DNA of 64,000 bases from Ignavibacteriota bacterium (lineage in GTDB: Bacteria; Bacteroidota; Ignavibacteria; UBA10030; UBA6906). The number at the start of each line of letters is the position of its first letter. Positions within the stretch are counted from its first letter, which is position 1. Positions 1 through 64,000 of this stretch are shown here, piece after piece. The notes below the pieces were generated by a model that was given only the letters and a program-made list of their open reading frames with translations, did not search any database and was not told the DNA's origin. Location of the stretch: NCBI GenBank assembly GCA_963801355.1, contig CAWDEM010000004.1, forward strand, positions 1,312,001 to 1,376,000, written 5' to 3'. Made by a program: the position numbers and the translations under genes.

Positions 1-2
1 TC

Positions 3-1007
3 CTGCTTGATGCCGAACTGCTGGCTTCAATCCGGCGTCTGCAGGATGGTGTGAAGGCGGACCAATCTGAGCACGCGGTCATGGCCGCCCTTGTGGAGGA
101 GGTCGGCCGTCTCGTCAATCCTGAGGTACTGACGGTGACCATGTACAACGATGACGTGCGTGGCTGGACGGTGCAGAAGGTCATCAATCCATCCGGGCAC
201 CCCGCGGTGCTGCCGTCGCAGCTCGTAGACGTTGCGCACAGTGTCGTCGGTGAAGTGATTACGAGCAACAGGGTGGAGGTCATACCGGACCTCGCCGGTG
301 AGGAGCGACCACGCTACCATGTGGGGGAGAGTCTCCCCAGGGAAGGGGCATTCATCTGCGTGCCAATCAGCTCCTACAATCGCTGTTACGGTGCGGTTGC
401 AGTCGAAGGCAGGAAACACGCGGGCTTCACGGGACAGGAGGTGGAAATGCTCTACCGCCTGGTGGAGAATGCCGCCGCCGTACTTGAAGTCGGGTTCATG
501 AACGACGTCGTCAAAGAGTATCTATCGATCGACCACTTGACGGGACTGATGACGAAGAAGTTCTTCTTGCGCCGTGTTGAGGAGGAAGTGCTGCGGGCCG
601 AGGATATGAACGGTGAACTTGCGTATGTGACCCTGACCGTGGACGGTATCGACGACCATGTGCGGCGTTACGGACGCGAGGTTACCGATGTCATCTTCCG
701 CGAAGTGACGTCGCTGGTCAAGGCACAGCTGCGTGCATACGATACAGTCGGGTCCGTCGACCTGAACACGCTGGGTGTCATCCTTGCGAACATGACCGCA
801 AGCAACGCGTACCTCTGGGCTGAGAAAGCCCGAAAGAACATAGCGAGCCACGTCATCTCTTACGGGAGCAAGACGTTTTCCGTCACCGTCAGCATGGGTG
901 TGTGCGGATTGAGCGAAGGCATGAAATCACGCGAGTTGATGGCCAACGCGAGCCAGGTTCATGCCAAAGTGGCGGCGGTGGCGGGCAACGGCGTTCGAGT
1001 GTATTGA
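3..1007 (+). CDS. GAF + GGDEF-like domain protein, 5'-truncated by the window; GGDEF motif degenerate
   Basis: Frame is open from the window edge. GAF-like segment (FICVPI..YGAVAV), then 'IDHLTGL' and 'VTVSMGV' diguanylate-cyclase fold motifs; the active-site position reads 'SVDLN'. Confidence 0.75.
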   Translation: MLDAELLASIRRLQDGVKADQSEHAVMAALVEEVGRLVNPEVLTVTMYNDDVRGWTVQKVINPSGHPAVLPSQLVDVAHSVVGEVITSNRVEVIPDLAGEERPRYHVGESLPREGAFICVPISSYNRCYGAVAVEGRKHAGFTGQEVEMLYRLVENAAAVLEVGFMNDVVKEYLSIDHLTGLMTKKFFLRRVEEEVLRAEDMNGELAYVTLTVDGIDDHVRRYGREVTDVIFREVTSLVKAQLRAYDTVGSVDLNTLGVILANMTASNAYLWAEKARKNIASHVISYGSKTFSVTVSMGVCGLSEGMKSRELMANASQVHAKVAAVAGNGVRVY

Positions 1008-1040
1008 TCAACATTACAGTACGAAAGGAAGCACAGTTCC

Positions 1041-1238
1041 ATGGCAAAACAACAGAGCTTTGCGGACAAGGCAGCCAAAGCGGCAATGATCAAAGGGTCG
1101 AAATGCCATGTCTGCGGCGAGGTTTTTCAGCCTATTCTCATGGTAACGTCGGAAAAGTCCGCCCAAACCGGTTCGTGGAAGTTTAACGAGCGTCGCGTTC
1201 AAGTGTGCAAGTGCAACGAAAAGAAGGTGTACGCCTGA
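1041..1238 (+). CDS. small basic protein with CxxC...CxC (possible zinc ribbon)
   Basis: 65 aa, AAGGAAG RBS upstream, CHVC and CKC motifs, fills the gap between flanking genes. Confidence 0.7.
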   Translation: MAKQQSFADKAAKAAMIKGSKCHVCGEVFQPILMVTSEKSAQTGSWKFNERRVQVCKCNEKKVYA

Positions 1239-2434
1239 TCGGCGGTAAAGTCGTTCTGGTTGTACTGGACGGGGTGGGGATTGGTGCGCTCCCGGATGCC
1301 GGTCAATACGGTGACGAGGGGAGCAACACGCTGGCACACACCGCCGAGGCGGTCGGAGGTTTGCGGCTACCGGTTCTTGCGGGGCTCGGACTGGGCAACA
1401 TTTCTGCGATTCGTGGCGTCGACGCGGTGGAAAAACCCAAGTCGTTGTACGGCCGCATGGCGCAGAAATCCAGGGGCAAAGACAGTACCACGGGTCACTG
1501 GGAGCTGGCGGGGCTTATCCTCCAGCGCGAGTTCCCTACCTATCCGCATGGGTTTCCCGCGGATCTCATGAGGCGCTTCCTCTCCGTCACCGGTTGCAGG
1601 GGGTATCTGGGCAACACAACGGCTTCGGGTACGGCGATCATTCAGGAACTCGGAGCGGAGCATGTGCATACGGGGTATCCCATCGTGTACACTTCCGCAG
1701 ATTCCGTCTTTCAGATCGCCGCGCACGAAGAGGTCATACCGCTCGAACGGCTCTATCAGATATGCCGGCAGACGCGTGAGGAGGTCTGCACGGGGGAAGA
1801 TGCGGTGGGTCGCGTGATCGCGCGGCCGTTCGTGGAAACCGGCGGGGCATTTAGCCGTACGACAAACAGGAAGGATTTTTCGGTCGATCCGCCGGCAGAC
1901 ACTTTACTCGATCTCCTTGCATCCAACGGGATCGAGACCGTCGGTGTTGGCAAGGTCGATGATTTGTTCGCAAACCGCGGTCTCGTGCGGTCACGGCATA
2001 CGCGGACCAACGCCGAGGGAATGGATGAGCTCATCGTGCGGTCAGGGGAAATGCGGCGCGGACTGATTTTTGCCAACCTGGGGGATTTCGACACGCTGTA
2101 CGGACACCGGAATGACCCGCAGGGTTTTGCCGCCGCACTGCAGTCATTTGATGCCCGGCTTCCGGGCCTTCTTGAAACTGTCGGCACTGGAGATCTGTTG
2201 ATACTGACGGCGGACCACGGCAACGACCCCGTGGCCCGAAGCACCGATCATTCCCGGGAATATGTGCCGTTGCTCTGTGTCGTGGGAGGGCGGGAAGCGG
2301 GGGCAGCTCTTGGTACCCGGTCGACGTTCGCGGATGTGGCAGCCACCATCGCCGGCTATTTCGACCTCCGGAATTCGCTGGCGGGGACCAGTTTCCTGTC
2401 GCAGGTGTCTCAGGAAGCAGCAGTGGCGGAGTAA
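1205..2434 (+). CDS. deoB: phosphopentomutase (true start probably near 1235)
   Basis: VLDGVGIGALPDA, GKDSTTGHWE, YTSADSVFQIAAHE, DFDTLYGHRND, TADHGNDP, DHSREYVP motifs. Confidence 0.95.
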   Translation: MQVQRKEGVRLIGGKVVLVVLDGVGIGALPDAGQYGDEGSNTLAHTAEAVGGLRLPVLAGLGLGNISAIRGVDAVEKPKSLYGRMAQKSRGKDSTTGHWELAGLILQREFPTYPHGFPADLMRRFLSVTGCRGYLGNTTASGTAIIQELGAEHVHTGYPIVYTSADSVFQIAAHEEVIPLERLYQICRQTREEVCTGEDAVGRVIARPFVETGGAFSRTTNRKDFSVDPPADTLLDLLASNGIETVGVGKVDDLFANRGLVRSRHTRTNAEGMDELIVRSGEMRRGLIFANLGDFDTLYGHRNDPQGFAAALQSFDARLPGLLETVGTGDLLILTADHGNDPVARSTDHSREYVPLLCVVGGREAGAALGTRSTFADVAATIAGYFDLRNSLAGTSFLSQVSQEAAVAE

Positions 2435-2475
2435 TGCGGGCGCAAGACGTTGAAGCAACCTGACACGAGGAATGC

Positions 2476-3333
2476 ATGGTGAAAATTACGAAGCAGTATA
2501 CGAATCGAGAGAGCCAGTCCCTCGACAAGTATCTGCAGGAAATCGGCAAGGTTGAGTTACTCAAGTCCGATGAAGAAATTGAGCTGGCGCGACGCATCAA
2601 GAAGGGGGATCAGGGCGCACTGGAGAAACTCACCAAAGCCAATCTCCGGTTCGTGGTGAGTGTCGCGAAGCAGTATCAGAATCAGGGACTCTCGCTCGGC
2701 GATCTCATCAACGAAGGAAATCTCGGTCTGATCAAGGCCGCGAAGCGGTTCGACGAGACCCGGGGATTCAAGTTCATCTCCTATGCGGTGTGGTGGATCC
2801 GGCAGTCCATTCTCCAGGCCCTTGCGGAACAGTCGCGCATCGTCCGTCTGCCGCTCAACCGGGTCGGTGCACTGAATAAGATCGGCAAGGCGTTCAGTTC
2901 TCTCGAGCAGGAATTCGAGCGGGAGCCGAGTGCGAGCGAACTTGCCGAAGAGCTGGATATGTCGCTCTTCGAAGTGTCCGACACCCTGAAGATATCCGGG
3001 CGGCATTTGTCGATGGATGCGCCCTTCGCGCAGGGTGAAGACAACCGGTTGCTGGATGTGATTCAGGACGAGCGTCAGCCGGCGCCGGACAGCGAACTCA
3101 TGAAAGAATCGCTCAGCCGCGAGGTGGAGCGCGCGCTTTCCACGCTCAGCGAGCGGGAGGCTGAAGTGATCCGTCTGTACTTCGGACTTGGCAGGGAGCA
3201 CTCGCTGACGCTGGAGGAGATCGGGGAGAAATTCAAGCTGACCAGGGAGCGTGTGCGGCAAATTAAGGAAAAGGCCATCCGCCGCCTGCGCCATGCTTCC
3301 CGCAGCAAGCAATTGCGTGCCTACCTGGGTTGA
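2476..3333 (+). CDS. rpoD: primary RNA polymerase sigma-70 factor, short FCB type
   Basis: [48 protein letters not shown]; GAGGA RBS. Confidence 0.93.
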
Positions 3334-4031
3334 TGCAGGTGCCCATGCCTGGCCCATGGAGTGCGGGACGGCTGCTGTCCGGAGGGGTGCTGGTGCTCTT
3401 GTGCGCCATCGCCCCGGAGTTTCTTGCAGGCTGTGCGGCTTCCAGTCCGCGCTTCAATTCCGATCCGGCGTCCGGCGAACGCGTTGAGGACGAAAATGAG
3501 ATGCGCTTTGCGACACGGATCCGCGAGGAAGAGGAACGCGAAGACGACCGGAAGATCGACGTCGACCGGGTGCGGAAGCAGCTCACATCCAACACCGCAC
3601 CCGTCACCCGGTACTCCAACCGCACGCCCGCGGGGTTGGACCGCGACCGGCTGCTGATCGAGCTCGTGTCTTACCTGGGCGCTCCGTATGAGTATGGCGG
3701 GAACGCCAGGGACGGTATTGATTGTTCTGGTCTTACGATGAAGGTCTATGAAAGCGGGGCGGCACGCAGACTTCCACGATCCGCAAGGGAGCAGTTCACC
3801 GTCGGCTCACCCGTGGCCAAGAAAGACCTGGAATTCGGCGATCTGGTGTTTTTCAATACCACCGGGCGCCGCCCCTCGCACGTAGGCATTTATATCGAGG
3901 ACGACCTGTTCGCCCATGCGAGCGTGAGCAAGGGCGTGACGTTATCGTCTCTGGAGAGCACGTACTACAGGAAGCGGTTTATTGGGGCACGGCGCGTCGT
4001 CCAACGCCCGACCGCCTCGTCGCCCCGGTAA
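3333..4031 (+). CDS. NlpC/P60 (C40) cell-wall peptidase, lipoprotein
   Basis: LAGC lipobox; PYEYGG..GIDCSG, GDLVFF, HVGIY motifs. Confidence 0.9.
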   Translation: MQVPMPGPWSAGRLLSGGVLVLLCAIAPEFLAGCAASSPRFNSDPASGERVEDENEMRFATRIREEEEREDDRKIDVDRVRKQLTSNTAPVTRYSNRTPAGLDRDRLLIELVSYLGAPYEYGGNARDGIDCSGLTMKVYESGAARRLPRSAREQFTVGSPVAKKDLEFGDLVFFNTTGRRPSHVGIYIEDDLFAHASVSKGVTLSSLESTYYRKRFIGARRVVQRPTASSPR

Positions 4032-4051
4032 TCGGTTCGACCTGACAATGT

Positions 4052-4624
4052 GTGGAGCATATCGTGGCACAGTTGCCTATTTATACGTTTAATCATCCCG
4101 TCCTCAGGAAGAAGGCACGGCCTGTTAAACGGCCTTCGTCGGATCTTGCGCAGGCAGCGGACGACATGCTGGAGACGATGCGCAAGGCAAATGGCGTCGG
4201 GCTTGCAGCTAATCAAGTAGGTTTGCTGCAGCGCCTTATCGTGGTCGATATGACCGGCAGCGAGGGCGTGGAGAAGTTCGAGCCTCTGAAGATGTACAAT
4301 CCTGAAGTGGTGGAAGAAGAAGGAAAGTGGTTGATGGAGGAGGGGTGCCTCAGCCTTCCCGCACTTCGTGATGAAGTGCAGCGCGCTGAGCGCATCCGGG
4401 TGAAATTTCGTGACCGGAATTTTGACGAACGGGAAATCGAAGCCGCGGGGCTTCTCAGCCGCGTGATCCTCCATGAAGTAGACCATCTGAACGGGGTACT
4501 CTTTGTCGATCGCCTGAATCTCCTCAAGCGCAAACTCCACCGGGGGCGTCTCAACAAAATCGACCGCGGCGAGCTCGAAGTCGAATATACCGTCGTGCCA
4601 AACCAACCCAAAGTGATCGGATAG
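4052..4624 (+). CDS. def: peptide deformylase
   Basis: GVGLAANQ, EGCLS, HEVDHLNG motifs. Confidence 0.97.
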   Translation: MEHIVAQLPIYTFNHPVLRKKARPVKRPSSDLAQAADDMLETMRKANGVGLAANQVGLLQRLIVVDMTGSEGVEKFEPLKMYNPEVVEEEGKWLMEEGCLSLPALRDEVQRAERIRVKFRDRNFDEREIEAAGLLSRVILHEVDHLNGVLFVDRLNLLKRKLHRGRLNKIDRGELEVEYTVVPNQPKVIG

Positions 4625-4627
4625 ACG

Positions 4628-5554
4628 TTGTTCAGGCTTGTGTTCATGGGGACACCGGACTTTGCAGTCCCGAGTCTGGAGGCTTTGCTTGCGGCTGGAT
4701 ACCCAATTGCCGCCGTCGTGACGGGCGTTGACAAACCGAGGGGGAGGGGACAGCACCTTTCCCCGACGCCTGTGAAGGAAGTCGCCCTCCGCCATGCAAT
4801 TCCGCTGCTCCAACCCGCAAGCGTCAAAGACCCCGGTTTCGCGGCATCATTGCGCGCGCTTGCCCCGGACCTTGCAGTCGTCGTCGCGTACCGTATCCTT
4901 CCACGGGACGTGTTCAGCACTCCCCTCCACGGGACGTTCAATCTCCATGCGTCTTTGCTCCCGCGCTACCGCGGCGCAGCACCTATCAACTGGGCAATCA
5001 TGAACGGGGAGCGGGAAACAGGTGTCTCGACGTTCTTTCTCACGGATGCGGTGGACACGGGAGAATTGCTGCTCACGACAACGCTCCCGGTCGGACCGGA
5101 TGACGATGCCGGCCTCGTTCACGACCGGCTTGCGTCGCTCGGAGCCCGGTTGGTGGTTGAGACTGTGCGGGGAGTTGAGGCGGGAACGATCATCCCGCGG
5201 CCGCAGGATGCCGCACTCGCATCTCCGGCTCCGAAGATCTTCCGGGAGCAGTGCCGCATAACCTGGAATGCACCCGCAGAGCGGATCCACAATTTCATCC
5301 GCGGACTCTCCCCCCAACCGGCGGCCTGGACCATGCACCGGGGACGGCTGCTGAAACTCTACAGGACACGTGTGATGTCAGGTAAGCCCGACGACCCGCC
5401 GGGGACCGTGCGCGTGAGCGGAGAAATGATTTATGCCGCCTCAGGCGATGGAAATCTGGAGATTCTGGAACTGCAGCAGGAAGGACACCGCAGGATGCCG
5501 GCAACCGACTTTCTCCGGGGATATACCGTGGCCAGCGGGGACCTTTTCGAGTAG
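4628..5554 (+). CDS. fmt: methionyl-tRNA formyltransferase
   Basis: FMGTPDFA, NLHASLLPRYRGAAPI; follows def. Confidence 0.96.
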   Translation: MFRLVFMGTPDFAVPSLEALLAAGYPIAAVVTGVDKPRGRGQHLSPTPVKEVALRHAIPLLQPASVKDPGFAASLRALAPDLAVVVAYRILPRDVFSTPLHGTFNLHASLLPRYRGAAPINWAIMNGERETGVSTFFLTDAVDTGELLLTTTLPVGPDDDAGLVHDRLASLGARLVVETVRGVEAGTIIPRPQDAALASPAPKIFREQCRITWNAPAERIHNFIRGLSPQPAAWTMHRGRLLKLYRTRVMSGKPDDPPGTVRVSGEMIYAASGDGNLEILELQQEGHRRMPATDFLRGYTVASGDLFE

Positions 5555-5576
5555 CCCCCGTTGCCTTAGTCACCCC

Positions 5577-5659
5577 GCTGTCTTTCCACATTGTCTTTCA
5601 CACTGTTTTCCACCCTGACTTCACCCTGACTTCGGCCTGACTTCACCCTGACTTCGGCC
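5577..5659. repeat. tandem 11-13 bp repeat array upstream of parA
   Basis: Four near-exact CTGACTTC(ACC/GGC) units at about 5615-5658, preceded by three degenerate TGT(C)TTT(C)CAC units. Confidence 0.8.
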
Positions 5660-5731
5660 CGCCGTTCTTTGTTTTCCCATCGGAAAGCATTATCTTTATT
5701 TACTCTTCATGTTTCACGGGGTTCCACGCCT

Positions 5732-6535
5732 TTGGGCAAAATCATTACGATTGCAAATCAGAAGGGGGGGGTGGGGAAAACCACCACGGCGGTCAACCTT
5801 GCCGCATGTATCGCTGCGGCGGAGCGAACGACGCTCCTGGTGGATACAGACCCTCAGGCTAATGCAACCAGTGGCCTGGGCCTGCCTTCGTCGACGGAAG
5901 GCCTCAGCACATACGAGTTGCTGGTCGGCGGACGCACGGCAGAAGAGATTGTGCAGCCGACGCAGATGCCGCATCTTTCCGTCCTTCCCGCACACATCAA
6001 CCTGGTCGGGGCGGAGGTGGAACTGGTGGATATTGAACATCGCGAACGGCGGCTGCAGATGGGCCTGCAATCCATCAGGGACCGTTTCGAGTTCATCTTC
6101 GTGGATTGCCCGCCGTCCCTCGGTCTCCTGACATTGAATGCCCTCACTGCTGCCGATTCGGTTCTCATCCCCGTCCAGTGCGAATACTATGCCCTGGAAG
6201 GACTGGGTCAGTTGCTGAACACCATCAACATGGTGAAGAAGCACCTGAACCCGCGGCTGGATATCGAAGGCGTCCTGATGACAATGTATGACAGCCGCCT
6301 GCGTCTCTCAAATCAGATTGTTGAAGAAGTCCGGAAGTATTTCGGCGAGAGAGTGTTCAAGACTGTTGTCTCGCGCAATGTGCGGCTGAGTGAGGCGCCG
6401 AGTTTCGGAAAACCCATCATTCTGTATGATGCGGTCTCTTCCGGGACGCGGCACTATATGGATCTTGCCGGAGAATTCCTCTCACGCAATAACCACTCCC
6501 TTGCGCCGGGAGCGGGCGCCGGCCGGATGGGATAA
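5732..6535 (+). CDS. parA: chromosome partitioning ATPase ParA/Soj
   Basis: NQKGGVGKTTT, DTDPQANAT, DCPPSLG, PVQCEYYALEG; TTG start at 5732 matches the usual N-terminus. Confidence 0.96.
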   Translation: MGKIITIANQKGGVGKTTTAVNLAACIAAAERTTLLVDTDPQANATSGLGLPSSTEGLSTYELLVGGRTAEEIVQPTQMPHLSVLPAHINLVGAEVELVDIEHRERRLQMGLQSIRDRFEFIFVDCPPSLGLLTLNALTAADSVLIPVQCEYYALEGLGQLLNTINMVKKHLNPRLDIEGVLMTMYDSRLRLSNQIVEEVRKYFGERVFKTVVSRNVRLSEAPSFGKPIILYDAVSSGTRHYMDLAGEFLSRNNHSLAPGAGAGRMG

Positions 6536-6547
6536 GGACTCTTGAGC

Positions 6548-7453
6548 ATGTCGAAGAACAAGCTTGCCCTGGGCCGTGGTCTTGCCTCGTTGATTCGAAG
6601 CCCCGAGGCGGAGTCCCCGGAACCCGGAGAACGGTCGACGGACGATGGCTTCACTGATCAGACGATCATCCACATCGCGCTCGACAGGATCCAGCACAAT
6701 CCCTACCAGCCCCGTGCGGACTTTGATCCTGCTGCGCTTGATGAGCTGAAGCGCTCGATCCAGGAGAAAGGCATCATCCAGCCCATAACGGTCCGCAGGA
6801 TCGAAGGCGGCTATCAGCTCATTTCCGGCGAGCGGCGTGTCCGTGCTTCCCGGAGCGCGGGCCTGCGCAGGATCCCTGCGTATGTGATCCGCGTCAACTC
6901 CGACGAAGAGATGCTTGAGCTGGCACTCGTGGAGAACCTCCAGCGCGAGCATCTCAACCCCATCGAAATTGCGATCTCCTACCGGCGTCTCATCGACGAA
7001 TGCAGCTTCACGCAGGAGGAAGTCTCCCAGCGTATCGGCAAGGACCGTTCGACCGTCACGAATACACTTCGCCTTCTCAAACTGCCCGAACCCGTTCAGA
7101 ACGCCGTGCGCACCGGTGAGCTGACGGGTGGTCATGCACGCGCCATCGCGGGTCTGGAGGATGCCGCTTCGCAGCTCGCGTTCTTCAAGAAGGTTGTCGC
7201 CAGAGGTCTCTCCGTGCGTGAACTCGAGCGGCTGATCCGTGAGCGCGGAACAAAGACCGCGAAAAGGAAGGGCAAGTCCGTTAGCGGATCATCCGGAACC
7301 ATCTCCGCGGTCGAAGACCGGCTCCGCAGGCTTCTGTCGACGCGCGTGCATGTGCGACAGCAGCAGGGGGGCAGGGGTGAAATTGTGCTGGAATTCTACT
7401 CGGCTGAAGATCTGGAACGCCTTCTGGAATTATTTGAGAAGGTCCAGGAGTAA
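6548..7453 (+). CDS. parB: chromosome partitioning protein ParB
   Basis: ALGRGL, NPYQPR, GERRVRA, ENLQRE, HTH 'QEEVSQRIGKDRSTVTN'. Confidence 0.96.
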   Translation: MSKNKLALGRGLASLIRSPEAESPEPGERSTDDGFTDQTIIHIALDRIQHNPYQPRADFDPAALDELKRSIQEKGIIQPITVRRIEGGYQLISGERRVRASRSAGLRRIPAYVIRVNSDEEMLELALVENLQREHLNPIEIAISYRRLIDECSFTQEEVSQRIGKDRSTVTNTLRLLKLPEPVQNAVRTGELTGGHARAIAGLEDAASQLAFFKKVVARGLSVRELERLIRERGTKTAKRKGKSVSGSSGTISAVEDRLRRLLSTRVHVRQQQGGRGEIVLEFYSAEDLERLLELFEKVQE

Positions 7454-7483
7454 CACATTGTGAACACAGACAAGCGGGAGAAT

Positions 7484-7873
7484 ATGGGACACGCGATCAT
7501 TACCACAAAGAATGCGCCCGGCGCCATCGGTCCGTACAATCAGGGAGTCAAGGCATCGGGCGGTTTTGTTTTCACGGCCGGTCAGATCGGCCTCGTGCCT
7601 GCGACGGGAGAGATTATCGGTGCGGACATTGAATCGCAGACCAGACAGGTACTGGAGAATCTCAGAGCCATTCTGGAGGCGGCCGGATCGGGTCTGCCGC
7701 ACGTCGTCAAAACCACAGTATACCTCACAGATATGGGCGATTTTGCGGCGATGAATGCCGTGTACGCCACCTGCTTCACGAATGCCGCCCCGGCCAGAAC
7801 AACGGTCGAGGTCTCACGGCTCCCGCGTGATGCCCGCGTGGAGATCGATGCCATAGCGGCCGTTACAGGATAG
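7484..7873 (+). CDS. RidA/YjgF enamine deaminase
   Basis: [32 protein letters not shown]; GGGAG RBS. Confidence 0.92.
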
Positions 7874-7879
7874 GTCTCC

Positions 7880-8428
7880 GTGGTCCGGTGCCTCTTGACG
7901 TTGTCGCTGGCGATCGTCATCGCCCGGGGAGCCTCAATGGGGCAAACCGTCCTGTCCGACACCACCGCGGTGAGAGACTCTTCCGTGGCCGGGTTGCGGA
8001 CCGTGCCGGGGGATTCCCTGCACAGTGCGGCGGTACCGGGGAAGTCCACCGGACTGGCGATGTTGTATTCGGCCCTGCTTCCGGGGGCCGGGCAGGTGTA
8101 CAACGAGTCATACTGGAAGGCACCGCTGGTACTGGGCATAGGTGTGTATTTTGCCGCCCAATTCATACGGTACAACGGGAATGCAGATGACTACCGGCAA
8201 CTCTATCTCGCATCGTTGCCGGGCGGCGGCAATAGAACCTACCAGAAATTGCGTGATGATTACAAGAGCCTGCGCGATGCAAATGCCTGGTACTTTCTGA
8301 TACTCTATGTGCTGAACATCGTCGATGCATACGTGGATGCCAGCCTCTACGGTTTCGACGTGAGTCCGACGCTGTCCATCCGTGGCCCCCAGCGCGGTGC
8401 CGGACTTGCGCTTCGCCTTGCATGGTAG
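7880..8428 (+). CDS. DUF5683-like membrane protein
   Basis: SALLPGAGQVYN..YWK and NIVDAYVDA motifs. Confidence 0.75.
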   Translation: MVRCLLTLSLAIVIARGASMGQTVLSDTTAVRDSSVAGLRTVPGDSLHSAAVPGKSTGLAMLYSALLPGAGQVYNESYWKAPLVLGIGVYFAAQFIRYNGNADDYRQLYLASLPGGGNRTYQKLRDDYKSLRDANAWYFLILYVLNIVDAYVDASLYGFDVSPTLSIRGPQRGAGLALRLAW

Positions 8429-8465
8429 CCCTGGTACGTCATATTTCCCCACAGCCGGAGTAGCA

Positions 8466-9440
8466 ATGCTGAACTATATTTGGATCGGCCTCATACTGGT
8501 CGGTCTCTTCGTCGCCGTCGGCAACGACATTGCCGATGAATTTCAGAATCCCTATCGCAACGGACAACCCTTCACGGGCACGGTTCTGGTGACGAAAGCG
8601 CCCTCGGGAGTGCGTCAGGCGTGGGAAGGGGAACTTGTGGTGGCGCCGGACTACTTCAACAGTTTCTACGGCGCCCAGCGCACGCAGGAGGCAACCCGGC
8701 AACCCGTCACCGTTTCCATCGGCGCCGACGGTGCCACTTCGCTGACAATGCACATTTCCGACAAATCTCCCTCGTGGTGGCGGCAGATGGCGAAATCCGC
8801 GGGCAGCAAAGACCGCTTGCTCGGCGCAGTGTCGGAGTTCACCGTTTCGGAAGACCGATCTTCCGCCCGCCTGCAAGTCATCATTGAATCTGTACGATTT
8901 GTCAAATTGAGAAGTGTGACTCAGGCGTCGCTGGACTACGCTGCGATTGCCGTCAACATTGCTCTCGGCCTGATCGGCATTATGGCACTCTGGCTCGGCG
9001 TGATGAAAGTAGCCGAGGAAGCCGGGCTCCTGCTGGTGCTGACGCGCATGCTGACGCCCGTGACGAAACGGCTGTTTCCGGATATCCCGCCCGATCATCC
9101 CGCTGTGGGTGCCATGATCATGAATATCGCTGCGAACATGCTCGGCCTCAGCAATGCAGCTACCCCTCTCGGTCTGAAGGCGATGGAAGAGCTGAACAAG
9201 CTCAACCCGAAGGTCGGGACTGCAACGAATGCGATGGTCACCTTCCTGGCCATAAACACCGGAGGCTTGATCCTGCTGCCTGCGACGGCCATTGCCGTAC
9301 GTGCAGCGGCTGGATCGTCCAATCCCGGCATCATTATCGGAACATCCATTGTCGGCGCTGGGTGCGCCACGATTGCGGGTGTGGTCGCGTCGAAAGTGCT
9401 GCAGCGACTCCCGAAGTACAAGAAAGCGATGGAGGTGTAG
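8466..9440 (+). CDS. spmA: SpmA-like nucleoside-recognition (Gate) membrane protein with extracytoplasmic insertion
   Basis: MLNYIW start, LWLGVMKVAE, NMLGLSNAATPLGLKAM. Confidence 0.85.
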   Translation: MLNYIWIGLILVGLFVAVGNDIADEFQNPYRNGQPFTGTVLVTKAPSGVRQAWEGELVVAPDYFNSFYGAQRTQEATRQPVTVSIGADGATSLTMHISDKSPSWWRQMAKSAGSKDRLLGAVSEFTVSEDRSSARLQVIIESVRFVKLRSVTQASLDYAAIAVNIALGLIGIMALWLGVMKVAEEAGLLLVLTRMLTPVTKRLFPDIPPDHPAVGAMIMNIAANMLGLSNAATPLGLKAMEELNKLNPKVGTATNAMVTFLAINTGGLILLPATAIAVRAAAGSSNPGIIIGTSIVGAGCATIAGVVASKVLQRLPKYKKAMEV

Positions 9441-9441
9441 C

Positions 9442-9987
9442 ATGGGCGATTTCATGAAAAACCTGATTGAGGTCATCTCCCTCGTCGCCATTCCCTTCAT
9501 GTTTCTTGTGTTCCTTGGCTGGGGATTGGTAAAGAAGGTGAAGGTGTACGAAGTGTTCGTCGAAGGCGCCAAGGACGGCTTCAACGTGGCAATCCGGATC
9601 ATCCCGTATCTCGTGGCGATGCTCGCAGCGATCGGCATCTTCCGCGCAAGCGGTGCGATGGAGCTGCTGACCACCGTTCTGGCACCAGTGACGGCATTGG
9701 TCGGCATGCCCCCCGAGACGCTGCCCATGGCACTCATGAGACCCCTGTCAGGGAGCGGGTCGCTGGGAATCATGACGGAACTGATGAACGTGCACGGCCC
9801 GGACTCGCTCATCGGCATCATGGCATCGACAATGTACGGAAGCTCCGAAACGACGTTCTATGTACTGGCGGTCTATTTTGGCACCGTTTCGATCAAGAAT
9901 ACACGCCACGCCGTGCCCACCGGCCTCATCGCGGATCTCGCGGGAATGCTGGCCGCCGTGTGGATAGTGAACCTCATGTTCCGTTGA
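9442..9987 (+). CDS. spmB: SpmB-like membrane protein
   Basis: VYEVFVEGAKDG, LMRPLSGSG, GSSETTFYVLAVYFG. Confidence 0.9.
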   Translation: MGDFMKNLIEVISLVAIPFMFLVFLGWGLVKKVKVYEVFVEGAKDGFNVAIRIIPYLVAMLAAIGIFRASGAMELLTTVLAPVTALVGMPPETLPMALMRPLSGSGSLGIMTELMNVHGPDSLIGIMASTMYGSSETTFYVLAVYFGTVSIKNTRHAVPTGLIADLAGMLAAVWIVNLMFR

Positions 9988-10005
9988 GCGGAACCGGTCG
10001 ATTTC

Positions 10006-10034
10006 TTGCATATCAGGGGCACCATGGCTATATT
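10006..10034 (+). promoter_or_regulatory. sigma-70-type promoter for the proline dehydrogenase/OPT operon
   Basis: TTGCAT-17 bp-TATATT. Confidence 0.55.
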
Positions 10035-10127
10035 GTGGGCACATGCTGCGTCTTGCTGTCCGTTCTCACCTGATTCCACAGTTCTATCCGAAAAGGCCTT
10101 GATTTTGCCACTTTTGTGAGACCATCC

Positions 10128-11030
10128 ATGCTTTTTTTGAACAAATTGGTTGTCGCCGCGGTCCCGCTTGTCCCCCGGCGCATCATCCGCTTTTTTGCCG
10201 GCCGCTACATTGCCGGTGAGACGCTCGAAGATGCGATCCGGTGCGTCCGCCAGCTCAACGGCGAAGGGGTCCGTGGCACGATGGATGTCCTCGGGGAGGA
10301 CATCAGCACGCGCGCCGAGGCGATTGCCGCCAAGAAGCAATCCATCGTGGTACTGCATGCCATTGCGAAGGAAAAACTCGATTCGAATCTTTCCATCAAA
10401 TTGACCTCACTGGGTCTGAAAATCGACAAACAGTTCTGTGTCGAGAACGTTCGTGACATACTGAAGGTTGCCCTCGACCATGGAAATTTCGTCCGCATCG
10501 ACATGGAGGACTCCAGTTGTACCACCGACACACTCGACGTGTTCCGAACAGTGCGGAGGGAATTTTCCGGCGTCGGTATTGTTGTACAGGCATATCTTTT
10601 CCGGACGGAAGACGATGTGCGGGATCTCATGGCGGACCGGGCCAACTTCCGACTGTGCAAAGGCATCTACAAGGAGCCGAAGGAGATCGCCTTTCAGTCG
10701 CGCGAAGATGTGCGGGGGAACTATCGGAAACTTCTCGAGCAGATGCTGACGGGAGGCAGTTACGTCGGCATTGCCACCCATGACAGCGTGCTCATTGACG
10801 CTGCGGTTGCATTGATCAAAAAGCTGGGGCTGCGGAAGGATCAGTACGAATTTCAGATGCTCCTCGGGGTGCGGCCCGAGCTCCGGAAGAAACTGGTGCG
10901 CGATGGGCACGCTGTGCGGCTCTACATTCCCTACGGTGAACACTGGTACGGATATTCGACGCGGCGATTCAAGGAGAATCCGGAGATCGCCGGGTATGTG
11001 TTTAAGGCACTGTTCACGCGCAACGCATAG
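10128..11030 (+). CDS. monofunctional proline dehydrogenase
   Basis: RYIAGE, SIKLT, RIDMED, QAYL, RLCKGIY, IATHD, FQMLLG, YIPYG. Confidence 0.93.
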   Translation: MLFLNKLVVAAVPLVPRRIIRFFAGRYIAGETLEDAIRCVRQLNGEGVRGTMDVLGEDISTRAEAIAAKKQSIVVLHAIAKEKLDSNLSIKLTSLGLKIDKQFCVENVRDILKVALDHGNFVRIDMEDSSCTTDTLDVFRTVRREFSGVGIVVQAYLFRTEDDVRDLMADRANFRLCKGIYKEPKEIAFQSREDVRGNYRKLLEQMLTGGSYVGIATHDSVLIDAAVALIKKLGLRKDQYEFQMLLGVRPELRKKLVRDGHAVRLYIPYGEHWYGYSTRRFKENPEIAGYVFKALFTRNA

Positions 11031-11073
11031 GATAGTCTTACAACAATTACTCTACTCTTGACGAGGAGCACAC

Positions 11074-13143
11074 ATGGCGGAACCCACTCATAAGCCCTAT
11101 GTCTCTCCGGATACGGACATGAAGGAGTTTACCATCCGCGCACTCATCATCGGCCTGGTGATGTGTGTCGTCCTTGGTGCGGCAAACGCGTATCTGGGCC
11201 TGAAAGCGGGCATGACCATTGCCGCTACCTATCCGGCCGCCGTCATCGGGATGGCGCTGTTGCGTATCTGGAAGGGGAGCATACTCGAAGAAAATTTCGC
11301 CAGGACGGTCGGCTCGATCGGCGAATCGGTGGCCGCAGGAGCTGTCTTCACGATTCCTGCATTCGTTGTTCTCGGACTCTGGCAATTCAGTCCGGAAACA
11401 ATGTGGACCGAGTACCTCACGGCCTCCGCTCTCATGATCCTGGGCGGAATTCTGGGCATCATGTTCGTCACCGTGCTCCGCCGTGTCATGGTGGAGGACA
11501 GATCGCTGCCATTCCCTGAGTCGGTGGCTGCAGGCGAGATTCACAAGGCCGGACAGCGCGGGGCCGATGCCGCAATGCAGTTGTTCAAGGCCATGGGTGT
11601 CGGTGCGCTGATCAAGCTGCTCGACGGATTCCGCGTGTTCCAGGCGTCGAACGATTTTCAGGTGATGGTCGGACGCGTGAAGGAGAGTTTTGTCAAGCTC
11701 GGGCTCAGCGACAAGGCGGAGAAAGTCGCCGCAGGCGGTGTCACCACGATTTCCGCTCCCGCCGCGACGCCCGCCTATATCGGCGTCGGGTATATCATCG
11801 GTCCCGAACTCGGCGCGCTGAACTTCGCCGGGGGCTTGCTGGCGTGGGGACTGTTCGTTCCGCTGCTTGTGTTCTTCCTGGGCCCCCTGCAGATCGACAG
11901 CTACCTTGCGTCAAGCGGTGGTGACAGTGATGCCGCCTGGGCCGCTCTTGCCGGTCACCTGTACCGGTACATCGTCCGGCCGATTGCGGTCGGCGGCATG
12001 CTGGTCGGCGCGACCTTTACGCTCTGGAAGATGCGCAAGAACCTGATCCTGGGGATCAAGCGCGGAATGGCGGACGTCAGAAAATCAGCAAGCGCCGTGG
12101 GTGCCACAAACCGCACCGAGGAGGATCTGCCGTTCAAGTTCGTGTTGTTCGTCGTTGCCATCGTGTTCGGTTTGATGATCGCCCTCTACTTCTATTTTAC
12201 CGGCATGATCCTGGGGGCAATCCTTTCCGCCGTCGTGATGCTCATTGCAGGATTTTTCTTTGCCGCTGTTTCCGGAAACCTTGTCGGCATGATTGGCTCG
12301 TCCAATAACCCGATTTCAGGTCTGACGCTTGCAACGACTGTCGTTGCCGCGCTCACGATGGTTATCATCGGTTTGAACGGACCATCCGGGGTGGCTGCGG
12401 TTCTCGGTGTTGCCGCCGTGGTGTGCGTGTCGTCCGCGGTTGCAGGCGAGATGCTTCAGGACCTGAAAGTCGGTCACATCCTGGGAGGCACGCCCCGCAA
12501 GATGCAGATAGGGGACATCATCGGGGTCATTCTGGCCGGGCTCGTCATGTTCTTCCCGCTGTATGTGCTGCATAATTCCGATCTGGCGGCCAACGCCGCC
12601 GGAGGCGGGTTCGGCGGCAAGACGCTCCCCGCCCCGCAGGCCGGGCTTATGGCCGCGCTTTCCCAGGGAATTGTAGGCGGAGAAATGGCGTGGCCACTGG
12701 TGGTTGTCGGCATTGCCATGGGCATTTCCCTCATCCTGATCAAGGTCCGCAGCCCGATGCTGTTCTCTGTCGGGATGTACCTGCCCCTGGAAACAACATT
12801 TGCGATTTTCGTCGGGGGGGTCATCCGCGGTATCGTTGACAAGATGGCCCGGAAACGGGGCTTCAACGACGCCCAGAAGGCACGGGTGGAAAACGCCGGA
12901 ATCCTGAGCGCCTCCGGCCTGATCGCCGGCGAAGCTCTTATTGGATTGTTTATCGCCGTGGTGGTCTTTGCGCGCGATCAGATGGGCGAGAAGGCGGAGT
13001 TCTGGACCATTCCCGGATTTGAGACTGTCGGTCCGTGGCTGGCACTTCTGGTGTTCGGTGTACTCGCAGCGTACCTGATTCGTGTGCCGCTGTCGAAGGC
13101 CGGCCGCCCGGATGAGCCCGCGCCGCCAAGCGCGATGATGTAA
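11074..13143 (+). CDS. OPT-family oligopeptide transporter
   Basis: NAYLGLKAG, LPFPES, GSSNNPISG, QDLKVGH, PAPQAGLM; many TM helices. Confidence 0.93.
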   Translation: MAEPTHKPYVSPDTDMKEFTIRALIIGLVMCVVLGAANAYLGLKAGMTIAATYPAAVIGMALLRIWKGSILEENFARTVGSIGESVAAGAVFTIPAFVVLGLWQFSPETMWTEYLTASALMILGGILGIMFVTVLRRVMVEDRSLPFPESVAAGEIHKAGQRGADAAMQLFKAMGVGALIKLLDGFRVFQASNDFQVMVGRVKESFVKLGLSDKAEKVAAGGVTTISAPAATPAYIGVGYIIGPELGALNFAGGLLAWGLFVPLLVFFLGPLQIDSYLASSGGDSDAAWAALAGHLYRYIVRPIAVGGMLVGATFTLWKMRKNLILGIKRGMADVRKSASAVGATNRTEEDLPFKFVLFVVAIVFGLMIALYFYFTGMILGAILSAVVMLIAGFFFAAVSGNLVGMIGSSNNPISGLTLATTVVAALTMVIIGLNGPSGVAAVLGVAAVVCVSSAVAGEMLQDLKVGHILGGTPRKMQIGDIIGVILAGLVMFFPLYVLHNSDLAANAAGGGFGGKTLPAPQAGLMAALSQGIVGGEMAWPLVVVGIAMGISLILIKVRSPMLFSVGMYLPLETTFAIFVGGVIRGIVDKMARKRGFNDAQKARVENAGILSASGLIAGEALIGLFIAVVVFARDQMGEKAEFWTIPGFETVGPWLALLVFGVLAAYLIRVPLSKAGRPDEPAPPSAMM

Positions 13144-13147
13144 GAGG

Positions 13148-13225
13148 AGCGGGCAATAGGCATGGGGCAATAGGCAATGGGGTGACTGGTGCTCATGCCC
13201 AATGCCTGACGCCCGGTGCCTATTC
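13148..13225. repeat. inverted heptamer repeat element, (GGCN4)x4 ... (N4GCC)x4
   Basis: GGCAATA GGCATGG GGCAATA GGCAATG, a spacer, then TCATGCC CAATGCC TGACGCC CGGTGCC. Confidence 0.7.
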
Positions 13226-13256
13226 ACTTCCAATGAATCACAAAGGAGGATACAGT

Positions 13257-14714
13257 ATGTCCAACGCCATTGATGGATTGAAACCTGCGCTGGTCTGGAA
13301 GTACTTTGCGGAAATTGCGAAGGTCCCGCGCTGCTCCAAGCACGAGGGAGCGATCGTGAAGTATGTTCTGGATACCGCCAGGAAGCTCGGCCTCGAGGCG
13401 AAAGCAGACAAGTTCGGCAATGTCGTCGTGCGCAAACCGGCCTCACCCGGGAGGGAGCAAGTGAAGAGCATCGCACTCCAGGGTCACCTCGATATGGTCT
13501 GCGAAAAGAACAACGACACGATACATGATTTTTCGAAAGATCCTATTGAGCTGGTGCGCAAGGAAAACATGTTGATGGCCAATGGCACAACGCTCGGCGC
13601 CGACAACGGCATCGCCGTCGCGACGAACCTTGCGATCATGGAAGACCGCTCCCTGGAACACGGTCCGCTTGAATTCCTCTTCACTGTTGATGAGGAAACC
13701 GGCCTGACGGGGGCGAGCAATCTCAGCGCCGACGCGCTGAAGAGCAAGACGTTGCTCAACCTGGATTCGGAGGAGGAGGGCCATCTCTATGTGGGGTGCT
13801 CGGGCGGCCGCAACACTTTTGGATCCTGGAAGCTGGCGACAGATGCTGCCGGTGCCGGCCTGATCGCGGCGGAGCTCACAGTGACCGGCTTGAAGGGAGG
13901 ACACTCGGGCCTGGAGATCGATAAAAATCGAGGGAACTCGATCAAGATTATCACACGCGTACTGCAACCCCTTTCTCTTCTCGGCGTCCGCATCGCATCG
14001 ATCGGTGGAGGCAACAAGCACAATGCGATCCCGCGCGAGGCTTCAGCGCTGGTCTTTGTTCCGAAAAGGGCATGGGCGAATTCGGCGAAGACCGTTGCCG
14101 CGTGCGAGGAAATCATGAAGGCGGAACTCGGGAACGTGGACCCCGATCTTTCCATACTCTTGAAGGAAAAAAAGGGCGTCAAGCGCGGCAGAGTCATGAA
14201 GAAGACGCTGCAAAAGAAGATTCTCCAGACACTCGGCGTTCTGCCCCACGGCGTCATCAAGATGAGCTCCGATATTCGGGGGCTCGTGGAAACGTCGACG
14301 AATGTCGCGACAATCAAGACGACGAAAAAGGTCGTGGAAGTGGTGACCAGCCAGCGCAGTTCTGTGGCTTCGGAAAATGCCGACATATGCCAGACCGTCC
14401 GGATGATTTTCGAGCTCGGCGGCGCTGCGGCAAGGCACAGCGATGGTTACCCCGGGTGGAAACCCAATCTGGATTCGCCCATCCTTGCTATTGCCAGGAA
14501 CACGTACCACACACTGTTCAATAAAGACCCGGAAGTCAAGGCGATTCATGCCGGGCTCGAATGCGGAATCCTCGGGGAACGGTGTCCCGGTATGGACATG
14601 CTGTCATTCGGTCCGACACTGGAGGGCGTGCATTCGCCCGACGAGAAGATCCACATCGATACCGTGGAAAAGTACTGGCAGTTCCTGCTGGGAATCCTCA
14701 GGAATGCCACGTAG
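13257..14714 (+). CDS. pepD: aminoacyl-histidine dipeptidase (M20C)
   Basis: LQGHLDMV, TTLGADNG, DEETG, NLDSE, GGHSG, IHAGLECG, HSPDE; AGGAGG RBS. Confidence 0.94.
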   Translation: MSNAIDGLKPALVWKYFAEIAKVPRCSKHEGAIVKYVLDTARKLGLEAKADKFGNVVVRKPASPGREQVKSIALQGHLDMVCEKNNDTIHDFSKDPIELVRKENMLMANGTTLGADNGIAVATNLAIMEDRSLEHGPLEFLFTVDEETGLTGASNLSADALKSKTLLNLDSEEEGHLYVGCSGGRNTFGSWKLATDAAGAGLIAAELTVTGLKGGHSGLEIDKNRGNSIKIITRVLQPLSLLGVRIASIGGGNKHNAIPREASALVFVPKRAWANSAKTVAACEEIMKAELGNVDPDLSILLKEKKGVKRGRVMKKTLQKKILQTLGVLPHGVIKMSSDIRGLVETSTNVATIKTTKKVVEVVTSQRSSVASENADICQTVRMIFELGGAAARHSDGYPGWKPNLDSPILAIARNTYHTLFNKDPEVKAIHAGLECGILGERCPGMDMLSFGPTLEGVHSPDEKIHIDTVEKYWQFLLGILRNAT

Positions 14715-14757
14715 CCGTACGGTACGGTCCGGAAAGAACACTGTCTGTATACACAAC

Positions 14758-14787
14758 GCCCGGGGCGGAGGCTTCGGGCTTTGTTGC
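14758..14787 (+). terminator. hairpin, probable intrinsic terminator after pepD
   Basis: GCCCGGGGC-GGAG-GCTTCGGGC followed by TTTGTT. Confidence 0.55.
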
Positions 14788-14819
14788 TCCCCATCTATCA
14801 CATTCAGGAGGATACAACC

Positions 14820-15227
14820 ATGAACAAGAAATTCTGGTTGGGTTTCATAGCGGTATTTGTCACCGCGGAAATCCTCAGCTTTCTCGTGGATGGCTTTCTT
14901 CTCAAGGCCGACTATGAGGCCATGGCTCACCTCTGGCGGCCTGACATGATGTCATTCATGTGGGTGTATCACGTGCTCATGCTGGTCGGCGCGTTTTTCT
15001 TCACGTTGATATTCTCAAAGGGCTACGAGGGAAAGGGGATCATGGAGGGAGTGCGCTACGGCCTGTATATCGGTATCTGGATGAGCATGGGCATGGCCTA
15101 TGGTACGTATACCATGATTGCCATCCCGTATTCGTTGGCTCTCAAGTGGTTTCTGTTAGGCATCGTGCAGTACATAATCATGGGAATCGTCGTGGCGGCG
15201 GTCTACGGGAAGAAAAAAACTGCATAG
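14820..15227 (+). CDS. small four-TM membrane protein of unknown function
   Basis: CAGGAGG RBS; four hydrophobic segments. Confidence 0.8.
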   Translation: MNKKFWLGFIAVFVTAEILSFLVDGFLLKADYEAMAHLWRPDMMSFMWVYHVLMLVGAFFFTLIFSKGYEGKGIMEGVRYGLYIGIWMSMGMAYGTYTMIAIPYSLALKWFLLGIVQYIIMGIVVAAVYGKKKTA

Positions 15228-15241
15228 AGGTTTTGGCAGCG

Positions 15242-16744
15242 TTAGAGGCTTCTCCGGACGGAGAGCTGCGGGTGAACACGGAAGATCTCATAGAGCCGGT
15301 GCTGTAATTGCCGGAAGGCCGCCGACTGCTTCCGCGGGGACGGGCCCGCGAGTTCACCCCAGCTGCTGTCCGCCTCCGCAAGGGCGCGATCCAGCTCCCA
15401 TCGGTGCTCGAAGATGCTCCCGTGCAGCGCGGCGAGTGACTGGTGCTGTTGCGGCGTGAGGGGCAGGGGTTCGGATTGAGTGAACGCCCGCACAGTGTCC
15501 ACGACAAGGGTGTCAAGGTCGGCGCAGTCGAAGAGGACGACCATCTCCTTTTCCGACCAGGGACGAATCCGCTGCAGGGTCTGACGGAATTGTGCCGAGC
15601 CGGTGATTGGCTTTCCGTCGAGTGCGGCGAGAGCCCTGCTGTCGAGCCCCCGCTGTGAAAGCTCCTGCCGGACACCCGGGGTAATGACATAGCTTGAGGT
15701 CTTCACGACCTCGAGTTCGAACACATTCTGTGCAATGAACAGCGCGATGTAGCAGCTGAGTCCAGCAACAACCGGCGCAACAGCCCATCCACCCGCGATC
15801 TTTCCGAGAACGTTGTAATTGATCCCTCTGCCCCCCTTTGCGAGACCGACGCCGATCACGGCGCCGATGACAACCTGTGTGCTGGAAAGGGGTACCAGCG
15901 GAATTGTCGGGAGCCCCGTGTGGAGGAGGAATGCTTCGAGGGACTCGGATGTGAAGAGAAAGAGAACAAGGACTTCCGCCAACACGACAACCAGGCCGGC
16001 GAGCGGGGTGATCTTGTAGAGGTCACGGCCAACCGTCATCATGACCTGTTCGCCGTACGTGAGAATCCCGACAGCGATGGCGAGGCCGCCGAGGAAGAAG
16101 AGCATGCGGGTGCCGCTGAAGGTGAACAGCCCGCTGACGGCAACATCGCCAAACGGGACGGCGGGAACGAACATCCCCATGACATTGGCAATATTGTTCG
16201 CTCCCAGCAGGTAGGATGCCGCCGCGCCGAGGGCGAGAAGCCCCGTCCGCGTGTAGGCATCCAGCGTGAGTATGTGCAGCCGACGGCCGCGCAGGAGTGC
16301 CGTCAGGGCCTTGAATAAGAGGAACGCGAACACCGCTGAAAGAAGAGGACCGACGAGCCAGGTGCTGACAATGCGCGAAAGAGAGTAGGTGTCGGTCGGG
16401 GATCCCGTGAACAGGTTCCAGCCGACGATTCCGCCGACGACCGCCTGTGAGGTGCTGACCGGGAGCCGGATCGTGGTCATCCATGTGACGGTGAGCCCGA
16501 CGGCAAGTGCCACCGTGAAGCATCCTGCAATCGCATTGACCGCACCCAGCGTGGTGAGTGTGCGTGTTGGGCCGGCTCCGCTGACCACAGCGCCGAGAAT
16601 GACGAAGACACCGGCAATAATGGCGGCAGTGCGAAAGCGCACCATCCGTGAGGATACCGCTGATCCGAAGACGTTGACCGCATGGTTCGCCCCGAGGGAC
16701 CATCCCAGGAAGAGTCCGGTGCTCATGTACAGCCATTCGATCAT
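15242..16744 (-). CDS. PiT-family inorganic phosphate transporter with soluble C-terminal extension
   Basis: GANHAVN and GANNIAN signature repeats; PVSTSQ and PLSSTQ. Confidence 0.9.
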   Translation of the reverse strand: MIEWLYMSTGLFLGWSLGANHAVNVFGSAVSSRMVRFRTAAIIAGVFVILGAVVSGAGPTRTLTTLGAVNAIAGCFTVALAVGLTVTWMTTIRLPVSTSQAVVGGIVGWNLFTGSPTDTYSLSRIVSTWLVGPLLSAVFAFLLFKALTALLRGRRLHILTLDAYTRTGLLALGAAASYLLGANNIANVMGMFVPAVPFGDVAVSGLFTFSGTRMLFFLGGLAIAVGILTYGEQVMMTVGRDLYKITPLAGLVVVLAEVLVLFLFTSESLEAFLLHTGLPTIPLVPLSSTQVVIGAVIGVGLAKGGRGINYNVLGKIAGGWAVAPVVAGLSCYIALFIAQNVFELEVVKTSSYVITPGVRQELSQRGLDSRALAALDGKPITGSAQFRQTLQRIRPWSEKEMVVLFDCADLDTLVVDTVRAFTQSEPLPLTPQQHQSLAALHGSIFEHRWELDRALAEADSSWGELAGPSPRKQSAAFRQLQHRLYEIFRVHPQLSVRRSL

Positions 16745-16752
16745 CGGGGGGC

Positions 16753-17397
16753 CTACAGACTCCGTTTGATGGTGGCGATTGCGAGGCGGTCGCACACATC
16801 TTCGGCTTCATCGGAGATGCCTTCGATGTGATAGGCGAAGTACCGCATGTGGATCTTGTTGCTGAGGTCGAGGTTCATCCGGAAGACCGTCCGCTTGATC
16901 TGGTCCCCCCTCAAATCAGCCTCATGTTCGTAGAACATCGTCTTGTTGATGTGGTCCCGGACACGATCGGGGTCGCGGAAATACGAACGCCCGGCGCTGA
17001 CCATTGATTCGACCGCGGCCATGGATGCATCCGTCAGTTCCAGGAAGAGGGGTTTGAGTTCCTCGATGAGGTCCGGCATCTCCACGTCAAACTGGGTAAG
17101 TGTTTCGGCGATCCGGTTCAGGACGCGGTCGATGCTTTCGAGGAGGCCCAGGACATCACCCCTGGAATCGGGGATCAGTGTTTCGGAGTAGAGCCGGGTT
17201 TCGATGGCGCGGCGCTGTACATCGGCGCTGCTTTCGATGGCATCGAGATCGCGCAGGTTCGCACTGAAATGTTCAAGGTCTCCGCTGCAATAGCATTTCA
17301 GTCCTTCTCTGAACAACAGGGAACCCCGGATCACCAGGTCGAGATAGTCGTCAATCTGGCGCTCGAGACCGTGGGTTTTGCGGAGCAGTATGTCCAT
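16753..17397 (-). CDS. DUF47/PhoU-like phosphate transport regulator
   Basis: ESSAD and EHEAD helical repeats; AGGAGG RBS; directly upstream of the PiT gene. Confidence 0.88.
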   Translation of the reverse strand: MDILLRKTHGLERQIDDYLDLVIRGSLLFREGLKCYCSGDLEHFSANLRDLDAIESSADVQRRAIETRLYSETLIPDSRGDVLGLLESIDRVLNRIAETLTQFDVEMPDLIEELKPLFLELTDASMAAVESMVSAGRSYFRDPDRVRDHINKTMFYEHEADLRGDQIKRTVFRMNLDLSNKIHMRYFAYHIEGISDEAEDVCDRLAIATIKRSL

Positions 17398-17535
17398 GGG
17401 GAACCTCCTTCATCCCATAGATAACAAATTCCGATGAGTTATGCGAGAGGGAGGGTCCGCGTTGCTGCTTTCTTTCCAGAAGGGGAATATGTACATTTGG
17501 TCACTTTGCCAATGCATCCAGACGAAAGACCGGCC

Positions 17536-18906
17536 ATGGATACAACGTCCCGCTTCGATGCAACGCATCCCCTCCCCCCGGGGTGGTTCCGCTGGCTCGT
17601 GCTGATCCTGATCAGCTTTGCGATGTTCGGCAACTATTACATCTATGACAGCATCAGTCCGCTTGCCGACGTTCTCAAAGCCCAGCTCGGCTATTCCGAT
17701 TCCGAAATCGGGCTCCTCAACGCCATCTATAGTTTCCCCAATATCATCATGGTGCTCATCGGCGGACTGATTATCGACCGCATCGGCACCCGCAAATCCG
17801 TGGTGATATTCACCGCAGTCATCATGATCGGGGCTGCCGTGACCTCGGCGTCGGGAAATATCGTCTCCATGGCTGCCGGGCGGCTCATCTTCGGCCTGGG
17901 TGCAGAATCCATGATCGTCGCCGTCACCACAGCTGTGGCCCGCTGGTTCAAGGGCAAAGAACTCTCGTTTGCGTTCGGCATCAATCTCACTGTTGCCCGT
18001 CTGGGTTCGTTCCTTGCGTTGAACGCCCCGACGTGGGGAAAGAGTCTCTACGAATACTGGCAGACCCCGCTCCTTATCACCGTCGCAGCCGGCGTATTTG
18101 CCATGCTCTGTGCGGCGCTGTATGCGCTCCTCGACCGTTCGGCAACGCGGTGGTATGCGGTGGAAAGCGATGGACGTCAGGAGAAGGTCGTCATCAAAGA
18201 GATCTTCAATTTTGGAGGGTCGTTCTGGTATATCACAGCGCTGTGCGTCACGTTCTATTCGGCGATGTTCCCCTTTCAGACCTTCGCGATCAAGTTCTTT
18301 CAGGAGGCGCACGGCACGACGCGGGAAGTGGGGGGGAATCTCTCCAGCATGCTGACCCTGGCCGCCATGATCTTCACCCCGTTATTCGGCCTCCTGGCGG
18401 ACCGAGTCGGGAAGCGCGCCCTGTTCATGATGTTCGGCTCCGTGCTGATCATTCCCGTCTACCTTATGATGGCCTATAAGGTCGATGTCGCAACACCGCT
18501 CGGACTTTCGGGATACATCGCCTTGAATATCGACTTCTTTGATATCCATTCACTCATCCCCGCGTACCTTGTCATTCCGATGTCGATGATGGGGATTGCC
18601 TTCTCCCTGATACCCGCGATCATGTGGCCCTCGGTTGCATATGTCGTCGATCAGTCGAAGCTGGGGACCGCGTACGGGTTGATGACCATGATCCAGAACG
18701 TGGGATTGTTCGCGTTCAATCTTTTGATTGGATGGGCGAACGATCTTGCCGGTGCGGGGGCGATGCACCCTGAGGGGTACACGCCGGGGATGTGGATTTT
18801 CTCGTCGCTGGGGTTCTTCGGATTCGTGTTCGCGTTCTTGCTGCGCCGCCGCGAAACCGGGCCGGCCGCACATGGTCTGGAAACGATCACAACCAAAACG
18901 CGGTAG
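17536..18906 (+). CDS. MFS transporter, MFSD1-like
   Basis: About 12 TM helices, motif A 'GLIIDRIGTR', 'FGNYYIYDSISPL', 'GRLIFGLGAES', 'WFKGKEL'. Confidence 0.88.
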   Translation: MDTTSRFDATHPLPPGWFRWLVLILISFAMFGNYYIYDSISPLADVLKAQLGYSDSEIGLLNAIYSFPNIIMVLIGGLIIDRIGTRKSVVIFTAVIMIGAAVTSASGNIVSMAAGRLIFGLGAESMIVAVTTAVARWFKGKELSFAFGINLTVARLGSFLALNAPTWGKSLYEYWQTPLLITVAAGVFAMLCAALYALLDRSATRWYAVESDGRQEKVVIKEIFNFGGSFWYITALCVTFYSAMFPFQTFAIKFFQEAHGTTREVGGNLSSMLTLAAMIFTPLFGLLADRVGKRALFMMFGSVLIIPVYLMMAYKVDVATPLGLSGYIALNIDFFDIHSLIPAYLVIPMSMMGIAFSLIPAIMWPSVAYVVDQSKLGTAYGLMTMIQNVGLFAFNLLIGWANDLAGAGAMHPEGYTPGMWIFSSLGFFGFVFAFLLRRRETGPAAHGLETITTKTR

Positions 18907-18940
18907 GCACGCGGGTGTGATGCCTCTGTGTGCCCTGATC

Positions 18941-19528
18941 CTATTTCTTCCGTGTCGTCTTCTTTGCCGGTTTTTTCGCCTTGGGCGGCTTCGCCTCTTT
19001 CGGTGGGGGTGTTTCCTTCTTTGTGACGAGCACCTTCCCGAGTTCTGCCTTCAATTTTTCGTAAGAGGCAAAGCGCTCGGTGAAGGCGATCTTCCCGTCT
19101 GAGCGGAGGACGATGATTCTCGGGAGCTTGACGATTTCGTAACTGGAAATGACGTCCGAATCCCGTCCGTACAGCACGGTATAGGGAAGCTTAAAGCTCT
19201 GTGCGTCGGCCTCCACACGACCGCGCATGTCGATCGGGTTGATCGAAAGAATCGAGACGTTTTTGTATTCACTCCAGATCTTTTTGAGAGGCGGAAACTC
19301 CGCCTGGCATTCCCTTCACTTCGACTTCCAGAAATGAAGAATCACTACGCTCTTGCCCGCGTAACTCTGCAGCGTGACGTTCTTGCCCGTTCCCACTGCC
19401 GGCAGGCTGAAGGCCGGCGCTTTGACGCCCGGTGCCAATCCTTCCCCGGCAAAGAGCATGTGTGCGCAGATCGTGAATACGGTAATGGCAAGTATGGTTG
19501 CTGAGCGTCTCATAGATTCCCGGGTCAT
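18941..19528 (-). CDS. exported TlpA/AhpC-like thioredoxin-fold selenoprotein (U-R-E-C); joins ORFs 19316-19528 and 18941-19228
   Basis: Reading through TGA at 19316-19318 gives ...APAFSLP...VILHFWKSK-U-REC-QAEFPPL...KLPRIIVLRSDGKI with no other stop (195 aa). Signal peptide present; SECIS-like hairpin 10 nt downstream. Confidence 0.92.
19289..19305 (-). promoter_or_regulatory. SECIS-like element for UGA 19316
   Basis: AGGCGG[AGTTT]CCGCCT, loop starting at +17 from the UGA. Confidence 0.8.
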
Positions 19529-21822
19529 TTGAGGAGGACCATGCGTTGTGCAAGCATCGTTGTTCCACTGGAGAAGCGGCAGATATATACCCCGGAGCTC
19601 AGCCCCGATGCATCGAACCGGAACCTGTGGTACCCGGCAGACAGTACCTCGTTCGCCAGAGAGGTGATCTCCCGGCCGAGAGCATCAAAGATTGTCAAAC
19701 GGCATAGTGTTTGTACCGGCACGCCGATCTCAATGGTTGTCGTGGGGTTGAAAGGATTCGGATAGTTCTGACGCATGACAAATGTCTCCGGCAGACCTTC
19801 TGCGCGGTCCCGCACGGCGGCAGAACCCGAGAGGTTCAAGCGGTACACACCGCTTCCCTCCGTGCCCGCGTAGAGACGCCTGTTCGTCCGGTCGTACGCC
19901 AGACATGTCGCCCGCACATTGCCGAGGCCGTTGGAAAAGTTGTTCCAGTTCTTCCCCCTGTCTGTGCTCCGCCACACACCACTTGCTGCCCCGGCATAGT
20001 AGATCCCGCTGCTGTCGGGATTGCAGAGCAGCGTGTATGCGTACATATAGCCGGCCGGCACAGTCCAGCTTGAACCGGCGTCGGTGCTTGTATACACGCC
20101 ATTGTTTGTCGTTGCCGCAAGCACGTTTACATTGAAGGGATCGATGACGATTTTCGTGATTGATTCATACTGCTTGCCGAAGGTACTGCTCCCGATCTGA
20201 TTCCACGTGCTTCCGGCATTGGTTGACTTGTATATCCTGCTGTAGGTTGGCCACGTGCTGCCGGAGGCATACACTCCTCCACCGGCATACATGATATTTG
20301 TATTGCTGGCTTGAATAGCCAGGGTCTGCACCTCACCCCCGGCGGTGTCCAAAGCGATGCGCGTCCAGTGTGTTCCGTCGTCTGTCGATTGGTAGACAGC
20401 CATATGGGATGGCTCGGTCGTGCTTGCGGGATTGAGCTTTCCACTGCCACCCTGGTACAATACTGACCCCAGAGCTACGACATAACCGTTATCCATGGAA
20501 TCGTCGAGAGTTATCCAAGTGGACCCGCCACTTGTGCTCCTGAGGAGCGCCGATGTGCCTCACCCACCGCCTTCAAAGGCGTACAGACGCTCCGGGTTGA
20601 CGGGAGAGATGAAGACGTCTGTGACGTTTTCGCATGAATAGAAATCCGGCAGTCTGCTCCACGTTACCGTGGATTGGGTAGCTCCGCTGGTTTTGAAGAC
20701 TCCGCTGTAATTGATCCCTGCGTACATGATCGTGGGTGACGACGGAGCGCACACAAGAGCGGTGACCATAGTGCCATTCAATCCCGTGCTCGTCTGCCTC
20801 CATGATGCACCGGCATTGGATGATCGGAACACTCCTGTTCTGTTGCCGATGAACACGCACGCAGGGGTCGATCCTTCAACGACCAATGGGTCCACGCCGC
20901 TGCCGACAATGCCGCTACTGGAGGTAGTGTCCCAGGTGGCCCCGCCGTCGGTGCTCTTATAGACGCCATAGCTGTACGTCGAGGCGAACATGACGTCCGT
21001 ATTTGGCAGGTAAAATGCAAGCTTCTCGGGCGCCGGGACGTACACTCCAGTCCACGAACTGCCGCCGTTGCTGCTCCTGTAGATTCCCGCTCCGGAGGCG
21101 ACGAAGATCTTTCCTCCGCCGCCCGGGTCGACAAGGATGTCATTCACCATGCCCGGTAGTGTTCCCGTGATGTCACCGAAGACCGAACCGCCGTCTGTAC
21201 TCTTGAAAATCCGGCCATAGATATACGAACCAATAACAACATATCCCCCTGCATAAACGTGTTGGGTGTTCGTTGGATCAACCGCGACAGCGTATCCGTA
21301 GCCGGTTCCGCTCGCAAGCGTGCGTACGGTCCAGTCCGTTCCGCTGTTCGTCGTCCGAAAGTAGGCAAAGGACGATATGGACCCGTCGTAGAAGTAGCCG
21401 GACAGATGGAATGTGGACGGGCTCGCTGGATCCCGCGCCAGATCCTGCGCATAGCAGTTGGTGGGAAGGTTTATCGAGGTCCACGTCCCTCCGCCGTCGG
21501 TGCTGGAGAAGAGAATGGAGTAGGCAACACCATAGACACGTGATGGATTGGAGGGATCCACTTCGAGCATTTGAGGTGTTGAAGGAATGGTCGCTGTGGC
21601 GAACCAATGTTCGCCGTGATCCGTTGTCTTCCACCCGTTCCCCGGATAACTCTGTGTTGCAGCATATAATATACTGGTGTTTGAACGTGACTGCGCGAGT
21701 GCAGTTATGTATCCTCCTTCAGGGCCGACGGATTCCCATCCGGGGGTCTGTCCCGCCATCTCTGGAGGACCCAGCATGACAGGTATCGTCAGACACACCA
21801 GAAACAGCAAATGAGTTTTCAT
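19525..21822 (-). CDS. secreted BNR/Asp-box beta-propeller with T9SS-type C-terminal tail and in-frame UGA (putative Sec421); joins ORFs 20560-21822 and 19525-20496
   Basis: TGA at 20560-20562 is in frame: YAFEGGG-U-GTSALLRSTSGGSTW (an Asp-box repeat) runs into the downstream ORF. Signal peptide is only in the 5' part, QNYPNPFNP tail only in the 3' part. 765 aa. Confidence 0.8.
20516..20548 (-). promoter_or_regulatory. tandem hairpins, candidate SECIS for UGA 20560
   Basis: GCTCC[TCA]GGAGC followed by a perfect CAAGTGG[CGGGT]CCACTTG (loop at +33). Confidence 0.55.
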
Positions 21823-21862
21823 GCGGACCTCTGCTTGATTGTGCCCACCCGCCTCCGGGTGA

Positions 21863-22651
21863 TCAACCGGGAGCGGAGAGCAAATTGCGGATCATTGTGT
21901 ACATTTCGGTAGTACGTTTGTACAGATTGTCTATACGGTACCGGACTACTCCCTTGCGATCAATAATGATAAAAGTGGGTGGCACATTGCCGAAAGAAAT
22001 GCCAACCCGGTATGCGCCGAACAGTGCGCTGGTTGAGTCATAGACAAGCGGGTACGCTACGCCGCTCTGGGTACGGAATGTGCGGAGCCACGTGACTGAA
22101 GATGTGTTGTTCACCCCCACCACCGCAAGACTCTCACGCGGGAAGCTTATGAAGATTTGCCATTGCACAGACGGCAACTCCGTCTGAATGCAATCCATTC
22201 ACGTATGTTCGAAAAAGACGAGGAGAACGACTTTCCCCCTCTGCTTATGCATTTCGAACAGCGAGTCATCAATGGTCCGCACGGTAAAGTCAGGCGCTTC
22301 GTTGTCGAGGAATGGGCCGATCTTTGTCAGGCGCATGAGCAAAGCCGCCACCTCGTTGCGGCGGACTGTAACCATCGTATCCGAGCGGGCGCCCGAGCTG
22401 TCTGCCACGGTGAGCTTGTGCATCCCGGCGACAACTCCATGCAGGGTGCAGGGATTGGGCAATTTCCCCTGAGGAATGTCGTCCAGGGCGACAGAGATTG
22501 AATCAAACACAAGCGTATCCATCGCCGTAACCGTGAGGGTGCCGGTGAACGGTTCGGGCATCCCCGTGGGTGGATCTCCGCAGCCCTTCACCGCAATGGC
22601 ATACGCTGCCCCGCACAGAATGAGAAGCATGCGATAATGCCTGCGCGTCAT
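21863..22651 (-). CDS. lipoprotein: PEGA-like domain + TlpA/AhpC-like selenoprotein domain (U-M-D-C); joins ORFs 22199-22651 and 21863-22198
   Basis: VKGC lipobox; APDFTV...GKVVLLVFFEHT-U-MDC-IQTELP...VPPTFIIIDRKGVVRY; TGA at 22199-22201; 262 aa. Confidence 0.92.
22162..22194 (-). promoter_or_regulatory. SECIS-like element for UGA 22199
   Basis: ATTGCA-TT-CAGACGG[AGTTG]CCGTCTG-TGCAAT: 7-bp upper stem and 6-bp lower stem, loop at +20. Confidence 0.85.
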
Positions 22652-22663
22652 CTTCTCCCTCTC

Positions 22664-23692
22664 CTAGAATGCATAGACAGCTCCAAGCATGTAGGTGTTC
22701 ATCTGGACACCAAGATTGCTGGCATAGTAACGGTATTTTGTGTAGAGCAGCCAGACAGCGGACATTTCACGGTTCAACTGAACGCTGAATGCCCGTGACC
22801 GCATGTTGTCCGGAATGATGATGCCTTCTTCACCCAGGCTCACATTGTCGCTCTTGTTCTGATATAGACGGAATTTCACCCAGAGGGTCGTCGCCCAGTT
22901 CAGGTACTGAGCGACTTCCAGAGCCGGGGCGAGCGAAGAAATCCCCATGGAGTTCGTGTACCAGCGGAGCGAAAGATGCACGGCGGTCTGGGTCGGCAGG
23001 AACTGGGAAAGCCAGACGCTGACGTTGTGTGAATTGAATGAAAACAGATCTCCATTTGCGTTATAGTACACGTATTCCGCCTGGACCGCCGTGGAAAGTG
23101 TCAGGACCTGGCGCGCCTTGAGGCGGAGATTGATTGTACCCATTTTCCCGCCCACCGGACCGGCGTCGGCACCGCGAAAGTAGAACTGGATATCGCCCTG
23201 CACAGAAGTGAGAGCGCTCATATCCCACAGTGCTCCGGTACCGGCTTGAAAGGCCGCAAAGCCACGGGAGTCATATTGAAACTGCGTTGCTGCGATTCCG
23301 ACGACGGTTGAACTCAAGTTCCGGGTATACTTGATCTCGGCCAGGTGCTGCGCTACGTCTTCCTTGATGTCAGAGTACTGGTACTTCACCCCGAGTTGAG
23401 CTGCTTTGCCGACAAGGCGTGTGTATTTGATGAGTGCCCGCTTCTCGGGGAAGTTCGCGATGTACGGCAAGTTCTGCTGGTAACCGGACACGCCGTAGTT
23501 GTAGATGATCGGCTCGGGGTATTCGTACTCCCCATAATCGGCGTATTGAAGCTCAACTTTGAGCTTGCTCTTCAGCTCAAACGAGTCGTCGTAACCCTGT
23601 GAGTAAAGGGACGAAGACACGAGGGCAAGCGCCGGGAGGATGATGGCGACGTGGTACCTGCAGAGCCTATGAATATGTCTCACCTGAGACAT
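22664..23692 (-). CDS. putative outer-membrane beta-barrel protein
   Basis: Signal-like N-terminus, alternating aromatic/hydrophobic beta pattern (KYQY, QFQY, KYRYY), C-terminal ...GAVYAF; ATG at 23692 after GAGGG. Confidence 0.8.
   Translation of the reverse strand: MSQVRHIHRLCRYHVAIILPALALVSSSLYSQGYDDSFELKSKLKVELQYADYGEYEYPEPIIYNYGVSGYQQNLPYIANFPEKRALIKYTRLVGKAAQLGVKYQYSDIKEDVAQHLAEIKYTRNLSSTVVGIAATQFQYDSRGFAAFQAGTGALWDMSALTSVQGDIQFYFRGADAGPVGGKMGTINLRLKARQVLTLSTAVQAEYVYYNANGDLFSFNSHNVSVWLSQFLPTQTAVHLSLRWYTNSMGISSLAPALEVAQYLNWATTLWVKFRLYQNKSDNVSLGEEGIIIPDNMRSRAFSVQLNREMSAVWLLYTKYRYYASNLGVQMNTYMLGAVYAF
23675..23692 (-). promoter_or_regulatory. SECIS-like element for UGA 23703, overlapping the barrel start codon
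   Basis: Perfect ATGTCTC[AGGT]GAGACAT, loop at +18. Confidence 0.8.
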
Positions 23693-23696
23693 GGCC

Positions 23697-23930
23697 CTAC
23701 CCTCAGGTAGGGCAGGCCGCAGCCTCCCCGACGGCGCCGGTACCGTTCTCGATTTGCGAGATATCTTCGTCATTGTCCTGCAGGTTTTTCATGATCGCGC
23801 AATTGACGCGGCTTTCCATCTGCAGCGACTGACGTGACGATACACAGCTGGTGAGAAACGAGGAAAAAAGGAGGGAAATGACGATGAGAAGAATTGGACT
23901 GATGGTGTGTGATTCCCTGCCGCGAGCCAT
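23697..23930 (-). CDS. small lipoprotein selenoprotein ending C-P-T-U-G-stop
   Basis: GGGGAG RBS, hydrophobic signal with LTSC lipobox; ...GCC TGC CCT ACC TGA GGG TAG; SECIS-like hairpin downstream; 77 aa. Confidence 0.82.
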
Positions 23931-23980
23931 AACCACTCCCCTTAGGACCAGGATATGACGGGGGACTCCATCTGGGGGAA

Positions 23981-24009
23981 AAGTTAGGGGAACGAAAGAT
24001 CAATGTCAA
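23981..24009 (-). promoter_or_regulatory. sigma-70 promoter of the selenoprotein operon
   Basis: TTGACA-17 bp-TAACTT on the minus strand, about 50 nt before the lipoprotein start. Confidence 0.65.
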
Positions 24010-24011
24010 CA

Positions 24012-24072
24012 GATTTGGCGAATTTGGGAGGAATTTGGGAGAAATTTTGGGAAGAAATCGGGAGAAACGGGG
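24012..24072. repeat. degenerate ~10-bp repeats (AATTTGGGAG-like)
   Basis: gatttggcg aatttgggag gaatttgggag aaattttgggaag aaatcgggag aaacggg. Confidence 0.55.
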
Positions 24073-24102
24073 GGGAGCACGTCTTCACGATGCGACAGTT
24101 GT

Positions 24103-24159
24103 TTGACTGTGGGCATGTCCTTCACTATCATAGCATAGACTGATCTACCATAGACTGAT
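24103..24159 (+). promoter_or_regulatory. sigma-70 promoter followed by an 11-bp direct repeat
   Basis: TTGACT-17 bp-TATCAT; CATAGACTGAT at 24134 and 24149. Confidence 0.55.
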
Positions 24160-24230
24160 TTGCCTGAGATTGCCCCTGAATTCCAGTCCAGTCCAGTCTC
24201 CTTCTTCCCGGATTACAGACGTGGTGCCAC

Positions 24231-26384
24231 GTGAACACTCTGAATTCCCTCGGTTGCGCGCTCTTTGCGCTCTTCCTCACGGCGGAAACCGGTCTCAGTC
24301 AGTGGGTTCAGGTTGGACCGTCAGGCTTCCTTTCCTGTCTCCTAAAGACCCCCGCAGGGCTCTTTGTCGGCTCCGCGGGCGCCGGCATCTACTTTTCCTC
24401 TGACAATGGCATCTCATGGCGAGGCGCAAATCTTGGGCTCACAAGCCAAAATGTTACCGGCATGACCAATATCGGACAGGATGTCTTTGCCTCGACACGC
24501 GGGGGAGGTGTGCTGCTCACTACAGACAACGGTGCTACTTGGGCTCCAGTCAACTCGATGCTGATCAGTCAGGATGTTGGATGTGTGACAGCTATCGGCA
24601 CTGGAGTCCTGGCAGGACCAACCGGATATGGAGCGTTCTTCTCTCCGGATCGCGGAACGACCTGGCAGCCCTTCGGCAAAGGACTCGCCATGGAAACTGT
24701 GAACGCCTTCTTTTCGAAGGATTCCAGGATTTTTGCGGGGACTATGCAGGGTGTGTACGCAACGTCAGACGGTGGAAAGAATTGGTTTTCCTCAAATGCC
24801 GGTCTCCCCGCCAACGGCCGGGTGACCGCATTCGCGTCGACTGACACACTGATCTTTGCAGGCGTCCACAATGGAGGGGTCTACATCTCTACAGACAACG
24901 GCGTTTCGTGGTCAACTGCCGGCACGGGACTTACCGACAGCAATGTGACGTGCCTGGCGAGCGTTGTTCTCCCCGGGTCGACGGCGCGGAGACTCCTGGC
25001 GGGCACGGCAAGAAGAGGATTGTTTGCATCCACTGATAACGGCGCAAATTGGGCTCCAGTGGATCTCGGACTGTCGAGTCTTCAAGTGGATGCGCTCGCA
25101 TCCGACGGCTCAGTTGTCTATGCGGCGCTGGAGGAAGGAGTGAGAGTCTCGAGTGATGCGGGCCTTCACTGGGGAGACGCCGGAGCGGGTGCGCCTACAA
25201 GAACGGTGATGGGTCTCGGACTCTTCGGAACGAATCTGTATGTCGGCACTAACCGCACTGGTGTCTATGTCACGGCCGACATGGGCAATACCTGGGCTCC
25301 TGCAAACCAGGGCCTGACGGGTTACGACATTTCGGCCATGACTGTTGCGGGTACTACTCTCTTCGTGGGGACGTCCGGGGGAAGACTCTTCCGTCGTGAG
25401 ATGTCTGATTCCAACTGGTTTGCGGCGAGCTCCCAGTTCGCAAATCTGCCCTTCAATGTGCTCGGCGCCGCGGGCAATGTCCTACTTGCCAATCCAGGCT
25501 TTCGTGGAATTCATTATTCCACAGACATTGGCGCCAACTGGCTTTACGGTCAGGGATCGGAAGCCGACCAGAACGGGACATCCTTTCTCTCCTTCGCGGT
25601 GGGCCAGGGTTACATTTTTGCAGGGTCATTGAACTTCGGAGCCTTCCGCTCTGCCGACAATGCTGTCAGCTGGCAACGCAAGAACAACGGCCTGGGCAAT
25701 TTCACCGTGCGCGCGCTCGCCCTGGATGGTTCGCTCCTCTTTGCCGGAACCTCGGCCGGCCTCTTTGTGTCGAGCAACAACGGCGAAACCTGGCAAAGCG
25801 GCAGCACGATGCTGGCCGGCTCGCTGGTGAGGGGCCTCGCGGTCTCCGGCAACACGATCATCGCCAGCACCGGAGACCAGGGCATATGTGTGTCGACAGA
25901 TCATGGCATAACCTGGCAACAGGCCAACCAGGGATTGTCCGGCGCGGCCACAACTCTCGTGTCCTGCGATGGTTTGCTCGTCTATGCTGGTTCGACTCTG
26001 GGTGGGCTTTATCGCCGCTCACTTTCCGAGATGCTCTCTTCTCTTAGTGGCCTCCCGGCGTTGCGAGAGCTCCCGACCGATTTCCTGCTTTGCCAGAACT
26101 ACCCCAACCCGTTCAATCCAACGACCACGATCCGTTATGGCTTACCCAATCGTTCGCAAGTCGCTCTGATAGTCTTCAACACGCTCGGTCAACGAGTGGC
26201 ACAGCTGGTTGATGGCGAGAAGGATGCAGGGTATCACGAAGTGCAGTTTGACGCATCAGGACTCTCATCAGGCGTGTACCTGTATCGGATGCAGGTCCGC
26301 CCTATGGACTCCGCCATCGGGCGGGACTCCAAGAGCGGACCTGGGAGCTATGTGGACGCGAGGAAGCTGGTCTTGTTACGCTGA
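24231..26384 (+). CDS. secreted BNR-repeat beta-propeller protein with T9SS-type C-terminal sorting domain
   Basis: Signal peptide, more than ten S/TxDxGxxW repeats, QNYPNPFNPTT...RKLVLLR. Confidence 0.9.
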   Translation: MNTLNSLGCALFALFLTAETGLSQWVQVGPSGFLSCLLKTPAGLFVGSAGAGIYFSSDNGISWRGANLGLTSQNVTGMTNIGQDVFASTRGGGVLLTTDNGATWAPVNSMLISQDVGCVTAIGTGVLAGPTGYGAFFSPDRGTTWQPFGKGLAMETVNAFFSKDSRIFAGTMQGVYATSDGGKNWFSSNAGLPANGRVTAFASTDTLIFAGVHNGGVYISTDNGVSWSTAGTGLTDSNVTCLASVVLPGSTARRLLAGTARRGLFASTDNGANWAPVDLGLSSLQVDALASDGSVVYAALEEGVRVSSDAGLHWGDAGAGAPTRTVMGLGLFGTNLYVGTNRTGVYVTADMGNTWAPANQGLTGYDISAMTVAGTTLFVGTSGGRLFRREMSDSNWFAASSQFANLPFNVLGAAGNVLLANPGFRGIHYSTDIGANWLYGQGSEADQNGTSFLSFAVGQGYIFAGSLNFGAFRSADNAVSWQRKNNGLGNFTVRALALDGSLLFAGTSAGLFVSSNNGETWQSGSTMLAGSLVRGLAVSGNTIIASTGDQGICVSTDHGITWQQANQGLSGAATTLVSCDGLLVYAGSTLGGLYRRSLSEMLSSLSGLPALRELPTDFLLCQNYPNPFNPTTTIRYGLPNRSQVALIVFNTLGQRVAQLVDGEKDAGYHEVQFDASGLSSGVYLYRMQVRPMDSAIGRDSKSGPGSYVDARKLVLLR
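26295..26340. repeat. in-frame ~45-bp palindromic insertion in secretion tail (copy 1)
   Basis: GTCCGC..TGGA..CGCC ATCG GGCG..TCCA..GCGGAC; near-identical copy at 28389-28433. Confidence 0.7.
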
Positions 26385-26657
26385 CCTTGGCGCACAATGA
26401 TTCATGGCCCGGCATTGTCGGGCCCGTCCACTTTGTCTCCATCCAGTGAACCGCTTCGAACGGTGGAGTATATTGCGCGCGGAATCACTTGCGAGGAAGA
26501 CGCAATTCTCCGTCAGGCTCCCCGTCACCCAACGGCACGGAATACCGCGAATACGGTATTGAAATGCCCAGCAATTAAACCGTATATTTCCAGGAATGCC
26601 GCACCAGAACAACACACAGGCAGGCCAAACCCAATTCATCAACTGGAGGATACTGTC

Positions 26658-28478
26658 ATGATGCTCATGCGTCTAGTCGCGGTGCTTATCGCATGCGTGC
26701 TGTTGTGGGCGGTCTCTGCGCCGGCGCAGTCTCTTGAGGAGCTGCAAAACGACGAGATCAACGTGGCGACACGTCCATCCAATGATGTCCAGCAGCTGGC
26801 AAAGGAATTGTCGCAAGCCCGAAAAGCCGGTGATTACACCCGTGCAAGGGAGCTGGAGCGCATACTCTTCACCGCCATGCCCACTCTTCCCGCGGATGCC
26901 GCGCCGCTGATCTACGGGGGCAGCTACGACATGCCGGAAAACACGGCGGGTCCTCTCTGGGGCAACGACGTGAAGATCTACACCGGCCCCGTATGGTCAA
27001 ACGGCAAACGCCAGCTTGCCATCGATGCAGATACCCTCAAAGGCATCTATATCGGTATCAATGCAAAATACCAAGACACGCTCTCTCAAATCCTCGTTTA
27101 TCGTTCGACGAACGAGGGAAAGAACTGGACCTTCTTGACCAGATTCTATTCGACCGGTCAGGCATTCCAGTCGTTCGATATGTGCGTCACCGATACGGCT
27201 GGTGGTAAGTGGCTACTGGGATTCTCGCTTGTTCTCAAGACTGACAAGAGCGCAGCCGGCGGCGGTCATCTCTATTGGGGGAGCGTACTGAGCGACGGCT
27301 CGGATTGGCGGTACAAACTCATTGCCCCTGCGAGCCCTTCCACCAACTTCAGGAACCCAAGCATCTGCACGGATGGCACATACTACCCTCCCGGGACGAC
27401 CTATCACTACGTTGCCGCGGAATTTGTAAACCCTGCGACGGATGTGCCGCGTGGCCTGTTTGTCACCCGCACGACGGACTGGGGGAAGAACTGGGTCACC
27501 CCCGATAGTTCCATCAAAAACGTCCAGGAATCGACGCCCGTCATCGCCATCGACTGGAGCACGACCCCGGACAGTCTGTGCCTTGCGTTTACCCGGTTTA
27601 CAACTCCGAGTCGCGAAATCCGCGCTGCCCGCAATTCGATCACATTCTCCGGTGGATGGACAATCACCTATTTGGTGACCAAGACGGATGACTATGATCC
27701 TTCCATGGCAATTGACCCGATCCGGGGCAATGCTATCATCACCTATACTCGTGCCACGGGCGCACCGACGTACAACGATATTCTGTACCTCTACACTACA
27801 GATCTCTTCAAAACATTCAGCCGGGACAGCATCGCCGCAAGCACGGCAGTTGAGGAACTCAGCTCGGTGAGCTATGCGCCGTGGAAGACCGGTTACTATT
27901 GGAGGGTGGCATATCGCTCATCTCTCGGCACTGACACCATTTACTACAAAGCGGTCATGGACAAGCTTACGGGATTCTACACAACCAAGCCTACTGATGT
28001 GAGCCAGTATCAACCTTCGACACTTATCGCGCCGGTCGTTGGATTCGATAGAGACATCGGAGGAACAGATTACCGCGGCAATTGCGCTTACGTCGGCTAC
28101 GGGCCTCAAAATGTATATTTCGATGCGGTCGACATGGTGCTGGATGTCCCCATCGAGGAAGGCGTTCCTGCAGCATATGCACTTCACCAGAACTACCCCA
28201 ACCCGTTCAACCCGACGACGACCATCAAGTACGAGTTGCCCAAGTTGTCGGAAGTGACTTTGGGTGTGTATGACATGCTCGGTCGTGAGGTATCGGTGCT
28301 GGTGAATGACAGGAGGGATGCGGGAGTTCATGAAGCGAAGTTTGACGGAGCAGGGCTGTCAAGCGGGATGTATTTCTATCGGATGCAGGTCCGCCCTCTG
28401 GAATCCGCCATCGGGCGTGACTCCAAGAGCGGAGCAGGAAACTTCATTCAGACGCGCAAGCTGCTATTGTTGAGATGA
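26658..28478 (+). CDS. secreted protein with Asp-box repeats and T9SS-type C-terminal sorting domain
   Basis: GGAGG RBS, signal peptide, RSTNEGKNW and RTTDWGKNW, QNYPNPFNPTT...RKLLLLR. Confidence 0.9.
   Translation: MMLMRLVAVLIACVLLWAVSAPAQSLEELQNDEINVATRPSNDVQQLAKELSQARKAGDYTRARELERILFTAMPTLPADAAPLIYGGSYDMPENTAGPLWGNDVKIYTGPVWSNGKRQLAIDADTLKGIYIGINAKYQDTLSQILVYRSTNEGKNWTFLTRFYSTGQAFQSFDMCVTDTAGGKWLLGFSLVLKTDKSAAGGGHLYWGSVLSDGSDWRYKLIAPASPSTNFRNPSICTDGTYYPPGTTYHYVAAEFVNPATDVPRGLFVTRTTDWGKNWVTPDSSIKNVQESTPVIAIDWSTTPDSLCLAFTRFTTPSREIRAARNSITFSGGWTITYLVTKTDDYDPSMAIDPIRGNAIITYTRATGAPTYNDILYLYTTDLFKTFSRDSIAASTAVEELSSVSYAPWKTGYYWRVAYRSSLGTDTIYYKAVMDKLTGFYTTKPTDVSQYQPSTLIAPVVGFDRDIGGTDYRGNCAYVGYGPQNVYFDAVDMVLDVPIEEGVPAAYALHQNYPNPFNPTTTIKYELPKLSEVTLGVYDMLGREVSVLVNDRRDAGVHEAKFDGAGLSSGMYFYRMQVRPLESAIGRDSKSGAGNFIQTRKLLLLR
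28389..28433. repeat. in-frame ~45-bp palindromic insertion in secretion tail (copy 2)
   Basis: GTCCGCCCTCTGGAATCCGCCATCGGGCGTGACTCCAAGAGCGGA. Confidence 0.7.
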
Positions 28479-28495
28479 GCTATAGCCAGTAATTG

Positions 28496-28539
28496 AACAA
28501 AAATAGCCCGGGCAGAGATGTCCGGGCCTTTGTTTGTTT
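28496..28539. terminator. bidirectional intrinsic terminator between convergent genes
   Basis: A-rich tract, GCCCGGGCA-GAGA-TGTCCGGGC, then CTTTGTTTGTTT. Confidence 0.7.
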
Positions 28540-28666
28540 CGAGAGGAACATCGTCCACCGTCCTTTCGAGTGTCGGACGGTGAAAGTGAGCGCACACTAA
28601 ATCGCACACTCCGAGTGCAATTTCCTGTGCAGCGCGTGAGGTGGGCAAGAACAAAAGCGGTGAAAA

Positions 28667-28765
28667 TGGCGGGGACGGGTGGGGATCGAACCCACCTCCC
28701 GGGCTTTTCAGTCCGGGACAACGGATTTGAAGTCCGCGGGGACCACCAGGTTCCCTTTCATCCCC
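28667..28765 (-). tRNA. selC: tRNA-Sec (anticodon UCA)
   Basis: 99 nt; GCGGA-CTTCAAA-TCCGT anticodon arm, TGGT D-loop, long variable arm with GAAA loop, GTGGG-TTCGATC-CCCAC, G73 and encoded CCA; directly after selD. Confidence 0.96.
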
Positions 28766-28825
28766 GATCACAACGGCCCAATTTCGCGATTCCCCCGGAG
28801 AATTCCAAGACCCTCCAGGTCACGA

Positions 28826-29914
28826 CTATCCCTCCAGTTTCAAGAAGACTGGCCTTCCTTCCGGTGATTGCATCAAGGGAATGACCTCTCCCACTTGACG
28901 CGCCGCAGTATCTCCAGCCTCGTGCAATGCATGTACTACTTCATGGACGCGATCTGACGGGACCGCCGCAAGGAGTCCGCCGGATGTCTGCGGATCGGTC
29001 ATCAACCTGAACTGGGCCCCGGATACCGCATCCGAGCGCATTGTGTGGGGTTCGACGTACTGATCCGATGTGATCTTGTGAGCTGATGGCGATACATCCA
29101 TGAGCGCAAAAGTTGATTCAAAACAAGGCAGGAGCGAGGCGTGGAAGACCAGAGTCACGCCGGCGTTCCGGGCGATGGGCAACGCGTGACCGAGCAATCC
29201 GAATCCCGTAACGTCCGTCATCGCGCTGACCTCGAACTTCTCGAGGACCCCGGAGGCGTACATATTCAGACGCTGCATGCTTGTGGCAAACTCTTCATAT
29301 TGTGCGATGGTCAGGCGATCTTTCGAAAGTGCCTCGGCATAGATGCTCGTGCCAAGCGATTTTGTGAGAATCAGCGCGTCACCGGCACGCGCGTGTGCGT
29401 TGGTCACAACCCGGTCAGGATGGATCGTGCCGGTCACGCTCATGCCGTAGAAAATCTGCTCCTGTTCCATAGAGTGGCCGCCCATGAGGACGACGTGGGC
29501 TTCCTGGAGTTTTTCCGCTGCGCCGGTGAGAAGCTTCGCTATGACTTCGGTGGGTATCAGCTTTGCGGGATACGCCAGGATATTCATCGCCGTCAGTGGC
29601 CGTCCGCCCATGGCCCACACATCGGAAAGACTGTTGGCAGCGACGATGCGCCCGAAAGTCCGCGCGTCGTTCACCACCGGTTGAAAGAAATCCAGTGTTT
29701 GCACCAGCGCCAGTTCCGGCGTGAGACGGTATACACCCGCGTCGTCCATGGTATCCATGTCGACCAGGATATCCGGTGACGATATCCGGGGAAGGCGGGA
29801 AAGAATCCCTGCCAACCTGGCAGGGGAGATTTTGCCCGCTCACCCAGCGCAGGCGGCGTAGGAGAGCAGTCGTATCTCCTTGCCACCCGGCATGTAGGGA
29901 GCCGTTTCTATCAT
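28826..29914 (-). CDS. selD: selenophosphate synthetase, Sec-containing (C-A-G-U-A-G-K); start 29914 or 29893
   Basis: IRLLSYAACAG-U-AGKISP with TGA at 29840-29842; DDAGVY, TLDFF, ANSLSDVWAMGG, DVTGFGLLGH, DPQTSGGLL. Confidence 0.96.
29807..29825 (-). promoter_or_regulatory. SECIS element of selD
   Basis: CCCTGCC[AGGTT]GGCAGGG, loop at +22, with AATC/GATT lower stem. Confidence 0.88.
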
Positions 29915-30732
29915 GGCGGACATCCAATCCTATTATTGAGGGGATGTACAGCGAACGTGTTGTCCTTCCACTCCTCTGCAAGCAGTGCAGCGCCGAGTGC
30001 GCCGGTGAATTCCGGATCATCGGGGACCAGAATCGTCCGCCCGGTAACCGATTGAAGCGCGGCCACCACTCCCGGATTGCGGGCAACGCCGCCGGTGAAG
30101 ATCACCTGGTCTTCCCATCCAAGCCGGCCAGCCATGCCGATCACACGGCGCGCGACGGACTGAAACACGCCATTGAGGATGGAGGAGGCGGAGATACCCT
30201 GATGGAGCAATCCCACGATCTCGGTCTCGGCGAATACCGCGCACATCGAAGTGATCTCGCAAATTGCCGTGGTGGAAAGAGCGAGCCGGCCGGTATCCTC
30301 CACCGGCACCGAGAGCGTTCGTGCGACGGTCTCCAGAAATCGCCCGGTCCCCGCGGCACAGCGGTCGTTCATCGCGAACTCCAGCACCGAGGCCCGGGCA
30401 TCCAGCCGCATCATCTTGGAATCCTGGCCGCCGATATCAATTACCGTGCGAGCATCCGGAAAGCATGCGTGTACACCGGTCGCGTGACACCGGATTTCGG
30501 AATATGTTCCATCGGCGGCGGTGAAGTAGTGCCGGCCGAGACCCGTGGCAATGGTGCACTGCACGTCCTGCCGCTGAATGCCGTGGGTCTCCAGAACGCG
30601 CTGGTACAGCAATCCGGCATTCTCTCCGGGCGACGGACCGGATGGACACATCCCCCGGCCAAGCATCACGCCGTCTTCCAGAAGCACCACCTCGATTGAG
30701 GTTGAGCCGATGTCAATGCCCGATGTCAACAT
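29911..30732 (-). CDS. ASKHA-fold [4Fe-4S] ATP-dependent activase (HgdC/BadF/DCCP-R type)
   Basis: GIDIGSTS, ATGLGR, IDIGGQDSK, MNDRCAAGTGRFLE, SMCAVFAETE, FTGGVARN. Confidence 0.92.
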   Translation of the reverse strand: MLTSGIDIGSTSIEVVLLEDGVMLGRGMCPSGPSPGENAGLLYQRVLETHGIQRQDVQCTIATGLGRHYFTAADGTYSEIRCHATGVHACFPDARTVIDIGGQDSKMMRLDARASVLEFAMNDRCAAGTGRFLETVARTLSVPVEDTGRLALSTTAICEITSMCAVFAETEIVGLLHQGISASSILNGVFQSVARRVIGMAGRLGWEDQVIFTGGVARNPGVVAALQSVTGRTILVPDDPEFTGALGAALLAEEWKDNTFAVHPLNNRIGCPP

Positions 30733-32008
30733 GAGTCTTGCTGTGCTCGTGGAGCACCTCGCTAAACGATTCCAGGCGCACGGAGAGTCTGTCCAGATCC
30801 TCGTACGAATAGTCTGTCACAATGGTAAGCGAAGGCACAGATCGTTTGCCGAGTTCCCTGTCAAGCGCCCGCGCCTCAATATTGTATGCATGACAAAATG
30901 AGAGAATGTGATGCACTACGCCTTCAATGTGGTACATGTCGAGAATCTGCCGGATGTTGTCCACACGCTCGCTGTTGGGCGAAAAGCACGCACAGTCAAT
31001 GGCGAAGTACCTGTCGGCAATCGCATCCAGCAGGCCGTCTATGTCACGAGGAGATTCATCGACCGGGTCCCGGAAGTACCGCATACCCGTGCATGTTTCG
31101 TCGGCAACGATTCGCATGCCGTGCTGTTCCACCGCGAAATGGACTTTTGCATAGCCGAGGGGTGACGGAGATCCGGCCACAAGAATCCGCGGGCCACGGT
31201 GCGGGTAGGCCGGGACTTCTCGCTGGACGCGGTCGTTGAGCTCATCCAGGAGTTCCTGTGCAATACGGATGAAGGCGGTCGGGTCCATCGCGAGGGCTGC
31301 CTGAGAGACCAGCAGGGCATCCAGTCCGGACAGGGGAGGCTCTTCGTTTTTCCGGAGTGCGTTGATGTCCTGAAGGACCCTCCTGCGTTTATTCACAAGT
31401 GCAACTGACTCCCGGAGGGTTTCACAGGTAATCGTCGTGCCACTCAGTTGTTCAATGAATTGCCGGAACTCGCGCACTTCAGAGCGCCAGAGCTCTTTGT
31501 CCAGAGGATTCTTTTTCTGGGGCACTTCGAGGACACGAAAGCCGAGGAGATCCCAGGCCTTCTTCTTAGCATCGCAAGTTGTTTCACCGACTACGGCATC
31601 CTTGAGGTTCTTGTAGGGACAGGTTCCGCTGAATGCCATGCCAAACGTTGACCGGATCAGCGGGCAGATATCCCGCGGGAACATTTTGTCCGCGTAGTCC
31701 ACCGGCCAGTTGCTGCCGCCGCAGAGGGGTATGGGGATGACACCTGCCGCAAAGGCGATTTCGTCCGGCACATAGATGCAAAAAGTTCCGATGGATTTGC
31801 TGCCCGCGCTTCTCTGCGCGGCGATTTCCGCTACGCGTGCGCCATGGCTGGCGTAAAACGCCTCGTCGAACAATGCCATGGCAGACGGCCGCCGCTCCGC
31901 AGCACCAAACGTTCGCTTGTGCAGCGCGGAGTTGTAGGCCTCCAGACGGTCATGCAGCTCGAGATTGACACCCACAGATGCCAGCAAGCTTCGCAATTCC
32001 TGTCCCAT
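30713..32008 (-). CDS. 2-hydroxyacyl-CoA dehydratase superfamily protein, single-chain double-cubane-cluster reductase type
   Basis: GTFCIYVPDE, LCGG, PRDICPLIRS, CPY, GETTCDAKKK, ETCTG, IDCACFSPN, FCH; adjacent activase; TGATG overlap with selB. Confidence 0.85.
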   Translation of the reverse strand: MGQELRSLLASVGVNLELHDRLEAYNSALHKRTFGAAERRPSAMALFDEAFYASHGARVAEIAAQRSAGSKSIGTFCIYVPDEIAFAAGVIPIPLCGGSNWPVDYADKMFPRDICPLIRSTFGMAFSGTCPYKNLKDAVVGETTCDAKKKAWDLLGFRVLEVPQKKNPLDKELWRSEVREFRQFIEQLSGTTITCETLRESVALVNKRRRVLQDINALRKNEEPPLSGLDALLVSQAALAMDPTAFIRIAQELLDELNDRVQREVPAYPHRGPRILVAGSPSPLGYAKVHFAVEQHGMRIVADETCTGMRYFRDPVDESPRDIDGLLDAIADRYFAIDCACFSPNSERVDNIRQILDMYHIEGVVHHILSFCHAYNIEARALDRELGKRSVPSLTIVTDYSYEDLDRLSVRLESFSEVLHEHSKTHVDIGH

Positions 32009-33906
32009 CAAAGTCCCTTCAGCACGCGCACATCTTCGTGCCGCTCGGTGAACCCATTCCTGTCCAGGTATTCCAGCAGGGGAACTACATACTTGCGTGT
32101 CATTGCCAGATGCTGCCGGAGCTCACTGGTTGTGCCCTTGCCATGGATGCGCAGGTACTCGCCCAGACGTTTTTGTGCCTCTGTGATGCCGTTCCTGTGC
32201 ATCAACAGGCCCTCTTCGAGGTGAATCAGATCCCCGCATTCCGTGATGTGTGTGACCAACTTCTCGGCGCCCTTCCCCAGTTCGGCCACAATTTCCCCGG
32301 TATCAGGTGGTGTCAGCAGATTCGTGAGGTACTTCTGCAGAATCATGTCCCTGAGTCTTTTCTGGTCGGCGGAGAGGGATACGGTGTGCCCTTCACAAGC
32401 GAGCTGCTCTCCATGTTTGACGATACGTGATTCTTTCAGGAGTTCGTCTACGATGATTGCGAGGAGCCGCTTGTCAATGGCCGGTTTGATGCGAGAAGCC
32501 AATTCGGGGGCGGGGACACCCACGCGGAGAGGGTTCTCCTGATGAAAACGCGTCAGCGCATCCAGCACGTGCGTGCGGAGGGTCAGCTTGTTGCTGAGGG
32601 CAAACCACGTCTTGCCTTCGAGGCAGAGCACGCAACGGCGCTCCTCGAGGACGTGGAGATACTGCAGGCATGTCTCCAGAGGGATCGCTGCTGTCCTAGC
32701 AAGCTCAGCTGCGGTTACAGGTGCAACGGCAAATCGCTGGAGTTGCTGCAACACATGTTCTGCTGGGTCGCCTTTGACCGCCTGCTGCAGGCGTTCAAGC
32801 ACATCGCCCTGGAATCTCCGGTGTTTTCCGGGCCTGACGTCCAGGACCGTCCCGCCTCCAAGAGTTTGAAGAGGCGAATAACTCCTGAGGACATACCGGT
32901 CTCCATCGTCGGCCACGATGGGCCGCTCAAAGTGGAGCTGGACAAAACCCTCCTTCCCGGGCTTCAGCTCTTCCTGGTCGAGAAGGAGGACCCGTGCGAT
33001 GACTTCCGTAGTCCCCAAATGGATGCGGACGCGCGTGCGGTGCTGCAACGGCCCCGGTGCAGTGGCGAGGTAGAGAAGATGAGCATCCACCATGGACGTC
33101 GGGTGGTAGTATCCCGGGGTCCCAAGCACGTCGCCGCGTTCCACAACTTCACGTTCCAGCCCTTGCAGATTGACTGCCGTGCGAAGCCCAATGCTGCTTT
33201 CCTGGACGGTCTGATCGTGGACCTGGATTCCCCGAACGCGAAGAGGTCTGCCGATGGGGAGGAGTTCAACCGTGTCATCCACGCGGATACTGCCCGAAGC
33301 GATCGTTCCCGCGACTACCGTCCCGAAGCCCTTGATGGAGAAGACTCTGTCGATGGGCATCCGGAAGACCCCTTTGTCGGTCCGCTGGCGGACCAACCCG
33401 GCTTCCCGGAGGATGGCGCGGTGCAGCTCGTCTATGCCCTCTCCGGTCACGGCGCTCACCCTGTACAGAGGAGCTCCGCCGAGGAAAGTACCCTTCACCA
33501 GCTGCGCAATATCGGCGCTGACCAGGTCCAGCCACTCCGGTGCCACAATGTCCACCTTGTTCAGCGCTATCAGCCCGCGGGGAATCTTCAGGAGACGGAG
33601 GATTTCCAGATGCTCCCGGGTTTGAGGCATGACGCCGTCATCCGCCGCAACGACAAGAAGGGCAAAATCCACCCCGGTCACACCGGCCACCATGGTTTTG
33701 ACGAACCGCTCGTGTCCCGGGACGTCGATGATGGCCACCGAGTCTCCCAGGAATGCGAACCCGAGGTCGGTGGTCATCCCGCGTTCCTTCTCCTCTTTCA
33801 GGCGGTCCGTATCGATGCCGGTGAGCCTTTTGACAATTGCAGTCTTTCCGTGGTCGATATGTCCCGCCATGCCCATGACTACATGTCGTGTGTGAGGGCT
33901 ACCCAT
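32008..33906 (-). CDS. selB: selenocysteine-specific elongation factor
   Basis: [30 protein letters not shown]-terminal winged helix [13 protein letters not shown]. Confidence 0.97.
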
Positions 33907-35305
33907 GGTGCACGACTTCCTGAAATGCCTTGGCAACGAGCTGCACGTCATCGTCGGCAATCGTTCTGCAGTCGAGCAGAAGTGATTGATCCCGTATGCG
34001 TCCGATGACCGGAGTGCTTGACAGGCGGAGCTCACGGGCAAGGCCGTCGGGCGACAGGCCCTCGATGGTGCACGCGACTACTGATGTCGGGAGGGTGGCT
34101 GCGGCGAGCGATCCGCTGCCTACTTCGGCGGTATCTTGTTCCACAGAACATTTCCCGCGGCTCCCAAGAATCGGGGTGAGGAGATCAAGCAGGTGCACAG
34201 CGCGGGCTTTCACGGTATCCTGTGACGCGGTGAGGGAACGGAACACAGGGTGCTCCCGCGCCAGACTGCCTTCATCAAGAAACAGACGGAGTGTCGCCTC
34301 CAGCACTGCAAATGTCATCTTGTCACATCGCAACACCCTGATGAGCTGGTTGCTTTTGAGACGGTCTACAAGTGCACGCTTACCGAGGATGATGCCGCAC
34401 TGGGGCCCGCCAAGAAGCTTGTCGCCACTGAAGCACACGAGGTCGGCCCCGCCGGCAATCGACTCCTGAACCATCGGTTCATGAGGCAGACCCCAGCGGC
34501 GGAGGTCAAGAAGGGCGCCACTGCCGAGGTCGTCGATGGCGATGAGGTTGTGCTGGTGTGCGAGCTCGGACAATTCGTGTATCGAAACCTGGCTGGTGAA
34601 GCCGACGATATGATAGTTGCTCTGGTGAACTTTCAGTATCACTGCGGTTTCGGGGGAGACGGCGGCCCGGTAGTCTTTAAGATGGGTACGATTCGTTGTG
34701 CCCACCTCAACAAGTCGTCCGCCGCTGCGTCGGAGGACATCAGGTATGCGGAAAGAGCCTCCGATCTCCACCAGCTCACCGCGTGACACAATGACTTCAC
34801 GCCCCTCCGCAAACGTGTTCAGTACCAGAAGTGTGGCCGCTGCGTTGTTATTTACGACAACGGCCGCTTCTGCTCCGGTGATCTTCCGGAGCAGATGCTC
34901 GACACTCCGGTAGCGGTCGCCGCGTTTGCCGGTGTCGAGATCCAGTTGCAGAGTGCAGTAGCTGCGGACTGCATCTGTCAGGGCGCGCTGCGCGCTGCGT
35001 GCCAGCGGGGCGCGCCCGAGGGCTGTATGAAGAATTACGCCGGTCGCATTGACGGCCTGCCGGACTCCCGGCAGGAGATTGCGTTGAGCCCGGTCCATGA
35101 TCTCGCCCAGGATCGCATCGTAGGAACCTACTGTTTGCAGGTGTCCGTCGCGGATGCGCTCGCGAAGACTCTCGAGGTATGTGCGGATTTCATCTGCCAC
35201 AAGTTCACGCGGATAGTGTTCCAGCAGAGGAGCCAGTCGCCCATCCTCGAGGAGGAGATCAACCTTGGGCAGCTGTTGAAACAGATCGTTCCGGGCCTCG
35301 CTCAT
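33899..35305 (-). CDS. selA: L-seryl-tRNA(Sec) selenium transferase
   Basis: NATGVILHTALGRAP, VNNNAAA, SRGELVEIGGSFRIP, EVGTTNRT, DLGSG, FSGDKLLGGPQ. Confidence 0.97.
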   Translation of the reverse strand: MSEARNDLFQQLPKVDLLLEDGRLAPLLEHYPRELVADEIRTYLESLRERIRDGHLQTVGSYDAILGEIMDRAQRNLLPGVRQAVNATGVILHTALGRAPLARSAQRALTDAVRSYCTLQLDLDTGKRGDRYRSVEHLLRKITGAEAAVVVNNNAAATLLVLNTFAEGREVIVSRGELVEIGGSFRIPDVLRRSGGRLVEVGTTNRTHLKDYRAAVSPETAVILKVHQSNYHIVGFTSQVSIHELSELAHQHNLIAIDDLGSGALLDLRRWGLPHEPMVQESIAGGADLVCFSGDKLLGGPQCGIILGKRALVDRLKSNQLIRVLRCDKMTFAVLEATLRLFLDEGSLAREHPVFRSLTASQDTVKARAVHLLDLLTPILGSRGKCSVEQDTAEVGSGSLAAATLPTSVVACTIEGLSPDGLARELRLSSTPVIGRIRDQSLLLDCRTIADDDVQLVAKAFQEVVHHG

Positions 35306-36197
35306 GAGAAATGCCCCAGGTGACGGAGACATGTTTGCACACCGTACACTTCAAGCAACGGATACAGTCGGGCGAATTCGGATCATCCGAAATTTTGATG
35401 TCCACCGGGCAGACCTTCACGCAGAGATCGCAGTCCGCGCATTTGCCTTCGACATGCATGCGCATAAGACTGACACGATTGAAGTAGGCATAGATTGCGC
35501 CCAGCGGGCAGAGTGCGCGGCAGAAAGGTCGTTTGATCAGGATGAACAAGACGAGGAAGATGCCGAGAATAGACAACTTCAGGACATAGAGCCATCCCAC
35601 CATATCGGGTTCGATCACCGGGGCTCCCAATGCAGGATCGACAGGGTTCCAGAGCATCCAGGGAATCCCGGCGATGAGTGTCCCCCAGGGGCAGATGCGG
35701 GAGAACCAGTGGTCCTCTGTGAGCAGGGGGAGGAGAATTGCGAGGACGGCGAGCGAAAGAAACTTGCCGGATTTGAAGAATCGGGGCAGGCGTAACTTCA
35801 CACTCGGGATCTTGTGGATGGTGTCCTGAAGCCAGCCGAAGGGACAGAGCCATCCACACGCCGCGCGTCCGAACAACATGCCAATTGAACCGAGCATGCC
35901 GAGCAGGAAGAACGGCACTTGCCTGATTGCGACAAACGACTGCAGGATACCGATGGGGCAGGCCATGAAGGCTGACGGACAGGCGTGACAATTCAGAAAG
36001 GGCACACACCCCTGTTTGAGGGGGCCCGCATAGATCTGCTTGGTGAACGCGACGGGGTAGTAACCGTTGGAGAGGATGAGGCCGATGCCCACAACAATGA
36101 AGAGCCGGATCTTACGGAGTCTGGAGTAGAGCGGCCTGCTCTCTCTGGTTGTTGCGGGATGTTCCGGGATCAACTGATCCCGATGCAGTCCAGTCAT
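35259..36197 (-). CDS. membrane-bound 4Fe-4S protein (NapH/RdxA-like); start ATG 36197 or TTG 36173
   Basis: CVPFLNCHACP..CPIG, GRAACGWLCPFG, FCRALCPLG, CADCDLCVKVCP, CIRCLKC..C; several TM helices. Confidence 0.88.
   Translation of the reverse strand: MTGLHRDQLIPEHPATTRESRPLYSRLRKIRLFIVVGIGLILSNGYYPVAFTKQIYAGPLKQGCVPFLNCHACPSAFMACPIGILQSFVAIRQVPFFLLGMLGSIGMLFGRAACGWLCPFGWLQDTIHKIPSVKLRLPRFFKSGKFLSLAVLAILLPLLTEDHWFSRICPWGTLIAGIPWMLWNPVDPALGAPVIEPDMVGWLYVLKLSILGIFLVLFILIKRPFCRALCPLGAIYAYFNRVSLMRMHVEGKCADCDLCVKVCPVDIKISDDPNSPDCIRCLKCTVCKHVSVTWGISHERGPERSVSTAAQG
36165..36182 (-). promoter_or_regulatory. SECIS-like element for UGA 36194
   Basis: Perfect CGGGATC[AGTT]GATCCCG, loop at +19. Confidence 0.85.
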
Positions 36198-36328
36198 AGC
36201 GTGGCGCTTTCGATGCGGATCAACGTCAAGTCTCCGCCCACGATTCCCAGCGCCAGCAACGTGATGAAGAGCAGCATCAGGACGATGCGCACTCCCCAGT
36301 GCACGAGCAAAAGGCCGGCCATCTTCAT
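36170..36328 (-). CDS. 52-aa single-TM selenoprotein ending U-L-D-C-I-G-I-S (CD1871A-like CxxC family, Sec form)
   Basis: ...GCC ACG CTA TGA CTG GAC TGC ATC GGG ATC AGT TGA. LxLxCIGI tail upstream of a membrane 4Fe-4S gene; SECIS-like hairpin present. Confidence 0.85.
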
Positions 36329-36453
36329 GGCGATCTCGCTCTGTGTGGAGGAAAAGTACGAAACGGCAAATACACACGCAAGTTGCATCTTGTTGCGGCC
36401 TTCCGCACTTTATTATAGAGAACAGACCCTTTCACATGGGCGGGCCAATTTCG

Positions 36454-38487
36454 ATGCCATTTACGCTCATTTCCGACTATTCGCCGTCGGGTGACCAGCC
36501 GGATGCAATCCGCCAGTTGAAAGAAGGCGTGATGCGCGGTGACAAACACCAGACCCTCCTGGGTGTGACCGGCAGCGGCAAGACATTTACCATCTCCAAC
36601 GTCATTGCACAGTTGGACAAGCCGATCCTCGTTCTGTCGCACAACAAGACTCTTGCGGCGCAGCTGTACGGCGAATTCAAGAATTTCTTCCCGCGAGACC
36701 GTGTGGAGTTCTTCATCAGCTACTACGACTACTACCAGCCGGAGGCGTACGTCCCCTCCACGGATACGTACATCGCCAAGGATGCTTCCATCAACGATGA
36801 AATTGACAGGCTCAGACTGCGGGCGACCAGCGCATTGTTGAGCGGTGACCGGAACGTCCTTGTGGTGGCTTCGGTGAGTTGCATCTACGGCATCGGCGCG
36901 CCGGAGGAATGGGCAAGCCAGATTGTCGTGGTGCGGAAAGGTGAAAGGATCGACCGGAACACGCTTCTGCGCAAGCTCTTGAATATCTTCTACATGCGAA
37001 ACGACTTCGAGTTTGTCCGTGGCACCATGCGCGTGCGGGGCGACGTGGTGGAGGTCATACCGGCGTACGAGAACGAAGAGGCGGTGCGCATATCGTTCTT
37101 CGGCGATCAAATCGAACGCATTTCCTACATCAACAAACTCGACGGAAAAGTGCTGGGAGACACGGACTATGAGGTCATCTATCCGGCAAAACAATTCGTG
37201 ACCTCGCGGGAAACCATAGACGAGGCGGTCAAAGGCATTGAAATCGAGCTCGAAGAGCGGCTCGCGGAACTTCGCACCCTCAACAAACTGCTTGAGGCAC
37301 AGCGTCTCGAACAACGCACCCGGTTTGATCTCGAAATGATGAAAGAAGTGGGGTACTGTTCCGGGATTGAGAACTACTCCCGGCACCTTGCCGGAAGGCC
37401 GCCGGGCTCGCGGCCGGCGTGTCTGCTGGACTATTTCCCCAAGGACTATCTGGTTGTGGTGGATGAGTCGCATGTCACGATTCCGCAAATCGGGGGCATG
37501 TATCACGGCGATCGCTCGCGCAAGGTGACACTCGTCGAACACGGCTTCCGGCTTCCGTCCGCCCTTGACAACCGTCCGCTGACCTTTGACGAATGGGAAC
37601 ACCTGGTTCCCCAGGTCATCTATGTGAGTGCGACACCGGCCGACTATGAACTGGCGAAGAGCAAAGGCGTCGTGGTCGAACAGGTCATTCGTCCGACGGG
37701 ATTGATTGATCCCTCCGTGGACATCCGGCCCGTAAAAAATCAGATCGACGACCTGATTGCGGAGATCCGCACGCGGGCGGCCACGAAGGAACGCGTCCTC
37801 GTGACCACACTCACAAAGCGCATGGCGGAAGACCTCACGGACTACCTGACCGAAATCGGCATTCAGGTGCGGTACATCCACTCCGAGGTGGATGCGCTGG
37901 AGCGCGTAGAGATCCTCCGGGATCTTCGGCTCGGCGACTTTGATGTACTGGTGGGAGTGAACCTGCTGCGCGAGGGACTTGATCTCCCTGAGGTCTCCCT
38001 GGTGGCGATTCTGGACGCAGACAAGGAGGGGTTCTTGCGGTCCGAACGATCGCTCATACAGACCGCCGGGCGCACGGCCCGGAACGTCAACGGCCGTGTC
38101 ATCATGTATGCCGACAAGATCACCGGTTCGATGCAGCGCATGATCGATGAAACAAACCGGCGGCGGGAACGACAGGTGGCCTACAACACCGAGCATGGCA
38201 TCAACCCGGCGACTATTTTCAAATCGGTGAATGACGTGCTTGCCTCAACCGCGGTCGCCGATGTCAAGGCACAACGCGATGCCCGGCGCGAGCGCTCGAA
38301 GATGCCGAAAGTCGCCGAACAGGTTGTCCGCTATCTCACACCCGACCAGCGTGCCGACCTGATCGATGAGTTGCGGAAGGAAATGCAACAGTCGGCTAAA
38401 GACCTGGAGTTTGAGCGCGCGGCAAACCTCCGTGACGAGATCCAGAAACTGGAAGCCCTGCAGGGTTCGAAGCACAAAATGGACTAG
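36454..38487 (+). CDS. uvrB: excinuclease ABC subunit B
   Basis: [32 protein letters not shown]-terminal UVR domain. Confidence 0.98.
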
Positions 38488-38548
38488 CGTTACCGCAAAA
38501 TTCTCCGTTCCGGGGTACTAATGGGAGAAATAGGAACGGAGGTATGCG

Positions 38549-39277
38549 ATGAACAGCGGTATTGCACGGGTCGGCGTTCTCATCGGGGAGTTTGCCGACT
38601 TTCTTTTCCCACCTCTGTGCTATGGTTGCGGTTCTCTCCTCCCCCCACGGTTTAAGATACTCTGTCCCGCGTGCATCGCCCCGTTACAGGCTCTCGACGC
38701 TGCAGACCCTCTGTACCTCCTGGCACGCGAACGGCTCTGTGCCGACGGCCTGGTAGACGATCTGGTGTCCCTCTACAGGTTCGAGAAAGGCCACGAGTTG
38801 CAGATGCTTCTGCACCAGCTGAAGTACCGGGGCTCCGCAGGCATCGGCCGGTGGTTCGGGGAGCAGGTTGGCAACGCCGTTCGGAGCTCGGCGCATCCCG
38901 GCCGATTCAATGCAATCATCCCGGTGCCGTTGCACAAGGCGAAGAAGCGGGAGCGGGGATACAATCAGAGCGAGCAGATCGCGAGGGGGATGGCGAAAGC
39001 TCTGGGGCTGCGGGTGAGACCGGATGTGGTCAGGAGGGTTCGCTACACTTCCACGCAGACCGCCCTGGATAGCGATGCGCGAAAAGCCAACATGGAAGGT
39101 GCGTTCGCGGTGATGCCGGGGCGGATCGAGGCAATCCGGGACAGGGGGGTCTTGCTCGTGGACGACGTGATCACCACGGGGGCCACCCTGGGTGCCTGCG
39201 CGATGGCTCTGCGGCGTGCAGGCGCCCGGCAGATCGTTGCGTGCTCGGTGGGAGTAGCCGACCGGAGGAATCTGTAA
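38549..39277 (+). CDS. ComF-family protein (zinc finger + PRTase)
   Basis: CYGC..CPAC, RGYNQS, LLVDDVITTGAT. Confidence 0.9.
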   Translation: MNSGIARVGVLIGEFADFLFPPLCYGCGSLLPPRFKILCPACIAPLQALDAADPLYLLARERLCADGLVDDLVSLYRFEKGHELQMLLHQLKYRGSAGIGRWFGEQVGNAVRSSAHPGRFNAIIPVPLHKAKKRERGYNQSEQIARGMAKALGLRVRPDVVRRVRYTSTQTALDSDARKANMEGAFAVMPGRIEAIRDRGVLLVDDVITTGATLGACAMALRRAGARQIVACSVGVADRRNL

Positions 39278-39278
39278 G

Positions 39279-39337
39279 ATGAAAGGGTCATGAATGAAAG
39301 GGTCATGAATGGAAGGGTTGAATGAATGAAAGGGTTG
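39279..39337. repeat. 15-bp tandem repeat, about 4 copies
   Basis: ATGAAAGGGTCATGA twice exactly, then ATGGAAGGGTTGAATGA and ATGAAAGGGTTG. Confidence 0.85.
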
Positions 39338-39347
39338 CGCAGTTTTC

Positions 39348-39376
39348 TTGACAATGAGGCGCAACGTTGCTAAATT
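39348..39376 (+). promoter_or_regulatory. gap promoter with a palindrome in the spacer
   Basis: TTGACA-17 bp-TAAATT; GCAACGTTGC at 39361-39370. Confidence 0.65.
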
Positions 39377-39378
39377 AA

Positions 39379-40431
<1,053 letters not shown>

Positions 40432-40449
40432 GTGGTGTTGCATGATCAC

Positions 40450-40493
40450 GCGGCTGCCGTGTCCCCTACGGAAACGGTGGCCGCATTTTTTTT
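40450..40493 (+). terminator. hairpin with U-tract between gap and pgk
   Basis: GCGGCTGCCGT...ACGGTGGCCGC followed by eight Ts. Confidence 0.7.
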
Positions 40494-40511
40494 CAACAAG
40501 GACCAAACGCC

Positions 40512-41708
40512 ATGACCACGAAAACGATTGACGATCTGAGTCTCCGCGGCAAAAAGGTGCTCGTCCGCGTCGATTTCAATGTCCCCATGACGTCCGATCT
40601 GAAGGTCTCCGACGACAAACGCATCATCGAATCCCTCCCGACCATCAGGAAGATACTCGCGGACGGTGGAGCAGTGATCCTCATGAGCCATCTCGGACGG
40701 CCGAAAGGGAAACCCACGCCCGAGTTCTCTCTGCGGCCCGTGGCCGCACACCTTGCTACGGTGCTGGGCAGGGAGGTGAAATTCGCAGACGATTGCATCG
40801 GCAAGCCAGCACACGCCGCAGCCGATGCCCTGAAGCCGGGTGATGTCCTCTTGCTTGAGAACCTCCGTTTCCACGGCGAAGAAGAAAAGAACGACGAAGG
40901 ATTCGCCAGGGAGCTGGCCTCACTGGGCGATGTGTTCGTGAACGATGCATTCGGGACGGCACATCGCGCGCATGCATCCACGGAAGGAGTCACGCGATTC
41001 CTGAAACCGGCGGTTGCGGGGTACCTGATGAAGAAGGAAATCGATTACCTGACCAAGGCCGTGAGCAACCCCGAGCGCCCCTATGTGGCAATTCTGGGCG
41101 GGGCGAAGATCTCCGGGAAAATCGACGTCATTCAGAACCTCCTGCCCAAAATCGATGCACTCGTTGTCGGCGGCGGCATGGCGTTCACGTTCTTCCGGGC
41201 TCAGGAAATGGAAGTAGGCGACTCTCTCGTCGAGCAGGAAAAGATACTCCTTGCGAAGCAAATCCTGGATGAGGCCAAGACCAAGCACATGCGGCTGATA
41301 CTGCCGGTGGATTGCGTCGTGGCGGACAGATTCGACAATGACGCGCAGCGCAAGGTCGTGCCCGTCAACAAGATTCCGCCGGGATGGCGGGGGCTCGATA
41401 TCGGTCCGGAAACGGTGAAGATCATCAATATGGAACTGCGCCGGGCGAAGACGATCGTGTGGAACGGTCCGATGGGAGTGTTCGAAATGCCCAACTTTGC
41501 CAACGGTACTATGGAAGTCGCCAAGCTGCTCGTTGATGCAACACGCAACGGGGCGACGACCATTGTCGGAGGCGGGGATTCCGCGGCAGCGATTGCGCAA
41601 GCGGGTTATGAGAAAGAAGTGTCGCATGTGTCCACCGGAGGCGGGGCATCCCTCGAATTCCTCGAAGGGAAGATCCTTCCGGGACTGGCCGCGCTCGACA
41701 CGAAGTGA
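40512..41708 (+). CDS. pgk: phosphoglycerate kinase
   Basis: [38 protein letters not shown]. Confidence 0.98.
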
Positions 41709-41756
41709 ACCGGCCGCGCGCGCGAGGTGTTATTCCGTAGATGAAGGAACAGGACG

Positions 41757-42695
41757 ATGGCGTACTACAACCCCGGTGATTCTGGCGGCTCCTACCGGCC
41801 ACGGTTTGGCGGGTTCAGCGTCTTTCCGCCTGTCATCAAAGGTCTCATTCTCTCGAACGTCATTGTCTGGTTGCTCTTCGACTTTCTGCTGCGGTCGTTC
41901 ACATATTCGGGTATTCCCATCTTTGAGGTTCTTGCCGGGTATCTGGCGCTCTGGCCGATCGGAACCCATTTCTACCCCTGGCAGCTCTTGACCTACATGT
42001 TCATGCATGCCGGGTTCCTGCACATCTTCTTCAATATGCTGGCGCTCTGGATGTTCGGCATGGAGCTTGAGAATGTCTGGGGCTCAAAGAAGTTCCTGAT
42101 CTACTACTTGATGTGCGGGATAGGCGGCGGTCTGTCGAATCTTCTCGTCGGGCTGATCATGGGACAGGGCGCACCCACGGTGGGTGCTTCGGGTGCGGTC
42201 TTCGGTGTGCTGCTGGCGTTCGGTATGCTGTTCCCCGACCGTCTGATCTACATCTATTTTTTCCTGCCGATCCGGGCCAAGTACATGGTGATCCTCTGGA
42301 TCGGTCTGGAACTCATGTATGGTGTCACCGGCACAACAGACGGCGTCGCGCACTTCGCACATCTGGGTGGAGCCTTCGTGGGTTTCATCTTCATGGCGGT
42401 GGACCTGAATCTTATCCCCGTCCGGCGCTGGTTTGAGGGCCTCACCGGCCGGCAACACAATGTTCCCTCCTACAGGGATTCCGGGCGGGTCCGCCGGATG
42501 GATGCGCCGGTCCGGGACGCGGAGTTCCTCGATATTCAGACCGGCCGCCCTGCAAACCGCGACCGCAGCAGCTCCCGGGAGGTCACACAGGAAGCGATTG
42601 ATGCGATTCTCGACAAGATCAGTTCAGGCGGCTACCAGAGCCTGACCGATGAAGAGAAGAGCATGCTGAACGAAGCCAGCAAGCGGATTCATTGA
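41757..42695 (+). CDS. rhomboid intramembrane serine protease
   Basis: YMFMH, HIFFNM, GASG, AHFAHLGG. Confidence 0.92.
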   Translation: MAYYNPGDSGGSYRPRFGGFSVFPPVIKGLILSNVIVWLLFDFLLRSFTYSGIPIFEVLAGYLALWPIGTHFYPWQLLTYMFMHAGFLHIFFNMLALWMFGMELENVWGSKKFLIYYLMCGIGGGLSNLLVGLIMGQGAPTVGASGAVFGVLLAFGMLFPDRLIYIYFFLPIRAKYMVILWIGLELMYGVTGTTDGVAHFAHLGGAFVGFIFMAVDLNLIPVRRWFEGLTGRQHNVPSYRDSGRVRRMDAPVRDAEFLDIQTGRPANRDRSSSREVTQEAIDAILDKISSGGYQSLTDEEKSMLNEASKRIH

Positions 42696-42707
42696 CATAC
42701 AGGTCCC

Positions 42708-43829
42708 ATGGAAATTCCAATTGTCAATCTCGCTGATACACCGGCAGGCCGCCAGACGGCGAAGTCCGGCGTACGGCGCATGACCCGCCAGGTAAACATC
42801 GGCGGCATCAAAGTGGGAGGAAACGCACCCATTTCCGTCCAGACGATGACGAAAACCAGAACCGCCGATATTGCCGGGACGGTTGGGCAGATTGTCGCGG
42901 CCGCGGAAGCGGGTTGCGACATCGTACGTGTCACCGTGAACGACAGGGAAGCCGCCGATGCCATTGCGGAAATTGTCCGGCTATCCCCGGTGCCGATCGT
43001 CGCCGATATCCACTTCAATCACATCTTTGCACTCAAGGCAATCGAGGGGAACGTCGCGAAGGTGCGGATCAACCCCGGGAACATCGGCAATCGGGACCGT
43101 ATCCATCAGGTCCTCAGTGCGGCGAAAGACAAGGGGATTCCCATACGCATCGGGGTGAACAGCGGTTCGCTCGAAGAGGACATTCTCGAAAAGCACGGGT
43201 ATCCCACTGCCGAGGCGCTGTACGAGAGCGCGATGCGGCATGTGCAGATCTGTGATGAGTTCGGATTCAAGGATGTGGTGATCTCCGTGAAATCTACGGA
43301 TGTGCGGCTGATGATCGATGCCTACCGGCTGGTCGCACAGCGCACGGATATCCCGCTGCACCTCGGCGTGACCGAAGCCGGACCGACACGCACGGGCACC
43401 ATCAAGTCTGCGGTCGGCATCGGTGCCCTGCTTGCCGAGGGGATCGGCGACACCATTCGCGTATCATTGACCGACGAGCCTGTCAAAGAAGTGGAGGTAG
43501 GGAAGGAGATCCTCCGGTCGCTCGGACTCGCCACCCGGAACGTGGAGCTGATTGCATGTCCGACCTGCGGCCGGCTGGAGGTGGATCTCTTCGCGATCAT
43601 GGCCGAGCTCGAGAAACGGCTCGAGGGGATCAAAAAACCGGTGAAAATCGCGGTGCTCGGATGCGTGGTGAACGGACCCGGAGAAGCCAGCGAAGCGGAC
43701 ATCGGCATTGCAGCGGGAAAAGGCATGGGGATTCTCTACCGCAAGGGGGAAATGATCCGCAAGGTGAAGGAAGCCGACATTGTCGATGTGATTGTTGAAG
43801 AGGTCAGGAACTTCCAGCCCAACCTCTGA
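42708..43829 (+). CDS. ispG: (E)-4-hydroxy-3-methylbut-2-enyl-diphosphate synthase
   Basis: VADIHF, RINPGN, RIGVNSGSL, HLGVTEAG, CPTCGR, GCVVNGPGE. Confidence 0.97.
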   Translation: MEIPIVNLADTPAGRQTAKSGVRRMTRQVNIGGIKVGGNAPISVQTMTKTRTADIAGTVGQIVAAAEAGCDIVRVTVNDREAADAIAEIVRLSPVPIVADIHFNHIFALKAIEGNVAKVRINPGNIGNRDRIHQVLSAAKDKGIPIRIGVNSGSLEEDILEKHGYPTAEALYESAMRHVQICDEFGFKDVVISVKSTDVRLMIDAYRLVAQRTDIPLHLGVTEAGPTRTGTIKSAVGIGALLAEGIGDTIRVSLTDEPVKEVEVGKEILRSLGLATRNVELIACPTCGRLEVDLFAIMAELEKRLEGIKKPVKIAVLGCVVNGPGEASEADIGIAAGKGMGILYRKGEMIRKVKEADIVDVIVEEVRNFQPNL

Positions 43830-44626
43830 TGCCCTCATCCCTGAATATCCTCTTTGTGGGCGACATCGTCGGCACACCCGGCCTGGATCTCGCCACGTCC
43901 CTCCTGCCAGGGCTCGTCAAGAAATACTCGGCCGACCTGGTCATTGTCAACGGCGAAAATGCCACCGAGGGCAAAGGCATCTCCGAGGAACACGCGAAGC
44001 GGATCTTCGAACTCGGCGTGCATGTCATCACTACCGGGAATCATGTGTGGGATCGCTGGGACAGCCGGAAACTGCTGGGCAGCGACAAGCGCATCCTCCG
44101 TCCGCTCAACTATCCCAAGGATAACGGCGGGAACGGTTTCATCGTGGTGGATCTGGGGGAGAAGGGGAAGGCAGGCGTGCTGAGCGTCCAGGGGCGCGTG
44201 TACATGCAGCCCATTGATGATCCCTTCAGGGCCGCAGAATGGGCGGTCGGGAAGATGGCGGAAGAGAGCAAGATCATCATCGTGGATTTTCATGCCGACG
44301 CCACAGCAGAGAAGATGGGCATGGGATGGTTCCTCGATGGCAAGGTCACCGCGATGGTGGGCACGCACACCCACACGCCCACGGCCGACGGTCGCATCCT
44401 CCCCCGGGGAACGGCGTTCATCACCGACGTGGGAATGACCGGGCCGTTCGATTCCGTGCTCGGGATGAAGAAAGACGCGGCCCTCCGGCGGATGATGCTG
44501 GGTACCCCGCACAAGTATGAAGTTGCCAGCAATGATGTGCGGCTGTGCGCGCTTCATATCCGTGCCGATGCCGATACCGGCAAGGCCGTCTCCATGGAAC
44601 AGATCATCTTCCCTCAATTTGGATGA
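43829..44626 (+). CDS. YmdB-like metallophosphoesterase
   Basis: GDIVG, NGEN, TGNH, DFHADAT, GTHTH, TDVGMTG. Confidence 0.92.
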   Translation: MPSSLNILFVGDIVGTPGLDLATSLLPGLVKKYSADLVIVNGENATEGKGISEEHAKRIFELGVHVITTGNHVWDRWDSRKLLGSDKRILRPLNYPKDNGGNGFIVVDLGEKGKAGVLSVQGRVYMQPIDDPFRAAEWAVGKMAEESKIIIVDFHADATAEKMGMGWFLDGKVTAMVGTHTHTPTADGRILPRGTAFITDVGMTGPFDSVLGMKKDAALRRMMLGTPHKYEVASNDVRLCALHIRADADTGKAVSMEQIIFPQFG

Positions 44627-45516
44627 CAACAATGGCAGCGACGCTCATTGACGGCAGGAAGATAGCTGCGGATATCAGGAGCGAAGTCCAGAAGGCGGCG
44701 GCAGTAATTGCGAAGGACCGGAACATCGTTCCGGGGCTCGGGTTCATACTGGTCGGGGAAAACGCCGCCTCACAGTCGTACGTACGGTCCAAGGGGAAAG
44801 CCTGTGCGGAGATGGGGTTTCACTCCGAAACCCTGCAGCTGCCCGAAAGCACGAGCGAGAAGGAAATCCTGTCTCTCATTCGGGCATGGAACACTGATCC
44901 CCGGATCCACGGCATTCTCGTCCAACTGCCGCTTCCCCCCCACATTAATGAACAGCATGTCATTGAGGCTATCGATCCCCAGAAGGACGTGGACGGATTT
45001 CACCCCGTGAATGTCGGCCGGCTGGTCATTGGACTGGAGTGCTTCGCGCCCTGCACGCCCGCGGGGATTCAGGAGTTGTTGACGCGAAGCGGCAATGACC
45101 CGGCGGGGAAGCACGTGGTGGTCGTGGGCCGGAGCAACATCGTGGGCAAGCCAGTTGCAAACTTGCTGTTGCAGAAGCGGATGGGGGCCAATGCTGTCGT
45201 CACTGTTGCGCATACCGGTGCACGGGACATTGCTCACTTCACGAAGGACGCCGACATTTTGATCGCCGCGGTGGGAAGGGCCGGGATGATCACCGGCGCC
45301 ATGCTCAAACAGGGGGCGGTGGTCATCGACGTGGGGATCAACCGTGTTCCTGATCCGACCACGAAGAGCGGATCCAGGCTGGTGGGTGACGTGCACTTTG
45401 CGTCCGCGGTGGAAGTCGCCAGTGCAATCACCCCGGTGCCAGGCGGTGTGGGGCCCATGACCATTGCAATGTTGATGCGCAACACCCTGCTGGCAGCCGA
45501 GCGTTCGTTGGATTGA
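44623..45516 (+). CDS. folD: methylenetetrahydrofolate dehydrogenase/cyclohydrolase
   Basis: GILVQLPLP, KDVDGFHP, PCTP, GRSNIVGKP, TPVPGGVGPMT. Confidence 0.97.
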   Translation: MTTMAATLIDGRKIAADIRSEVQKAAAVIAKDRNIVPGLGFILVGENAASQSYVRSKGKACAEMGFHSETLQLPESTSEKEILSLIRAWNTDPRIHGILVQLPLPPHINEQHVIEAIDPQKDVDGFHPVNVGRLVIGLECFAPCTPAGIQELLTRSGNDPAGKHVVVVGRSNIVGKPVANLLLQKRMGANAVVTVAHTGARDIAHFTKDADILIAAVGRAGMITGAMLKQGAVVIDVGINRVPDPTTKSGSRLVGDVHFASAVEVASAITPVPGGVGPMTIAMLMRNTLLAAERSLD

Positions 45517-45517
45517 C

Positions 45518-45545
45518 AAGCCTGGGGAAAAAGCCAGGCTTTGTT
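45518..45545 (+). terminator. hairpin after folD
   Basis: AAGCCTGG-GGAAAAAG-CCAGGCTT-TGTT. Confidence 0.45.
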
Positions 45546-45589
45546 CCCTGACTTTATTGTCTGACTTCACAACTCACCGAGAGGTACCA

Positions 45590-47149
45590 ATGGCCATCAC
45601 AAAATTCAAAAATGAAGCGGTCCTGAACTTCAAAACGGCTGCGAACCGCAAGAAACAGCAAGCAGCAATCGAAAAAGTACGCGCTGCATTGGGGAAAGAG
45701 TACCCCATTCTCATCGGCAACGAGCGCATCACCATGTCCCAGAAGTTCAATTCGTACAACCCCTCGAAGCCGACTGAGGTGGTCGGTGTCTTCCAGAAGG
45801 GGGATGTCACGACTGCGAACAAGGCAATGGAGGTTGCCCAGGCGGCATTTGAGGAGTGGAAGCGCGTCCCGCCGGCGAAACGGGCTGACTTCTTGTTCAA
45901 AGCCGCGAAATTGATGCGCAAAAAGCGATTCGAGCTCAACGCCCTCGAGATTTTTGAGGTTGGCAAAAGCTGGCCGGAGGCGGACGCGGATGTGGCCGAA
46001 GCCATCGATTTCCTGGAATACTACGGCCGGGAGATGTTGCGGTACGGCGTCAATCACCCGGTGGTCAAGAATCCCGGTGAGAGGGGAAAGCTGGTGTACA
46101 TCCCTCTCGGGGTTGGCGTGGTCATCCCACCGTGGAATTTTCCGCTGGCAATCCTTGCGGGGATGACTTCTGCCGCCGTGGTGACAGGCAACACCGTGGT
46201 GCTGAAGCCCTCCAGTGATTCCCCGCGGATCGGGTGGGCCTTCGTGGAAATTATGCAAGAGGCCGGACTGCCTGCGGGCGTCATCAATTTCGTCAGCGGG
46301 CCCGGTGCAGCAGTGGGTGACACGCTTGTCGCGCATCCCAGAACCCGCTTCGTGTCCTTTACGGGATCCAAAGAAGTCGGTATTCATATCAACGAGGTGG
46401 CGGCCAGGGTACAACCCGGTCAGATCTGGCTGAAACGCGTTGTCGCTGAAATGGGGGGCAAAGACAGCATTGTCGTGGATGAAGGAGTGAATATCGAAGA
46501 AGCGGCACAGGGCGTACTCGTGTCGGCGTTTGGTTTTCAGGGGCAGAAGTGTTCTGCCTGTTCGCGTGCGATTGTGGTGGAAAAGGAGTATGACCGCTTT
46601 GTCGGTATCCTTGCGAAGAAGGCGGAGGCGCTTACTGTTGGTGATCCCACCGATCCGGCGATGTACATGGGACCGGTAGTGAATGAAAAATCGTTCCAGA
46701 GTATCATGGCGTATATACAGAAGGGGATCGCCGAAGGCGGGCGCTGCGTGGCGGGAGGAGTGCGTGCGGCTGAAGGAGGATATTTCATCCGTCCCACGGT
46801 CATTGCCGACGTCGAACCCAGGGCAACGATATCACAGGAGGAGATTTTTGGACCCGTCCTGGCTGTCATCAAAGCGAGAGACTTTGACCATGCCCTGGAG
46901 ATTGCCAACAATACCGAATTTGGCCTGACGGGCGCGGTGTACTCCAGGAACAGGAAACACCTGACCGCAGCGGACGAGAATTTCTTTGTCGGCAATCTGT
47001 ATCTTAACAGGAAATGCACCGGCGCGCTGGTAGGCGTGCATCCCTTCGGGGGATTCAATATGAGCGGGACGGATTCCAAAGCGGGTGGCAAGGATTATCT
47101 GTTGCTGTTCCTTCAGGCGAAATCGGTTGCCGAATTGATCAAGCACTAA
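45590..47149 (+). CDS. pruA: delta-1-pyrroline-5-carboxylate dehydrogenase (RocA type)
   Basis: EAIDFLEYY, PWNFPL, FTGS, EMGGK, GQKCSACSR, NRKCTGA..PFGGFNMSG. Confidence 0.93.
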   Translation: MAITKFKNEAVLNFKTAANRKKQQAAIEKVRAALGKEYPILIGNERITMSQKFNSYNPSKPTEVVGVFQKGDVTTANKAMEVAQAAFEEWKRVPPAKRADFLFKAAKLMRKKRFELNALEIFEVGKSWPEADADVAEAIDFLEYYGREMLRYGVNHPVVKNPGERGKLVYIPLGVGVVIPPWNFPLAILAGMTSAAVVTGNTVVLKPSSDSPRIGWAFVEIMQEAGLPAGVINFVSGPGAAVGDTLVAHPRTRFVSFTGSKEVGIHINEVAARVQPGQIWLKRVVAEMGGKDSIVVDEGVNIEEAAQGVLVSAFGFQGQKCSACSRAIVVEKEYDRFVGILAKKAEALTVGDPTDPAMYMGPVVNEKSFQSIMAYIQKGIAEGGRCVAGGVRAAEGGYFIRPTVIADVEPRATISQEEIFGPVLAVIKARDFDHALEIANNTEFGLTGAVYSRNRKHLTAADENFFVGNLYLNRKCTGALVGVHPFGGFNMSGTDSKAGGKDYLLLFLQAKSVAELIKH

Positions 47150-47167
47150 TCAGCCGGGAATCATCCG

Positions 47168-48328
47168 ATGAAAGTTCACGAACACCAGGCGAAGGATATC
47201 CTCAAACGGTTCGACGTCGCCGTGCCTGCCGGTCAGGTCGCGTTTTCTGCAGAGGAAGCAGTGCGTGTTGCGATGGATCTGGGAGGGTCGGTATGGGTGG
47301 TCAAGGCCCAGATCCATGCCGGAGGCCGGGGAAAAGGTGGCGGCGTCAAGGTTGCCCGGTCACTCGACGAGGTGCGAACGATCGCCGGCCAGATGCTCGG
47401 CATGTATCTTAAGACACACCAGACCGGACCGGAAGGGCGTCTGGTCAAACGCCTGCTCATCGAGCAGGGCATAGCGATCGCACGCGAGCTCTACGTCGGC
47501 ATTACCCTCGACCGCGCGACATCACAGAATGTGGTGATGGTATCCACCGAGGGGGGGGTGGAGATCGAGAAAGTGGCGGCGGAGACGCCCGAGAAGATCC
47601 TCAAGGCGCACATTGACCGCGGCGCGGGATTCCGGCCGTTCCAGGCGCGTGCACTGGTGTTCGGGCTGGGCCTCACCGGCGAAGTGCAGAAGAACGCCGC
47701 AAGATTTTTGCTGGCCCTGTACCGGGCATACGAAGCCATGGACTGCTCGCTGGCGGAAATCAACCCTCTCGTCGTCACGGCGGACGGGCGTGTGCTTGCC
47801 CTCGACGCAAAGATGAACTTCGATGACAATGCCCTGGACCGGCATCCCGACCTTTATCCGTTGCGTGATCTTGATGAAGAAGATCCCCTTGAGGTGGAAG
47901 CGTCGAAATCAAACCTGAACTACATAAAACTTGACGGAAACGTGGGATGCATGGTGAACGGGGCAGGCCTGGCCATGGGGACCATGGACATCATCAAACT
48001 TGCAGGGGGGCAGCCGGCCAATTTCCTCGACGTGGGAGGCGGTGCAAGCGCTGAGACGGTGGAGGCGGGGTTCAAGATTATCCTGGCCGACCCGCACGTG
48101 AAAGCGGTGTTGATCAATATCTTCGGCGGGATTGTGCGCTGTGACCGTGTCGCCGCAGGTGTTGTTGAGGCCGCCCGCACGGTGCAGGTGCACATCCCCG
48201 TCGTGGTGCGCCTGGCCGGGACGAACGCGGAGATGGCTGCGGAGATCCTTGCCCGCTCCGGGATGAACTTCCTGGTCGCCTCGAGTCTGAAAGAAGCGGC
48301 ACTCAAGGTTACGCAAGCGATCGCATGA
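47168..48328 (+). CDS. sucC: succinyl-CoA synthetase beta subunit
   Basis: [37 protein letters not shown]. Confidence 0.97.
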
Positions 48329-48371
48329 TGTGGCTCTCCGCCAAAAGCTCAGGGGTGAAGGGTTTCCGGTT

Positions 48372-49856
48372 ATGTCTCTGATGACGTCGACCCCGTATGA
48401 GCCGGTAATCGGGCTGGAAGTGCACGCGCAGTTGTCGACCGAAAGCAAGGCGTTCTGCGGTTGCTCCAGCCGGTTCGGCGGTGAACCCAACACAAATGTC
48501 TGTCCGGTCTGCCTGGGTATGCCGGGCACTCTTCCCGTGCTGAACCGGGCGCTGGTGGAGTTCATCCTCCGGATGGGTCTGGCCGTTCATTGCACGGTCG
48601 CACCCCGGTCAATCTTTGCCCGCAAGAACTACTTCTATCCGGATCTCCCCAAGGGGTATCAGATTTCCCAGTACGAAGAACCGATGTGTTCCGACGGGAT
48701 GGTGGAGATTGATCTTGACGAACGCACGCGAAAGCGGATCCGCGTCAAACGCATTCATATGGAAGAAGATGCGGGCAAGTCCATCCATGATCAGGGGGCG
48801 GATACGCTGGTGGATGTGAACCGCTGCGGCGTGCCGCTCATCGAGATCGTCACAGAGCCCGACATCAGCTCTTCCCGCGAAGCGTACCTCTATCTCCAGC
48901 AGATCCGGCAGCTTGTCACGTACCTCGGCATCTGCGACGGCAACATGGAAGAAGGCAGCCTCCGGTGCGATGCGAATGTGTCGGTCCGGAGACGCGGCGA
49001 TACCCGCCTGGGAACGAAGACGGAAGTGAAGAATATGAACTCTTTCCGGAATGTCGAGCGGGCCCTCGAGTTCGAGATCCATCGCCAGGTCGCGTTGATC
49101 GATGACGGCGGAAAGGTTGTGCAGGAGACCTTGCTCTGGGATGCCGATGCCGGAGTGGCGATCCCGATGCGCAGCAAAGAGGAAGCGCACGACTACCGGT
49201 ACTTCCCGGATCCTGATCTCGTGCCGGTGGTCGTCGATCAAGGATGGGTGGACGCGGTCCGGGCCTCACTACCCGAATTACCGCGTGCCCGGCGGGAGAG
49301 GTATTGCGAACAGTTTGCACTTCCCCGGTACGATGCCGATGTGCTGACGTCGGAGAAAGTTGTTGCGGACTACTTCGAGGCGACGCTGGATGCCTTACAT
49401 GCGATCTCCGGCGCGGACCTCCAGGGGAATGCAAAGACAGTGAGCAACTGGGTGATGACCGACATCCTCCGGGTGATGGCAGAGCGCGCGAGTGAACCGG
49501 AAGCCTTCCCGGTGCAACCTGCCCGGCTCGCCGCGATGATCGGGTTGATTCAGGAGGGGACCATCAGCGGGAAGATCGCGAAGGAGGTGTTTGACGAGAT
49601 GCTCTCATCCGGGGAGGAGCCCGCTGCGATCGTCAAGCGGAAGGGACTGATGCAGGTGTCCGACGAAGGGGCGATTGCAGGAATCATCGACGGGATGCTT
49701 GCCGCACATGCGGGGCAGGTCGAGCAATTCTTCTCGGGGAACGAGAAGATCTTCGGTTTTTTTGTGGGCGAGACGATGAAGTTGACGAAGGGCAAGGCGA
49801 ATCCCCGTCTCGTGAATGAACTCCTCAGAAAGAAGCTCTCCGCACGGAAGGGATAG
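48372..49856 (+). CDS. gatB: Asp-tRNA(Asn)/Glu-tRNA(Gln) amidotransferase subunit B
   Basis: [47 protein letters not shown]. Confidence 0.97.
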
Positions 49857-49858
49857 CC

Positions 49859-50770
49859 ATGTACGAAATCCGCAATATCCTGGTGCCGACCGATTTTTCC
49901 TACCATGCGGACGACGCCCTGGAGCATGCTATAAATCTGGGGGCCCGCCTGAATGCTCACATCACCGTTTTGCATGTCGATGAGTTTTCCGTGTCGCCGC
50001 TGGGTGCGCGGGAGATTGACGACGAATCGGTACGCATGTTCAAGAAACGGCAGGCGGCGTTTTTTGAAGAACATTTTGCCAGGATCCGGGAGGGCGTGAA
50101 GGGATACACGGTGACGGTGAACACGATGGTGCTGCCGGGACGCTCGTACAAAGTCATCGTGGAAGAGAGCGAGCGCAAGGAATACGATCTCATCGTTCTT
50201 GCGACCAGGGGTTTGTCCCACCTCGCCCAGCACCTCATCGGGTCGACAACCGAACGGGTTGTACGCCTTTCGCGTCAGCCGGTTCTCAGCATCCAGCAGG
50301 CCCCTAAACAGGAGGGAGTCATTGGTTCGGTGCTTTGCCCGACCGATCTCTCGCCCGCCGGGAACGCCGCGTTAGCCTATGCAATCTCGATTGCACGGCA
50401 ATCGCATGCAAGACTGTTTATCCAATGCATTTCGGAGCTGGAGAAACCCGAGCCCCGTGATCAGCTGCTGAAACAGCTCACACCACTGACCGAACACCAT
50501 CCCCAGGCGGATGAAGTGGCCTGGGAATTGATTTGCGACCGGGATGTCGAGCCCAGCAATTCCATTATCAGATTTGCGGAAGATCGGGACGTCTCTCTCA
50601 TCGTGATGTCGGCTCACGGGCGCAAGGGCTTGCGGCGCGCGTACATCGGGAACAATACTGCGGAAGTCGTTCGCCAATCCACCCGACCCGTGCTGACCGT
50701 CAGGCACCCGTTCCATCGCAGGATTTTTTCACACCCGTTGACGGAACAATCCCGGTCACGGGTTCCTTGA
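49859..50770 (+). CDS. tandem universal stress protein
   Basis: ILVPTDFS...IGSTTERVVR and VLCPTDLS...IGNNTAEVVR. Confidence 0.92.
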   Translation: MYEIRNILVPTDFSYHADDALEHAINLGARLNAHITVLHVDEFSVSPLGAREIDDESVRMFKKRQAAFFEEHFARIREGVKGYTVTVNTMVLPGRSYKVIVEESERKEYDLIVLATRGLSHLAQHLIGSTTERVVRLSRQPVLSIQQAPKQEGVIGSVLCPTDLSPAGNAALAYAISIARQSHARLFIQCISELEKPEPRDQLLKQLTPLTEHHPQADEVAWELICDRDVEPSNSIIRFAEDRDVSLIVMSAHGRKGLRRAYIGNNTAEVVRQSTRPVLTVRHPFHRRIFSHPLTEQSRSRVP

Positions 50771-50801
50771 TCAAGAACAATAGCGAGTCAGGAACACACA
50801 C

Positions 50802-51563
50802 ATGCGAACAATGATTATCGCCGGCAACTGGAAGATGTACAAGAATCTGCAGGAAACGACGGATCTCCTGTCGCAACTCAAAGCCGCAGTGCCACAATTG
50901 CCGCCCAACGTGATATCCGTTGTCTGTCCGCCGTTCACGTCCCTGCAAGCGGCGGCGGCAGCCCTGAAGGGATCAGCCTTCAAACTCGGCGCGCAGAACA
51001 TGTCGCAGCATGACGAAGGCGCATTCACCGGTGAAATCGCCGGCATAATGCTCAAGTCTGCGGGGTGTGAGTATGTAATTCTCGGGCATTCCGAGCGCCG
51101 GCAGTATTTCGGAGAGACGAATGAAGTTGTCAATCAGAAGGCCAAGAAAGCCCTGTCGCTCGGCCTGAAACCCATCGTCTGCGTGGGGGAGACGTTGCAG
51201 GAGCGGGAGGCAGGGATAACAGGGCAGGTGGTCACCACCCAGATTAAAGGATCGCTGCTCGGCATAGGGCCGCAGGATATGGTGAGCGTGATTATTGCGT
51301 ACGAACCGGTCTGGGCGATTGGCACCGGCAGAGTCGCCACGCCGCAGCAGGCTCAGGAGGTCCACCAGATCATCAGAAAACAGATCGCGCAGCTCTACGA
51401 TTGGGCTCTTGCCGAGAAAATCGTTATTCAATATGGCGGGAGCGTGAAGCCTGACAATGCGACAGATATACTCACGCAAAATGACGTAGATGGGGCACTT
51501 GTTGGAGGAGCATGCCTGAAAGCCGACTCATTTGCGGCGATTATGAGGGCTGCGAAACCGTAA
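50802..51563 (+). CDS. tpiA: triosephosphate isomerase
   Basis: AGNWKM, GHSERR, AYEPVWAIGTG, YGGSV. Confidence 0.98.
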   Translation: MRTMIIAGNWKMYKNLQETTDLLSQLKAAVPQLPPNVISVVCPPFTSLQAAAAALKGSAFKLGAQNMSQHDEGAFTGEIAGIMLKSAGCEYVILGHSERRQYFGETNEVVNQKAKKALSLGLKPIVCVGETLQEREAGITGQVVTTQIKGSLLGIGPQDMVSVIIAYEPVWAIGTGRVATPQQAQEVHQIIRKQIAQLYDWALAEKIVIQYGGSVKPDNATDILTQNDVDGALVGGACLKADSFAAIMRAAKP

Positions 51564-51578
51564 AACCTAGATTTTCCG

Positions 51579-51607
51579 TTGCTTTGGCGCCATTTTCTCT
51601 GTATATT
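51579..51607 (+). promoter_or_regulatory. sigma-70-type promoter
   Basis: TTGCTT-17 bp-TATATT. Confidence 0.5.
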
Positions 51608-51644
51608 GTGGAGAAGGTTTCGATAACCTCCTGAAAACCAAACT

Positions 51645-54257
51645 GTGAGATTGACATCAGTTCGTGGGTTGGCTGCGTTGGTCCTGGCCTTCCTCTCCTT
51701 TGAACTCTTCCATTCTCCGTGTTCTTACGCCGAGACCACCAGATTTCTCGAAAGAACCACCCCCGGTTTCGCGGATGAGCATGGAAGCTCGCTGTCTTCT
51801 ACCCCCACAAGGAAGAGAATCGACCTGGTCGGCCCTTGGACGTACGTTCTGGAGAACGGCGAGGCAGGGACGGTCCAGGTTCCGAGTTCCTATGACTTCG
51901 TCGGCACTGTGGATTTCCAGCGTACCTTCGAAATCAGCAGCAAGGGTCTGGATATCTATCGATATTTCCTTGTTGTCGAAGGCGCAAACTACAGTTGTGA
52001 CGTCAGCATCAACGGGGAGTTCATCGGGAATCATGCGGGGGGATGCACACCCTTCACCATACAAATCCCTCCCGAGGATCTCCAGGCGTCCAAAGACAAC
52101 ACCATCCGGCTGCGGGTGAACAATGAGCTGGATGCACGGGCAACGCTGCCTCTTCGTCCACTCACCTGGGGTGCCCGCAACTATGGGGGGATTCACCGCG
52201 ATATCTACATTCTTGCGACGCCGAAGGTCTTCCTGCGCGATGCCTCGATTGAGAGCCGGCTTCCGGCTGTGACCGGCGGCCCGGGACGCGTGTTCGTCAC
52301 GCCGCAGATTGAAGGGGTTCTTACAGTTGATTCCGCCGGGACGGCATTTGGATTTGCGTGTGAAGTCGTGGAGGCGGTCACCGGCCTGTCGGTGGGTCGC
52401 AGCGCGGTGGTCCCTTTGCAGGAAAAGGATAATGCATGGAGTGCGGCCCGCAAGGCGGAAGTTGTGATTGCGGCACCCCGGCTCTGGTCGCCTGATACCC
52501 CTGATCTGTACATTGTGAAATGCCAGCTGGTCCGGCTGCGCGGCAAGGATACCTCGCTCATAGACGAATACCGGCTGCCGTACGGTCTCTGTTCGGTTGA
52601 GCTTCGCGACGGCGATATCTTTATGAACGGCAAACGGTTAGTCGTGCGCGCGGTTTCGTGGTACGAAGCCCATCCCAACTGGGGGAGTGCAATTCCCCCG
52701 GAAGAACGGGAACGGGACATCGTGCAGATCAAGAATCTGGGTGCGAACGCCATCCGGTTTGTGGGGTGCGCACCGGACCCGATCATGCTGGATTTGTGCG
52801 ACCGGTACGGCTTGTGCGCGATGGAAGAGCTGCCCCTGGCCCAATGCCCCGCCGGGATTCTTGGCACAGAAACCTATCAGGATCTGGCAGCCGGGATGAT
52901 GCGGGAAATGGTCCTCCGGGATCGGCATCATCCTTCGGTGCTGGCATGGGGAATAGGCGATGAGCTACAGTGCGAGCCTCACCACGGCGGAGCGTTCATT
53001 ACCCGGGTGCTGGAGAGCCTTCATGCACTGGACGGACGTCCGTCATACCGCGGACTGCGTCTGGGGGTTGTAGACAGCTGCCGGGGAGTGACGGATATCG
53101 AGGTGGTCAACGTGTACGTATCGGATGCGAAGCAGACGAAGGCAGCTCTTGAGGAGTGGCGGGCAGAACGCAGGGATATTGTCACGTTTGCCAGGTTCGG
53201 CTACGAAGTAGATCATGAAAACCTGAAAGGGTTCAACGATCCGCTCTCGCAACAGGCGCAGGCGCGCTTCCTCATGCAGCGCCTTGAGTATCTCCGGACG
53301 CTCGACTTCGATGGAGCGATAATCTGGTCGTTCAACGATTGGCAGGGTGACCGCCCGGCGCTGACGGTGCACACCGGAGATCCCTGGAAGCACTCCATGG
53401 GTCTGGTGAGCGATCGTCGTGAGCGGAGGTTATCCTACGAGGCCGTGCGGGCAGGCTTCCGCGGGGAGAGGGGTGCTGCGCTCTCAGCCGGCTCCTATGC
53501 ACCGCGGGCCCCGATTATTTATGTCCTCGTCGGGTTTGTCGCCCTGATCCTGGTGGCCTATGTCTACAACGCCAACCGGCGATTCCGTGAGCACGTCAAC
53601 CGTTCCCTTTTGAACAGCTACAACTTCTTTGCGGACGTGCGGGATCAGTACGCTGTGTCCGTTGTCCACACCACGTTCCTCGCGCTCATTGTCTCGGTCG
53701 CGACAGCGATCGTGTTATCGAGTGTAGCCCTGCATTTCCGGGACAGCCTGTTCCTGGACAACCTTCTCTCGTACGTACTGGTATTCGATGATGTGAAAGC
53801 GGCTATGGTGCGCCTGATCTGGGATCCCCTCCGGTTCATCGGTGTCCTGACGCTGATCCTGTTTGTGTTCTTTCTTCTCCTCTCCGGCCTAGTCCACCAG
53901 GCGCGGCTGGTCATGAAAGCACGGGTGTTTGCCTTTCATGCCTACACAGCCACGATCTGGTCCGCAACACCCTTGCTGGCGTTGATTCCGGTCGGGATGA
54001 TCCTGTACCGCGTCATGGAAGGGCCGGTGTATGTCGCGTCATCGCTCATCGTTGTTGCAGTGCTGTTTGTCTGGGTTCTGCTGCGGTTCATGAAGGCCGT
54101 GTCGATTGTGTATGACGTATATCCTCCGAAAATGCTTGCCATAGGATTTCTCGTGCTTGCGGCGTGCTGCGGTTTCGCGTACCTCTATTTTGACCGCGTG
54201 CAGTCGGCGCCGATGTATCTGTCATTCCTCTACTCGATGGTGGGTGCGGGCCGGTAA
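51645..54257 (+). CDS. GH2-like (beta-galactosidase/glucuronidase fold) protein with multi-TM C-terminus
   Basis: NYGGIHRDIY, LWSPDTPDLY, LGANAIR, LCDRYGL, RDRHHPSVLAWGIGDE; about six C-terminal TM helices. Confidence 0.82.
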   Translation: MRLTSVRGLAALVLAFLSFELFHSPCSYAETTRFLERTTPGFADEHGSSLSSTPTRKRIDLVGPWTYVLENGEAGTVQVPSSYDFVGTVDFQRTFEISSKGLDIYRYFLVVEGANYSCDVSINGEFIGNHAGGCTPFTIQIPPEDLQASKDNTIRLRVNNELDARATLPLRPLTWGARNYGGIHRDIYILATPKVFLRDASIESRLPAVTGGPGRVFVTPQIEGVLTVDSAGTAFGFACEVVEAVTGLSVGRSAVVPLQEKDNAWSAARKAEVVIAAPRLWSPDTPDLYIVKCQLVRLRGKDTSLIDEYRLPYGLCSVELRDGDIFMNGKRLVVRAVSWYEAHPNWGSAIPPEERERDIVQIKNLGANAIRFVGCAPDPIMLDLCDRYGLCAMEELPLAQCPAGILGTETYQDLAAGMMREMVLRDRHHPSVLAWGIGDELQCEPHHGGAFITRVLESLHALDGRPSYRGLRLGVVDSCRGVTDIEVVNVYVSDAKQTKAALEEWRAERRDIVTFARFGYEVDHENLKGFNDPLSQQAQARFLMQRLEYLRTLDFDGAIIWSFNDWQGDRPALTVHTGDPWKHSMGLVSDRRERRLSYEAVRAGFRGERGAALSAGSYAPRAPIIYVLVGFVALILVAYVYNANRRFREHVNRSLLNSYNFFADVRDQYAVSVVHTTFLALIVSVATAIVLSSVALHFRDSLFLDNLLSYVLVFDDVKAAMVRLIWDPLRFIGVLTLILFVFFLLLSGLVHQARLVMKARVFAFHAYTATIWSATPLLALIPVGMILYRVMEGPVYVASSLIVVAVLFVWVLLRFMKAVSIVYDVYPPKMLAIGFLVLAACCGFAYLYFDRVQSAPMYLSFLYSMVGAGR

Positions 54258-57200
54258 TGTATCTTTCGCGATTGGAAATTCAGGGCTTCAAGTCATTCGC
54301 GCAGCGCGTGGCGCTGCGCTTTGACAGCGGCATCTCCGCGATTGTCGGCCCCAACGGATGCGGGAAGACCAACATCGTCGATGCAATTCGCTGGGTACTG
54401 GGGGAGCAACGGTACAGCGCGCTCCGCAGCGAAAAAATGGAAGACGTGATCTTCAATGGCACGAAGACGCGGAAGCCGCTCGGCATGGCGGAGGCGTCGC
54501 TCGTCATCGAGAATACCAAGGGCATTCTCCCTTCCGAATATTCCCAGGTCACCGTCGGGCGCAGAATCTACCGTTCAGGGGAAAGCGAATACCTGCTGAA
54601 CGGCGCGCCCTGCAGGTTGAAGGATATCCTGGACCTCTTTATGGACACGGGGATGGGGGCGGATGCGTACTCGGTGATCGAGTTGAAGATGATCGAGATC
54701 ATTCTCAGCGACCGGACGGACGAGCGCCGCCGCCTGTTTGAGGAGGCCGCGGGAGTAACGAAGTACAAGCACCGCCGGAAAGCCGCCTACCGGAAGCTTG
54801 AAGCGGTCCAAGCAGATCTCATACGGGTGAACGATCTCGTTTCTGAAGTGCAGAAGGCAGTCTCTTCGCTGGAGCGCCAGGCCCGGCGTGCCGAACAGTT
54901 CAACGGCGTGAAAGAGCGGCACCGGGCGCTGGAAATAGACCTCCTTGAACGCGAATTTGCACAGGTGCACTCCCGGCTGGCGCCCCTGCTCGCGCGCAGA
55001 CAGACCCTGCAACAGGAGCGTTCGGTGACGGACGAGGACCTGAGCCTCATCGAAGGACGACTGGAGGAGTTGCGCACCCTGGTTCTGACTTCCGAGAGGG
55101 AGCTGGCGGAAGCCCAGCGTGATGTGGTGCTTCAGCGCGAGGCGATACACGGGGTTGATGAGAGGAATCTTGTCGCGGCGGAACAGGCGAAGGCCGGCCG
55201 TGCACTTATCGCCCGTCTTGCCGGTGAGGATCAGGAACTGGAGCGGGAGCGTGTGCGGCAGGAGACACTGCGAGAAGAGTCCCAGAGCGCGCTGACAACT
55301 CTTGCCGTCCGTGAGACTGCTATCACCCAAGAGAGCGCTCTGCGTGAGCGCGAGTTGGAGGAAGCGGCACAGCTGGTCGAAGAGAAGAAAGTGGAAGTGC
55401 GCAGCTTGAACGGGCTCTTGCTGGCGGCGGTCCAGCGCAGCGCGGAGCGTCAGGCAGAACACGACCGTCGCAGGGGGCATCTGGAAGTCCTCAAATCGAA
55501 CCTGGGAGAGGTCGATGGGGATACTGCCGCATACGCCGCGGACCTGGTCCGGCTGGGCGAGAATTTTTCTGGATTGACAGACGAGGACCATCAGCTCCGC
55601 CGGTCGTTCGCGGAAGCAGAAATGCAGTTCTACGATGCAGAGCAGAAGAAACGCAATTTGCGGGACCGTGCGGATGAGCTGCACCGCCGGGCAACGGAAG
55701 TCCGTGCGGAGATGGAGCGGGCTGCCGGCCGCATGGAATTTCTCCAGGGGCTGATCGAGAGCCGGGAAGGCCTTCCGGAGAGTGTGCGGTTTCTCGGTGC
55801 GAGCGAGCAATGGTCGTCGCGCGGAACGCTGACTGTTGCGGATGCAGTGCATGCGGAAGACGAATACCGGGTGGCGATTGAAGCTGCCTTGGGAGACGCG
55901 GGAAGTCTCGTGGTCGTCAACCGGGCCGAGGATGCGGAGCAGGGGATCCTCCTTCTCAGGGAGCAGGGGAAAGGGAAAGCGACGTTTGTTTGTCTTGACC
56001 GTCTGCCGCTCATCAACCGACGTTACGAGATTCCGGAGGTACCGGGAATACGCGGCTGGGCGCTTGACGTGGCCCGTTTTGACGAGGAGCTTGCGTCACT
56101 ATTCGGCTTCCTGCTGGATCGCGTGCTGCTCGTCGACACAATCGAGACGGCCCGGCAGGTGACGCGTGACCATGTGGGCCTGCGGTGTGTAACACTTGAT
56201 GGCGAGATCGCGACATCCGTGGGTGTGCTGCGTGGTGGCAGCCGCCGCCATGAGGAAGGCGGGGCAATCGGCAAGCGGCATCAGATTGAAGAGCTCCGCG
56301 AACAGATGGCGGGGTTCGAAGCCCGGCTGTCGTCGATCGCCGCCGAACGAGATGCCGTGGTTGCCGAGCACGATGGGCTCGACCTCAAGCGGCATCAGGA
56401 TGCCGTGAAGGCAATCGAGCGGGAAATGCATGCGATCGAAATGCGGATCGCGCAGGTGGCGTTTGAGAGGAAGCGTGCCGATGAGAGCATCGCCGCGAGC
56501 AAGGAACAGCAGGCGAGGCTCCTGACGGAAATCGCATCGGTTGAGACCGAGATTGCCGGCGATGAGCCCGCCCTTGCCGCGGTCCGGGCGGAGCAGGAGG
56601 GGATCGACCGGCGGTTGCAGGACGCGCGTGCCGCGCTGGATCGGCTCGAGCAGGAATTGGCACAACGCGCACGGGTGACGCAGGATATCGAACTTGATCT
56701 GGTGCACCTGCGCAATGAGACCCAGGCAGTCACGGCAAGTCTTGCGCGCGCTACGCAGAGCCTCGAGACGATTGTCGAAACGCTTGAGAAACACCGTGCG
56801 GACGCGGAACGGACCCTCCAGGCAATTGGCGTCGTCGAGACGGGTGTGGAAGTGAACCGTCTCGAACTCGAACGTCTCTATCAGGAACGGACTCTCCGCG
56901 AACAGCGGAGAGCGGAGATAGAGGCTACGGCGACGCGCCAGAAGAATGAAATGCATGCGGCGGAACTCCGCATTCGGGATCAGCGGCGGGTGCATGACGA
57001 TGCTCTGCGCATCCTTCATGACACCGAGCTGAAGATTGCCGATCTCCAGGCCCGCGCGGAACACCTGACCGGCCGTGCCCAGGAGGAATTCGAAATCAGT
57101 CTTACATTGAAGACCTACCCTGATTCGGAATTCGTCGACTTTGCCCAATTGCGCGAAGAGATCCAGGGCTTGAAGGAGAAGATCAAGTCGCTGGGGAATA

Positions 57201-57826
57201 TCAACTTCGCTGCGTTTGAGGAGTATTCAACCGAAAAACAGCGCCTGACCTTCATGGTAGGACAGCGCCAGGACCTGCTGGACGCGGAAAAAACCCTTCT
57301 GGCCACCATCGAGGAAATCAACGCGACGGCGCAGAAGAAATTCCTCGACACGTTTGACCTCATCCGGACAAATTTTATCGAGACCTTCAAGAGTCTGTTC
57401 GATCCCGGAGATGAGTGTGATCTCAAACTCGAGGAGGGAGTCGATCCGCTGGAGGCCCGCATTGAAATCGTCGCGAAACCCCGTGGAAAACGCCCGACCT
57501 CAATTGATCTCCTCTCTGGAGGCGAAAAGACTCTCACGGCCACCGCCCTGCTCTTTGCAATCTATCTTGTGAAACCCAGTCCGTTCTGCATTCTGGATGA
57601 AGTAGATGCGCCTCTGGATGATGCGAATATTGACCGTTTCACCCGCATTTTACGTAAGTTTTCCGGAAACACGCAGTTTATCGTCGTCACGCACAACAAA
57701 CGGACGATGGAGGCGGCGAACGCTATGTACGGCGTCACCATGGAGGAAGAGGGGGTCTCAAAACTCGTGACGGTGCGTTTCAACCAGGAGTCGCAAATTG
57801 CATCTGCGACGGTGGCGATTGCGTGA
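54257..57826 (+). CDS. smc: chromosome segregation protein SMC
   Basis: GFKSFA, GPNGCGKTN, coiled coils and hinge, LSGGEK, LDEVDAPLD. Confidence 0.97.
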   Translation: MYLSRLEIQGFKSFAQRVALRFDSGISAIVGPNGCGKTNIVDAIRWVLGEQRYSALRSEKMEDVIFNGTKTRKPLGMAEASLVIENTKGILPSEYSQVTVGRRIYRSGESEYLLNGAPCRLKDILDLFMDTGMGADAYSVIELKMIEIILSDRTDERRRLFEEAAGVTKYKHRRKAAYRKLEAVQADLIRVNDLVSEVQKAVSSLERQARRAEQFNGVKERHRALEIDLLEREFAQVHSRLAPLLARRQTLQQERSVTDEDLSLIEGRLEELRTLVLTSERELAEAQRDVVLQREAIHGVDERNLVAAEQAKAGRALIARLAGEDQELERERVRQETLREESQSALTTLAVRETAITQESALRERELEEAAQLVEEKKVEVRSLNGLLLAAVQRSAERQAEHDRRRGHLEVLKSNLGEVDGDTAAYAADLVRLGENFSGLTDEDHQLRRSFAEAEMQFYDAEQKKRNLRDRADELHRRATEVRAEMERAAGRMEFLQGLIESREGLPESVRFLGASEQWSSRGTLTVADAVHAEDEYRVAIEAALGDAGSLVVVNRAEDAEQGILLLREQGKGKATFVCLDRLPLINRRYEIPEVPGIRGWALDVARFDEELASLFGFLLDRVLLVDTIETARQVTRDHVGLRCVTLDGEIATSVGVLRGGSRRHEEGGAIGKRHQIEELREQMAGFEARLSSIAAERDAVVAEHDGLDLKRHQDAVKAIEREMHAIEMRIAQVAFERKRADESIAASKEQQARLLTEIASVETEIAGDEPALAAVRAEQEGIDRRLQDARAALDRLEQELAQRARVTQDIELDLVHLRNETQAVTASLARATQSLETIVETLEKHRADAERTLQAIGVVETGVEVNRLELERLYQERTLREQRRAEIEATATRQKNEMHAAELRIRDQRRVHDDALRILHDTELKIADLQARAEHLTGRAQEEFEISLTLKTYPDSEFVDFAQLREEIQGLKEKIKSLGNINFAAFEEYSTEKQRLTFMVGQRQDLLDAEKTLLATIEEINATAQKKFLDTFDLIRTNFIETFKSLFDPGDECDLKLEEGVDPLEARIEIVAKPRGKRPTSIDLLSGGEKTLTATALLFAIYLVKPSPFCILDEVDAPLDDANIDRFTRILRKFSGNTQFIVVTHNKRTMEAANAMYGVTMEEEGVSKLVTVRFNQESQIASATVAIA

Positions 57827-58557
57827 GCAACGCACTGAAACTGTTCCTTGACTTTGATGGTACGATCGCGCGCGGCGATGTGGGGAATGCGTTCTTCCGC
57901 CACTTTGGCGGAGGAAATTGTGCGCAATGGATTACACGCTACCGCGAAGGCATCATTTCAGCCCGCGCCTGTTTTGAGGGAGAGCGTGAGGCTATGGGGC
58001 GCGTGCGGCGCGAAGATGCCGAAGCGTTCCTCCAGACGTGCCAGACCGACCCCGGTTTCACCGCCCTGATCAGGTTCTGTGAGGGGGCGGGCATCCCCGT
58101 GACGATCCTGAGCGATGGTCTGGACTTCTATATCGCGCCGTTGCTGCACAACGCGGCGCTGGATGACATCCCGTACTATGCGAACCGGCTGCGGTGGGAA
58201 CCCGCAGGCGATGATGGACGCGCGGCCCCGATTCTCGAATTCCCTTTTGGCAATGCCGAGTGTGACCGATGCGCGTGCTGCAAGCGGAATATCATGCTGA
58301 CTGCATGCGGGGAAGAGGACGTCATCGCCTATGCGGGGGATGGGTACTCCGACCGGTGTCCGGTTGAGTACGCGGATATCGTCTTCGCCAAGGGAGCGCT
58401 GCAGGCGTGGTGCCAGAAACAGAACATCAGCTATTTTCCCTACAACGATTTGCACGATGTCCGGTCTCGACTGGAAGCTCTGGCGCACCGTCGCACCATA
58501 CGCCGCCGTCCCCGGGCGGAACAACGGCGCAGAGAGGCATTTGCAGCGGAAGCATGA
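57823..58557 (+). CDS. MtnX-like HAD-IB phosphatase
   Basis: DFDGTI, LSDG, CACCK, GDGYSD. Confidence 0.88.
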   Translation: MSNALKLFLDFDGTIARGDVGNAFFRHFGGGNCAQWITRYREGIISARACFEGEREAMGRVRREDAEAFLQTCQTDPGFTALIRFCEGAGIPVTILSDGLDFYIAPLLHNAALDDIPYYANRLRWEPAGDDGRAAPILEFPFGNAECDRCACCKRNIMLTACGEEDVIAYAGDGYSDRCPVEYADIVFAKGALQAWCQKQNISYFPYNDLHDVRSRLEALAHRRTIRRRPRAEQRRREAFAAEA

Positions 58558-59156
58558 GCACCGACCACAGCATACGCGCATGGATGTTCAAGTACCGGAG
58601 CTATACACCCATTCCGTTTCTCCTCGCGATGCTGGCGTTTGCGCGACCGTCGATTGCCAGCCTCTGCATCGGCCTTGCTGTCGTAGCCCTCGGGGAGGCG
58701 ATCCGATTCTGGGGAGTGTCGATCGCGGGCTCGGAGACACGCACAACGGGATCCGTGGGGGGGACGTACCTGATTACCACGGGACCCTTTGCGTACGTGC
58801 GGAACCCGCTGTACCTCGGGAACATGCTCCTGTACGCCGGTGTCGGCATCATGTCGATGGCGCTTTTCCCATGGCTGCTCATTGCGGCGCTTCTCTGGTT
58901 CGTGTGCCAGTACACCCTGATTGTGCTGCAGGAAGAAGAGTACCTTGCCGGCCACTTCGGACCGGCATACGCGGAGTACAGGCGGAATGTCCACCGGTTT
59001 CTTCCGCGGCTGTCGCCGTATCGTGATGCATCGCCTGCACCGAAACGGGTGAGTGTCGGCGAGGGCCTCGCCTCGGAACGGCGCACCCTGCAGGCAATCG
59101 GGCTTGTGATCCTTGTGCTGACAGCGCTGTTCGTATGGCAATCGGTGAGAGGGTGA
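58554..59156 (+). CDS. isoprenylcysteine carboxylmethyltransferase/PEMT-family membrane protein
   Basis: LITTGPFAYVRNPLYLG, EEEYL..FG..Y..Y...V.RF.P. Confidence 0.88.
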   Translation: MSTDHSIRAWMFKYRSYTPIPFLLAMLAFARPSIASLCIGLAVVALGEAIRFWGVSIAGSETRTTGSVGGTYLITTGPFAYVRNPLYLGNMLLYAGVGIMSMALFPWLLIAALLWFVCQYTLIVLQEEEYLAGHFGPAYAEYRRNVHRFLPRLSPYRDASPAPKRVSVGEGLASERRTLQAIGLVILVLTALFVWQSVRG

Positions 59157-59157
59157 C

Positions 59158-60294
59158 GTGGAGGTCAAGCGGGTGATGATGATCGCGGGCGACCCATCGG
59201 GAGACCTGCACGCTGCAGGAGTCGTGCGGGAGTTGAGGCGGCTTGTCCCTTCCATCGAGATCTTCGGTATGGGCGGCGGCGAGATGGGGCGGGAGGGCAT
59301 GGACCTGACGGTACACATGTCCCACATGGCGTTCATGGGATTTGTGGAAGTCGTCCGTCATCTGCGCACGATCATGCGTGTCCAGCGCGCACTCGAACAA
59401 CAGATGGACCGCCGGCGTCCCGATGTCGTGCTCCTCATCGACTATCCGGGGTTCAATTTGCGGTTTGCACAGGCTGCGCACCGGCGCGGCATCCCGGTGC
59501 TGTACTATATCAGCCCGCAGGTCTGGGCCTGGCACAGGAGCCGCGTGAAGCGGATGAAGCGGCTGGTCGACAAGATGCACGTGATTTTTCCGTTTGAGGA
59601 GGAAATCTACTCAGCCCAGGGTATCCCCGTGGAGTTTGTCGGTCATCCGCTTGTGGAACGACTGAAGGTCAGATCCAACCGCGAAGAATTCTTTCACTCG
59701 CACGGGCTGATTCCGGATAAGAAGTTGCTCGGCCTGTTCCCGGGGAGCCGGGTGCAAGAAATTGAACGCATTTTGCCAACGATGGTCACGAGCGCACAGA
59801 CACTGAGCACCATGATGGACCTGCAGGTGGCGATCGGCGTTGCTCCTAATCTTGGCCGCGCGGTGGTGTCGTCATTCGTGCCGGCGTCAAGCGGGTTCCG
59901 ATTGATCGAGAATGCGACGTACGATCTCATGCGGCATGCCGACGCGGCGATTGTGACCTCCGGAACCGCCACGCTGGAAGCCGGATGGTTCGGGACACCC
60001 ATGGCAGTGGTGTACAAGACCTCTCCGGTCACCTATGCGATCGGCCGCATGCTTGTCGATGTCCGCCATATCGGATTGGTCAATATTGTCGCAGGTCGCG
60101 GCATCGTACCTGAATTGATACAGGGGCAATGCACCCCCGGACGGCTTGTGGCAACCATGACACCGTACCTTACGGATGCGGCTGCGGCCTCCGCGATGCG
60201 CGCAAGCCTCTCGGTGGTCCGTGATCGGTTGGGGGCTGGTGGCGCCTCGATGAGAGTGGCGAAATCCATCCTTGCATGGAGGGCTGCAGCATGA
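59158..60294 (+). CDS. lpxB: lipid-A-disaccharide synthase
   Basis: AGDPSGDLH, IDYPGFN, SPQVWAW, FVGHPL, PGSR, SGTATLE. Confidence 0.96.
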   Translation: MEVKRVMMIAGDPSGDLHAAGVVRELRRLVPSIEIFGMGGGEMGREGMDLTVHMSHMAFMGFVEVVRHLRTIMRVQRALEQQMDRRRPDVVLLIDYPGFNLRFAQAAHRRGIPVLYYISPQVWAWHRSRVKRMKRLVDKMHVIFPFEEEIYSAQGIPVEFVGHPLVERLKVRSNREEFFHSHGLIPDKKLLGLFPGSRVQEIERILPTMVTSAQTLSTMMDLQVAIGVAPNLGRAVVSSFVPASSGFRLIENATYDLMRHADAAIVTSGTATLEAGWFGTPMAVVYKTSPVTYAIGRMLVDVRHIGLVNIVAGRGIVPELIQGQCTPGRLVATMTPYLTDAAAASAMRASLSVVRDRLGAGGASMRVAKSILAWRAAA

Positions 60295-61124
60295 ACCGGC
60301 GACTCTTCGCTGGGATGTTCCTTGTGCTTGCCGTCATTTCGGGTTGCGGACCGACAGCGGAAATCCCGCGTCCGGAACCGGCGCCCACGCTGGTGAGCCG
60401 TGAGGAGCTTTACCGGGCAGGACACCAGCTGTATCTGGAGTCGCAGTATGACAGCGCCGCGGCGCTACTGCGACGGGCATACAAAATGGACACGAGTGTT
60501 GTTGAACCCGTCAGGGATCTGGCCCAGCTGCACTATGAATGGGCTATGCGGGCGCCCGAGAAGAGCCGCGAACGCACGCAGCGTTTGCGCACGGCACGGA
60601 TGTACTTTGTGCGACTTGATGCTCTCGGTGACCGGACATCGGATGTGTACGAGCGTTTGTGCGAAATCTCCATGAGTCTGAATGACGACCGCTCCTTCGT
60701 GCGGTATGCCAGGAAAAACGCCGAGCTCTATCCGTACGACCGCCAGTTGTTCAACCTCGCCCGGGCGTATTTTGAAGTCGAAGACTTCCAGAGCGTCATC
60801 AAGTCCACGAAGGAATCGATCGATCGGTTCAAGAGCTCGCCGTATATCACCAGTTATTACCGGTTGCTCGGCCGTGCCTACATGAAGATCGGACGCGACC
60901 AGACCGCCGAGAAGACTCTGGCTGCGGGCGTGAAGGAAGCGGAGGCCCGGCTTGCCGCACTCCGCACTCAGGGTGCCGGTGAGGGAACCGACCAATGGCG
61001 GCGGGCACATGACGATAAGATCAATATGTTGCTCGCACTCAAGCAACTCCATACGACGTACCGTGCCGACGACAAACTCGGGCGGGTGGAGCAACAGTTG
61101 AAGGAGGAGGGGTACGGCAAGTAA
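60291..61124 (+). CDS. TPR-like lipoprotein
   Basis: ISGC lipobox; helical TPR-like repeats. Confidence 0.75.
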   Translation: MNRRLFAGMFLVLAVISGCGPTAEIPRPEPAPTLVSREELYRAGHQLYLESQYDSAAALLRRAYKMDTSVVEPVRDLAQLHYEWAMRAPEKSRERTQRLRTARMYFVRLDALGDRTSDVYERLCEISMSLNDDRSFVRYARKNAELYPYDRQLFNLARAYFEVEDFQSVIKSTKESIDRFKSSPYITSYYRLLGRAYMKIGRDQTAEKTLAAGVKEAEARLAALRTQGAGEGTDQWRRAHDDKINMLLALKQLHTTYRADDKLGRVEQQLKEEGYGK

Positions 61125-61125
61125 G

Positions 61126-62166
61126 GTGTTGCTCCCTCTTTCGTGGGTGTACGGTGCCATCATCGCGGTTCGCAATGCCGCGTTCGACACCGGCATCTTC
61201 CGGTGTCGCAGTGTCGGCGTCCCGCTCATTGCCGTCGGAAACATGACTGCGGGAGGTACGGGGAAGACACCGGTTGTTGAGATGCTGGTGCGGTTGCTGC
61301 GCCAACGTGGATTGTCTCCCGGTGTCATCAGCCGCGGATACGGGCGGACGGGCAGGGGGGTGGTGGTCGTTGCGGACCGTGAGCGCGTGTATGCGGATGC
61401 CGGGACCGGCGGGGATGAACCCGTGCAAATCGCCCGGAAGTTCCCGGGAGTGCCGGTCGTAGTGGGTGAGCGACGGTTCGATGCCGCGGTCACGGCTGTT
61501 CGGCAGTGCGGGGCGCAGATCGTCATCTCCGACGACGGCTTTCAGCACCGCTGGCTCCACCGGGATTGCGATCTGGTGGCGGTGGATGGATCGAGTGACC
61601 TTGCCGCCGAACCCCTGCTGCCGGCAGGGTTGCGTCGTGAGCCGATGCGCGCTCTGCGGCGGGCGCACATGGTTGCCCTGACCGGGTGCCGTGACGCCGG
61701 GGAAGCGACGGAGCGGGGCAATGCATTGCGGAGGTGGTTCGCCGGCCCCATCGTGTCCATCGAACGCTCGTTGGAGGCTCTCGAGGAACCCCATGCAGGG
61801 GAACGCTACTCCGCTGACCGCTTGCGTGGAACAGCGTGTTATGCATTCAGCGGCATCGGTAACCCGTCGCGGTTTGCCGCGGACCTGATCCGTGCGGGGG
61901 CCCGTCTGGCGGGCGAGCGCAGGTTTCGTGATCATCACCGGTTCACACATGCTGAATTGACGGAGATCATGGCGGGTGCGCGTGATGTGCGGGCGGATGT
62001 GCTTGTGACGACGGAGAAAGATGTCATGCGGATACGCGCTGACCGGGGCGCGATGGATCTGTTGCGCGGAGGAATGCCGCTCTGGGTTCCGCTGCTGGAG
62101 GTGCGCGCAATGCCGCCGGAGCCACTGGACGCGATGATCACCGGGTTGATGACAGGAGTTCAGTAA
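61126..62166 (+). CDS. lpxK: tetraacyldisaccharide 4'-kinase
   Basis: VGNMTAGGTGKTP, SRGYG, GDEP, DDGFQH, LPAGLRREP, TTEKD. Confidence 0.95.
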   Translation: MLLPLSWVYGAIIAVRNAAFDTGIFRCRSVGVPLIAVGNMTAGGTGKTPVVEMLVRLLRQRGLSPGVISRGYGRTGRGVVVVADRERVYADAGTGGDEPVQIARKFPGVPVVVGERRFDAAVTAVRQCGAQIVISDDGFQHRWLHRDCDLVAVDGSSDLAAEPLLPAGLRREPMRALRRAHMVALTGCRDAGEATERGNALRRWFAGPIVSIERSLEALEEPHAGERYSADRLRGTACYAFSGIGNPSRFAADLIRAGARLAGERRFRDHHRFTHAELTEIMAGARDVRADVLVTTEKDVMRIRADRGAMDLLRGGMPLWVPLLEVRAMPPEPLDAMITGLMTGVQ

Positions 62167-62867
62167 TGCTTCATGTTGCGCTGACGGATGCCATGGGCTC
62201 CGCGGTGAAAAAAGCCCGCTACACAGCATGGATGGAGCGTTGGATCCCGGATGTGGAAATCCACCTGCTTTCGTATACCCGGGACAATAGTGCGGAAGTG
62301 GTGCAGTGCGCAGGGCTAGTGCTCTCGGGCGGCGGTGATGTGGACCCTCTCCTGTATCACCGTCCCGATGCGGTGCCGATCGCACAGGAAGTCGACAAGA
62401 AGCGGGATGCGTTTGAAATGCGCGTCATCGAGTCGGCATTGCGGCGGCGCATGCCGGTATTCGGCATCTGCCGCGGAACACAACTCTTCAACGTGTTCCA
62501 TGGAGGTTCGTTGCTGCCCGATATCGAAGCCGCCGGCTATCAGTCGCACAGGGGCGATGGGGGAGACCGGCGTCACGGCATCGACATTGTGCCCGGCAGC
62601 AGTCTGCATGCACTGTGTGGAGTCGTGTCAGGGGATGTGAACTCCTCTCATCACCAGGCCATCGAGCGGGTCGGACAGGGAATGCGGGTTGTGGCGCGAT
62701 CACCCGAAGGTGTCATCGAAGCCGTGGAATGGGAAGACCCGCAGGCACACGCGTTCGCCCGGCTCGTACAGTGGCATCCCGAGCGCATGGATGACTCGGA
62801 AAACCCTTTGATGTATGCACTTATTCAAAACTTTACAGCAGCTATTCAACACTTTATCACTTCTTAA
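62166..62867 (+). CDS. class I glutamine amidotransferase, peptidase C26 (PuuD-like)
   Basis: LSGGGDVDP, GICRG, VNSSHHQA, VQWHPE. Confidence 0.9.
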   Translation: MLHVALTDAMGSAVKKARYTAWMERWIPDVEIHLLSYTRDNSAEVVQCAGLVLSGGGDVDPLLYHRPDAVPIAQEVDKKRDAFEMRVIESALRRRMPVFGICRGTQLFNVFHGGSLLPDIEAAGYQSHRGDGGDRRHGIDIVPGSSLHALCGVVSGDVNSSHHQAIERVGQGMRVVARSPEGVIEAVEWEDPQAHAFARLVQWHPERMDDSENPLMYALIQNFTAAIQHFITS

Positions 62868-62876
62868 GGACGTTGC

Positions 62877-64000
62877 ATGAAAAAGTACGTGTATTACTTC
62901 GGTAAGGGAAAAGCGGAAGGCCGCGCAGAGATGAAAGAACTCCTCGGCGGCAAGGGTGCAAACCTCGCAGAGATGGCCAGGCTGGGCATTCCCTGCCCCG
63001 CCGGCTTCACCATCACGACGGAAGTGTGCACCTATTACTACGACCACAAGCGGACCTATCCGGTCTCGCTGCAGAAAGAGGTCAACGGTGCGCTGAAACG
63101 CATCGAATCGGTTATGGGCATGAAATTCGGCAACCCCGCCAACCCCCTGCTTGTGTCGGTCCGTTCTGGCGCGCGCCGGTCGATGCCCGGGATGATGGAA
63201 ACCGTTCTGAACGTCGGGCTGTGTGCTGCGACAATCCCCGGCTTGATCGCCAAGACGAAGAACGAACGTTTTGTGTGGGACGCCTACCGGCGGTTGATCA
63301 TGATGTACTCCGACGTGGTCATGGAGAAGGCCGCGAGCATCGAGCCGGCTGAAGGCAAGGGCATCCGTGTGCAGCTCGACAAGATGCTGCACGAGCTGAA
63401 GACCGGAAAGGGCTATGCATCCGATGCCGACATCTCTGCTGCGGACCTGAAGGATCTATGCGAGCGGTTCAAAGCGCGTGTGAAGGAAGTCCTCGGCAAG
63501 GAATTCCCCGATGATCCCCGCGAACAGCTCTGGGGGGGGATCGGCGCAGTCTTCTCTTCCTGGAATGGCAAGCGGGCAGTATCGTACCGCCGCATCGAGC
63601 GTATTCCGGACGAATGGGGTACGGCAGTGAGCGTCCAGGCGATGGTGTTCGGGAATATGGGCGACAGCTCGGCGACCGGTGTGGCCTTCAGCCGCAACCC
63701 TGCCACCGGCGAGAACAAATTCTTCGGTGAGTGGCTCGTGAATGCGCAGGGCGAGGACGTGGTGGCCGGCATCCGCACTCCCAACCCGTTGAATGAATCC
63801 ACCAAGAGCGAGTACAACCGTCATCTCCCGTCGCTTGAAACGGCGATGCCCGGCCTGTACAGGGAACTGGATCACATCCGCGTGAAGCTGGAGAAGCACT
63901 TCCATGACATGCAGGACATCGAGTTCACGATCCAGGAAGGGCATCTGTGGATGCTGCAGTGCCGGGTGGGGAAGAGAACCGGTACGGCCGCTCTCAACAT
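62877..64000 (+). CDS. ppdK: pyruvate, phosphate dikinase, 3'-truncated by the window (absent from the ORF track)
   Basis: Translation from ATG 62877: MKKYVYYFG..LLGGKGANLAEM..PPGFTITT..PLLVSVRSGA..SMPGMM..QAMVFGN..NAQGEDVVAGIRTP..QDIEFT. Confidence 0.96.
   Translation, partial: MKKYVYYFGKGKAEGRAEMKELLGGKGANLAEMARLGIPCPAGFTITTEVCTYYYDHKRTYPVSLQKEVNGALKRIESVMGMKFGNPANPLLVSVRSGARRSMPGMMETVLNVGLCAATIPGLIAKTKNERFVWDAYRRLIMMYSDVVMEKAASIEPAEGKGIRVQLDKMLHELKTGKGYASDADISAADLKDLCERFKARVKEVLGKEFPDDPREQLWGGIGAVFSSWNGKRAVSYRRIERIPDEWGTAVSVQAMVFGNMGDSSATGVAFSRNPATGENKFFGEWLVNAQGEDVVAGIRTPNPLNESTKSEYNRHLPSLETAMPGLYRELDHIRVKLEKHFHDMQDIEFTIQEGHLWMLQCRVGKRTGTAALN

What the first reader, a model, noticed from the sequence alone, without database searches (positions are those of the whole stretch)
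18941..23930. Hidden five-gene cell-envelope operon in which four genes are selenoproteins
Seen: the ORF track shows broken fragments, but reading UGA as Sec gives one co-oriented operon behind a TTGACA-17-TAACTT promoter. Order: 77-aa lipoprotein ending CPT-U-G, outer-membrane barrel, lipoprotein with U-M-D-C thioredoxin fold, 765-aa secreted beta-propeller with GGG-U-G, exported U-R-E-C thioredoxin fold. Each UGA has a perfect 6-7 bp hairpin downstream, and selABCD lies 5 kb away. Known: Cys-based clusters of a small Cys-tailed lipoprotein (DUF4266), a barrel (DUF3570) and a TlpA have a similar layout. Inference: this is a Sec-based redox relay spanning periplasm, outer membrane and cell surface. 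I am not aware of such a system having been described.
Basis: partly seen in the sequence, partly recalled or inferred. Interest (0 to 1): 0.95.

Follow-up and report, generated by a model that had tools for sequence, protein, structure and literature searches.

The report
Four-selenoprotein cell-envelope operon beside sel genes
A conserved five-gene operon next to the selenocysteine machinery encodes four selenocysteine-containing envelope proteins, two of kinds not in the lists I could search. They probably form a selenium-based redox chain that reaches the cell surface.

Summary
On the minus strand, 23930-18941, five tightly packed genes encode:
- g1, a small lipoprotein ending C-P-T-U-G
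- g2, a 16-strand outer-membrane barrel
- g3, a lipoprotein with a T-U-M-D-C thioredoxin fold
- g4, a 765-aa double propeller with a type IX secretion tail and EGGG-U-G
- g5, an exported K-U-R-E-C thioredoxin fold

In related loci the codon at the four sites is TGA in 34/34, 29/29, 17/18 and 17/17 rows. No Cys codon was seen at any of them. Each TGA is followed by a 7-bp hairpin with compensatory changes.

tRNA-Sec, selD, selB and selA lie 4.7-11 kb away. In 22 of 37 related loci tRNA-Sec sits inside the fetched locus, often directly before g1. Among 61 relatives, selA and the barrel occur in the same two genomes only.

The thioredoxin folds belong to a known selenoprotein kind. The lipoprotein and the propeller were not found in the literature I could search.

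The closest known system is the Cys-based DUF4266/DUF3570/thioredoxin/ApbE cluster. Homology to it is weak or absent, and flavinylation motifs and ApbE are missing.

The redox relay across the outer membrane is inferred, not shown.

The parts
23981..24009 (-). Promoter-like TTGACA (24009-24004), 17-nt spacer, TAACTT (23986-23981), upstream of g1
   Evidence: Read directly. The sigma-70 scan did not list it because the second hexamer matches 3 of 6. Unverified.
23697..23930 (-). g1: small lipoprotein (lipobox LTSC, mature part about 49 aa) ending A-C-P-T-U-G-stop. Sec codon TGA at 23705-23703, stop TAG at 23699-23697.
   Evidence: C-P-T-TGA-GGN-stop in 34/34 rows. 43/43 database homologues end in ...CPT, that is, the gene calls stop at the TGA. 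No Pfam or NCBIfam hit.
23675..23692 (-). SECIS-like hairpin of g1: ATGTCTC-AGGT-GAGACAT. It starts 10 nt after the TGA and contains the ATG start codon of g2.
   Evidence: 83% of cells paired, 6 of 7 pairs with changes on both sides, 0/500 shuffles reach the score, slid controls 32-53% paired.
22664..23692 (-). g2: outer-membrane beta-barrel, 342 aa, ends in ...VYAF, no TGA
   Evidence: AF2 model with mean pLDDT 77.9 and 16 strands. Foldseek top hits are PgaA (4y25), PelB and porins. 79 database homologues at 53-98% identity. PF12094 scores only E=0.66.
21863..22651 (-). g3: lipoprotein with an N-terminal domain of about 100 aa plus a TlpA/ResA-like thioredoxin fold. Active site T-U-M-D-C, TGA at 22201-22199.
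   Evidence: AhpC-TSA 54.6 bits, Redoxin 33.9 bits. TGA in 29/29 rows, motif T-U-x-x-C.
22168..22186 (-). SECIS-like hairpin of g3: CAGACGG-AGTTG-CCGTCTG
   Evidence: 88% paired, 5 of 7 pairs with changes on both sides, 0/500 shuffles.
19525..21822 (-). g4: 765-aa secreted double seven-bladed BNR propeller (GH74-like fold) with a T9SS type A C-terminal sorting domain. Sec421 (TGA 20562-20560) lies in the loop LYAFEGGG-U-GTS. Cys397 (20634-20632) is invariant.
   Evidence: Sortilin-Vps10, Por_Secre_tail and NF045728 at 174.5 bits against a cut-off of 175. AF2 pLDDT 84.7. Foldseek places GH74 xyloglucanases first at TM about 0.58. TGA in 17 of 18 rows that cover the site. Columns 397 and 421 are the only Cys/Sec columns kept in 17/17.
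20516..20548 (-). Two hairpins after the g4 TGA: GCTCC-TCA-GGAGC (20548-20536) and CAAGTGG-CGGGT-CCACTTG (20534-20516). The second encodes the BNR motif S-G-G-S-T-W.
   Evidence: 90% paired, 4 of 12 pairs with changes on both sides. Control: this BNR site folds at a mean of -9.9 kcal/mol (n=14), other BNR motifs of the same genes at -3.7 (sd 1.9, n=96), none as low.
18941..19528 (-). g5: exported thioredoxin fold with a signal peptide and a Lys/Pro-rich tail. Active site K-U-R-E-C, TGA at 19318-19316.
   Evidence: AhpC-TSA 60 bits, Redoxin 45.5 bits. TGA in 17/17 rows.
19289..19305 (-). SECIS-like hairpin of g5: AGGCGGA-GTT-TCCGCCT
   Evidence: 95% paired, 3 of 7 pairs with changes on both sides, 0/500 shuffles.
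18898..18912 (-). Terminator-like hairpin plus T-run, 29 nt after the g5 stop
   Evidence: Consensus scan only. 7 such sites in the region against 4.7 expected.
28667..28765 (-). selC (tRNA-Sec, anticodon UCA)
   Evidence: ARAGORN. Rfam RF01852 at 67.9 bits. tRNA-Sec is also present in 22 of 37 related loci, often 100-250 nt before g1.
28826..29923 (-). selD, itself with an in-frame TGA (29842-29840, AACAG-U-AGK)
   Evidence: TIGR00476 at 301-321 bits, 1 TGA inside the match. An 8-bp hairpin lies downstream.
32008..35332 (-). selB (32008-34041) and selA (33899-35332)
   Evidence: TIGR00475 at 359.6 bits and TIGR00474 at 584.6 bits.

Best explanation
This is a conserved operon that is physically part of the selenocysteine (sel) locus in a set of uncultured Bacteroidota/Ignavibacteria-like bacteria. 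It encodes four true selenoproteins plus an outer-membrane barrel.

Shown:
- UGA at four fixed sites is read through.
- Each site carries a SECIS-type hairpin.
- All five products have export signals.

Inferred mechanism:
- The two U-x-x-C thioredoxin-fold proteins (g3 lipid-anchored, g5 soluble) act as periplasmic selenol/thiol reductases. They are probably fed by a DsbD/CcdA-type membrane protein encoded elsewhere in the genome.
- They reduce the C-x-x-U-Gly tail of the small lipoprotein g1. I recall this tail as chemically like the Gly-Cys-Sec-Gly tail of animal thioredoxin reductase.
- The flexible Gly/Ala-rich g1 tail reaches through or into the 16-strand barrel g2. It passes reducing equivalents to the type IX-secreted, surface-held double propeller g4.
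- In g4, the invariant Cys397-Sec421 pair would be the terminal redox site, acting on an unknown extracellular substrate.

My odds:
- Four real selenoproteins: 0.93.
- The set is a thiol/selenol redox module of the envelope: 0.8.
- Electrons cross the outer membrane via g1/g2 to g4: about 0.4.
For: Read-through:
- TGA in 34/34 (g1), 29/29 (g3), 17/18 covering rows (g4) and 17/17 (g5), at protein identities of 31-79%.
- After the g1 TGA there is always one Gly codon (GGG, GGT or GGA) and then a stop (TAG, TAA or TGA).
- Coding conservation continues after the g3, g4 and g5 TGAs.
- In most loci no Met follows the g4 TGA in the printed 25-residue stretch. The T9SS tail of g4 can therefore only be made by read-through.

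SECIS:
- All four stems covary: 83-95% paired against 27-63% for slid controls, with 0/500 shuffles reaching the covariation score.
- The second loop base is G in the AGGU, AGUUG and CGGGU loops of g1, g3 and g4. In the GUU loop of g5 it is the first base.
- The g4 hairpin is specific to the BNR motif next to the Sec codon.

Machinery:
- selC, selD, selB and selA are in the window.
- tRNA-Sec is present in 22 of 37 related loci, and a selD homologue in 20 of 39.
- selA and the barrel occur in the same 2 of 61 related genomes.
- TGA is a normal stop here (24 of 47 long ORFs).

Redox chemistry:
- g3 and g5 pass the AhpC-TSA and Redoxin cut-offs, with U-x-x-C at the CxxC place.
- g1 has an invariant C-P-T-U-G (26/26 sequences).
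- In g4, Cys397 and Sec421 are the only invariant Cys/Sec columns.

Location:
- Lipoboxes in g1 (26/26).
- A 16-strand barrel model for g2.
- A Por_Secre_tail in g4, and SprA plus at least 150 T9SS tails in the genome.
- DsbD_TM proteins are encoded elsewhere in the genome.

Co-occurrence: g1 and g4 are present together or absent together in all loci long enough to judge.

Analogy: DsbD/Trx-like/DUF4266 (C-terminal CXC)/DUF3570 clusters were proposed as an extracytosolic electron path (PMC8238504, passages).
Against: - No direct evidence exists for selenium in any product or for transcription.
- The usual Cys/Sec pairing test is weak for the two new families. No Cys form of g1 appeared among 43 database homologues.
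- For g4, of 13 full-length TGA-free relatives only 1 has Cys at column 421 and 2 at column 397, and none has both.
- Read-through of g1 adds only Sec-Gly. The GGN-stop after the TGA also overlaps a possible ribosome-binding stretch for g2, so that conservation is not fully independent evidence.
- g1 shows no similarity to DUF4266.
- g2 is below the PF12094 cut-off (9.1 bits against 25; not found in G000). Its hhalign result is E=6.7e-4 but probability 27%. It has the [ST]GA[ST] motif in 1 of 30 members against 18 of 20 canonical DUF3570. The genome has no ApbE.
- Four or five loci have selD-barrel-g3-g5 without g1 and g4. The barrel therefore works without the proposed threaded partner.
- One related genome (G007) has a frameshift at the g4 site and a different in-frame TGA.
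- There is no electron donor gene in the operon, and the substrate is unknown.
Confidence: 0.6

Rival explanations
1. The selenoproteins are real, but the system handles a small chalcogen or metal(loid) species rather than relaying electrons outward. It would act in uptake or detoxification. The surface propeller would capture or reduce an extracellular selenium, sulfur or metal compound on its Cys-Sec pair. The barrel would be the channel for that compound. The periplasmic U-x-x-C proteins and the C-x-x-U tail would carry or reduce it, for example towards SelD.
For: The cluster is welded to selD and selC. tRNA-Sec is present in 22 of 37 loci, mostly just before g1 or just after g5, and a selD homologue lies upstream in 20 of 39 loci. 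The core kept in all variants is the barrel plus two thioredoxin folds, which fits a channel with periplasmic reductases. The barrel's nearest folds are substrate channels and secretins such as PgaA, PelB, FadL and porins. A double-cubane reductase and its activase sit between selB and selD here and in 6 loci. The 2026 review notes that many predicted bacterial selenoproteins are implicated in metal or metalloid handling (PMC13188914, passage).
Against: No transporter for the inner membrane is encoded in the operon. Selenoprotein genes commonly sit near sel genes without acting in selenium supply. g1 and g4 are dispensable in the short variant, so capture at the surface cannot be essential. 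No metal-binding family was hit.
Confidence: 0.25
2. The selenoproteins are real, but g1, g3 and g5 act only inside the periplasm, with no passage through the barrel. They would serve as a folding and repair set that keeps the Cys-Sec pair of g4 (and other envelope proteins) reduced before type IX export, or as a peroxide or disulfide-stress defence. The barrel would be an unrelated porin-like partner.
For: g3 and g5 are ordinary TlpA/ResA-like folds, whose Cys relatives I recall as serving periplasmic maturation. g1 and g4 co-occur, as expected for a client and its dedicated reductase. A sixth candidate selenoprotein in this genome is another exported thioredoxin fold.
Against: The barrel gene is the most conserved member and is always present (39 of 39 loci were fetched through it, so this is partly circular). 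Its start codon lies inside the g1 SECIS stem, which argues for coupled synthesis. A surface enzyme with a redox pair would still need re-reduction after export.
Confidence: 0.12
3. The TGAs are not selenocysteine codons. They would be real stops, with split or dead genes, assembly errors, or codons read as another amino acid under an altered genetic code.
For: Public gene calls stop at these TGAs: 43/43 g1 homologues end in CPT, and 7 of the best 150 g4 hits are fragments of 416-447 aa ending at the site. One relative has a broken g4. There is no protein-level evidence.
Against: The same TGA occurs in 14-28 distinct sequences per site from independent assemblies. Coding conservation continues in frame beyond the TGA. 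The hairpins covary. TGA ends 24 of 47 long ORFs in the window, including g3 and g4 themselves, so there is no global reassignment. A complete Sec machinery lies beside the operon.
Confidence: 0.03

Closest known systems
DsbD / thioredoxin-like / DUF4266 / DUF3570 / ApbE flavinylation-associated clusters (Meheust et al. 2021, eLife, PMC8238504; passages read)
   Same: The layout is alike: a small exported protein with a redox-active C-terminal motif, directly followed by a barrel-sized DUF3570-like protein, next to an exported thioredoxin fold. That system was also proposed to carry electrons outside the cytosol. 4 of 79 g2 homologues carry a precomputed PF12094 hit.
   Different: - The motif here is C-P-T-U-G, not C-X-C.
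- No sequence similarity of g1 to DUF4266.
- g2 is shorter (342 aa against about 420) and below the Pfam cut-off.
- g2 lacks the two [ST]GA[ST] flavinylation sites (1/30 against 18/20).
- No ApbE in the genome and no DsbD in the cluster.
- Two U-x-x-C thioredoxin folds and a T9SS propeller selenoprotein are added.
- The cluster is welded to selC and selD.
Prx-like thiol:disulfide oxidoreductase (PF00578, UxxC) and Redoxin family (PF08534, UxxC) selenoproteins, as listed in the 2026 review PMC13188914 (table passages seen)
   Same: g3 and g5 pass the PF00578 and PF08534 cut-offs and have U-x-x-C at the CxxC place.
   Different: g3 carries a lipobox and an extra N-terminal domain. Neither protein reaches the cut-offs of the curated NCBIfam selenoprotein models it weakly touches: WAxxUGC_long at 17 bits against 300, redoxin_TUGYCR at 18 against 100.
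C-terminal Gly-Cys-Sec-Gly tail of animal thioredoxin reductase (recalled, from no call)
   Same: A penultimate Sec followed by Gly at the very C-terminus, next to a Cys, on a flexible tail. That fits a mobile selenenylsulfide electron shuttle.
   Different: The spacing is C-x-x-U, not C-U. The tail sits on a 49-residue lipoprotein, not on a flavoenzyme. This is an analogy only.
MtrCAB-type porin-cytochrome conduits (recalled, from no call)
   Same: The proposed logic is alike: a periplasmic carrier inserted in an outer-membrane barrel hands electrons to a surface-exposed terminal protein.
   Different: No haem motif (CxxCH) is seen in any of the five translations. The barrel has 16 strands. 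The carrier would be a selenol/thiol peptide. Not tested.
GH74 xyloglucanases (solved structures 5fkq, 6p2n, 4lgn, 2cn3 and others)
   Same: The fold of g4 is the same: two tandem seven-bladed propellers, TM about 0.55-0.59, Foldseek E about 1e-23. The profile also matches these chains by sequence, E=1.9e-31.
   Different: Identity is 15-20%. I could not map the catalytic Asp pair because the HMM alignments are out of register. g4 has a Cys-Sec pair and a T9SS tail, and NF045728 is missed by 0.5 bit.
Multi-selenoprotein operons: frhA-frhD-hdrA-glpC, SAO (six selenoprotein genes) and Tso (review PMC13188914, passage on selenoprotein operons; Haft preprint 10.1101/2022.07.06.499078, passages)
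   Same: Several selenoprotein genes of one pathway sit in one operon. SaoC is likewise a small signal-peptide protein with its redox or metal motif at the very C-terminus.
   Different: The families, the cell compartment (outer membrane and surface) and the lineage all differ. The SAO system is described there as occurring mostly in Firmicutes, which lack an outer membrane.

Membership tests
Bacterial selenoprotein gene (Sec-UGA) | In-frame UGA kept among orthologues | tested here: met
   TGA in 34/34 (g1), 29/29 (g3), 17/18 covering rows (g4) and 17/17 (g5).
Bacterial selenoprotein gene (Sec-UGA) | Protein-coding conservation on both sides of the UGA | tested here: met
   g3, g4 and g5 have conserved motifs after the TGA, and g4 has one ORF with one TGA in 17/17. 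For g1 only Gly plus a stop follow, in 34/34 rows with synonymous variation.
Bacterial selenoprotein gene (Sec-UGA) | SECIS stem-loop shortly after the UGA, supported by covariation | tested here: met
   83-95% paired, 3-6 pairs per site with changes on both sides, slid controls 27-63%. BNR control. The spacing and loop-G rule is recalled from the bSECIS model.
Bacterial selenoprotein gene (Sec-UGA) | selA, selB, selC and selD in the genome | tested here: met
Bacterial selenoprotein gene (Sec-UGA) | Cys-containing homologues aligned to the Sec | tested here: inconclusive
   g3 and g5 sit at the CxxC place of AhpC-TSA and Redoxin families. For g1, 0 of 43 homologues is a Cys form. For g4, 1 of 13 full-length relatives has Cys.
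Bacterial selenoprotein gene (Sec-UGA) | Selenium detected in the protein | not testable with these tools
   Needs 75Se labelling or mass spectrometry.
DUF3570 (PF12094) | Match to the Pfam model over its cut-off | tested here: not met
   9.1 bits against 25, E=0.66. The family search found 68 of 301 genomes of the phylum but not G000. 4 of 79 homologues carry a precomputed hit. hhalign gave E=6.7e-4, probability 27%.
DUF3570 (PF12094) | Two [S/T]GA[S/T] flavinylation sites and a cognate ApbE (PMC8238504) | tested here: not met
   The motif occurs in 1 of 30 g2-family members against 18 of 20 canonical ones. No ApbE in the 100%-complete genome.
DUF4266 (PF14086) | Match to the family by sequence | tested here: not met
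   No Pfam hit even at E up to 10. hhalign against 15 canonical DUF4266 sequences found nothing.
DUF4266 (PF14086) | Small secreted protein with a conserved C-terminal C-X-C, encoded just before the DUF3570 gene | tested here: inconclusive
   Size, lipobox and position are met. The motif is C-x-x-U-G, not C-X-C.
TlpA/ResA-like thioredoxin fold (AhpC-TSA PF00578, Redoxin PF08534) | Pfam match over the cut-off with a redox dyad at the CxxC place | tested here: met
   g3 scores 54.6 and 33.9 bits, g5 60 and 45.5 bits. U-x-x-C in 29/29 and 17/17 rows.
T9SS type A cargo | C-terminal sorting domain (TIGR04183 / PF18962) and a T9SS in the genome | tested here: met
   32 bits against cut-offs of 23 and 27. 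SprA at 846.7 bits and at least 150 tails in G000. Actual export was not tested.
GH74 glycoside hydrolase / NF045728 F510_1955 | Model cut-off and catalytic Asp pair | tested here: inconclusive
   The fold is alike. NF045728 scores 174.5 against 175. The catalytic residues could not be mapped.

The most novel reading that the evidence does not exclude
A selenol-based electron conduit crosses the outer membrane. A 49-residue lipoprotein with a thioredoxin-reductase-like C-x-x-U-Gly tail threads a 16-strand barrel and recharges a type IX-secreted surface selenoenzyme with a Cys-Sec centre in a GH74-like cleft. This would be a haem-free and flavin-free counterpart of porin-cytochrome conduits. 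The module travels with selC, selD, selA and selB as one 'selenium island' and is the main reason these lineages acquired and keep the Sec trait.
Probability: 0.3. Interest if true: 0.9.

Novelty: new variant of a known kind. Interest (0 to 1): 0.8.

Why it matters
- It would add two selenoprotein families that public gene calls cut short and that I did not find in the current lists: a C-P-T-U-G-tailed lipoprotein and a secreted double propeller.
- It would give a first candidate for a selenoprotein displayed on a bacterial surface by type IX secretion.
- Both families seem to have Sec only. No Cys form appeared among close relatives. [quoted passage not shown] Methods that depend on Cys/Sec pairs would therefore miss them.
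- The tight selD-selC-operon linkage, and the matching presence of selA and the barrel among relatives (2 of 61 each, the same genomes), make a testable case that the Sec trait moves together with one client system.
- If the relay reading is right, it shows a new way to carry reducing power across an outer membrane. It also gives a function-bearing relative to the uncharacterised DUF4266/DUF3570 systems.

Tried and rejected
- **Complex of g2 and g1.** A second job with only the window's own table-11 proteins gave 'no answer', score 0.03 against a mark of 0.34. This is no evidence either way.
- **Family scans of g1 and g2.** Pfam and NCBIfam gave nothing usable.
- **Profile comparisons.** hhalign of the g1 family against DUF4266 found no match. 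The g2 family against DUF3570 gave a weak match over the C-terminal half only.
- **Mapping Sec421 onto the GH74 catalytic residues.** The HMM alignments to PDB chains were out of register because of the repeats. My recollection that the GH74 catalytic Asp sits in the equivalent inter-strand loop is therefore untested.
- **Word-based search around the g4 site.** Only 3 hits and no Cys form. P0086 has a gap at the loop.
- **Sigma-70 scan.**
- **Genome-wide scan for further Sec-TGA sites.**
  - The first thresholds were too strict and found only g5 of the known sites.
  - After calibration on the known sites, 15 candidates remained. Eight lie in the shadow of a longer, better-scoring ORF.
  - C4:1298144 is the true stop of a T9SS protein followed by a terminator-like hairpin.
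  - C4:1243838 lies antisense to annotated-looking genes.
  - The remaining five are selD, g3, g4, g5 and one new thioredoxin/TPR gene.
  - The scan cannot see C-terminal cases like g1, and it needs a perfect 7-bp stem. It is not a census.
- **Idea rejected: the Sec machinery serves this operon alone.** The sixth candidate and SelD itself also use it.
- **Idea rejected: global TGA reassignment**.

Full report
**1. What is there**

The finding lies on the minus strand. Under table 11 the region shows fragments. With TGA read as Sec it gives five co-oriented genes.
- g1 runs from 23930 to 23697. It starts at an ATG preceded by AAGGGGAG; a GTG at 23936 is the alternative start. It has a lipobox LTSC and ends ...GEAAACPT-U-G-stop.
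- g2 (23692-22664) has no TGA.
- g3 (22651-21863) has U151 in FFEHT-U-MDC.
- g4 (21822-19525) has U421 in YAFEGGG-U-GTS.
- g5 (19528-18941) has U71 in FWKSK-U-REC.

The gaps between genes are 4, 12 and 40 nt, and g4 and g5 overlap by ATGA. A terminator-like site follows g5.

**2. Families**

- g3 and g5 pass the AhpC-TSA and Redoxin cut-offs. They look like ResA/TlpA.
- g4 matches Sortilin-Vps10 and the T9SS sorting tail. It misses NF045728 (F510_1955) by half a bit.
- g1 and g2 match nothing, apart from g2 against DUF3570 at E=0.66.
- The g4 model (pLDDT 84.7) is closest to GH74 xyloglucanases, which are two seven-bladed propellers (TM about 0.58).
- The g2 model (pLDDT 77.9) has 16 strands. 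It is closest to PgaA, PelB and porins.

**3. Sec machinery**

- tRNA-Sec lies at 28667-28765.
- selD lies at 28826-29923 and itself has an in-frame TGA.
- selB is at 32008-34041 and selA at 33899-35332.
- TGA is the commonest ordinary stop in the window: 24 of 47 ORFs of 200 aa or more. There is no global reassignment.

**4. Related loci**

The barrel is rare in reference genomes. It was found in 2 of 61 relatives (G000 and G007) and in 1 of 401 genomes of the phylum sample, G000 itself. The large protein database holds 79 homologues at 53-98% identity, nearly all unnamed.

Pattern scans fetched 12 loci from MAGs labelled Bacteroidota, Ignavibacteria or 'bacterium', and 27 metagenome loci.

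I ran tblastn with TGA read as Cys and took the best hit per locus. The window is included as one row.

| Site | Rows with TGA |
|---|---|
| g1 | 34/34 |
| g3 | 29/29 |
| g4 | 17/20 |
| g5 | 17/17 |

- The three g4 exceptions are L011 (the G007 locus, frameshifted at the site) and L019 and L022. In the last two the contig ends before the site and the hit is an off-register blade.
- No Cys codon was seen at any of the four columns.
- The rows are not all independent. L006 and L018 are one contig held in two collections. L033 and L034 are alike. L003 was dropped as a copy of L011, and L001 and L002 as copies of the window and G007.
- Distinct sequences over the stretch after the TGA number 28, 25, 15 and 14.

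**5. SECIS**

Each TGA is followed by a perfect 7-bp stem in the window.
- g1: ATGTCTC-AGGT-GAGACAT
- g3: CAGACGG-AGTTG-CCGTCTG
- g4: CAAGTGG-CGGGT-CCACTTG, after a smaller GCTCC-TCA-GGAGC hairpin
- g5: AGGCGGA-GTT-TCCGCCT

Pair counts on the alignments:

| Site | Cells paired | Pairs changed on both sides |
|---|---|---|
| g1 | 83.2% | 6/7 |
| g3 | 88.0% | 5/7 |
| g4 | 90.0% | 4/12 |
| g5 | 94.9% | 3/7 |

- In every case 0 of 500 shuffles reached the covariation score. Slid partners paired in only 27-63% of cells.
- These shuffles ignore relatedness, so they are not probabilities.
- In g4 the stem forces complementary Ser/Thr codon swaps in the BNR motif. That motif folds at a mean of -9.9 kcal/mol (n=14), against -3.7 (sd 1.9, n=96) for the other BNR motifs of the same genes, none as low.
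- The g1 stem contains the start codon of g2. This explains why the first residues of the barrel precursor are conserved at the nucleotide level.

**6. g1 in detail**

- All 26 distinct full-length sequences have a lipobox Cys and an invariant C-P-T-U-G end.
- After the TGA there is always one Gly codon (GGG, GGT or GGA) and then a stop (TAG, TAA or TGA).
- All 43 database homologues end in ...CPT (42 AAACPT, 1 ATACPT). The gene calls stop at the TGA, and no Cys form was found.

**7. g4 in detail**

- In 17 ORFs (16 loci plus the window) there is exactly one in-frame TGA. The only two Cys/Sec columns kept in all are Cys397 and Sec421.
- An exhaustive profile search found 593,061 proteins at E up to 0.001.
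- Among the best 150, 7 are fragments of 416-447 aa matching profile positions up to 430 only. These are calls truncated at the TGA.
- I picked the 13 near-full-length single-stretch hits. At column 421 one has Cys (P0229) and 12 have other residues or a gap. At column 397 two have Cys. None has both.
- The Cys-Sec pair therefore marks the operon-linked clade, and the classical Cys/Sec pairing support is weak for this family.

**8. Linkage with the Sec trait**

- tRNA-Sec is the only tRNA found in the loci. It is present in 22 of the 37 scanned. Mostly it lies 100-250 nt before g1. In the short variants it lies just after g5.
- A selD homologue lies upstream in 20 of 39 loci, with selB, selA and a double-cubane reductase further up in some.
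- In the window, two T9SS genes (24231-28478, plus strand) separate the operon from selC.
- Among 61 relatives, selA is found only in G000 and G007, the same two genomes that have the barrel.
- In G000, of 8 AhpC-TSA matches only g3 and g5 carry a TGA. Four molybdopterin enzymes carry none.
- A calibrated genome scan found selD, g3, g4, g5 and one further candidate: an exported Thioredoxin_2/Thioredoxin_7 plus TPR protein with SPG-U-GGC.

**9. Variation between loci**

- L012, L013, L014 and L033/L034 have selD-barrel-g3-g5 with neither g1 nor g4.
- In all loci long enough to judge, g1 and g4 are both present or both absent.
- L028 has two tandem Sec propellers.
- Some loci have an extra g3-like gene with Gly, Ser or TGA at the site.
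- g5 was not found in L004 and L008, although sequence is available there.

**10. Comparison with the known**

The nearest described system is the DsbD/Trx-like/DUF4266/DUF3570/ApbE cluster (PMC8238504, passages). [quoted passage not shown]

- Canonical copies occur in 68 of 301 genomes of the phylum, but not in G000.
- In Chlorobia-type loci the order is Trx-DUF4266-DUF3570, and DUF4266 ends in GGGGCGCN.
- g1 shows no similarity to these. g2 aligns weakly (E=6.7e-4, probability 27%) and has the flavinylation motif in 1 of 30 members against 18 of 20.
- G000 has no ApbE, but it has DsbD-type proteins elsewhere.

U-x-x-C AhpC-TSA and Redoxin selenoproteins are listed in the 2026 review (PMC13188914). 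In that review's main text I found none of these terms: lipoprotein, propeller, BNR, T9SS, PF14086, PF12094 or NF045728. Multi-selenoprotein operons (frh/hdr, SAO, Tso) are known.

**11. Mechanism**

Shown:
- four recoded UGAs with SECIS elements
- export signals on all five products
- a barrel fold for g2
- a T9SS tail on g4
- redox-type motifs

Inferred: a chain DsbD-type donor to g3/g5 (U-x-x-C) to the g1 tail (C-x-x-U-G) to g4 (Cys397-Sec421), passing through or at the barrel g2, to an unknown external substrate.

The short variant shows that the barrel plus the two thioredoxin folds are a working core without g1 and g4. I therefore keep the alternative of a channel-plus-reductase system for a chalcogen or metal species at 0.25. 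SprA and at least 150 T9SS tails show that the secretion route exists in this genome.

**12. Verdict**

- The selenoprotein reading is very likely right.
- The trans-envelope relay is a reasonable but untested model.
- Novelty is that of a Sec-dependent, flavin-free variant of a known kind of envelope redox cluster, with two apparently unlisted Sec-only protein families.
- Limits: there are no expression or protein data. The complex prediction gave no answer.

Noticed in passing
window 28826-29923 (-), TGA at 29842-29840: SelD is itself a selenoprotein (AACAG-U-AGK). A perfect 8-bp hairpin CCCTGCCA-GGT-TGGCAGGG lies 14 nt after the TGA. The table-11 ORF starts only downstream of the TGA.
   Followed up: partly
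window 29911-32011 (-): A double-cubane-cluster anaerobic reductase (NF040772, 390 bits) and its acyl-CoA-dehydratase-type activase sit between selB and selD. The reductase is found in the same place in 6 related loci at 62-84% identity. This may mean a role in selenium reduction for SelD.
   Followed up: partly
L065 403-1929 (+), TGA at L065 553-555 (= G000 C8:1151952): A sixth candidate selenoprotein in the same genome: an exported Thioredoxin_2/Thioredoxin_7 plus TPR protein with FSPG-U-GGC. A 7-bp hairpin ATTGCTG-GGT-CAGCAAT lies 11 nt after the TGA. Conservation in other genomes was not checked.
   Followed up: partly
window 24231-28478 (+): Two T9SS-tailed proteins lie between the operon and selC: a TGA-free BNR propeller paralogue (717 aa) and a 693-aa protein. 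In many related loci selC directly precedes g1, so this looks like an insertion.
   Followed up: partly
L003 5880-6060 (= L011; genome G007, 61% complete): In this relative g4 has no TGA at the site but a frame change there (...VLEGGG-L-stop, with the homologous frame resuming at -1/+2). It also has a different in-frame TGA four residues before the conserved Cys (PTG-U-FISC). This could be a pseudogene, an assembly error or another arrangement. It was not resolved.
   Followed up: partly
L012, L013, L014, L033/L034: A short form of the cluster: selD, barrel, g3 and g5, then tRNA-Sec directly after g5. There is no g1 and no g4. L012 and L033 also have a further TGA-containing thioredoxin-like hit about 2 kb downstream.
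   Followed up: partly
L028 7778-12492; L006 3545-4264; L019 1346-1771; L024 2479-2871: L028 has a tandem duplicate of the Sec propeller, both copies with TGA. Some loci have an extra g3-like gene between the barrel and g3, with Gly (L006), Ser (L019) or TGA (L024) at the Sec column.
   Followed up: no
window 23675-23692 (-): The start codon of the barrel gene lies in the 5' arm of the g1 SECIS stem. Barrel translation may therefore be coupled to Sec decoding of g1. The first residues of the barrel precursor (M-x-Q-V-...) are fixed by the RNA structure.
   Followed up: partly
window 22664-23692 (-), residues 56-76 of g2: The stretch YEYPEPIIYNYGVSGYQQNLPY is among the most conserved of the barrel (invariant Y56, Y58, P59, E60, G67, Y71), yet it is modelled with pLDDT below 50. 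It sits where canonical DUF3570 has its flavinylation sites. It may be a plug or a docking loop.
   Followed up: no
G000 whole genome: At least 150 ORFs carry a T9SS type A sorting tail (the listing is capped at 150 scored of 223 candidates). No ApbE was found in a genome rated 100% complete.
   Followed up: no

Follow-up and report, generated by a model that had tools for sequence, protein, structure and literature searches.

A block of about 17.5 kb in the analysed window (64,000 nucleotides of an Ignavibacteriota bacterium contig) carries selA, selB, selC and selD, a gene pair for a double-cubane reductase, and six genes with a recoded UGA, all on the minus strand (Table 1). With a probability of about 0.55, we read it as a mobile selenocysteine (Sec)-based thiol/selenol electron relay that would span the cell envelope and travel with its own Sec machinery, the flow of electrons being what we infer. 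The genes themselves, the conservation of their UGA codons, their co-distribution, gene fusions in relatives and an empty site in congeners were observed in support of this reading, and the island is real and conserved. The first-pass annotation had recognized the four sel genes and at least six UGA/hairpin genes in one block, as confirmed by profiles, ARAGORN and RF01852, and had counted five of the six Sec proteins as anchored or exported, which agrees with the signal anchor, lipobox or signal peptide read from each. Its description of the island as self-contained was too strong, since a seventh selenoprotein lies on another contig.

Table 1. Predicted features of the selenium island (positions in the window).
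Feature	Position	Strand	Basis and remarks
TlpA2, signal peptide and redoxin domain, U66-R-E-C	18941..19513	-	Profile match and UGA reading
765-aa BNR beta-propeller, T9SS type A tail, C397 and U421	19525..21822	-	TIGR04183
TlpA1 lipoprotein (C24), redoxin domain, U151-M-D-C	21863..22651	-	Profile match and UGA reading
342-aa 16-strand outer-membrane beta-barrel	22664..23692	-	Remote DUF3570 relative; model pLDDT 82
77-aa lipoprotein, lipobox C29, Gly/Ala linker, C73-P-T-U76-G	23697..23930	-	DUF4266-like
Two Sec-free T9SS-tail genes	24231-26384; ~26400/26670-28478	+	Between selC and lipoprotein
selC, tRNA-Sec	28667..28765	-	ARAGORN and RF01852 (67.9 bits); sole copy in genome
selD, U28 (CAGUAGK)	28826..29923	-	TIGR00476, 327 bits (cut-off 125)
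DCCP-R-type ATP-dependent activase	29911..30732	-	TIGR00241, 231 bits (cut-off 125); PF01869
Double-cubane cluster protein (DCCP)	30713..32008	-	NF040772, 390.5 bits (cut-off 350)
selB	32008..33906	-	TIGR00475, 360 bits (cut-off 242)
selA	33899..35305	-	TIGR00474, 585 bits (cut-off 268)
NapH-like 4-TM Fe-S protein	35259..36197	-	PF12801; start ATG 36197 or TTG 36173
52-aa single-TM peptide, U45xxC (LULDCIGIS)	36170..36328	-	Sec form, CD1871A-like family

Each of the six recoded genes has one in-frame TGA with a hairpin 3' of it. These UGAs are not chance events, because the same codon is conserved in orthologues from other genomes: in 36/36 distinct motifs of the peptide, 11/11 propeller orthologues, 30/30 TlpA2 loci, 40 of 42 TlpA1 loci (two unscored, Cys in none) and, as regards the lipoprotein, 37 of the 42 loci with a barrel. 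UGA is retained at all scored sites in orthologues. Cys homologues at the UGA position exist for the peptide (68 Cys versus 7 Sec) and, by fold, for the TlpA, thioredoxin and SelD proteins; a Cys form was found in 0/42 barrel loci for the lipoprotein and in none of the 11 propeller orthologues. SECIS elements place a G-loop hairpin 16-37 nt downstream of the UGA, and a hairpin with a G-containing loop occurs in this range at all six sites (at +32 for the propeller, whose hairpin window ranks 3 of 78 BNR-motif windows). Hairpin energy was rejected as proof of SECIS function, since single hairpins were mostly no better than synonymous re-coding, only TlpA1 standing out (fraction 0.012; others 0.06-0.44). 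Stronger SECIS evidence comes from 27 relatives, 26 of them with a stop immediately after CPTU; a G-loop hairpin about 18 nt downstream, in non-coding DNA, is kept in nearly all 27, and its stem sequences differ among them. Taken together, the six genes are predicted to incorporate Sec. A genome-wide UGA scan, incomplete in that it regained 4/6 island sites, added one new candidate and returned no FdhA-type R-x-U/C-H motif.

Within the order, selA and the island-type Fe-S protein occur in the identical 9 of 277 genomes, eight of which also have the barrel. Furthermore, among 42 other barrel genomes from several phyla, related ones not counting as independent samples, selA, the Fe-S protein and the CPTU lipoprotein were each found in 41. 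Fe-S or sel genes lie within 10 kb of the barrel in 31 of these 42 loci, about 20 distant loci carry barrel-TlpA1-TlpA2-peptide-Fe-S in this order as a single run, and both operons make up one uninterrupted run in relative L009. The two operons, whose independent distribution would have spoken against a common island, are therefore co-distributed. Genome G599 has the peptide, the Fe-S protein, sel genes and TlpA2, and neither barrel nor lipoprotein was found there when looked for; the barrel was also not found in a 400-genome sample of the phylum. The statement in the first-pass annotation that Sec is rare in Bacteroidota was not met in the portions of the literature available to us, our own count being the 9/277 of the order.

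The inserted block extends from 18907 to 36452, between an MFS gene that ends at 18906 and uvrB, which starts at 36460. In congener G002, blastn matches to 14339-18906 and 36453-41708 lie about 100 bp apart and mark an empty site; the MFS gene adjoins uvrB, island-free, also in G003 and G004, so that the expected neighbourhood was recovered in three congeners (G001 was left out of this count, as no MFS gene was found in it and its uvrB lies at a contig edge). No integrase, attachment site or terminal repeat was found in the inserted block, the suggested composition check gave 57.2% GC for the island and 58.8% for the flanks, with no strong shift, and a promoter scan returned 7 observed against 7.0 expected. 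Sequencing runs contained short contig pieces resembling both operons, none of which spanned a junction. In a six-protein island tree, family-level vertical descent was compatible with the topology (p-AU 0.487); a quick tree of SelA alone, which placed the genome with the other family (support 84), was set aside, and the six-protein tree left the placement open. Ratios of island to UvrB distances drop from 3.7 to 0.76. Horizontal transfer of the island, as initially proposed, appears likely from its patchiness and branch lengths, tree topology alone being no proof. Neither of the two outcomes that would have spoken against the island, independent distribution of the operons or sel trees matching the host with a linkage unique to this genome, applies.

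DCCP and its activase lie directly upstream of selD; the first-pass annotation had left out this pair, as well as the two plus-strand T9SS genes that interrupt the island. The DCCP assignment draws on a score above the NF040772 cut-off, the adjacent activase and a seven-Cys motif whose spacing agrees except for the first gap (18 instead of 19). This pair is described as an ATP-driven reducing system in the available text of PMC9351452, and 955 of 970 strong NF040772 proteins were found in SelD-encoding assemblies, according to the accessible part of Haft and Gwadz (bioRxiv 2022.07.06.499078). The idea that DCCP provides the electron input was considered and not retained: DCCP is present in 0/17 genomes with long fused Fe-S frames versus 17/25 others, a contrast that is a lead only, because the two groups also separate by phylogeny and DCCP generally accompanies SelD.

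At the inner membrane, the peptide resembles Cys peptides with an HH probability of 98% and has the CD1871A layout, that is, a TM helix and a C-terminal CxxC-IG upstream of a 4Fe-4S gene, although it scores 11.7 bits (E 0.18) against NF040920, under the 32-bit cut-off (best Sec relative, 21.9). The Fe-S protein combines two inner CX3CP motifs and a C-terminal 2x[4Fe-4S] domain with invariant outer-face Cys41/47/50/57/146 (alignment; numbering from 36128), its model reaches a pLDDT of 78, and positive-inside counts place invariant Cys on both membrane faces. Against TIGR02163 it reaches 56 bits, with a cut-off of 213. A sequence search found no solved relative beyond the ferredoxin motif, and VIA gave no match at Z>=2; the missing VIA match is no sign of a new fold. 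Among 80 metagenome Fe-S loci, the peptide is directly upstream in 75 (68 Cys, 7 Sec) and a TlpA-like gene lies within 4 kb in 52. The two island proteins represent the selenocysteine version of this CD1871A/NapH-like/TlpA trio, which is widespread. Moreover, three cytoplasmic module types are fused to the Fe-S protein across relatives: an N-terminal GltD-like module (17 genomes with a frame of 627-830 aa, 15 of them with verified homology), a C-terminal GltD-like module (L183) and a DmsB/HydN-like module (L022). The trio and the NAD(P)H-flavoprotein fusions support the earlier suggestion that this pair may feed electrons to the UxxC proteins, the flow as such being part of our reading; literature searches returned no paper on the function of the trio.

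The barrel contains no Sec, and its mature part lacks Cys. It has no Pfam match itself, and 21 of 32 homologues match DUF3570 at E<=0.1 (best 5e-6), which, with HH 93% and Atlas 0.94, makes it a remote homologue; its Foldseek matches are solute porins. The lipoprotein matches DUF4266 with an HH probability of 87.5% across the N-terminal 30 columns, part of this signal being the lipobox; PF14086 gave no match, and CxxU replaces the C-terminal CXC. Its SECIS (23692-23675) includes the start codon of the barrel gene. The [S/T]GA[S/T] flavinylation motif occurs in 1/32 barrels, and ApbE (PF02424) is absent from the genome, which is 100% complete. Barrel and lipoprotein together look like a selenium version of DUF3570/DUF4266 that is only remotely related and lacks ApbE. 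In a complex model, they scored 0.76 (best control 0.01), with contact agreement >=59% and partner pLDDT >=56; the score mark was reached by 116/157 solved and 2/215 mismatched pairs, counts that apply only approximately here, as the model was built on our own alignments. The lipoprotein is predicted to thread the lumen and fill much of it, with modelled contacts on alternating strand residues and, when mapped onto the barrel model, residue 19 at the periplasmic end and residues 34-35 at the outer end. The position of the CxxU tail is extrapolated, because the model ended before U and the last nine residues had no confident contacts.

The propeller scores 32 bits against TIGR04183 (cut-off 23) and, having a signal peptide and a type A domain, is a predicted T9SS cargo. 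The Cys upstream of its UGA is kept in 10/11 orthologues. The gene is optional, being present in only 9/42 barrel loci; in L295 the lipoprotein, apart from the barrel, precedes a propeller-like gene. Two plus-strand T9SS genes (24231-28478) split the island in two. They have no in-frame TGA and many genomic paralogues (171 T9SS tail motifs in the genome), and L009 and L010 lack them in the interval from selD to the lipoprotein; they are local Sec-free passengers. The seventh selenoprotein, a UxxC Trx-TPR protein, lies beside the island in two relatives; here the gene after it encodes a DsbD-N domain. The first-pass annotation had argued from the lack of DsbD/CcdA in the window, an argument that does not survive: full-length DsbD and a CcdA-like protein are encoded elsewhere in this genome, and a DsbD/CcdA domain occurs in 42/42 barrel genomes, so the TlpA proteins have another possible electron source.

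In the proposed relay, cytoplasmic electrons would first reach the inner 2x[4Fe-4S] domain of the NapH-like protein, supplied in 17 relatives by the NAD(P)H-flavoprotein fused to it and here probably by a separate donor of ferredoxin type or by the DCCP pair. They would cross the inner membrane to the outer-face Cys cluster and reduce the UxxC of the peptide, by analogy with ferredoxin:thioredoxin reductase, in which an Fe-S cluster reduces a disulfide. The peptide would then reduce the periplasmic UxxC thioredoxins TlpA1, TlpA2 and the off-island Trx-TPR, and these in turn the CxxU tail of the barrel-threading lipoprotein, whose binding is predicted and whose reduction is our suggestion. In the weakest step, the tail, on its flexible Gly/Ala arm at the outer mouth, may reduce an external partner, here probably the propeller (C397/U421) and elsewhere another substrate; the surface acceptor is not fixed, because the propeller is optional. 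Flow direction is not readable from sequence. That these parts form a new trans-envelope route, from NAD(P)H or ferredoxin through Fe-S centres, a UxxC micro-protein and Sec thioredoxins to a barrel-displayed Sec arm, bypassing cytochromes and extracytoplasmic flavinylation, is a tentative idea that we hold to be rather doubtful as a whole. The same joint reading would have the micro-protein as a DsbD-independent reductase, widespread in its Cys form, packaged here with its own code expansion and passed between phyla.

The island could instead serve the capture and reduction of selenium or a metal(loid): barrel and CxxU lipoprotein would bind or import a thiophilic metal, selenite or Se(0), which the UxxC proteins would reduce and pass on, and DCCP/DCCP-R would make selenide for SelD or detoxify, with electrons from the Fe-S/peptide pair. 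The place of DCCP and activase upstream of selD, the link of NF040772 proteins to SelD-encoding assemblies, the barrel immediately after selD in L016-L018 and the solute-porin matches agree with this. However, DCCP is absent from 25/42 barrel genomes (E 1e-30), the lipoprotein takes up much of the lumen in the model, permeases and ABC transporters do not recur among the neighbourhood clusters, and uptake solely for Sec synthesis would be circular, because all seven selenoproteins found belong to the module; we consider this account unlikely.

Envelope disulfide maintenance alone, fed by housekeeping DsbD, would make the UxxC proteins and the lipoprotein a repair or isomerisation system for periplasmic, outer-membrane and T9SS thiols, the Fe-S/peptide pair being a separate Sec client retained beside the sel genes. 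The universal DsbD of the barrel genomes, the DsbD-N gene after Trx-TPR, the 171 T9SS tail motifs and, in the available text of PMC8238504, the assignment of canonical DUF3570/DUF4266/thioredoxin clusters to DsbD fit such a role, which nevertheless seems quite unlikely given the single run from barrel to Fe-S gene in about 20 distant loci, the TlpA gene kept beside the Fe-S gene by the Cys trio in 52/80 loci and the lack of any recurrent DsbD gene among the clustered neighbours of the barrel. The same wiring could also run inward, the surface arm oxidising external thiols, sulfide or selenide and passing electrons to NAD(P)+ or ferredoxin. The anatomy is direction-symmetric, and GltD-type flavoproteins and Fe-S relays are reversible, but TlpA/ResA-type folds, to which the TlpA profile matches point, usually act as reductases. 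The DCCP pair, too, is an ATP-driven reducing system as far as PMC9351452 is available, and inward flow appears very unlikely to us.

The outward relay, if correct, would offer two orphan systems a function that can be tested: DUF3570/DUF4266 would form a redox arm threaded through a barrel, and the CD1871A/NapH-like/TlpA trio, which is common, would be a transmembrane reductase additional to DsbD. For uncultured lineages of Bacteroidota, KSB1, Calditrichota and LCP-89, it suggests what their Sec genes may be for. The island is also an example of Sec decoding that seems to move together with an envelope redox module rather than with formate dehydrogenase. The analysis adds three candidate selenoprotein families, the CPTU lipoprotein, the UxxC membrane peptide (LULxCIG) and the T9SS propeller, none with an entry among the 119 families of a 2026 compilation (PMC13188914, Table 1), while the supplements of BSepDB and of Meheust et al. 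could list some. Literature searches returned no description of this system.

TlpA1, TlpA2 and Trx-TPR share the generic folds of known UxxC redoxin, Prx-like and Trx selenoproteins (PMC13188914, Table 1). TsoA (LULAxC) differs from the peptide in spacing, and NF045695 gave no match. The SAO locus with double-cubane proteins (bioRxiv 2022.07.06.499078) likewise has a multi-selenoprotein neighbourhood beside DCCP and activase; in contrast to what its available description gives, the island has no ABC transporter or SaoL/C/T model match, and has diderm envelope parts and its own sel genes. Closest on the outer-membrane side is the ApbE-DUF3570-DUF4266-thioredoxin(-DsbD) cluster, which, as far as the accessible text describes it (Meheust et al. 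2021, PMC8238504), shares the small secreted lipoprotein with DPxM, a conserved Glu, a linker rich in Gly and two redox residues at the C terminus, encoded ahead of DUF3570-type and thioredoxin-like genes. The island differs from it in having CxxU instead of CxC, no ApbE, [S/T]GA[S/T] in 1/32 barrels, no PF14086 match, and linkage to the NapH-like/peptide pair and sel genes rather than to DsbD. With NapH/NosR/PceC-like proteins (PF12801), the Fe-S protein has in common four TM helices, two CX3CP motifs and 2x[4Fe-4S], whereas it adds the invariant outer-face Cys cluster and lacks an FMN-binding domain. Finally, the CD1871A CXXC peptide (NF040920)/4Fe-4S/TlpA trio of Firmicutes and others has the same peptide architecture and position, the same Fe-S family and a TlpA neighbour, whereas the island peptide falls below the NF040920 cut-off, has Sec in place of the first Cys and is tied to outer-membrane parts.

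The span 18941-36328 of the window (G000:C4:1312001-1376000 in a host genome of 4.8 Mb, 100% complete) is occupied by two minus-strand operons, and the Sec machinery genes of the island all score above curated cut-offs. Barrel alignment recovered 42 loci in other genomes, spanning Bacteroidota/Ignavibacteria, KSB1, Calditrichota, LCP-89, Zixibacteria, Hatepunaea or unclassified lineages; distant loci follow the order lipoprotein-barrel-TlpA1-TlpA2-peptide-Fe-S-selA, and at locus L009 every part lies in a single run, from which the two T9SS genes are missing. The module core is lipoprotein, barrel, both TlpA redoxins, peptide, Fe-S protein and sel genes, the propeller (9/42 barrel loci) and the double-cubane protein (DCCP; 17/42 barrel genomes) being accessory. 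In the host genome as a whole, 171 T9SS-tail motifs of the NYPNPFN type were counted, which amounts to a very large expansion of secreted proteins.

Components of the selenium island and the additional selenoprotein gene of the host genome (G000)
Feature	Position	Strand	Content
Operon A	within 18941-36328	-	lipoprotein, barrel, TlpA1, T9SS propeller, TlpA2
Operon B	within 18941-36328	-	peptide, NapH-like Fe-S protein, selA, selB, double-cubane protein, its activase, selD, selC
Two T9SS genes without UGA	between operons A and B	+	
Seventh selenoprotein	G000:C8:1151802-1153331, outside island and window		signal peptide, thioredoxin(U51GGC)-TPR

Six island genes contain one in-frame TGA apiece with a hairpin 3' of each, and comparison with relatives bore out this reading by the first-pass annotation: the codon is conserved in TlpA1 (40/42 barrel loci, two unscored), TlpA2 (30/30), the 52-aa peptide (36/36 distinct motifs), the propeller (11/11 orthologues, 10 with a Cys 24 residues upstream) and the lipoprotein (37/42 barrel loci, and elsewhere in four of the remaining five genomes), and Cys never replaced it across these scored sets. 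In distant lipoproteins, CPTU is directly followed by the stop, and non-coding DNA some 18 nt further on keeps a G-loop hairpin with differing stems (27 loci). Against this, hairpins in the host genome outdo synonymous re-coding in predicted stability for TlpA1 only. Two SECIS elements overlap the start of the next gene (23692-23675 and 36196-36166). At the former, the barrel ATG forms the first bases of the lipoprotein SECIS stem, which explains the conserved M-x-Q-V-x-H barrel start; at the latter, an ATG of the Fe-S frame shares bases with the peptide UGA and the peptide stop falls inside the peptide SECIS. Such overlaps might couple translation of the following gene to the supply of selenium. 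Elsewhere, we observed additional Sec paralogues, namely a second TlpA1-like gene with U-GGG-C (L010:3452-4255), two Sec propellers within one locus (L014:12174-21021) and two tandem Trx-like UxxC genes (L034:14611 and 15361, minus strand). In a repeat-rich, exported-looking protein adjoining the module, a further candidate UGA (GD-U-ADC) is accompanied by a hairpin of 7 bp (L026:949).

Linkage of the two operons, proposed earlier, was upheld: among all 277 genomes of the order, Fe-S protein and SelA are confined to the same nine, host included, eight of which have the barrel (neither barrel nor lipoprotein was found in G599), and 41/42 barrel genomes carry the Fe-S protein and 41/42 selA. Two selA matches occur in 17/42 barrel genomes (G460-G478, G488); some of these matches may be split or distant copies. 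After the seventh selenoprotein gene comes a gene for a stand-alone DsbD-N domain (pair, G000:C8:1151802-1153908; L105:9803-11909). Five further Sec genomes of the order have close orthologues of the selenoprotein, TGA in all, and in G603 and G602 these adjoin the island.

Regarding descent, selA was found in 2/61 relatives, host counted, and in none of four congeners (completeness 93-97%). The MFS gene stands next to uvrB, about 50-120 bp away, in three congeners (G002, G003, G004), relative to which the insert extends over approximately 18907-36452. In G007, operon B retains its gene order at a different genomic site; a second, partial tRNA-Sec copy lies there about 3 kb downstream of selC (L001:685-745), as expected for an element integrated at selC. 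The horizontal gain suggested earlier is partly sustained: the island is probably of lateral origin, given its occurrence in 9/277 genomes and the empty site, and island distances from the host are 0.82-0.93 for each of the five order members that were measured and 1.0-1.17 for four genomes from outside the order, UvrB ranging from 0.25 to 1.54 over the comparison set, under different models, so that the trend alone is meaningful. The UvrB tree cleanly splits families f1 and f8. On the other side, in the six-protein island tree (14 rows) f8 stays whole and f1 is unresolved, and an f1 clade is not rejected (p-AU 0.487). GC content is 57.2% vs 58.8% in the flanks, and neither integrase nor terminal repeat was found. 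Repeated loss is a possible source of the patchy distribution.

The Fe-S protein is predicted to have four TM helices (pLDDT 78). The N-terminus, loop 2 and the C-terminus are rich in Lys/Arg (0.17-0.29 per residue) and loops 1 and 3 poor (0.03-0.06), which places both ends inside; invariant Cys41/47/50/57 and Cys146 would then face outward, and two CX3CP motifs and eight ferredoxin Cys inward. The Fe-S frame is extended to 627-830 aa in 17 barrel genomes, the extension being a GltD-like FAD/NAD(P)H/Fe-S domain in the 15 where this was demonstrated; L183 has a GltD-like domain at the C-terminus, and L022 a fused DmsB/HydN-like ferredoxin; these three fusion kinds point to cytoplasmic electrons as the probable input. 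Profile comparison relates the peptide to the CxxC peptides of CD1871A type as a homologue (HH 98%), although it scores beneath the NF040920 cut-off. Among the best 80 of 560 loci of the wider family, it has Cys in 68 and Sec in seven and was not found in five, and in 52/80 the Fe-S gene has a TlpA-like neighbour no more than 4 kb away. The Sec-free trio of CxxC peptide, Fe-S protein and TlpA (L183-L262), common in the family (560 relatives, these loci being the best 80), seems to have little or no prior study and would be a convenient model in which to study the inner-membrane step.

The barrel, a probable remote DUF3570 relative, is predicted to be porin-like with 16 strands (pLDDT 82). Its predicted complex with the lipoprotein scored 0.76, against 0.01 for the best control, at a mark reached by 116/157 solved pairs and 2/215 mismatched pairs; agreement was 59% or more and partner pLDDT 56 or more. 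This supports lipoprotein binding as a prediction. Predicted contacts fall on every second residue of the strands, the invariant R193, E258, R274, R320, Y322 and S324 among them. With the barrel C-terminal Phe taken as periplasmic, the lipoprotein would enter from the periplasm and arrive at the outer mouth with residues 34-35; by extrapolation, linker and CPTU would be free. A Cys DUF4266/DUF3570 pair occurs in same-family genomes without selA (L288:2379-8457, L289:3763-9916), with genes for a propeller/HZS-alpha lipoprotein and for a T9SS-tail protein on its flanks, an echo of the barrel-plus-cargo layout.

We consider that the best reading is a selenol relay that would run outward from cytoplasm to cell surface (probability roughly 0.55). 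Capture of selenium or metal, feeding DCCP and SelD, is unlikely; bioRxiv 2022.07.06.499078 describes DCCP as tracking SelD in general. Envelope thiol upkeep fed by DsbD is slightly less likely still. The DsbD/CcdA missing from the window is not lacking from the host, where a DsbD frame of 741 codons and a gene resembling CcdA lie elsewhere, or from other barrel genomes (domain in 42/42). A putative arsenic/metal-resistance-like cluster (G000:C8:1263758-1270961), its genes named by appearance and one Pfam hit, comprises ArsR, Acr3, permease, thioredoxins and a CcdA-like protein. Inward electron flow is improbable.

The 119 families tabulated in a 2026 review (PMC13188914, Table 1) include UxxC redoxins and SelD, with no entry for the CPTU lipoprotein, LULxCIG peptide or T9SS propeller; in NCBIfam (June 2026), lipoprotein and peptide are reached by no model at its cut-off, and the propeller is matched in its tail alone. 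The consulted portion of a KSB1 paper notes selABD with clients unnamed (PMC9012183), and the system is undescribed in the portions covered of deep-Sep, BSepDB and a sorting-signal preprint. The lipoprotein, without Pfam match, resembles DUF4266 in its DPxM and Glu, in a linker rich in Gly and in the paired redox residues at its C-terminus. ApbE-DUF3570-thioredoxin-DUF4266 clusters are described, some with DsbD and 316 without, in the part of Meheust et al. (PMC8238504) available; in contrast, the host genome has no ApbE, and only 1/32 barrels has the flavinylation motif. We regard the island system as a new selenium variant uniting two known orphan modules.

Follow-up and report, generated by a model that had tools for sequence, protein, structure and literature searches.

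The minus-strand gene at positions 23697..23930 of the window (the whole stretch of 64,000 nucleotides analysed here) very probably encodes a 77-residue lipoprotein that ends in Cys-Pro-Thr-Sec-Gly and is a genuine CxxU-Gly-stop selenolipoprotein. The protein probably represents a new, uncatalogued selenoprotein family within the known class of C-terminal ("star") bacterial selenoproteins. The CxxU-Gly-stop reading was proposed in a first-pass annotation of the DNA, and is supported by hairpins of the same type in selD and two thioredoxin-fold genes, by covariation in the hairpin stem, and by the Sec machinery. The features of the gene are as follows.

23697..23930, minus strand: small lipoprotein gene read with UGA as Sec; 77 residues with the end ...GTGAVGEAAACPTUG, then TAG
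23844..23846, minus strand: Cys29 of the lipobox L-T-S-C, judged by eye and predicted to carry the lipid; present in 43/43 aligned sequences
23712..23714, minus strand: Cys73, the partner of the proposed Sec in CxxU; invariant in both alignments, including the most distant members
23703..23705, minus strand: UGA, the proposed Sec76 codon; TGA in 26/26 homologous loci
23697..23702, minus strand: Gly77 codon GGG, then TAG as the proposed true stop; GGG and a stop are both present in 26/26 loci

Predicted product of the small gene

The coding sequence starts with ATG at 23930, and there is an alternative in-frame GTG at 23936. If the TGA is read as a stop codon, the open reading frame has 75 amino acids with the C-terminal end ...GTGAVGEAAACPT, followed by TGA GGG TAG. 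The 3' end is formed of the codons TGC CCT ACC (23714..23706), TGA (23705..23703), GGG (23702..23700), and TAG (23699..23697), which confirms, on the minus strand, the TGC CCT ACC TGA GGG TAG order given in the first-pass annotation. At the N-terminus, a hydrophobic stretch is followed by an L-T-S-C lipobox. The residue preceding the lipobox cysteine is mostly Gly or Ser in the family, and the cysteine itself is invariant in 43 of 43 sequences. Thus, by motif inspection, the protein has the signal peptide and the lipobox with an invariant cysteine that are characteristic of bacterial lipoproteins. The mature form of the predicted lipoprotein has 48 residues. The structure model (pLDDT 58) contains a helix followed by coil from residue 58 to the C-terminal end. 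The tail is unstructured in this single-chain model, yet it is the best-conserved part of the protein in the alignment of 43 sequences, and its earlier description as a flexible linker does not hold.

That the small open reading frame is not a gene is barely credible. Its length of only 75-77 codons and the low-confidence fold would suit such a reading, as would the absence of an assigned family: the Pfam search returned no domain in the protein, and the search against NCBIfam release 20 gave no match at E <= 1 except for a chance hit of 0.47. However, the non-gene reading does not account for 42 homologues with a conserved lipobox cysteine and an invariant tail, for the variation of third codon positions while the protein sequence is kept, or for the position upstream of a barrel gene that is kept in 26 loci. 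Judged from the sequences, this pattern of conservation already contradicts the non-gene reading.

Conservation of the UGA codon

All 42 small-protein homologues from the databases, most of which have 74 residues, are annotated with the end ...ACPT. This is as expected if the Sec codon was called as a stop, and it bears out the earlier remark that gene callers would miss the read-through. The tail G-x-G-A-x-G-E-A-x-A-C-P-T is invariant in the 42 homologues. Homologous DNA was taken from the relative genome G007, seven species-representative genomes, and 18 metagenome contigs, with some of the loci being duplicates. Including the window, tail-encoding DNA is available from 26 loci, which are related to each other and not independent.

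All 26 homologous loci (18 distinct sequences) carry TGA directly behind the Thr codon, and in none is it replaced by TAA or TAG. Homologues with TAA or TAG after CPT, which the first-pass annotation had named as grounds for abandoning the Sec reading, were looked for and not seen. The UGA is thus conserved at the same codon in the orthologues, as expected of a recoded codon. The next codon is GGG in 26/26 loci and is followed by a stop, which is TAG in 22 loci, TAA in two, and TGA in two. Upstream of the TGA, the Thr codon is ACC, ACG, ACA, or ACT, and the Pro codon is CCT or CCC. In the same loci, the neighbouring TlpA-like gene may end with TGA, TAG, or TAA, in contrast to the fixed TGA of the small gene. 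The variation of the second stop of the small gene is a weak argument, because the variants are purine transitions, and three of the four combinations are stops. In a crude set of open reading frames from the genome, TGA forms 59% of the stops of long open frames, and a second in-frame stop at codon +2 follows 35 of 1821 TGA ends.

When 1.84 billion cluster representatives were searched with a profile, 10 hits reached E <= 0.001, one of which, an unrelated 615-residue repeat protein, was set aside. Among the nine relevant representatives, seven end with C-P-T, the most distant one ends with C-Y-S, and one is a frameshifted copy. The more distant full-length cluster representatives end with C-P-T in six of seven cases, and the seventh ends with C-Y-S. 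Since the homologues and distant representatives end with either C-P-T or C-Y-S, a cysteine is always positioned three residues before the called stop. A Cys-for-Sec form (CPTCG) was seen in none of the 42 homologues, in none of the nine cluster representatives, and not among longer proteins. Because no Cys-form homologue was found, the Sec/Cys pair that is usually used to recognize a selenoprotein is not seen here. The CxxC-G Cys forms suggested in the first-pass annotation were likewise not seen. A search for longer or fused forms of the small protein found none, and the family profile gave only weak signal-peptide hits in 400 evenly sampled genomes of the phylum.

The frame past the UGA consists of one codon only, the invariant GGG, including its third base, and then the kept stop, a pattern that could also be produced by a constraint at the level of RNA. 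The invariant third base points to such a constraint in these sequences. With its position 8 nt ahead of the barrel ATG, TGAGGG could act as a Shine-Dalgarno sequence, and hence as a ribosome-binding site.

SECIS-type hairpin downstream of the UGA

Two hairpins can be drawn in the region of the UGA and of the start of the barrel gene.

23675..23692, minus strand: SECIS-type hairpin B, ATGTCTC-AGGT-GAGACAT, supported by the genome scan and covariation; the barrel gene has its ATG in the 5' arm
23694..23713, minus strand: hairpin A, GCCCTACC-TGAG-GGTAGGGC, around the UGA; perfect in the window sequence, not conserved

Hairpin B has a perfect 7-bp stem and the loop AGGT. The stem begins 10 nt after the TGA, and the loop begins at the 18th base after the TGA, with 17 nt in between, in agreement with the perfect AGGT-loop hairpin at +18 of the first-pass annotation. 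In its position closely 3' of the UGA and in its small, G-containing apical loop, hairpin B agrees with what is expected of a bacterial SECIS element. The 101-nt region around the UGA folds better than all 200 shuffled sequences (z -2.94). The folding energy of hairpin B, -10.1 kcal/mol, is unremarkable and was equalled by nine of 200 shuffles. Rfam at permissive thresholds identified no SECIS family at the small gene, the TlpA-like site, or the other SECIS of the window, and is therefore uninformative. Hairpin A was rejected as a selected structure: the changes in homologues are mostly disruptive, and pairs 12-23 and 15-20 are broken in 8 and 10 of the 18 distinct sequences, respectively.

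Both strands of the 4.8-Mb genome were scanned for strict hairpins, with at least six perfect pairs and the loop AGKT(N), and for relaxed hairpins of 5 bp with the loop RGKN. The whole genome contains 33 strict hairpins, and in 16 of them the loop is preceded, at 15-24 nt, by a TGA. Of these TGA-linked hairpins, five fall within a 17-kb stretch of the window, all on the minus strand; their loops are near 36175, 29818, 23685, 22179, and 19299. Among the 165,631 TGA triplets in the genome, a strict hairpin is present at a distance of 15-22 nt in 16 cases and a relaxed one in 230. The TGA ends of open frames of at least 300 codons carry a strict hairpin in 0/1821 cases and a relaxed one in 2/1821. 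Ordinary TGA stops in this genome essentially never carry a SECIS-type hairpin. The rarity of such hairpins, both among all TGA triplets and at the ends of long frames, indicates that hairpin B is more than a chance occurrence.

Covariation was analysed in an alignment of 25 of the 26 loci, which yielded 18 distinct sequences; the locus L022, which is cut short, was excluded. In hairpin B, the core of five inner pairs is maintained in 17 of the 18 distinct sequences, whereas the two outer pairs are poorly kept. The inner pairs in the 18 distinct sequences are as follows.

Pair 36-41: CG 18
Pair 35-42: UA 17, unpaired 1
Pair 34-43: CG 9, UA 8, unpaired 1
Pair 33-44: UA 13, CG 3, UG 1, unpaired 1
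Pair 32-45: GC 17, GU 1

The stem covaries at two pairs, and the observed score was reached by none of 500 shuffles, a figure that can be inflated by kinship among the sequences. The compensating changes alter residues 2 and 5 of the barrel protein non-conservatively (Ser, Phe, or Leu; Arg or Lys). Because they are non-conservative for the protein, the sequence changes point to selection on the RNA. The loops of the homologous hairpins are AGGT, AGGC, AGGG, AGTT, and GGGC, with no change in the second G. One locus (L014:2971..3030) retains TGA GGG TAG and, of the hairpin, the 5' arm with the loop, but its 3' arm is different, with no comparable fold. Decay of this copy, an assembly variant, and an alternative structure are all conceivable.

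Selenocysteine machinery and other selenoprotein genes

The window contains the genes of the Sec machinery together with additional selenoprotein genes.

28667..28765, minus strand: tRNA-Sec gene with the anticodon TCA; 67.9 bits at a cut-off of 47
28826..29923, minus strand: selD, itself a selenoprotein gene (CAG-U-AGK) with UGA at 29840..29842; TIGR00476, 326.7 bits
32008..34041, minus strand: selB; SelB-wing domains and a SelB beta-barrel domain
33899..35332, minus strand: selA; SelA match of 494.8 bits
21863..22651, minus strand: TlpA/ResA-like lipoprotein selenoprotein (FFEHT-U-MDC) from the same operon as the small gene; UGA 22199..22201, SECIS 22168..22186
18941..19513, minus strand: second thioredoxin-fold selenoprotein (FWKSK-U-REC) with the hairpin AGGCGG-AGTTT-CCGCCT; has a counterpart in locus L016

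The genes of tRNA-Sec, selD, selB, and selA are positioned 5-12 kb from the small gene, so that all four components looked for in a Sec-using genome, tRNA-Sec, SelA, SelB, and SelD, are encoded within the window. In selD, the hairpin CCCTGCC-AGGTT-GGCAGGG begins 13 nt after the in-frame UGA. The TlpA-like gene is split by ordinary calling of open reading frames into 150 and 111 codons, and forms a single thioredoxin-fold lipoprotein with UGA read as Sec. Its hairpin CAGACGG-AGTTG-CCGTCTG begins 12 nt after the in-frame TGA, and the UGA with the hairpin AGACGG-AGTTG-CCGTCT is kept in seven of the eight loci L010-L017; L015 gave no such row. The hairpins of the small gene, selD, and the TlpA-like gene have in common a 7-bp stem, a loop starting with AG(G/T)T, and a spacer of 10-13 nt.

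The operon was found in eight other genomes, and seven of them contain a tRNA-Sec gene over the cut-off. The exception is the fragmented genome G061, which has no tRNA-Sec hit over the cut-off and has SelA. SelA is present in all four operon genomes tested, including G061. In two of the other genomes, the tRNA-Sec gene is located in the same locus as the operon. Among sampled genomes of the same order, tRNA-Sec was found in 0/100, which suggests that the Sec island was acquired horizontally. The barrel gene was found in one of 60 relatives.

The selenium island, 18941..36400 on the minus strand, includes selA, selB, a homologue of double-cubane-cluster reductase, selD with its Sec codon, tRNA-Sec, and five TGA codons with AGKT-loop hairpins. 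The region behaves as a transferable selenium island. One of its hairpins belongs to a candidate gene for a 52-residue membrane protein (36170..36328, minus strand) that ends with ...ATL-U-LDCIGIS and is a second near-C-terminal Sec candidate. The hairpin, CGGGATC-AGTT-GATCCCG, spans the candidate's own TGA stop, and the gene is positioned directly upstream of that of a NapH/MauN-like ferredoxin membrane protein. The NCBIfam search gave no match for the 52-residue candidate. Another in-frame TGA of the window, at 20560..20562 between two open reading frames with BNR repeats, was not counted as having a SECIS, since it is followed by a 5-bp stem with the loop UCA only.

Two frames with in-frame TGA codons are located outside the window (G000:C8), both on the minus strand. 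The one near 1117883, of 219 + 594 codons, contains its TGA in the context ..GHT-U-YGGE.., accompanied by a strict SECIS-type hairpin. The sequence YRSTDNGTTW after the TGA looks by eye like a BNR/Asp-box repeat, and it is possible that the frame is a further selenoprotein gene. The one near 1291971 is a 93-codon frame ending with ..HHP-U-CEECIS, with a 6-bp AGTT-loop hairpin; it is possibly a third C-terminal Sec candidate, or a chance occurrence.

Overlap of the hairpin with the start of the barrel gene

The gene downstream of the small lipoprotein gene encodes an outer-membrane protein.

22664..23692, minus strand: outer-membrane beta-barrel gene, 342 aa; 16 strands in the AlphaFold2 model, pLDDT 78

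The model of the barrel has a C-terminal Phe, and its best matches in the PDB are PgaA, PelB, and porins. A few of the 79 barrel homologues carry PF12094. The ATG of the barrel gene at 23692 is positioned 4 nt (GGCC) after the TAG of the small gene, and the gap between the two genes is 4-13 nt.

A natural control is provided by locus L016, which contains selD with its Sec codon, the barrel gene, the TlpA-like selenoprotein gene, and the gene of the second thioredoxin-like selenoprotein, but from which the small lipoprotein gene is absent. The barrel gene of L016 starts with a plain signal peptide, without a SECIS-type hairpin, which indicates that hairpin B goes with the UGA of the small gene and not with the barrel. 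The hairpin-encoded M-x-Q start is present in 39 of the 79 database homologues of the barrel, and many of the others start with ordinary signal peptides, which is consistent with the hairpin being tied to the small gene.

The main rival to the insertion of Sec is a reading in which the UGA is a real stop, the protein ends with CPT, and hairpin B is a SECIS-like, SelB-binding element that regulates the initiation of barrel translation according to the supply of Sec-tRNA. This reading is unlikely. The position of the barrel AUG within hairpin B, directly after the possible Shine-Dalgarno sequence GAGGG, speaks for it, together with the missing Cys-form homologue and the precedent of E. coli selAB, for which an excerpt of PMC13449736 describes a SECIS-like repressor element. 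However, the regulator reading explains neither why the codon is TGA in 26/26 loci while the next in-frame stop and the stop of the TlpA-like gene vary, nor why a stop follows exactly one codon later, nor why even distant members keep a cysteine at the position three residues ahead of the UGA. It is also at odds with locus L016, where the barrel gene without the small gene is also without the hairpin.

Even less probable, to the point of being very unlikely, is that the UGA is a real stop and that hairpin B and the invariant TGAGGGTAGGGCC provide ordinary translational coupling, with a Shine-Dalgarno sequence and a stem masking the start codon, and no link to selenium. Stems that mask start codons are common, and the gap of 4-13 nt and the GAGG located 8 nt before the barrel ATG agree with such coupling. 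Nevertheless, hairpin B matches the hairpins behind three in-frame Sec codons in the window in stem length, loop, and distance from the UGA, such hairpins are nearly absent elsewhere in the genome, and the operon occurs only in Sec-using genomes, whereas none of the 100 sampled genomes of the same order has tRNA-Sec. Recoding of the UGA as Sec remains the preferred interpretation.

Proposed mechanism of Sec insertion and its implications

According to the proposed recoding mechanism, a ribosome positioned at the UGA 23705..23703 would have hairpin B, which starts 10 nt downstream, at its mRNA entrance. The AGGU loop of the hairpin would be presented to SelB carrying Sec-tRNA(Sec). Sec would be inserted at the UGA, Gly would be added next, and translation would end at the UAG, 4 nt before the barrel AUG. 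Since hairpin B is positioned past the UAG, the SECIS would lie beyond the small gene's own stop, among the opening codons of the barrel gene. The mature small protein may hang from the membrane into the periplasm, where its conserved unstructured tail could form a reversible selenenylsulfide between Cys73 and Sec76. The order of the genes suggests that the small protein may work with the co-transcribed 16-strand barrel and the TlpA-like UxxC lipoprotein. The same gene order would be consistent with a role of the trio in an envelope thiol/selenol redox relay or in a relay handling metals or metalloids.

A broader reading, put forward only tentatively, is that the SECIS serves two genes, and that the lipoprotein with its CxxU-Gly tail, the barrel, and the TlpA-like UxxC protein form an all-selenium envelope module that is carried on the island together with the Sec machinery. 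If this is true, the translation of the barrel would be coupled to the insertion of Sec, because hairpin B contains the barrel AUG, 4 nt after the true stop of the small gene. The barrel would then be translated efficiently only by ribosomes that had inserted Sec and reached the UAG, and its output would depend on the supply of selenium and be matched in amount to the selenolipoprotein. The redox or selenium/metalloid-handling module would be a previously undescribed one, carried on a horizontally transferred island.

Selenoprotein finders depend on a Cys homologue and coding conservation past the UGA. The small gene offers neither, and is therefore invisible to them. A genome-specific SECIS signature in combination with conservation of the type of stop codon can recover genes that add only Sec-Gly past the UGA. 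The small lipoprotein would add a new family of envelope selenoproteins, and the island would combine, in a compact form, the Sec machinery with at least five candidate selenoprotein genes, although the lineage otherwise rarely uses selenocysteine.

Comparison with known systems

The catalogued bacterial families with C-terminal Sec are UXX-star 1 and 2 (NF041114, NF041211), KCU-star/DUF466 (NF033934), and SaoC (NF040734), a Cys-Sec-COOH protein, as listed in an excerpt of PMC13188914. The same excerpt proposes a metal-binding or redox-ligand role for the "star" selenoproteins. Like members of these families as described there, the protein from the window is small, has Sec within the last few residues, and is truncated by ordinary gene calling, and its SECIS must be at or beyond the stop of the gene. 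If the UGA is recoded, the Sec is penultimate and thus within the last three or four residues, as the definition of the "star" class demands. Unlike the "star" families, the small protein has no sequence relationship to them and no match to the family HMMs among the NCBIfam models, its CxxU-G-stop tail is carried by a lipoprotein, and the start codon of the following gene falls within its SECIS. No paper on the small lipoprotein family was found in the literature searched, which included excerpts of PMC13188914, PMC12013277, PMC2398784, and PMC13326102, with the star-defining publications of Haft and Gwadz 2023 and Haft and Tolstoy 2025 being outside the search.

The first-pass annotation compared the tail with the C-terminal arm of animal thioredoxin reductase, and the comparison stands for the architecture, with a penultimate Sec followed by Gly in an unstructured tail, but not for the motif, which is CxxU and not a vicinal CU, or for the reductase domain, which the small protein does not have. 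Like the Gly-Cys-Sec-Gly tail of thioredoxin reductase, the small protein would carry its Sec on a flexible C-terminal arm, next to which a Cys is available to form a selenenylsulfide. Unlike thioredoxin reductase, it has the tail CPTUG instead of GCUG and no pyridine nucleotide-disulfide oxidoreductase or flavoprotein domain (no Pfam hit), so that it is not a member of that family, and it is predicted to be a 48-residue mature lipoprotein of the cell envelope. Arner et al. reportedly placed, in 1999, the engineered SECIS for TXNRD1 after the stop codon. According to an excerpt of PMC10840350, a bacterial SECIS element is used to make rat TXNRD1 in E. coli.

A SelB-type hairpin at a translation start has been described in the E. 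coli selAB 5' UTR, where, in the same excerpt of PMC13449736 as cited above, the SelB-binding SECIS-like repressor element is located 3 nt from the selA Shine-Dalgarno sequence. Hairpin B resembles this element in its position. However, the selAB element has no upstream UGA to recode, whereas hairpin B has an invariant UGA at a recoding distance.

Hairpin B resembles the canonical bacterial SECIS of the E. coli fdhF type in being a stem-loop behind the UGA with a guanosine in its small loop; in hairpin B, this loop is AGGU and is positioned 17 nt after the UGA. The spacing in the minimal fdhF element is 11 nt. A bacterial SECIS is recognized by a stem-loop directly 3' of the UGA whose apical loop is small and includes a guanosine (excerpt of PMC1088965). 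Bacterial SECIS elements are stated, in the excerpt of PMC13188914, to be within the coding regions of selenoproteins. Unlike these canonical elements, hairpin B is located outside the selenoprotein's own frame, in the next gene. Hairpin B would thus show that a bacterial SECIS can occur in nature outside its own frame, overlapping the start of the following gene.

What the first reader, a model, noticed from the sequence alone, without database searches (positions are those of the whole stretch)
29911..32008. ATP-driven double-cubane-type reductase pair wedged between selB and selD
Seen: overlapping start/stop junctions selB to reductase (TGATG), reductase to activase (20-nt overlap) and activase to selD (ATGA) put the pair inside the Sec biosynthesis operon. 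Known: double-cubane cluster proteins with ASKHA activases perform ATP-dependent low-potential reductions, and their physiological substrates are unknown. Inference: here the pair may generate selenide for SelD from an oxidised or organic selenium source, which would be a lead on the family's natural function.
Basis: partly seen in the sequence, partly recalled or inferred. Interest (0 to 1): 0.8.

Follow-up and report, generated by a model that had tools for sequence, protein, structure and literature searches.

The report
Double-cubane reductase in selenocysteine operon
An ATP-driven iron-sulfur reductase of unknown natural substrate sits inside the selenocysteine-making operon of a gene island that close relatives lack, and its sister genes carry a stop codon that is likely read as selenocysteine at a conserved cysteine, so the enzyme likely handles selenium itself, probably freeing it from small organic compounds.

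Summary
Confirmed. A double-cubane cluster protein (DCCP; NF040772 390.5 bits, cut-off 350; 40% identical to 6ENO) and an intact ASKHA activase lie between selB and selD, with 1-, 20- and 4-nt overlaps. They sit in a 17.4-kb island that three same-genus genomes lack. In the family, DCCP and selA occur in the same 4 of 68 genomes, side by side.

The selenium link is already published (Haft & Gwadz: 955 of 970 DCCPs in SelD genomes), and this scan noted DCCP in selenium operons on other DNA.

New here: sister orthologues carry TGA at Cys130, a conserved cysteine outside the 7-Cys motif. 48 of 57 short database homologues end exactly there. A SECIS-like stem is perfect in 6 of 6 TGA genes and 0 of 12 Cys genes. 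This form is not in a 2026 catalogue of 119 selenoprotein families. The window's own gene has Cys.

Best reading (0.4, inferred): reductive C-Se cleavage that supplies selenide to SelD. DCCP is not required for Sec synthesis, most DCCP loci are not next to sel genes, and a selenium-consuming role is not excluded.

The parts
30713..32008 (-). Double-cubane cluster protein (DCCP), long class-I type with N-terminal helical extension, 431 aa. 7-Cys motif at C77, C96, C115, C145, C306, C339, C372.
   Evidence: NF040772 390.5 bits over cut-off 350; 6ENO E 2.6e-105; fold match TM 0.86, 40% identity; four N-terminal helices in the model
31619..31621 (-). Codon 130 (TGT, Cys), in a T-C-P-Y motif outside the 7-Cys motif. 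Sister orthologues have TGA at this column.
29911..30732 (-). ASKHA-fold ATP-dependent activase, 273 aa. Both phosphate-binding motifs and the two [4Fe-4S] Cys (C125, C164) are present.
   Evidence: TIGR00241 231.3 bits over cut-off 125.4
28826..29914 (-). selD, selenophosphate synthetase, 362 aa, Sec at codon 25 (TGA 29842-29840), hairpin at 29825-29807
   Evidence: TGA at the same column in 10 related loci
28667..28765 (-). selC, tRNA-Sec (anticodon TCA)
   Evidence: ARAGORN; Rfam RF01852 67.9 bits
32008..33906 (-). selB, Sec-specific elongation factor; overlaps the selA stop by 8 nt and the DCCP start by 1 nt
   Evidence: TIGR00475 360 bits over cut-off 242; junctions
33899..35332 (-). selA, Sec synthase (an alternative ATG lies at 35305)
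   Evidence: TIGR00474 584.6 bits
35259..36197 (-). NapH/MauN-like membrane polyferredoxin (Fer4_5), overlapping the selA start
   Evidence: same place in the related operons
36170..36328 (-). 52-aa hydrophobic peptide with likely Sec in U-x-x-C (TGA 36196-36194), first gene of the operon
   Evidence: TGA at the same column in L017, L018, L021, L034; hairpin; no Pfam or NCBIfam hit
18907..36342 (.). Island between an MFS gene and uvrB. It holds the sel/DCCP operon plus four further likely selenoprotein genes, a 342-aa protein without family hit and two T9SS-tailed proteins.
   Evidence: The two flanking genes lie within a few hundred bases of each other in G002, G003 and G004; contents

Best explanation
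The pair is a double-cubane reductase and its ATP-driven activase, encoded inside the selenocysteine operon of a gene island, and it likely works as a selenium-salvage enzyme that would cleave the carbon-selenium bond of a small organoselenium compound and pass selenide to SelD. Steps: (1) The activase hydrolyses ATP and pushes a low-potential electron into the [8Fe-9S] cluster. This is shown for the Carboxydothermus homologue and inferred here from conserved motifs. (2) The N-terminal helices would close the CoA funnel, so the substrate is predicted to be small. (3) The substrate is inferred to be methylselenol, dimethylselenide, selenocyanate or similar, by analogy with the ATP-driven methylthio-alkane reductase that cleaves C-S bonds for sulfur supply. 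(4) The released Se would sit on the unique irons or on a cysteine; residue 130 (Cys here, likely Sec in sister genes) is the candidate carrier. (5) SelD, SelA and SelB then supply the island's selenoproteins. Steps 3 and 4 have no direct evidence.
For: Family membership and class-I extension. Overlapping junctions with selB and selD. DCCP and selA in the same 4 of 68 family genomes, adjacent on the same contig in all 4. 14 of 15 tested genomes with a clade member not next to sel genes still hold selD and selA, one selA being partial. Neighbours of other DCCP loci are Se/S-handling genes: YedE (L020, L065), YedF/TusA (L049, L065, L077, L089, L128, L142), DUF3343 carrier and class-V aminotransferase (L049, L065, L142), rhodanese (L025), corrinoid methyltransferase set (L038). 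Likely Sec at column 130; SelD, YeeE/YedE, rhodaneses and the one-domain relative DUF523 are listed as selenoproteins too. MarHDK-like genes accompany the non-selenium mlp clusters, and DCCP occurs in many mlp clusters; reading this as a swap of roles is my inference.
Against: No assay exists. DCCP is not needed for Se use: in 301 class genomes the 2 other selA genomes and the 57 other selD genomes have no DCCP over cut-off. Only 8 of 29 genome loci and 5 of 25 metagenome loci with at least 4 kb on both flanks have a sel gene within 7 kb. The three Sec130 loci with long flanks (L019, L020, L025) have no selABD within the locus. This operon has no YedE, YedF, DUF3343 or Sec lyase. The DCCP also travels with the envelope selenoprotein genes (6 loci). 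The place of Cys130 relative to the cluster could not be determined (pLDDT under 50 for residues 96-143).
Confidence: 0.4

Rival explanations
1. The DCCP is a selenium consumer. SelD supplies selenophosphate for a Se-bridged [8Fe-8S-Se] cluster (Haft & Gwadz's formal possibility) or, in sister genes, for Sec130, and the real substrate contains no selenium. The operon packages an enzyme with the machinery it needs.
For: 955 of 970 DCCPs lie in SelD genomes, a one-way dependence expected of a consumer; searches show the same asymmetry. Sec130 forms need the Sec machinery, and all 4 tested genomes have it. SelD is often the nearest sel gene (L037, L049, L054, L083, L089, L094).
Against: The Carboxydothermus enzyme made in E. 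coli has a sulfide bridge and is active. The 51-row clade that holds the operon genes has no Sec130 member, so translation of Sec does not explain its place in the operon.
Confidence: 0.2
2. The pair is the cytoplasmic end of the island's envelope system (likely Sec lipoprotein, 342-aa neighbour, two TlpA-like Sec proteins, secreted Sec propeller, membrane polyferredoxin). It would reduce an imported metal, metalloid or organic compound, as proposed for the SAO system.
For: One or more envelope genes lie beside DCCP in L018, L021, L026, L034, L040 and L099; in L026 and L040 the pair sits among them. DCCPs also flank SAO cassettes in 21 of 52 species.
Against: Of all loci L015-L181 (many short), only those 6 show the module beyond a shared T9SS tail. 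WOR-3 and other loci link DCCP to sel genes without it. In this clade the pair is coupled to selB and selD, not to the envelope genes.
Confidence: 0.2
3. The pair reduces oxidised inorganic selenium (selenite, elemental Se or perselenides) to selenide for SelD.
For: Position next to selD. A ferredoxin-thioredoxin-reductase-like gene lies between selD and DCCP in L038, L074 and L094. Fe-S clusters can take up Se from selenite.
Against: Glutathione and thioredoxin systems are already proposed for this step. From general knowledge, it does not need ATP-energised electrons.
Confidence: 0.1
4. The pair is a passenger, or a CoA-ester dehydratase or reductase with no selenium link.
For: Most DCCP loci are not near sel genes. 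The operon loci are one clade. The activase scores higher against HadI (205.9 bits) than against DCCP-R (157.4).
Against: No partner alpha subunit in the genome. The N-terminal extension is present. Sel linkage appears on several branches. Likely Sec at column 130.
Confidence: 0.1

Closest known systems
DCCP / DCCP-R of Carboxydothermus hydrogenoformans (PDB 6ENO, 7YYL, 7YZM; PMC7317905, PMC9351452)
   Same: 40% identity over the full length; all seven motif Cys align; N-terminal extension; adjacent ASKHA activase; Cys at the column of residue 130.
   Different: Here the pair is coupled inside a sel operon on an island. The activase is nearer to HadI than to DCCP-R by score. Sister orthologues likely have Sec130.
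DCCP-SelD association of Haft & Gwadz (10.1101/2022.07.06.499078), NCBIfam NF040772
   Same: Same family; same inference of a selenium link (Se-compound processing or Se-bridged cluster).
   Different: They report genome co-occurrence and SAO adjacency. In the sections and passages I read they describe no DCCP selenoprotein and no selB-DCCP-activase-selD operon.
Type 1 mlp gene clusters (PMC10418091) and the Slackia Se cluster (PMC5322559)
   Same: DCCP or HgdD-type gene plus activase clustered with selABD and Se-trafficking genes.
   Different: This island has no corrinoid methyltransferases, YedE, YedF, DUF3343 or Sec lyase; its cargo is envelope selenoproteins.
Methylthio-alkane reductase MarBHDK (PMC13474568)
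   Same: Works-like model only: ATP-driven low-potential reductase that frees a chalcogen from small organic compounds for assimilation.
   Different: Nitrogenase fold and P-loop ATPase; sulfur substrates shown. Not homologous; this pair is not a member.
2-hydroxyacyl-CoA dehydratase HadBC/HadI and class I benzoyl-CoA reductase BzdNO
   Same: Same fold (TM 0.62-0.70) and same activase class; BzdN also holds an [8Fe-9S] cluster.
   Different: 14-23% identity, far below family cut-offs; those are heterodimers acting on CoA esters.

Membership tests
DCCP (NF040772) | Score above the curated cut-off | tested here: met
   390.5 bits against 350
DCCP (NF040772) | Seven-Cys motif | tested here: met
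   C77, C96, C115, C145, C306, C339, C372 each align to a Cys of 6ENO. Spacing is 18-18-29-160-32-32. A regular expression built on the printed motif did not match: the first gap is 18 (also in 6ENO) and the long gap is 160, not 166-170.
DCCP (NF040772) | Adjacent ASKHA activase with two [4Fe-4S] Cys | tested here: met
   TIGR00241 over cut-off; C125 and C164
DCCP class I (small-molecule type) | N-terminal helical extension that closes the CoA funnel | tested here: met
   Alignment to 6ENO from residue 4; helices at 3-11, 16-32, 44-52, 55-67. The channel itself was not measured.
DCCP (NF040772) | Bound [8Fe-9S] cluster and ATP-dependent reduction | not testable with these tools
   needs purified protein
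2-hydroxyacyl-CoA dehydratase / benzoyl-CoA reductase subunit | Family score and a partner subunit | tested here: not met
   HadC 105.4 of 700, BzdN 98.9 of 453.8; no second homologue in the genome
Selenoprotein (the window's DCCP gene) | In-frame TGA at a conserved Cys | tested here: not met
   Codon 130 is TGT and the frame is open
Selenoprotein (Sec130 sister genes) | TGA, and only TGA, at a conserved Cys column with homology running through | tested here: met
   7 distinct genes with DNA (L019=L107, L020, L025, L032, L140, L160, L189), all TGA at column 130. The 4 read-through proteins scanned score 391-415 bits on NF040772.
Selenoprotein (Sec130 sister genes) | At least ten examples (Haft's criterion) | tested here: inconclusive
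   48 of 57 short database clusters end at residue 129, but the codon is seen in DNA for only 5 of them; 7 genes in all have DNA
Selenoprotein (Sec130 sister genes) | SECIS-like hairpin after the UGA | tested here: met
   Perfect 6-bp stem in 6 of 6 TGA genes and 0 of 12 Cys genes with a D-F-A/S-x-G-E peptide; same letters in L189
Selenoprotein (Sec130 sister genes) | Sec machinery in the genome | tested here: met
   selA, selD and tRNA-Sec in 4 of 4 tested genomes
Selenoprotein (Sec130 sister genes) | Se incorporation shown | not testable with these tools
   needs 75Se labelling or mass spectrometry
SAO system or type 1 mlp cluster | Sao genes, or corrinoid protein and Mlp methyltransferases, in the locus | tested here: not met
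   None among the island's proteins scanned; the rest of the genome was not searched for them

The most novel reading that the evidence does not exclude
Class-I double-cubane proteins are the selenium counterpart of methylthio-alkane reductase: ATP-driven C-Se lyases that salvage methylated selenium for SelD through an overlooked eighth cysteine. In a widespread sister branch that residue is selenocysteine, which defines an uncatalogued selenoprotein family that databases cut at residue 129. The selenoprotein part alone is about 0.9 likely; the probability given is for the whole statement.
Probability: 0.3. Interest if true: 0.85.

Novelty: new variant of a known kind. Interest (0 to 1): 0.62.

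Why it matters
The natural substrate of DCCPs is still described as unknown in 2022 and 2025 papers, and the in vivo Se donor of SelD is unresolved. A selenium link has rested on co-occurrence. Two results sharpen it. First, a compact island in which the pair is coupled to selB and selD and is gained or lost with them. Second, a likely Sec at a conserved cysteine outside the cluster-ligand motif. Sec usually marks a chemically active position, so residue 130 becomes a direct target for mutagenesis in the already crystallised Carboxydothermus enzyme. At least 48 database clusters appear to be truncated at this codon and need re-annotation.

Tried and rejected
Dehydratase or benzoyl-CoA reductase subunit: rejected. 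Linkage unique to this genome: rejected. DCCP required for Sec synthesis: rejected. Sec130 ancestral to the window's gene: not shown; Sec rows fall at several places, but holding them in one clade is not rejected (p-AU 0.094), and the 51-row operon clade has none. Position of Cys130 in the structure: not obtained (low-confidence segment and no coordinates; the 2018 PNAS paper is not held; the 2022 supplement could not be read). Promoter scan found 0 sites against 2.7 expected; its terminator-like hits inside genes are uninformative and one is the selD SECIS. No RNA holder was listed. The extra TGA flags in L193 and L202 are ordinary C-terminal stops. Three genome-wide TGA candidates scanned had no family hit and were dropped, one more (L183) has none and stays open, and two others were looked at only as sequence. 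No complex prediction was run, since no binding is claimed.
Full report
OBSERVATION. The minus strand reads: 52-aa peptide (36170-36328), membrane polyferredoxin (35259-36197), selA, selB, a 431-aa PF06050 protein (30713-32008), a 273-aa PF01869 protein (29911-30732), selD (28826-29914), tRNA-Sec (28667-28765). The three junctions are as reported: TGATG, a 20-nt overlap, and ATGA. SelD has TGA at codon 25 followed by a hairpin. The genome holds one DCCP and one set of sel genes.

IDENTITY. The reductase passes NF040772 (390.5 bits, cut-off 350) and fails HadC and BzdN by wide margins. Its best solved relatives are the Carboxydothermus DCCP chains, by sequence and by fold (TM 0.86, 40% identity). 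All seven motif cysteines align, though the printed spacing does not match exactly. The N-terminal helices that close the CoA funnel in the class-I enzyme (PMC7317905) are present. E142, K148, R310 and Y375 match residues that I recall as active-site residues of the Carboxydothermus enzyme; no call confirms that role. The activase keeps its ASKHA motifs and both cluster cysteines and scores higher against HadI than against DCCP-R.

CONSERVATION OF THE LINK. The same order recurs in 7 of 48 genome loci whose titles name Ignavibacteriota or Bacteroidota and in L099, with L134 partial. Those in the trees form one clade with the window's gene. Sel genes also lie near DCCPs on other branches: L026, L040, L031, L037, L038, L049, L054 and 13 of 80 long metagenome loci in all. 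In the window's family, DCCP and selA are in the same 4 of 68 genomes, adjacent each time; these may overlap with the loci above. In three of four same-genus genomes the MFS gene and uvrB that flank the 17.4-kb block lie side by side; the fourth gave no match to either. So the block is an island. Its GC (0.572) is close to the flanks (0.585, 0.589). Of 15 genomes whose clade member is not next to sel genes, 14 hold selD and selA (one selA partial) and one 2.1-Mb assembly holds neither.

AGAINST A SIMPLE SUPPLY ROLE. Among 301 class genomes, selA is in 3 and selD in 58, but only the window's genome has a DCCP over cut-off; one more has a sub-threshold match. Sel genes lie within 7 kb in 14 of 48 genome loci, and in 8 of 29 and 5 of 25 loci with at least 4 kb on both flanks. 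The island's envelope genes travel with the DCCP in 6 loci, so partner and machinery are confounded.

THE NEW RESULT. Four of the 48 genome loci have TGA at the column of Cys130 and no other internal stop. So do 3 of 119 metagenome loci, one identical to L019 (the pattern admitted only TGA, TGC or TGT there), and 3 of 16 hits in the phylum of G061, one of them new. That makes 7 distinct genes; the six compared are 58-72% identical in DNA. Cys130 is outside the 7-Cys motif and is Cys in 118 of 119 full-length homologues. A search for shorter homologues of residues 1-129 gave 57 proteins, of which 48 end exactly before column 130, at 45-94% mutual identity. Five match TGA loci held here; the codon of the other 43 was not seen. 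A 6-bp stem starting 21 bases after the UGA, which uses four synonymous positions, is perfect in 6 of 6 TGA genes and 0 of 12 Cys genes with the same kind of peptide; relatedness inflates this contrast. All 4 genomes tested have selA, selD and tRNA-Sec. The 4 read-through products scanned pass NF040772. Sec rows and the window's clade share a 17-row clade (98/96), but ancestry of Sec is not shown.

LITERATURE. Haft & Gwadz (10.1101/2022.07.06.499078; passages, the first 10,000 characters, sections 23 and 24; supplements not seen) report 955 of 970 DCCPs in SelD assemblies and propose Se-compound processing or a Se-bridged cluster. PMC10418091 (passages, Discussion, Fig. 5 legend only) places DCCP in mlp clusters that may hold selABD, and MarHDK-like genes with the non-selenium clusters. 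PMC5322559 (passages) lists an HgdD-type subunit and an activase in the Slackia Se cluster. PMC7317905 (parts 1-3 of 4), PMC9351452 and PMC11971306 (passages) give the structure and call the function unknown. PMC13474568 (passages) describes MAR. I found no DCCP selenoprotein in searches (listings), in Table 1 of PMC13188914 (119 families, read; word search in 83), or by word search of PMC12013277 and its 4 supplements. The 2018 PNAS paper was not held, and subscription journals are mostly not covered. This scan noted DCCP in selenium operons on other DNA several times, and once a Sec-linked 865-aa fusion; I could not tell whether its UGA is at the same column.

MECHANISM. Shown by sequence: operon anatomy, family, intact motifs, island, co-distribution, TGA column. 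Known from the homologue: ATP-driven reduction of the [8Fe-9S] cluster and turnover of small molecules. Inferred: a selenium role of some kind (about 0.85), and C-Se cleavage that feeds SelD as the most likely form (0.4). Methylated Se species are the ones that plausibly need ATP-energised electrons, MAR is a precedent for sulfur, and the relatives HadC and TudS hold a chalcogen on a unique iron. A Se-consuming enzyme (0.2), a partner of the envelope module (0.2), reduction of inorganic Se (0.1) and a passenger (0.1) remain open.

VERDICT. The operon context extends a published association. The likely Sec130 branch appears to be uncatalogued and gives a residue-level test. New variant of a known kind; interest 0.62.

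Noticed in passing
window 18944-19510 (-) and 21863-22651 (-): Two TlpA/ResA-like genes with in-frame TGA in U-x-x-C motifs (TGA at 19318-19316 and 22201-22199), each followed by a hairpin: likely selenoproteins.
   Followed up: partly
window 19525-21822 (-): T9SS-tailed beta-propeller protein with an in-frame TGA at 20562-20560; homologues in L018, L021, L026, L040. Noted before by the scan.
   Followed up: partly
window 23697-23930 (-) and 22664-23692 (-): Small lipoprotein-like gene ending C-x-x-U-G, followed by a 342-aa protein without an NCBIfam hit; both recur in L021 and L099.
   Followed up: partly
L182:2249-3829 (+), G000 contig C8: Thioredoxin-TPR protein with U-x-x-C and a hairpin, far from the island: a likely selenoprotein outside it.
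   Followed up: partly
L183:1659-1958 (-), G000 contig C8: Short ORF with a C-U candidate motif and no NCBIfam hit; unresolved.
   Followed up: partly
L019:14438-17041 and L025:4483-7083: About 867-aa fusions of two HGD-D units (NF040772 524.5 bits in L019) plus a third HGD-D gene, near the Sec130 DCCP genes.
   Followed up: partly
L038:9678-9986, L094:7309-7617, L074:9298-9645: Ferredoxin-thioredoxin-reductase beta-like gene between selD and the DCCP pair.
   Followed up: no
L038:11955-18620: SAM methyltransferase, corrinoid protein, two URO-D-like methyltransferases, two more HGD-D genes and a second activase between DCCP and selA-selB.
   Followed up: no
L020:8713-9924: YedE putative selenium transporter (349.6 bits, cut-off 200) directly upstream of a Sec130 DCCP.
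   Followed up: no
G061 and G063: Each has two selA and two tRNA-Sec genes, with three and two selD genes; duplication or mixed bins.
   Followed up: no
window 36194-36197: The first ATG of the polyferredoxin frame overlaps the Sec TGA of the small peptide (ATGA), which could couple its translation to selenium supply; the true start is not established.
   Followed up: no
A1 columns at C339 and C341: A ninth cysteine, C341, is invariant in the 15 aligned proteins and present in 6ENO, also outside the 7-Cys motif.
   Followed up: no
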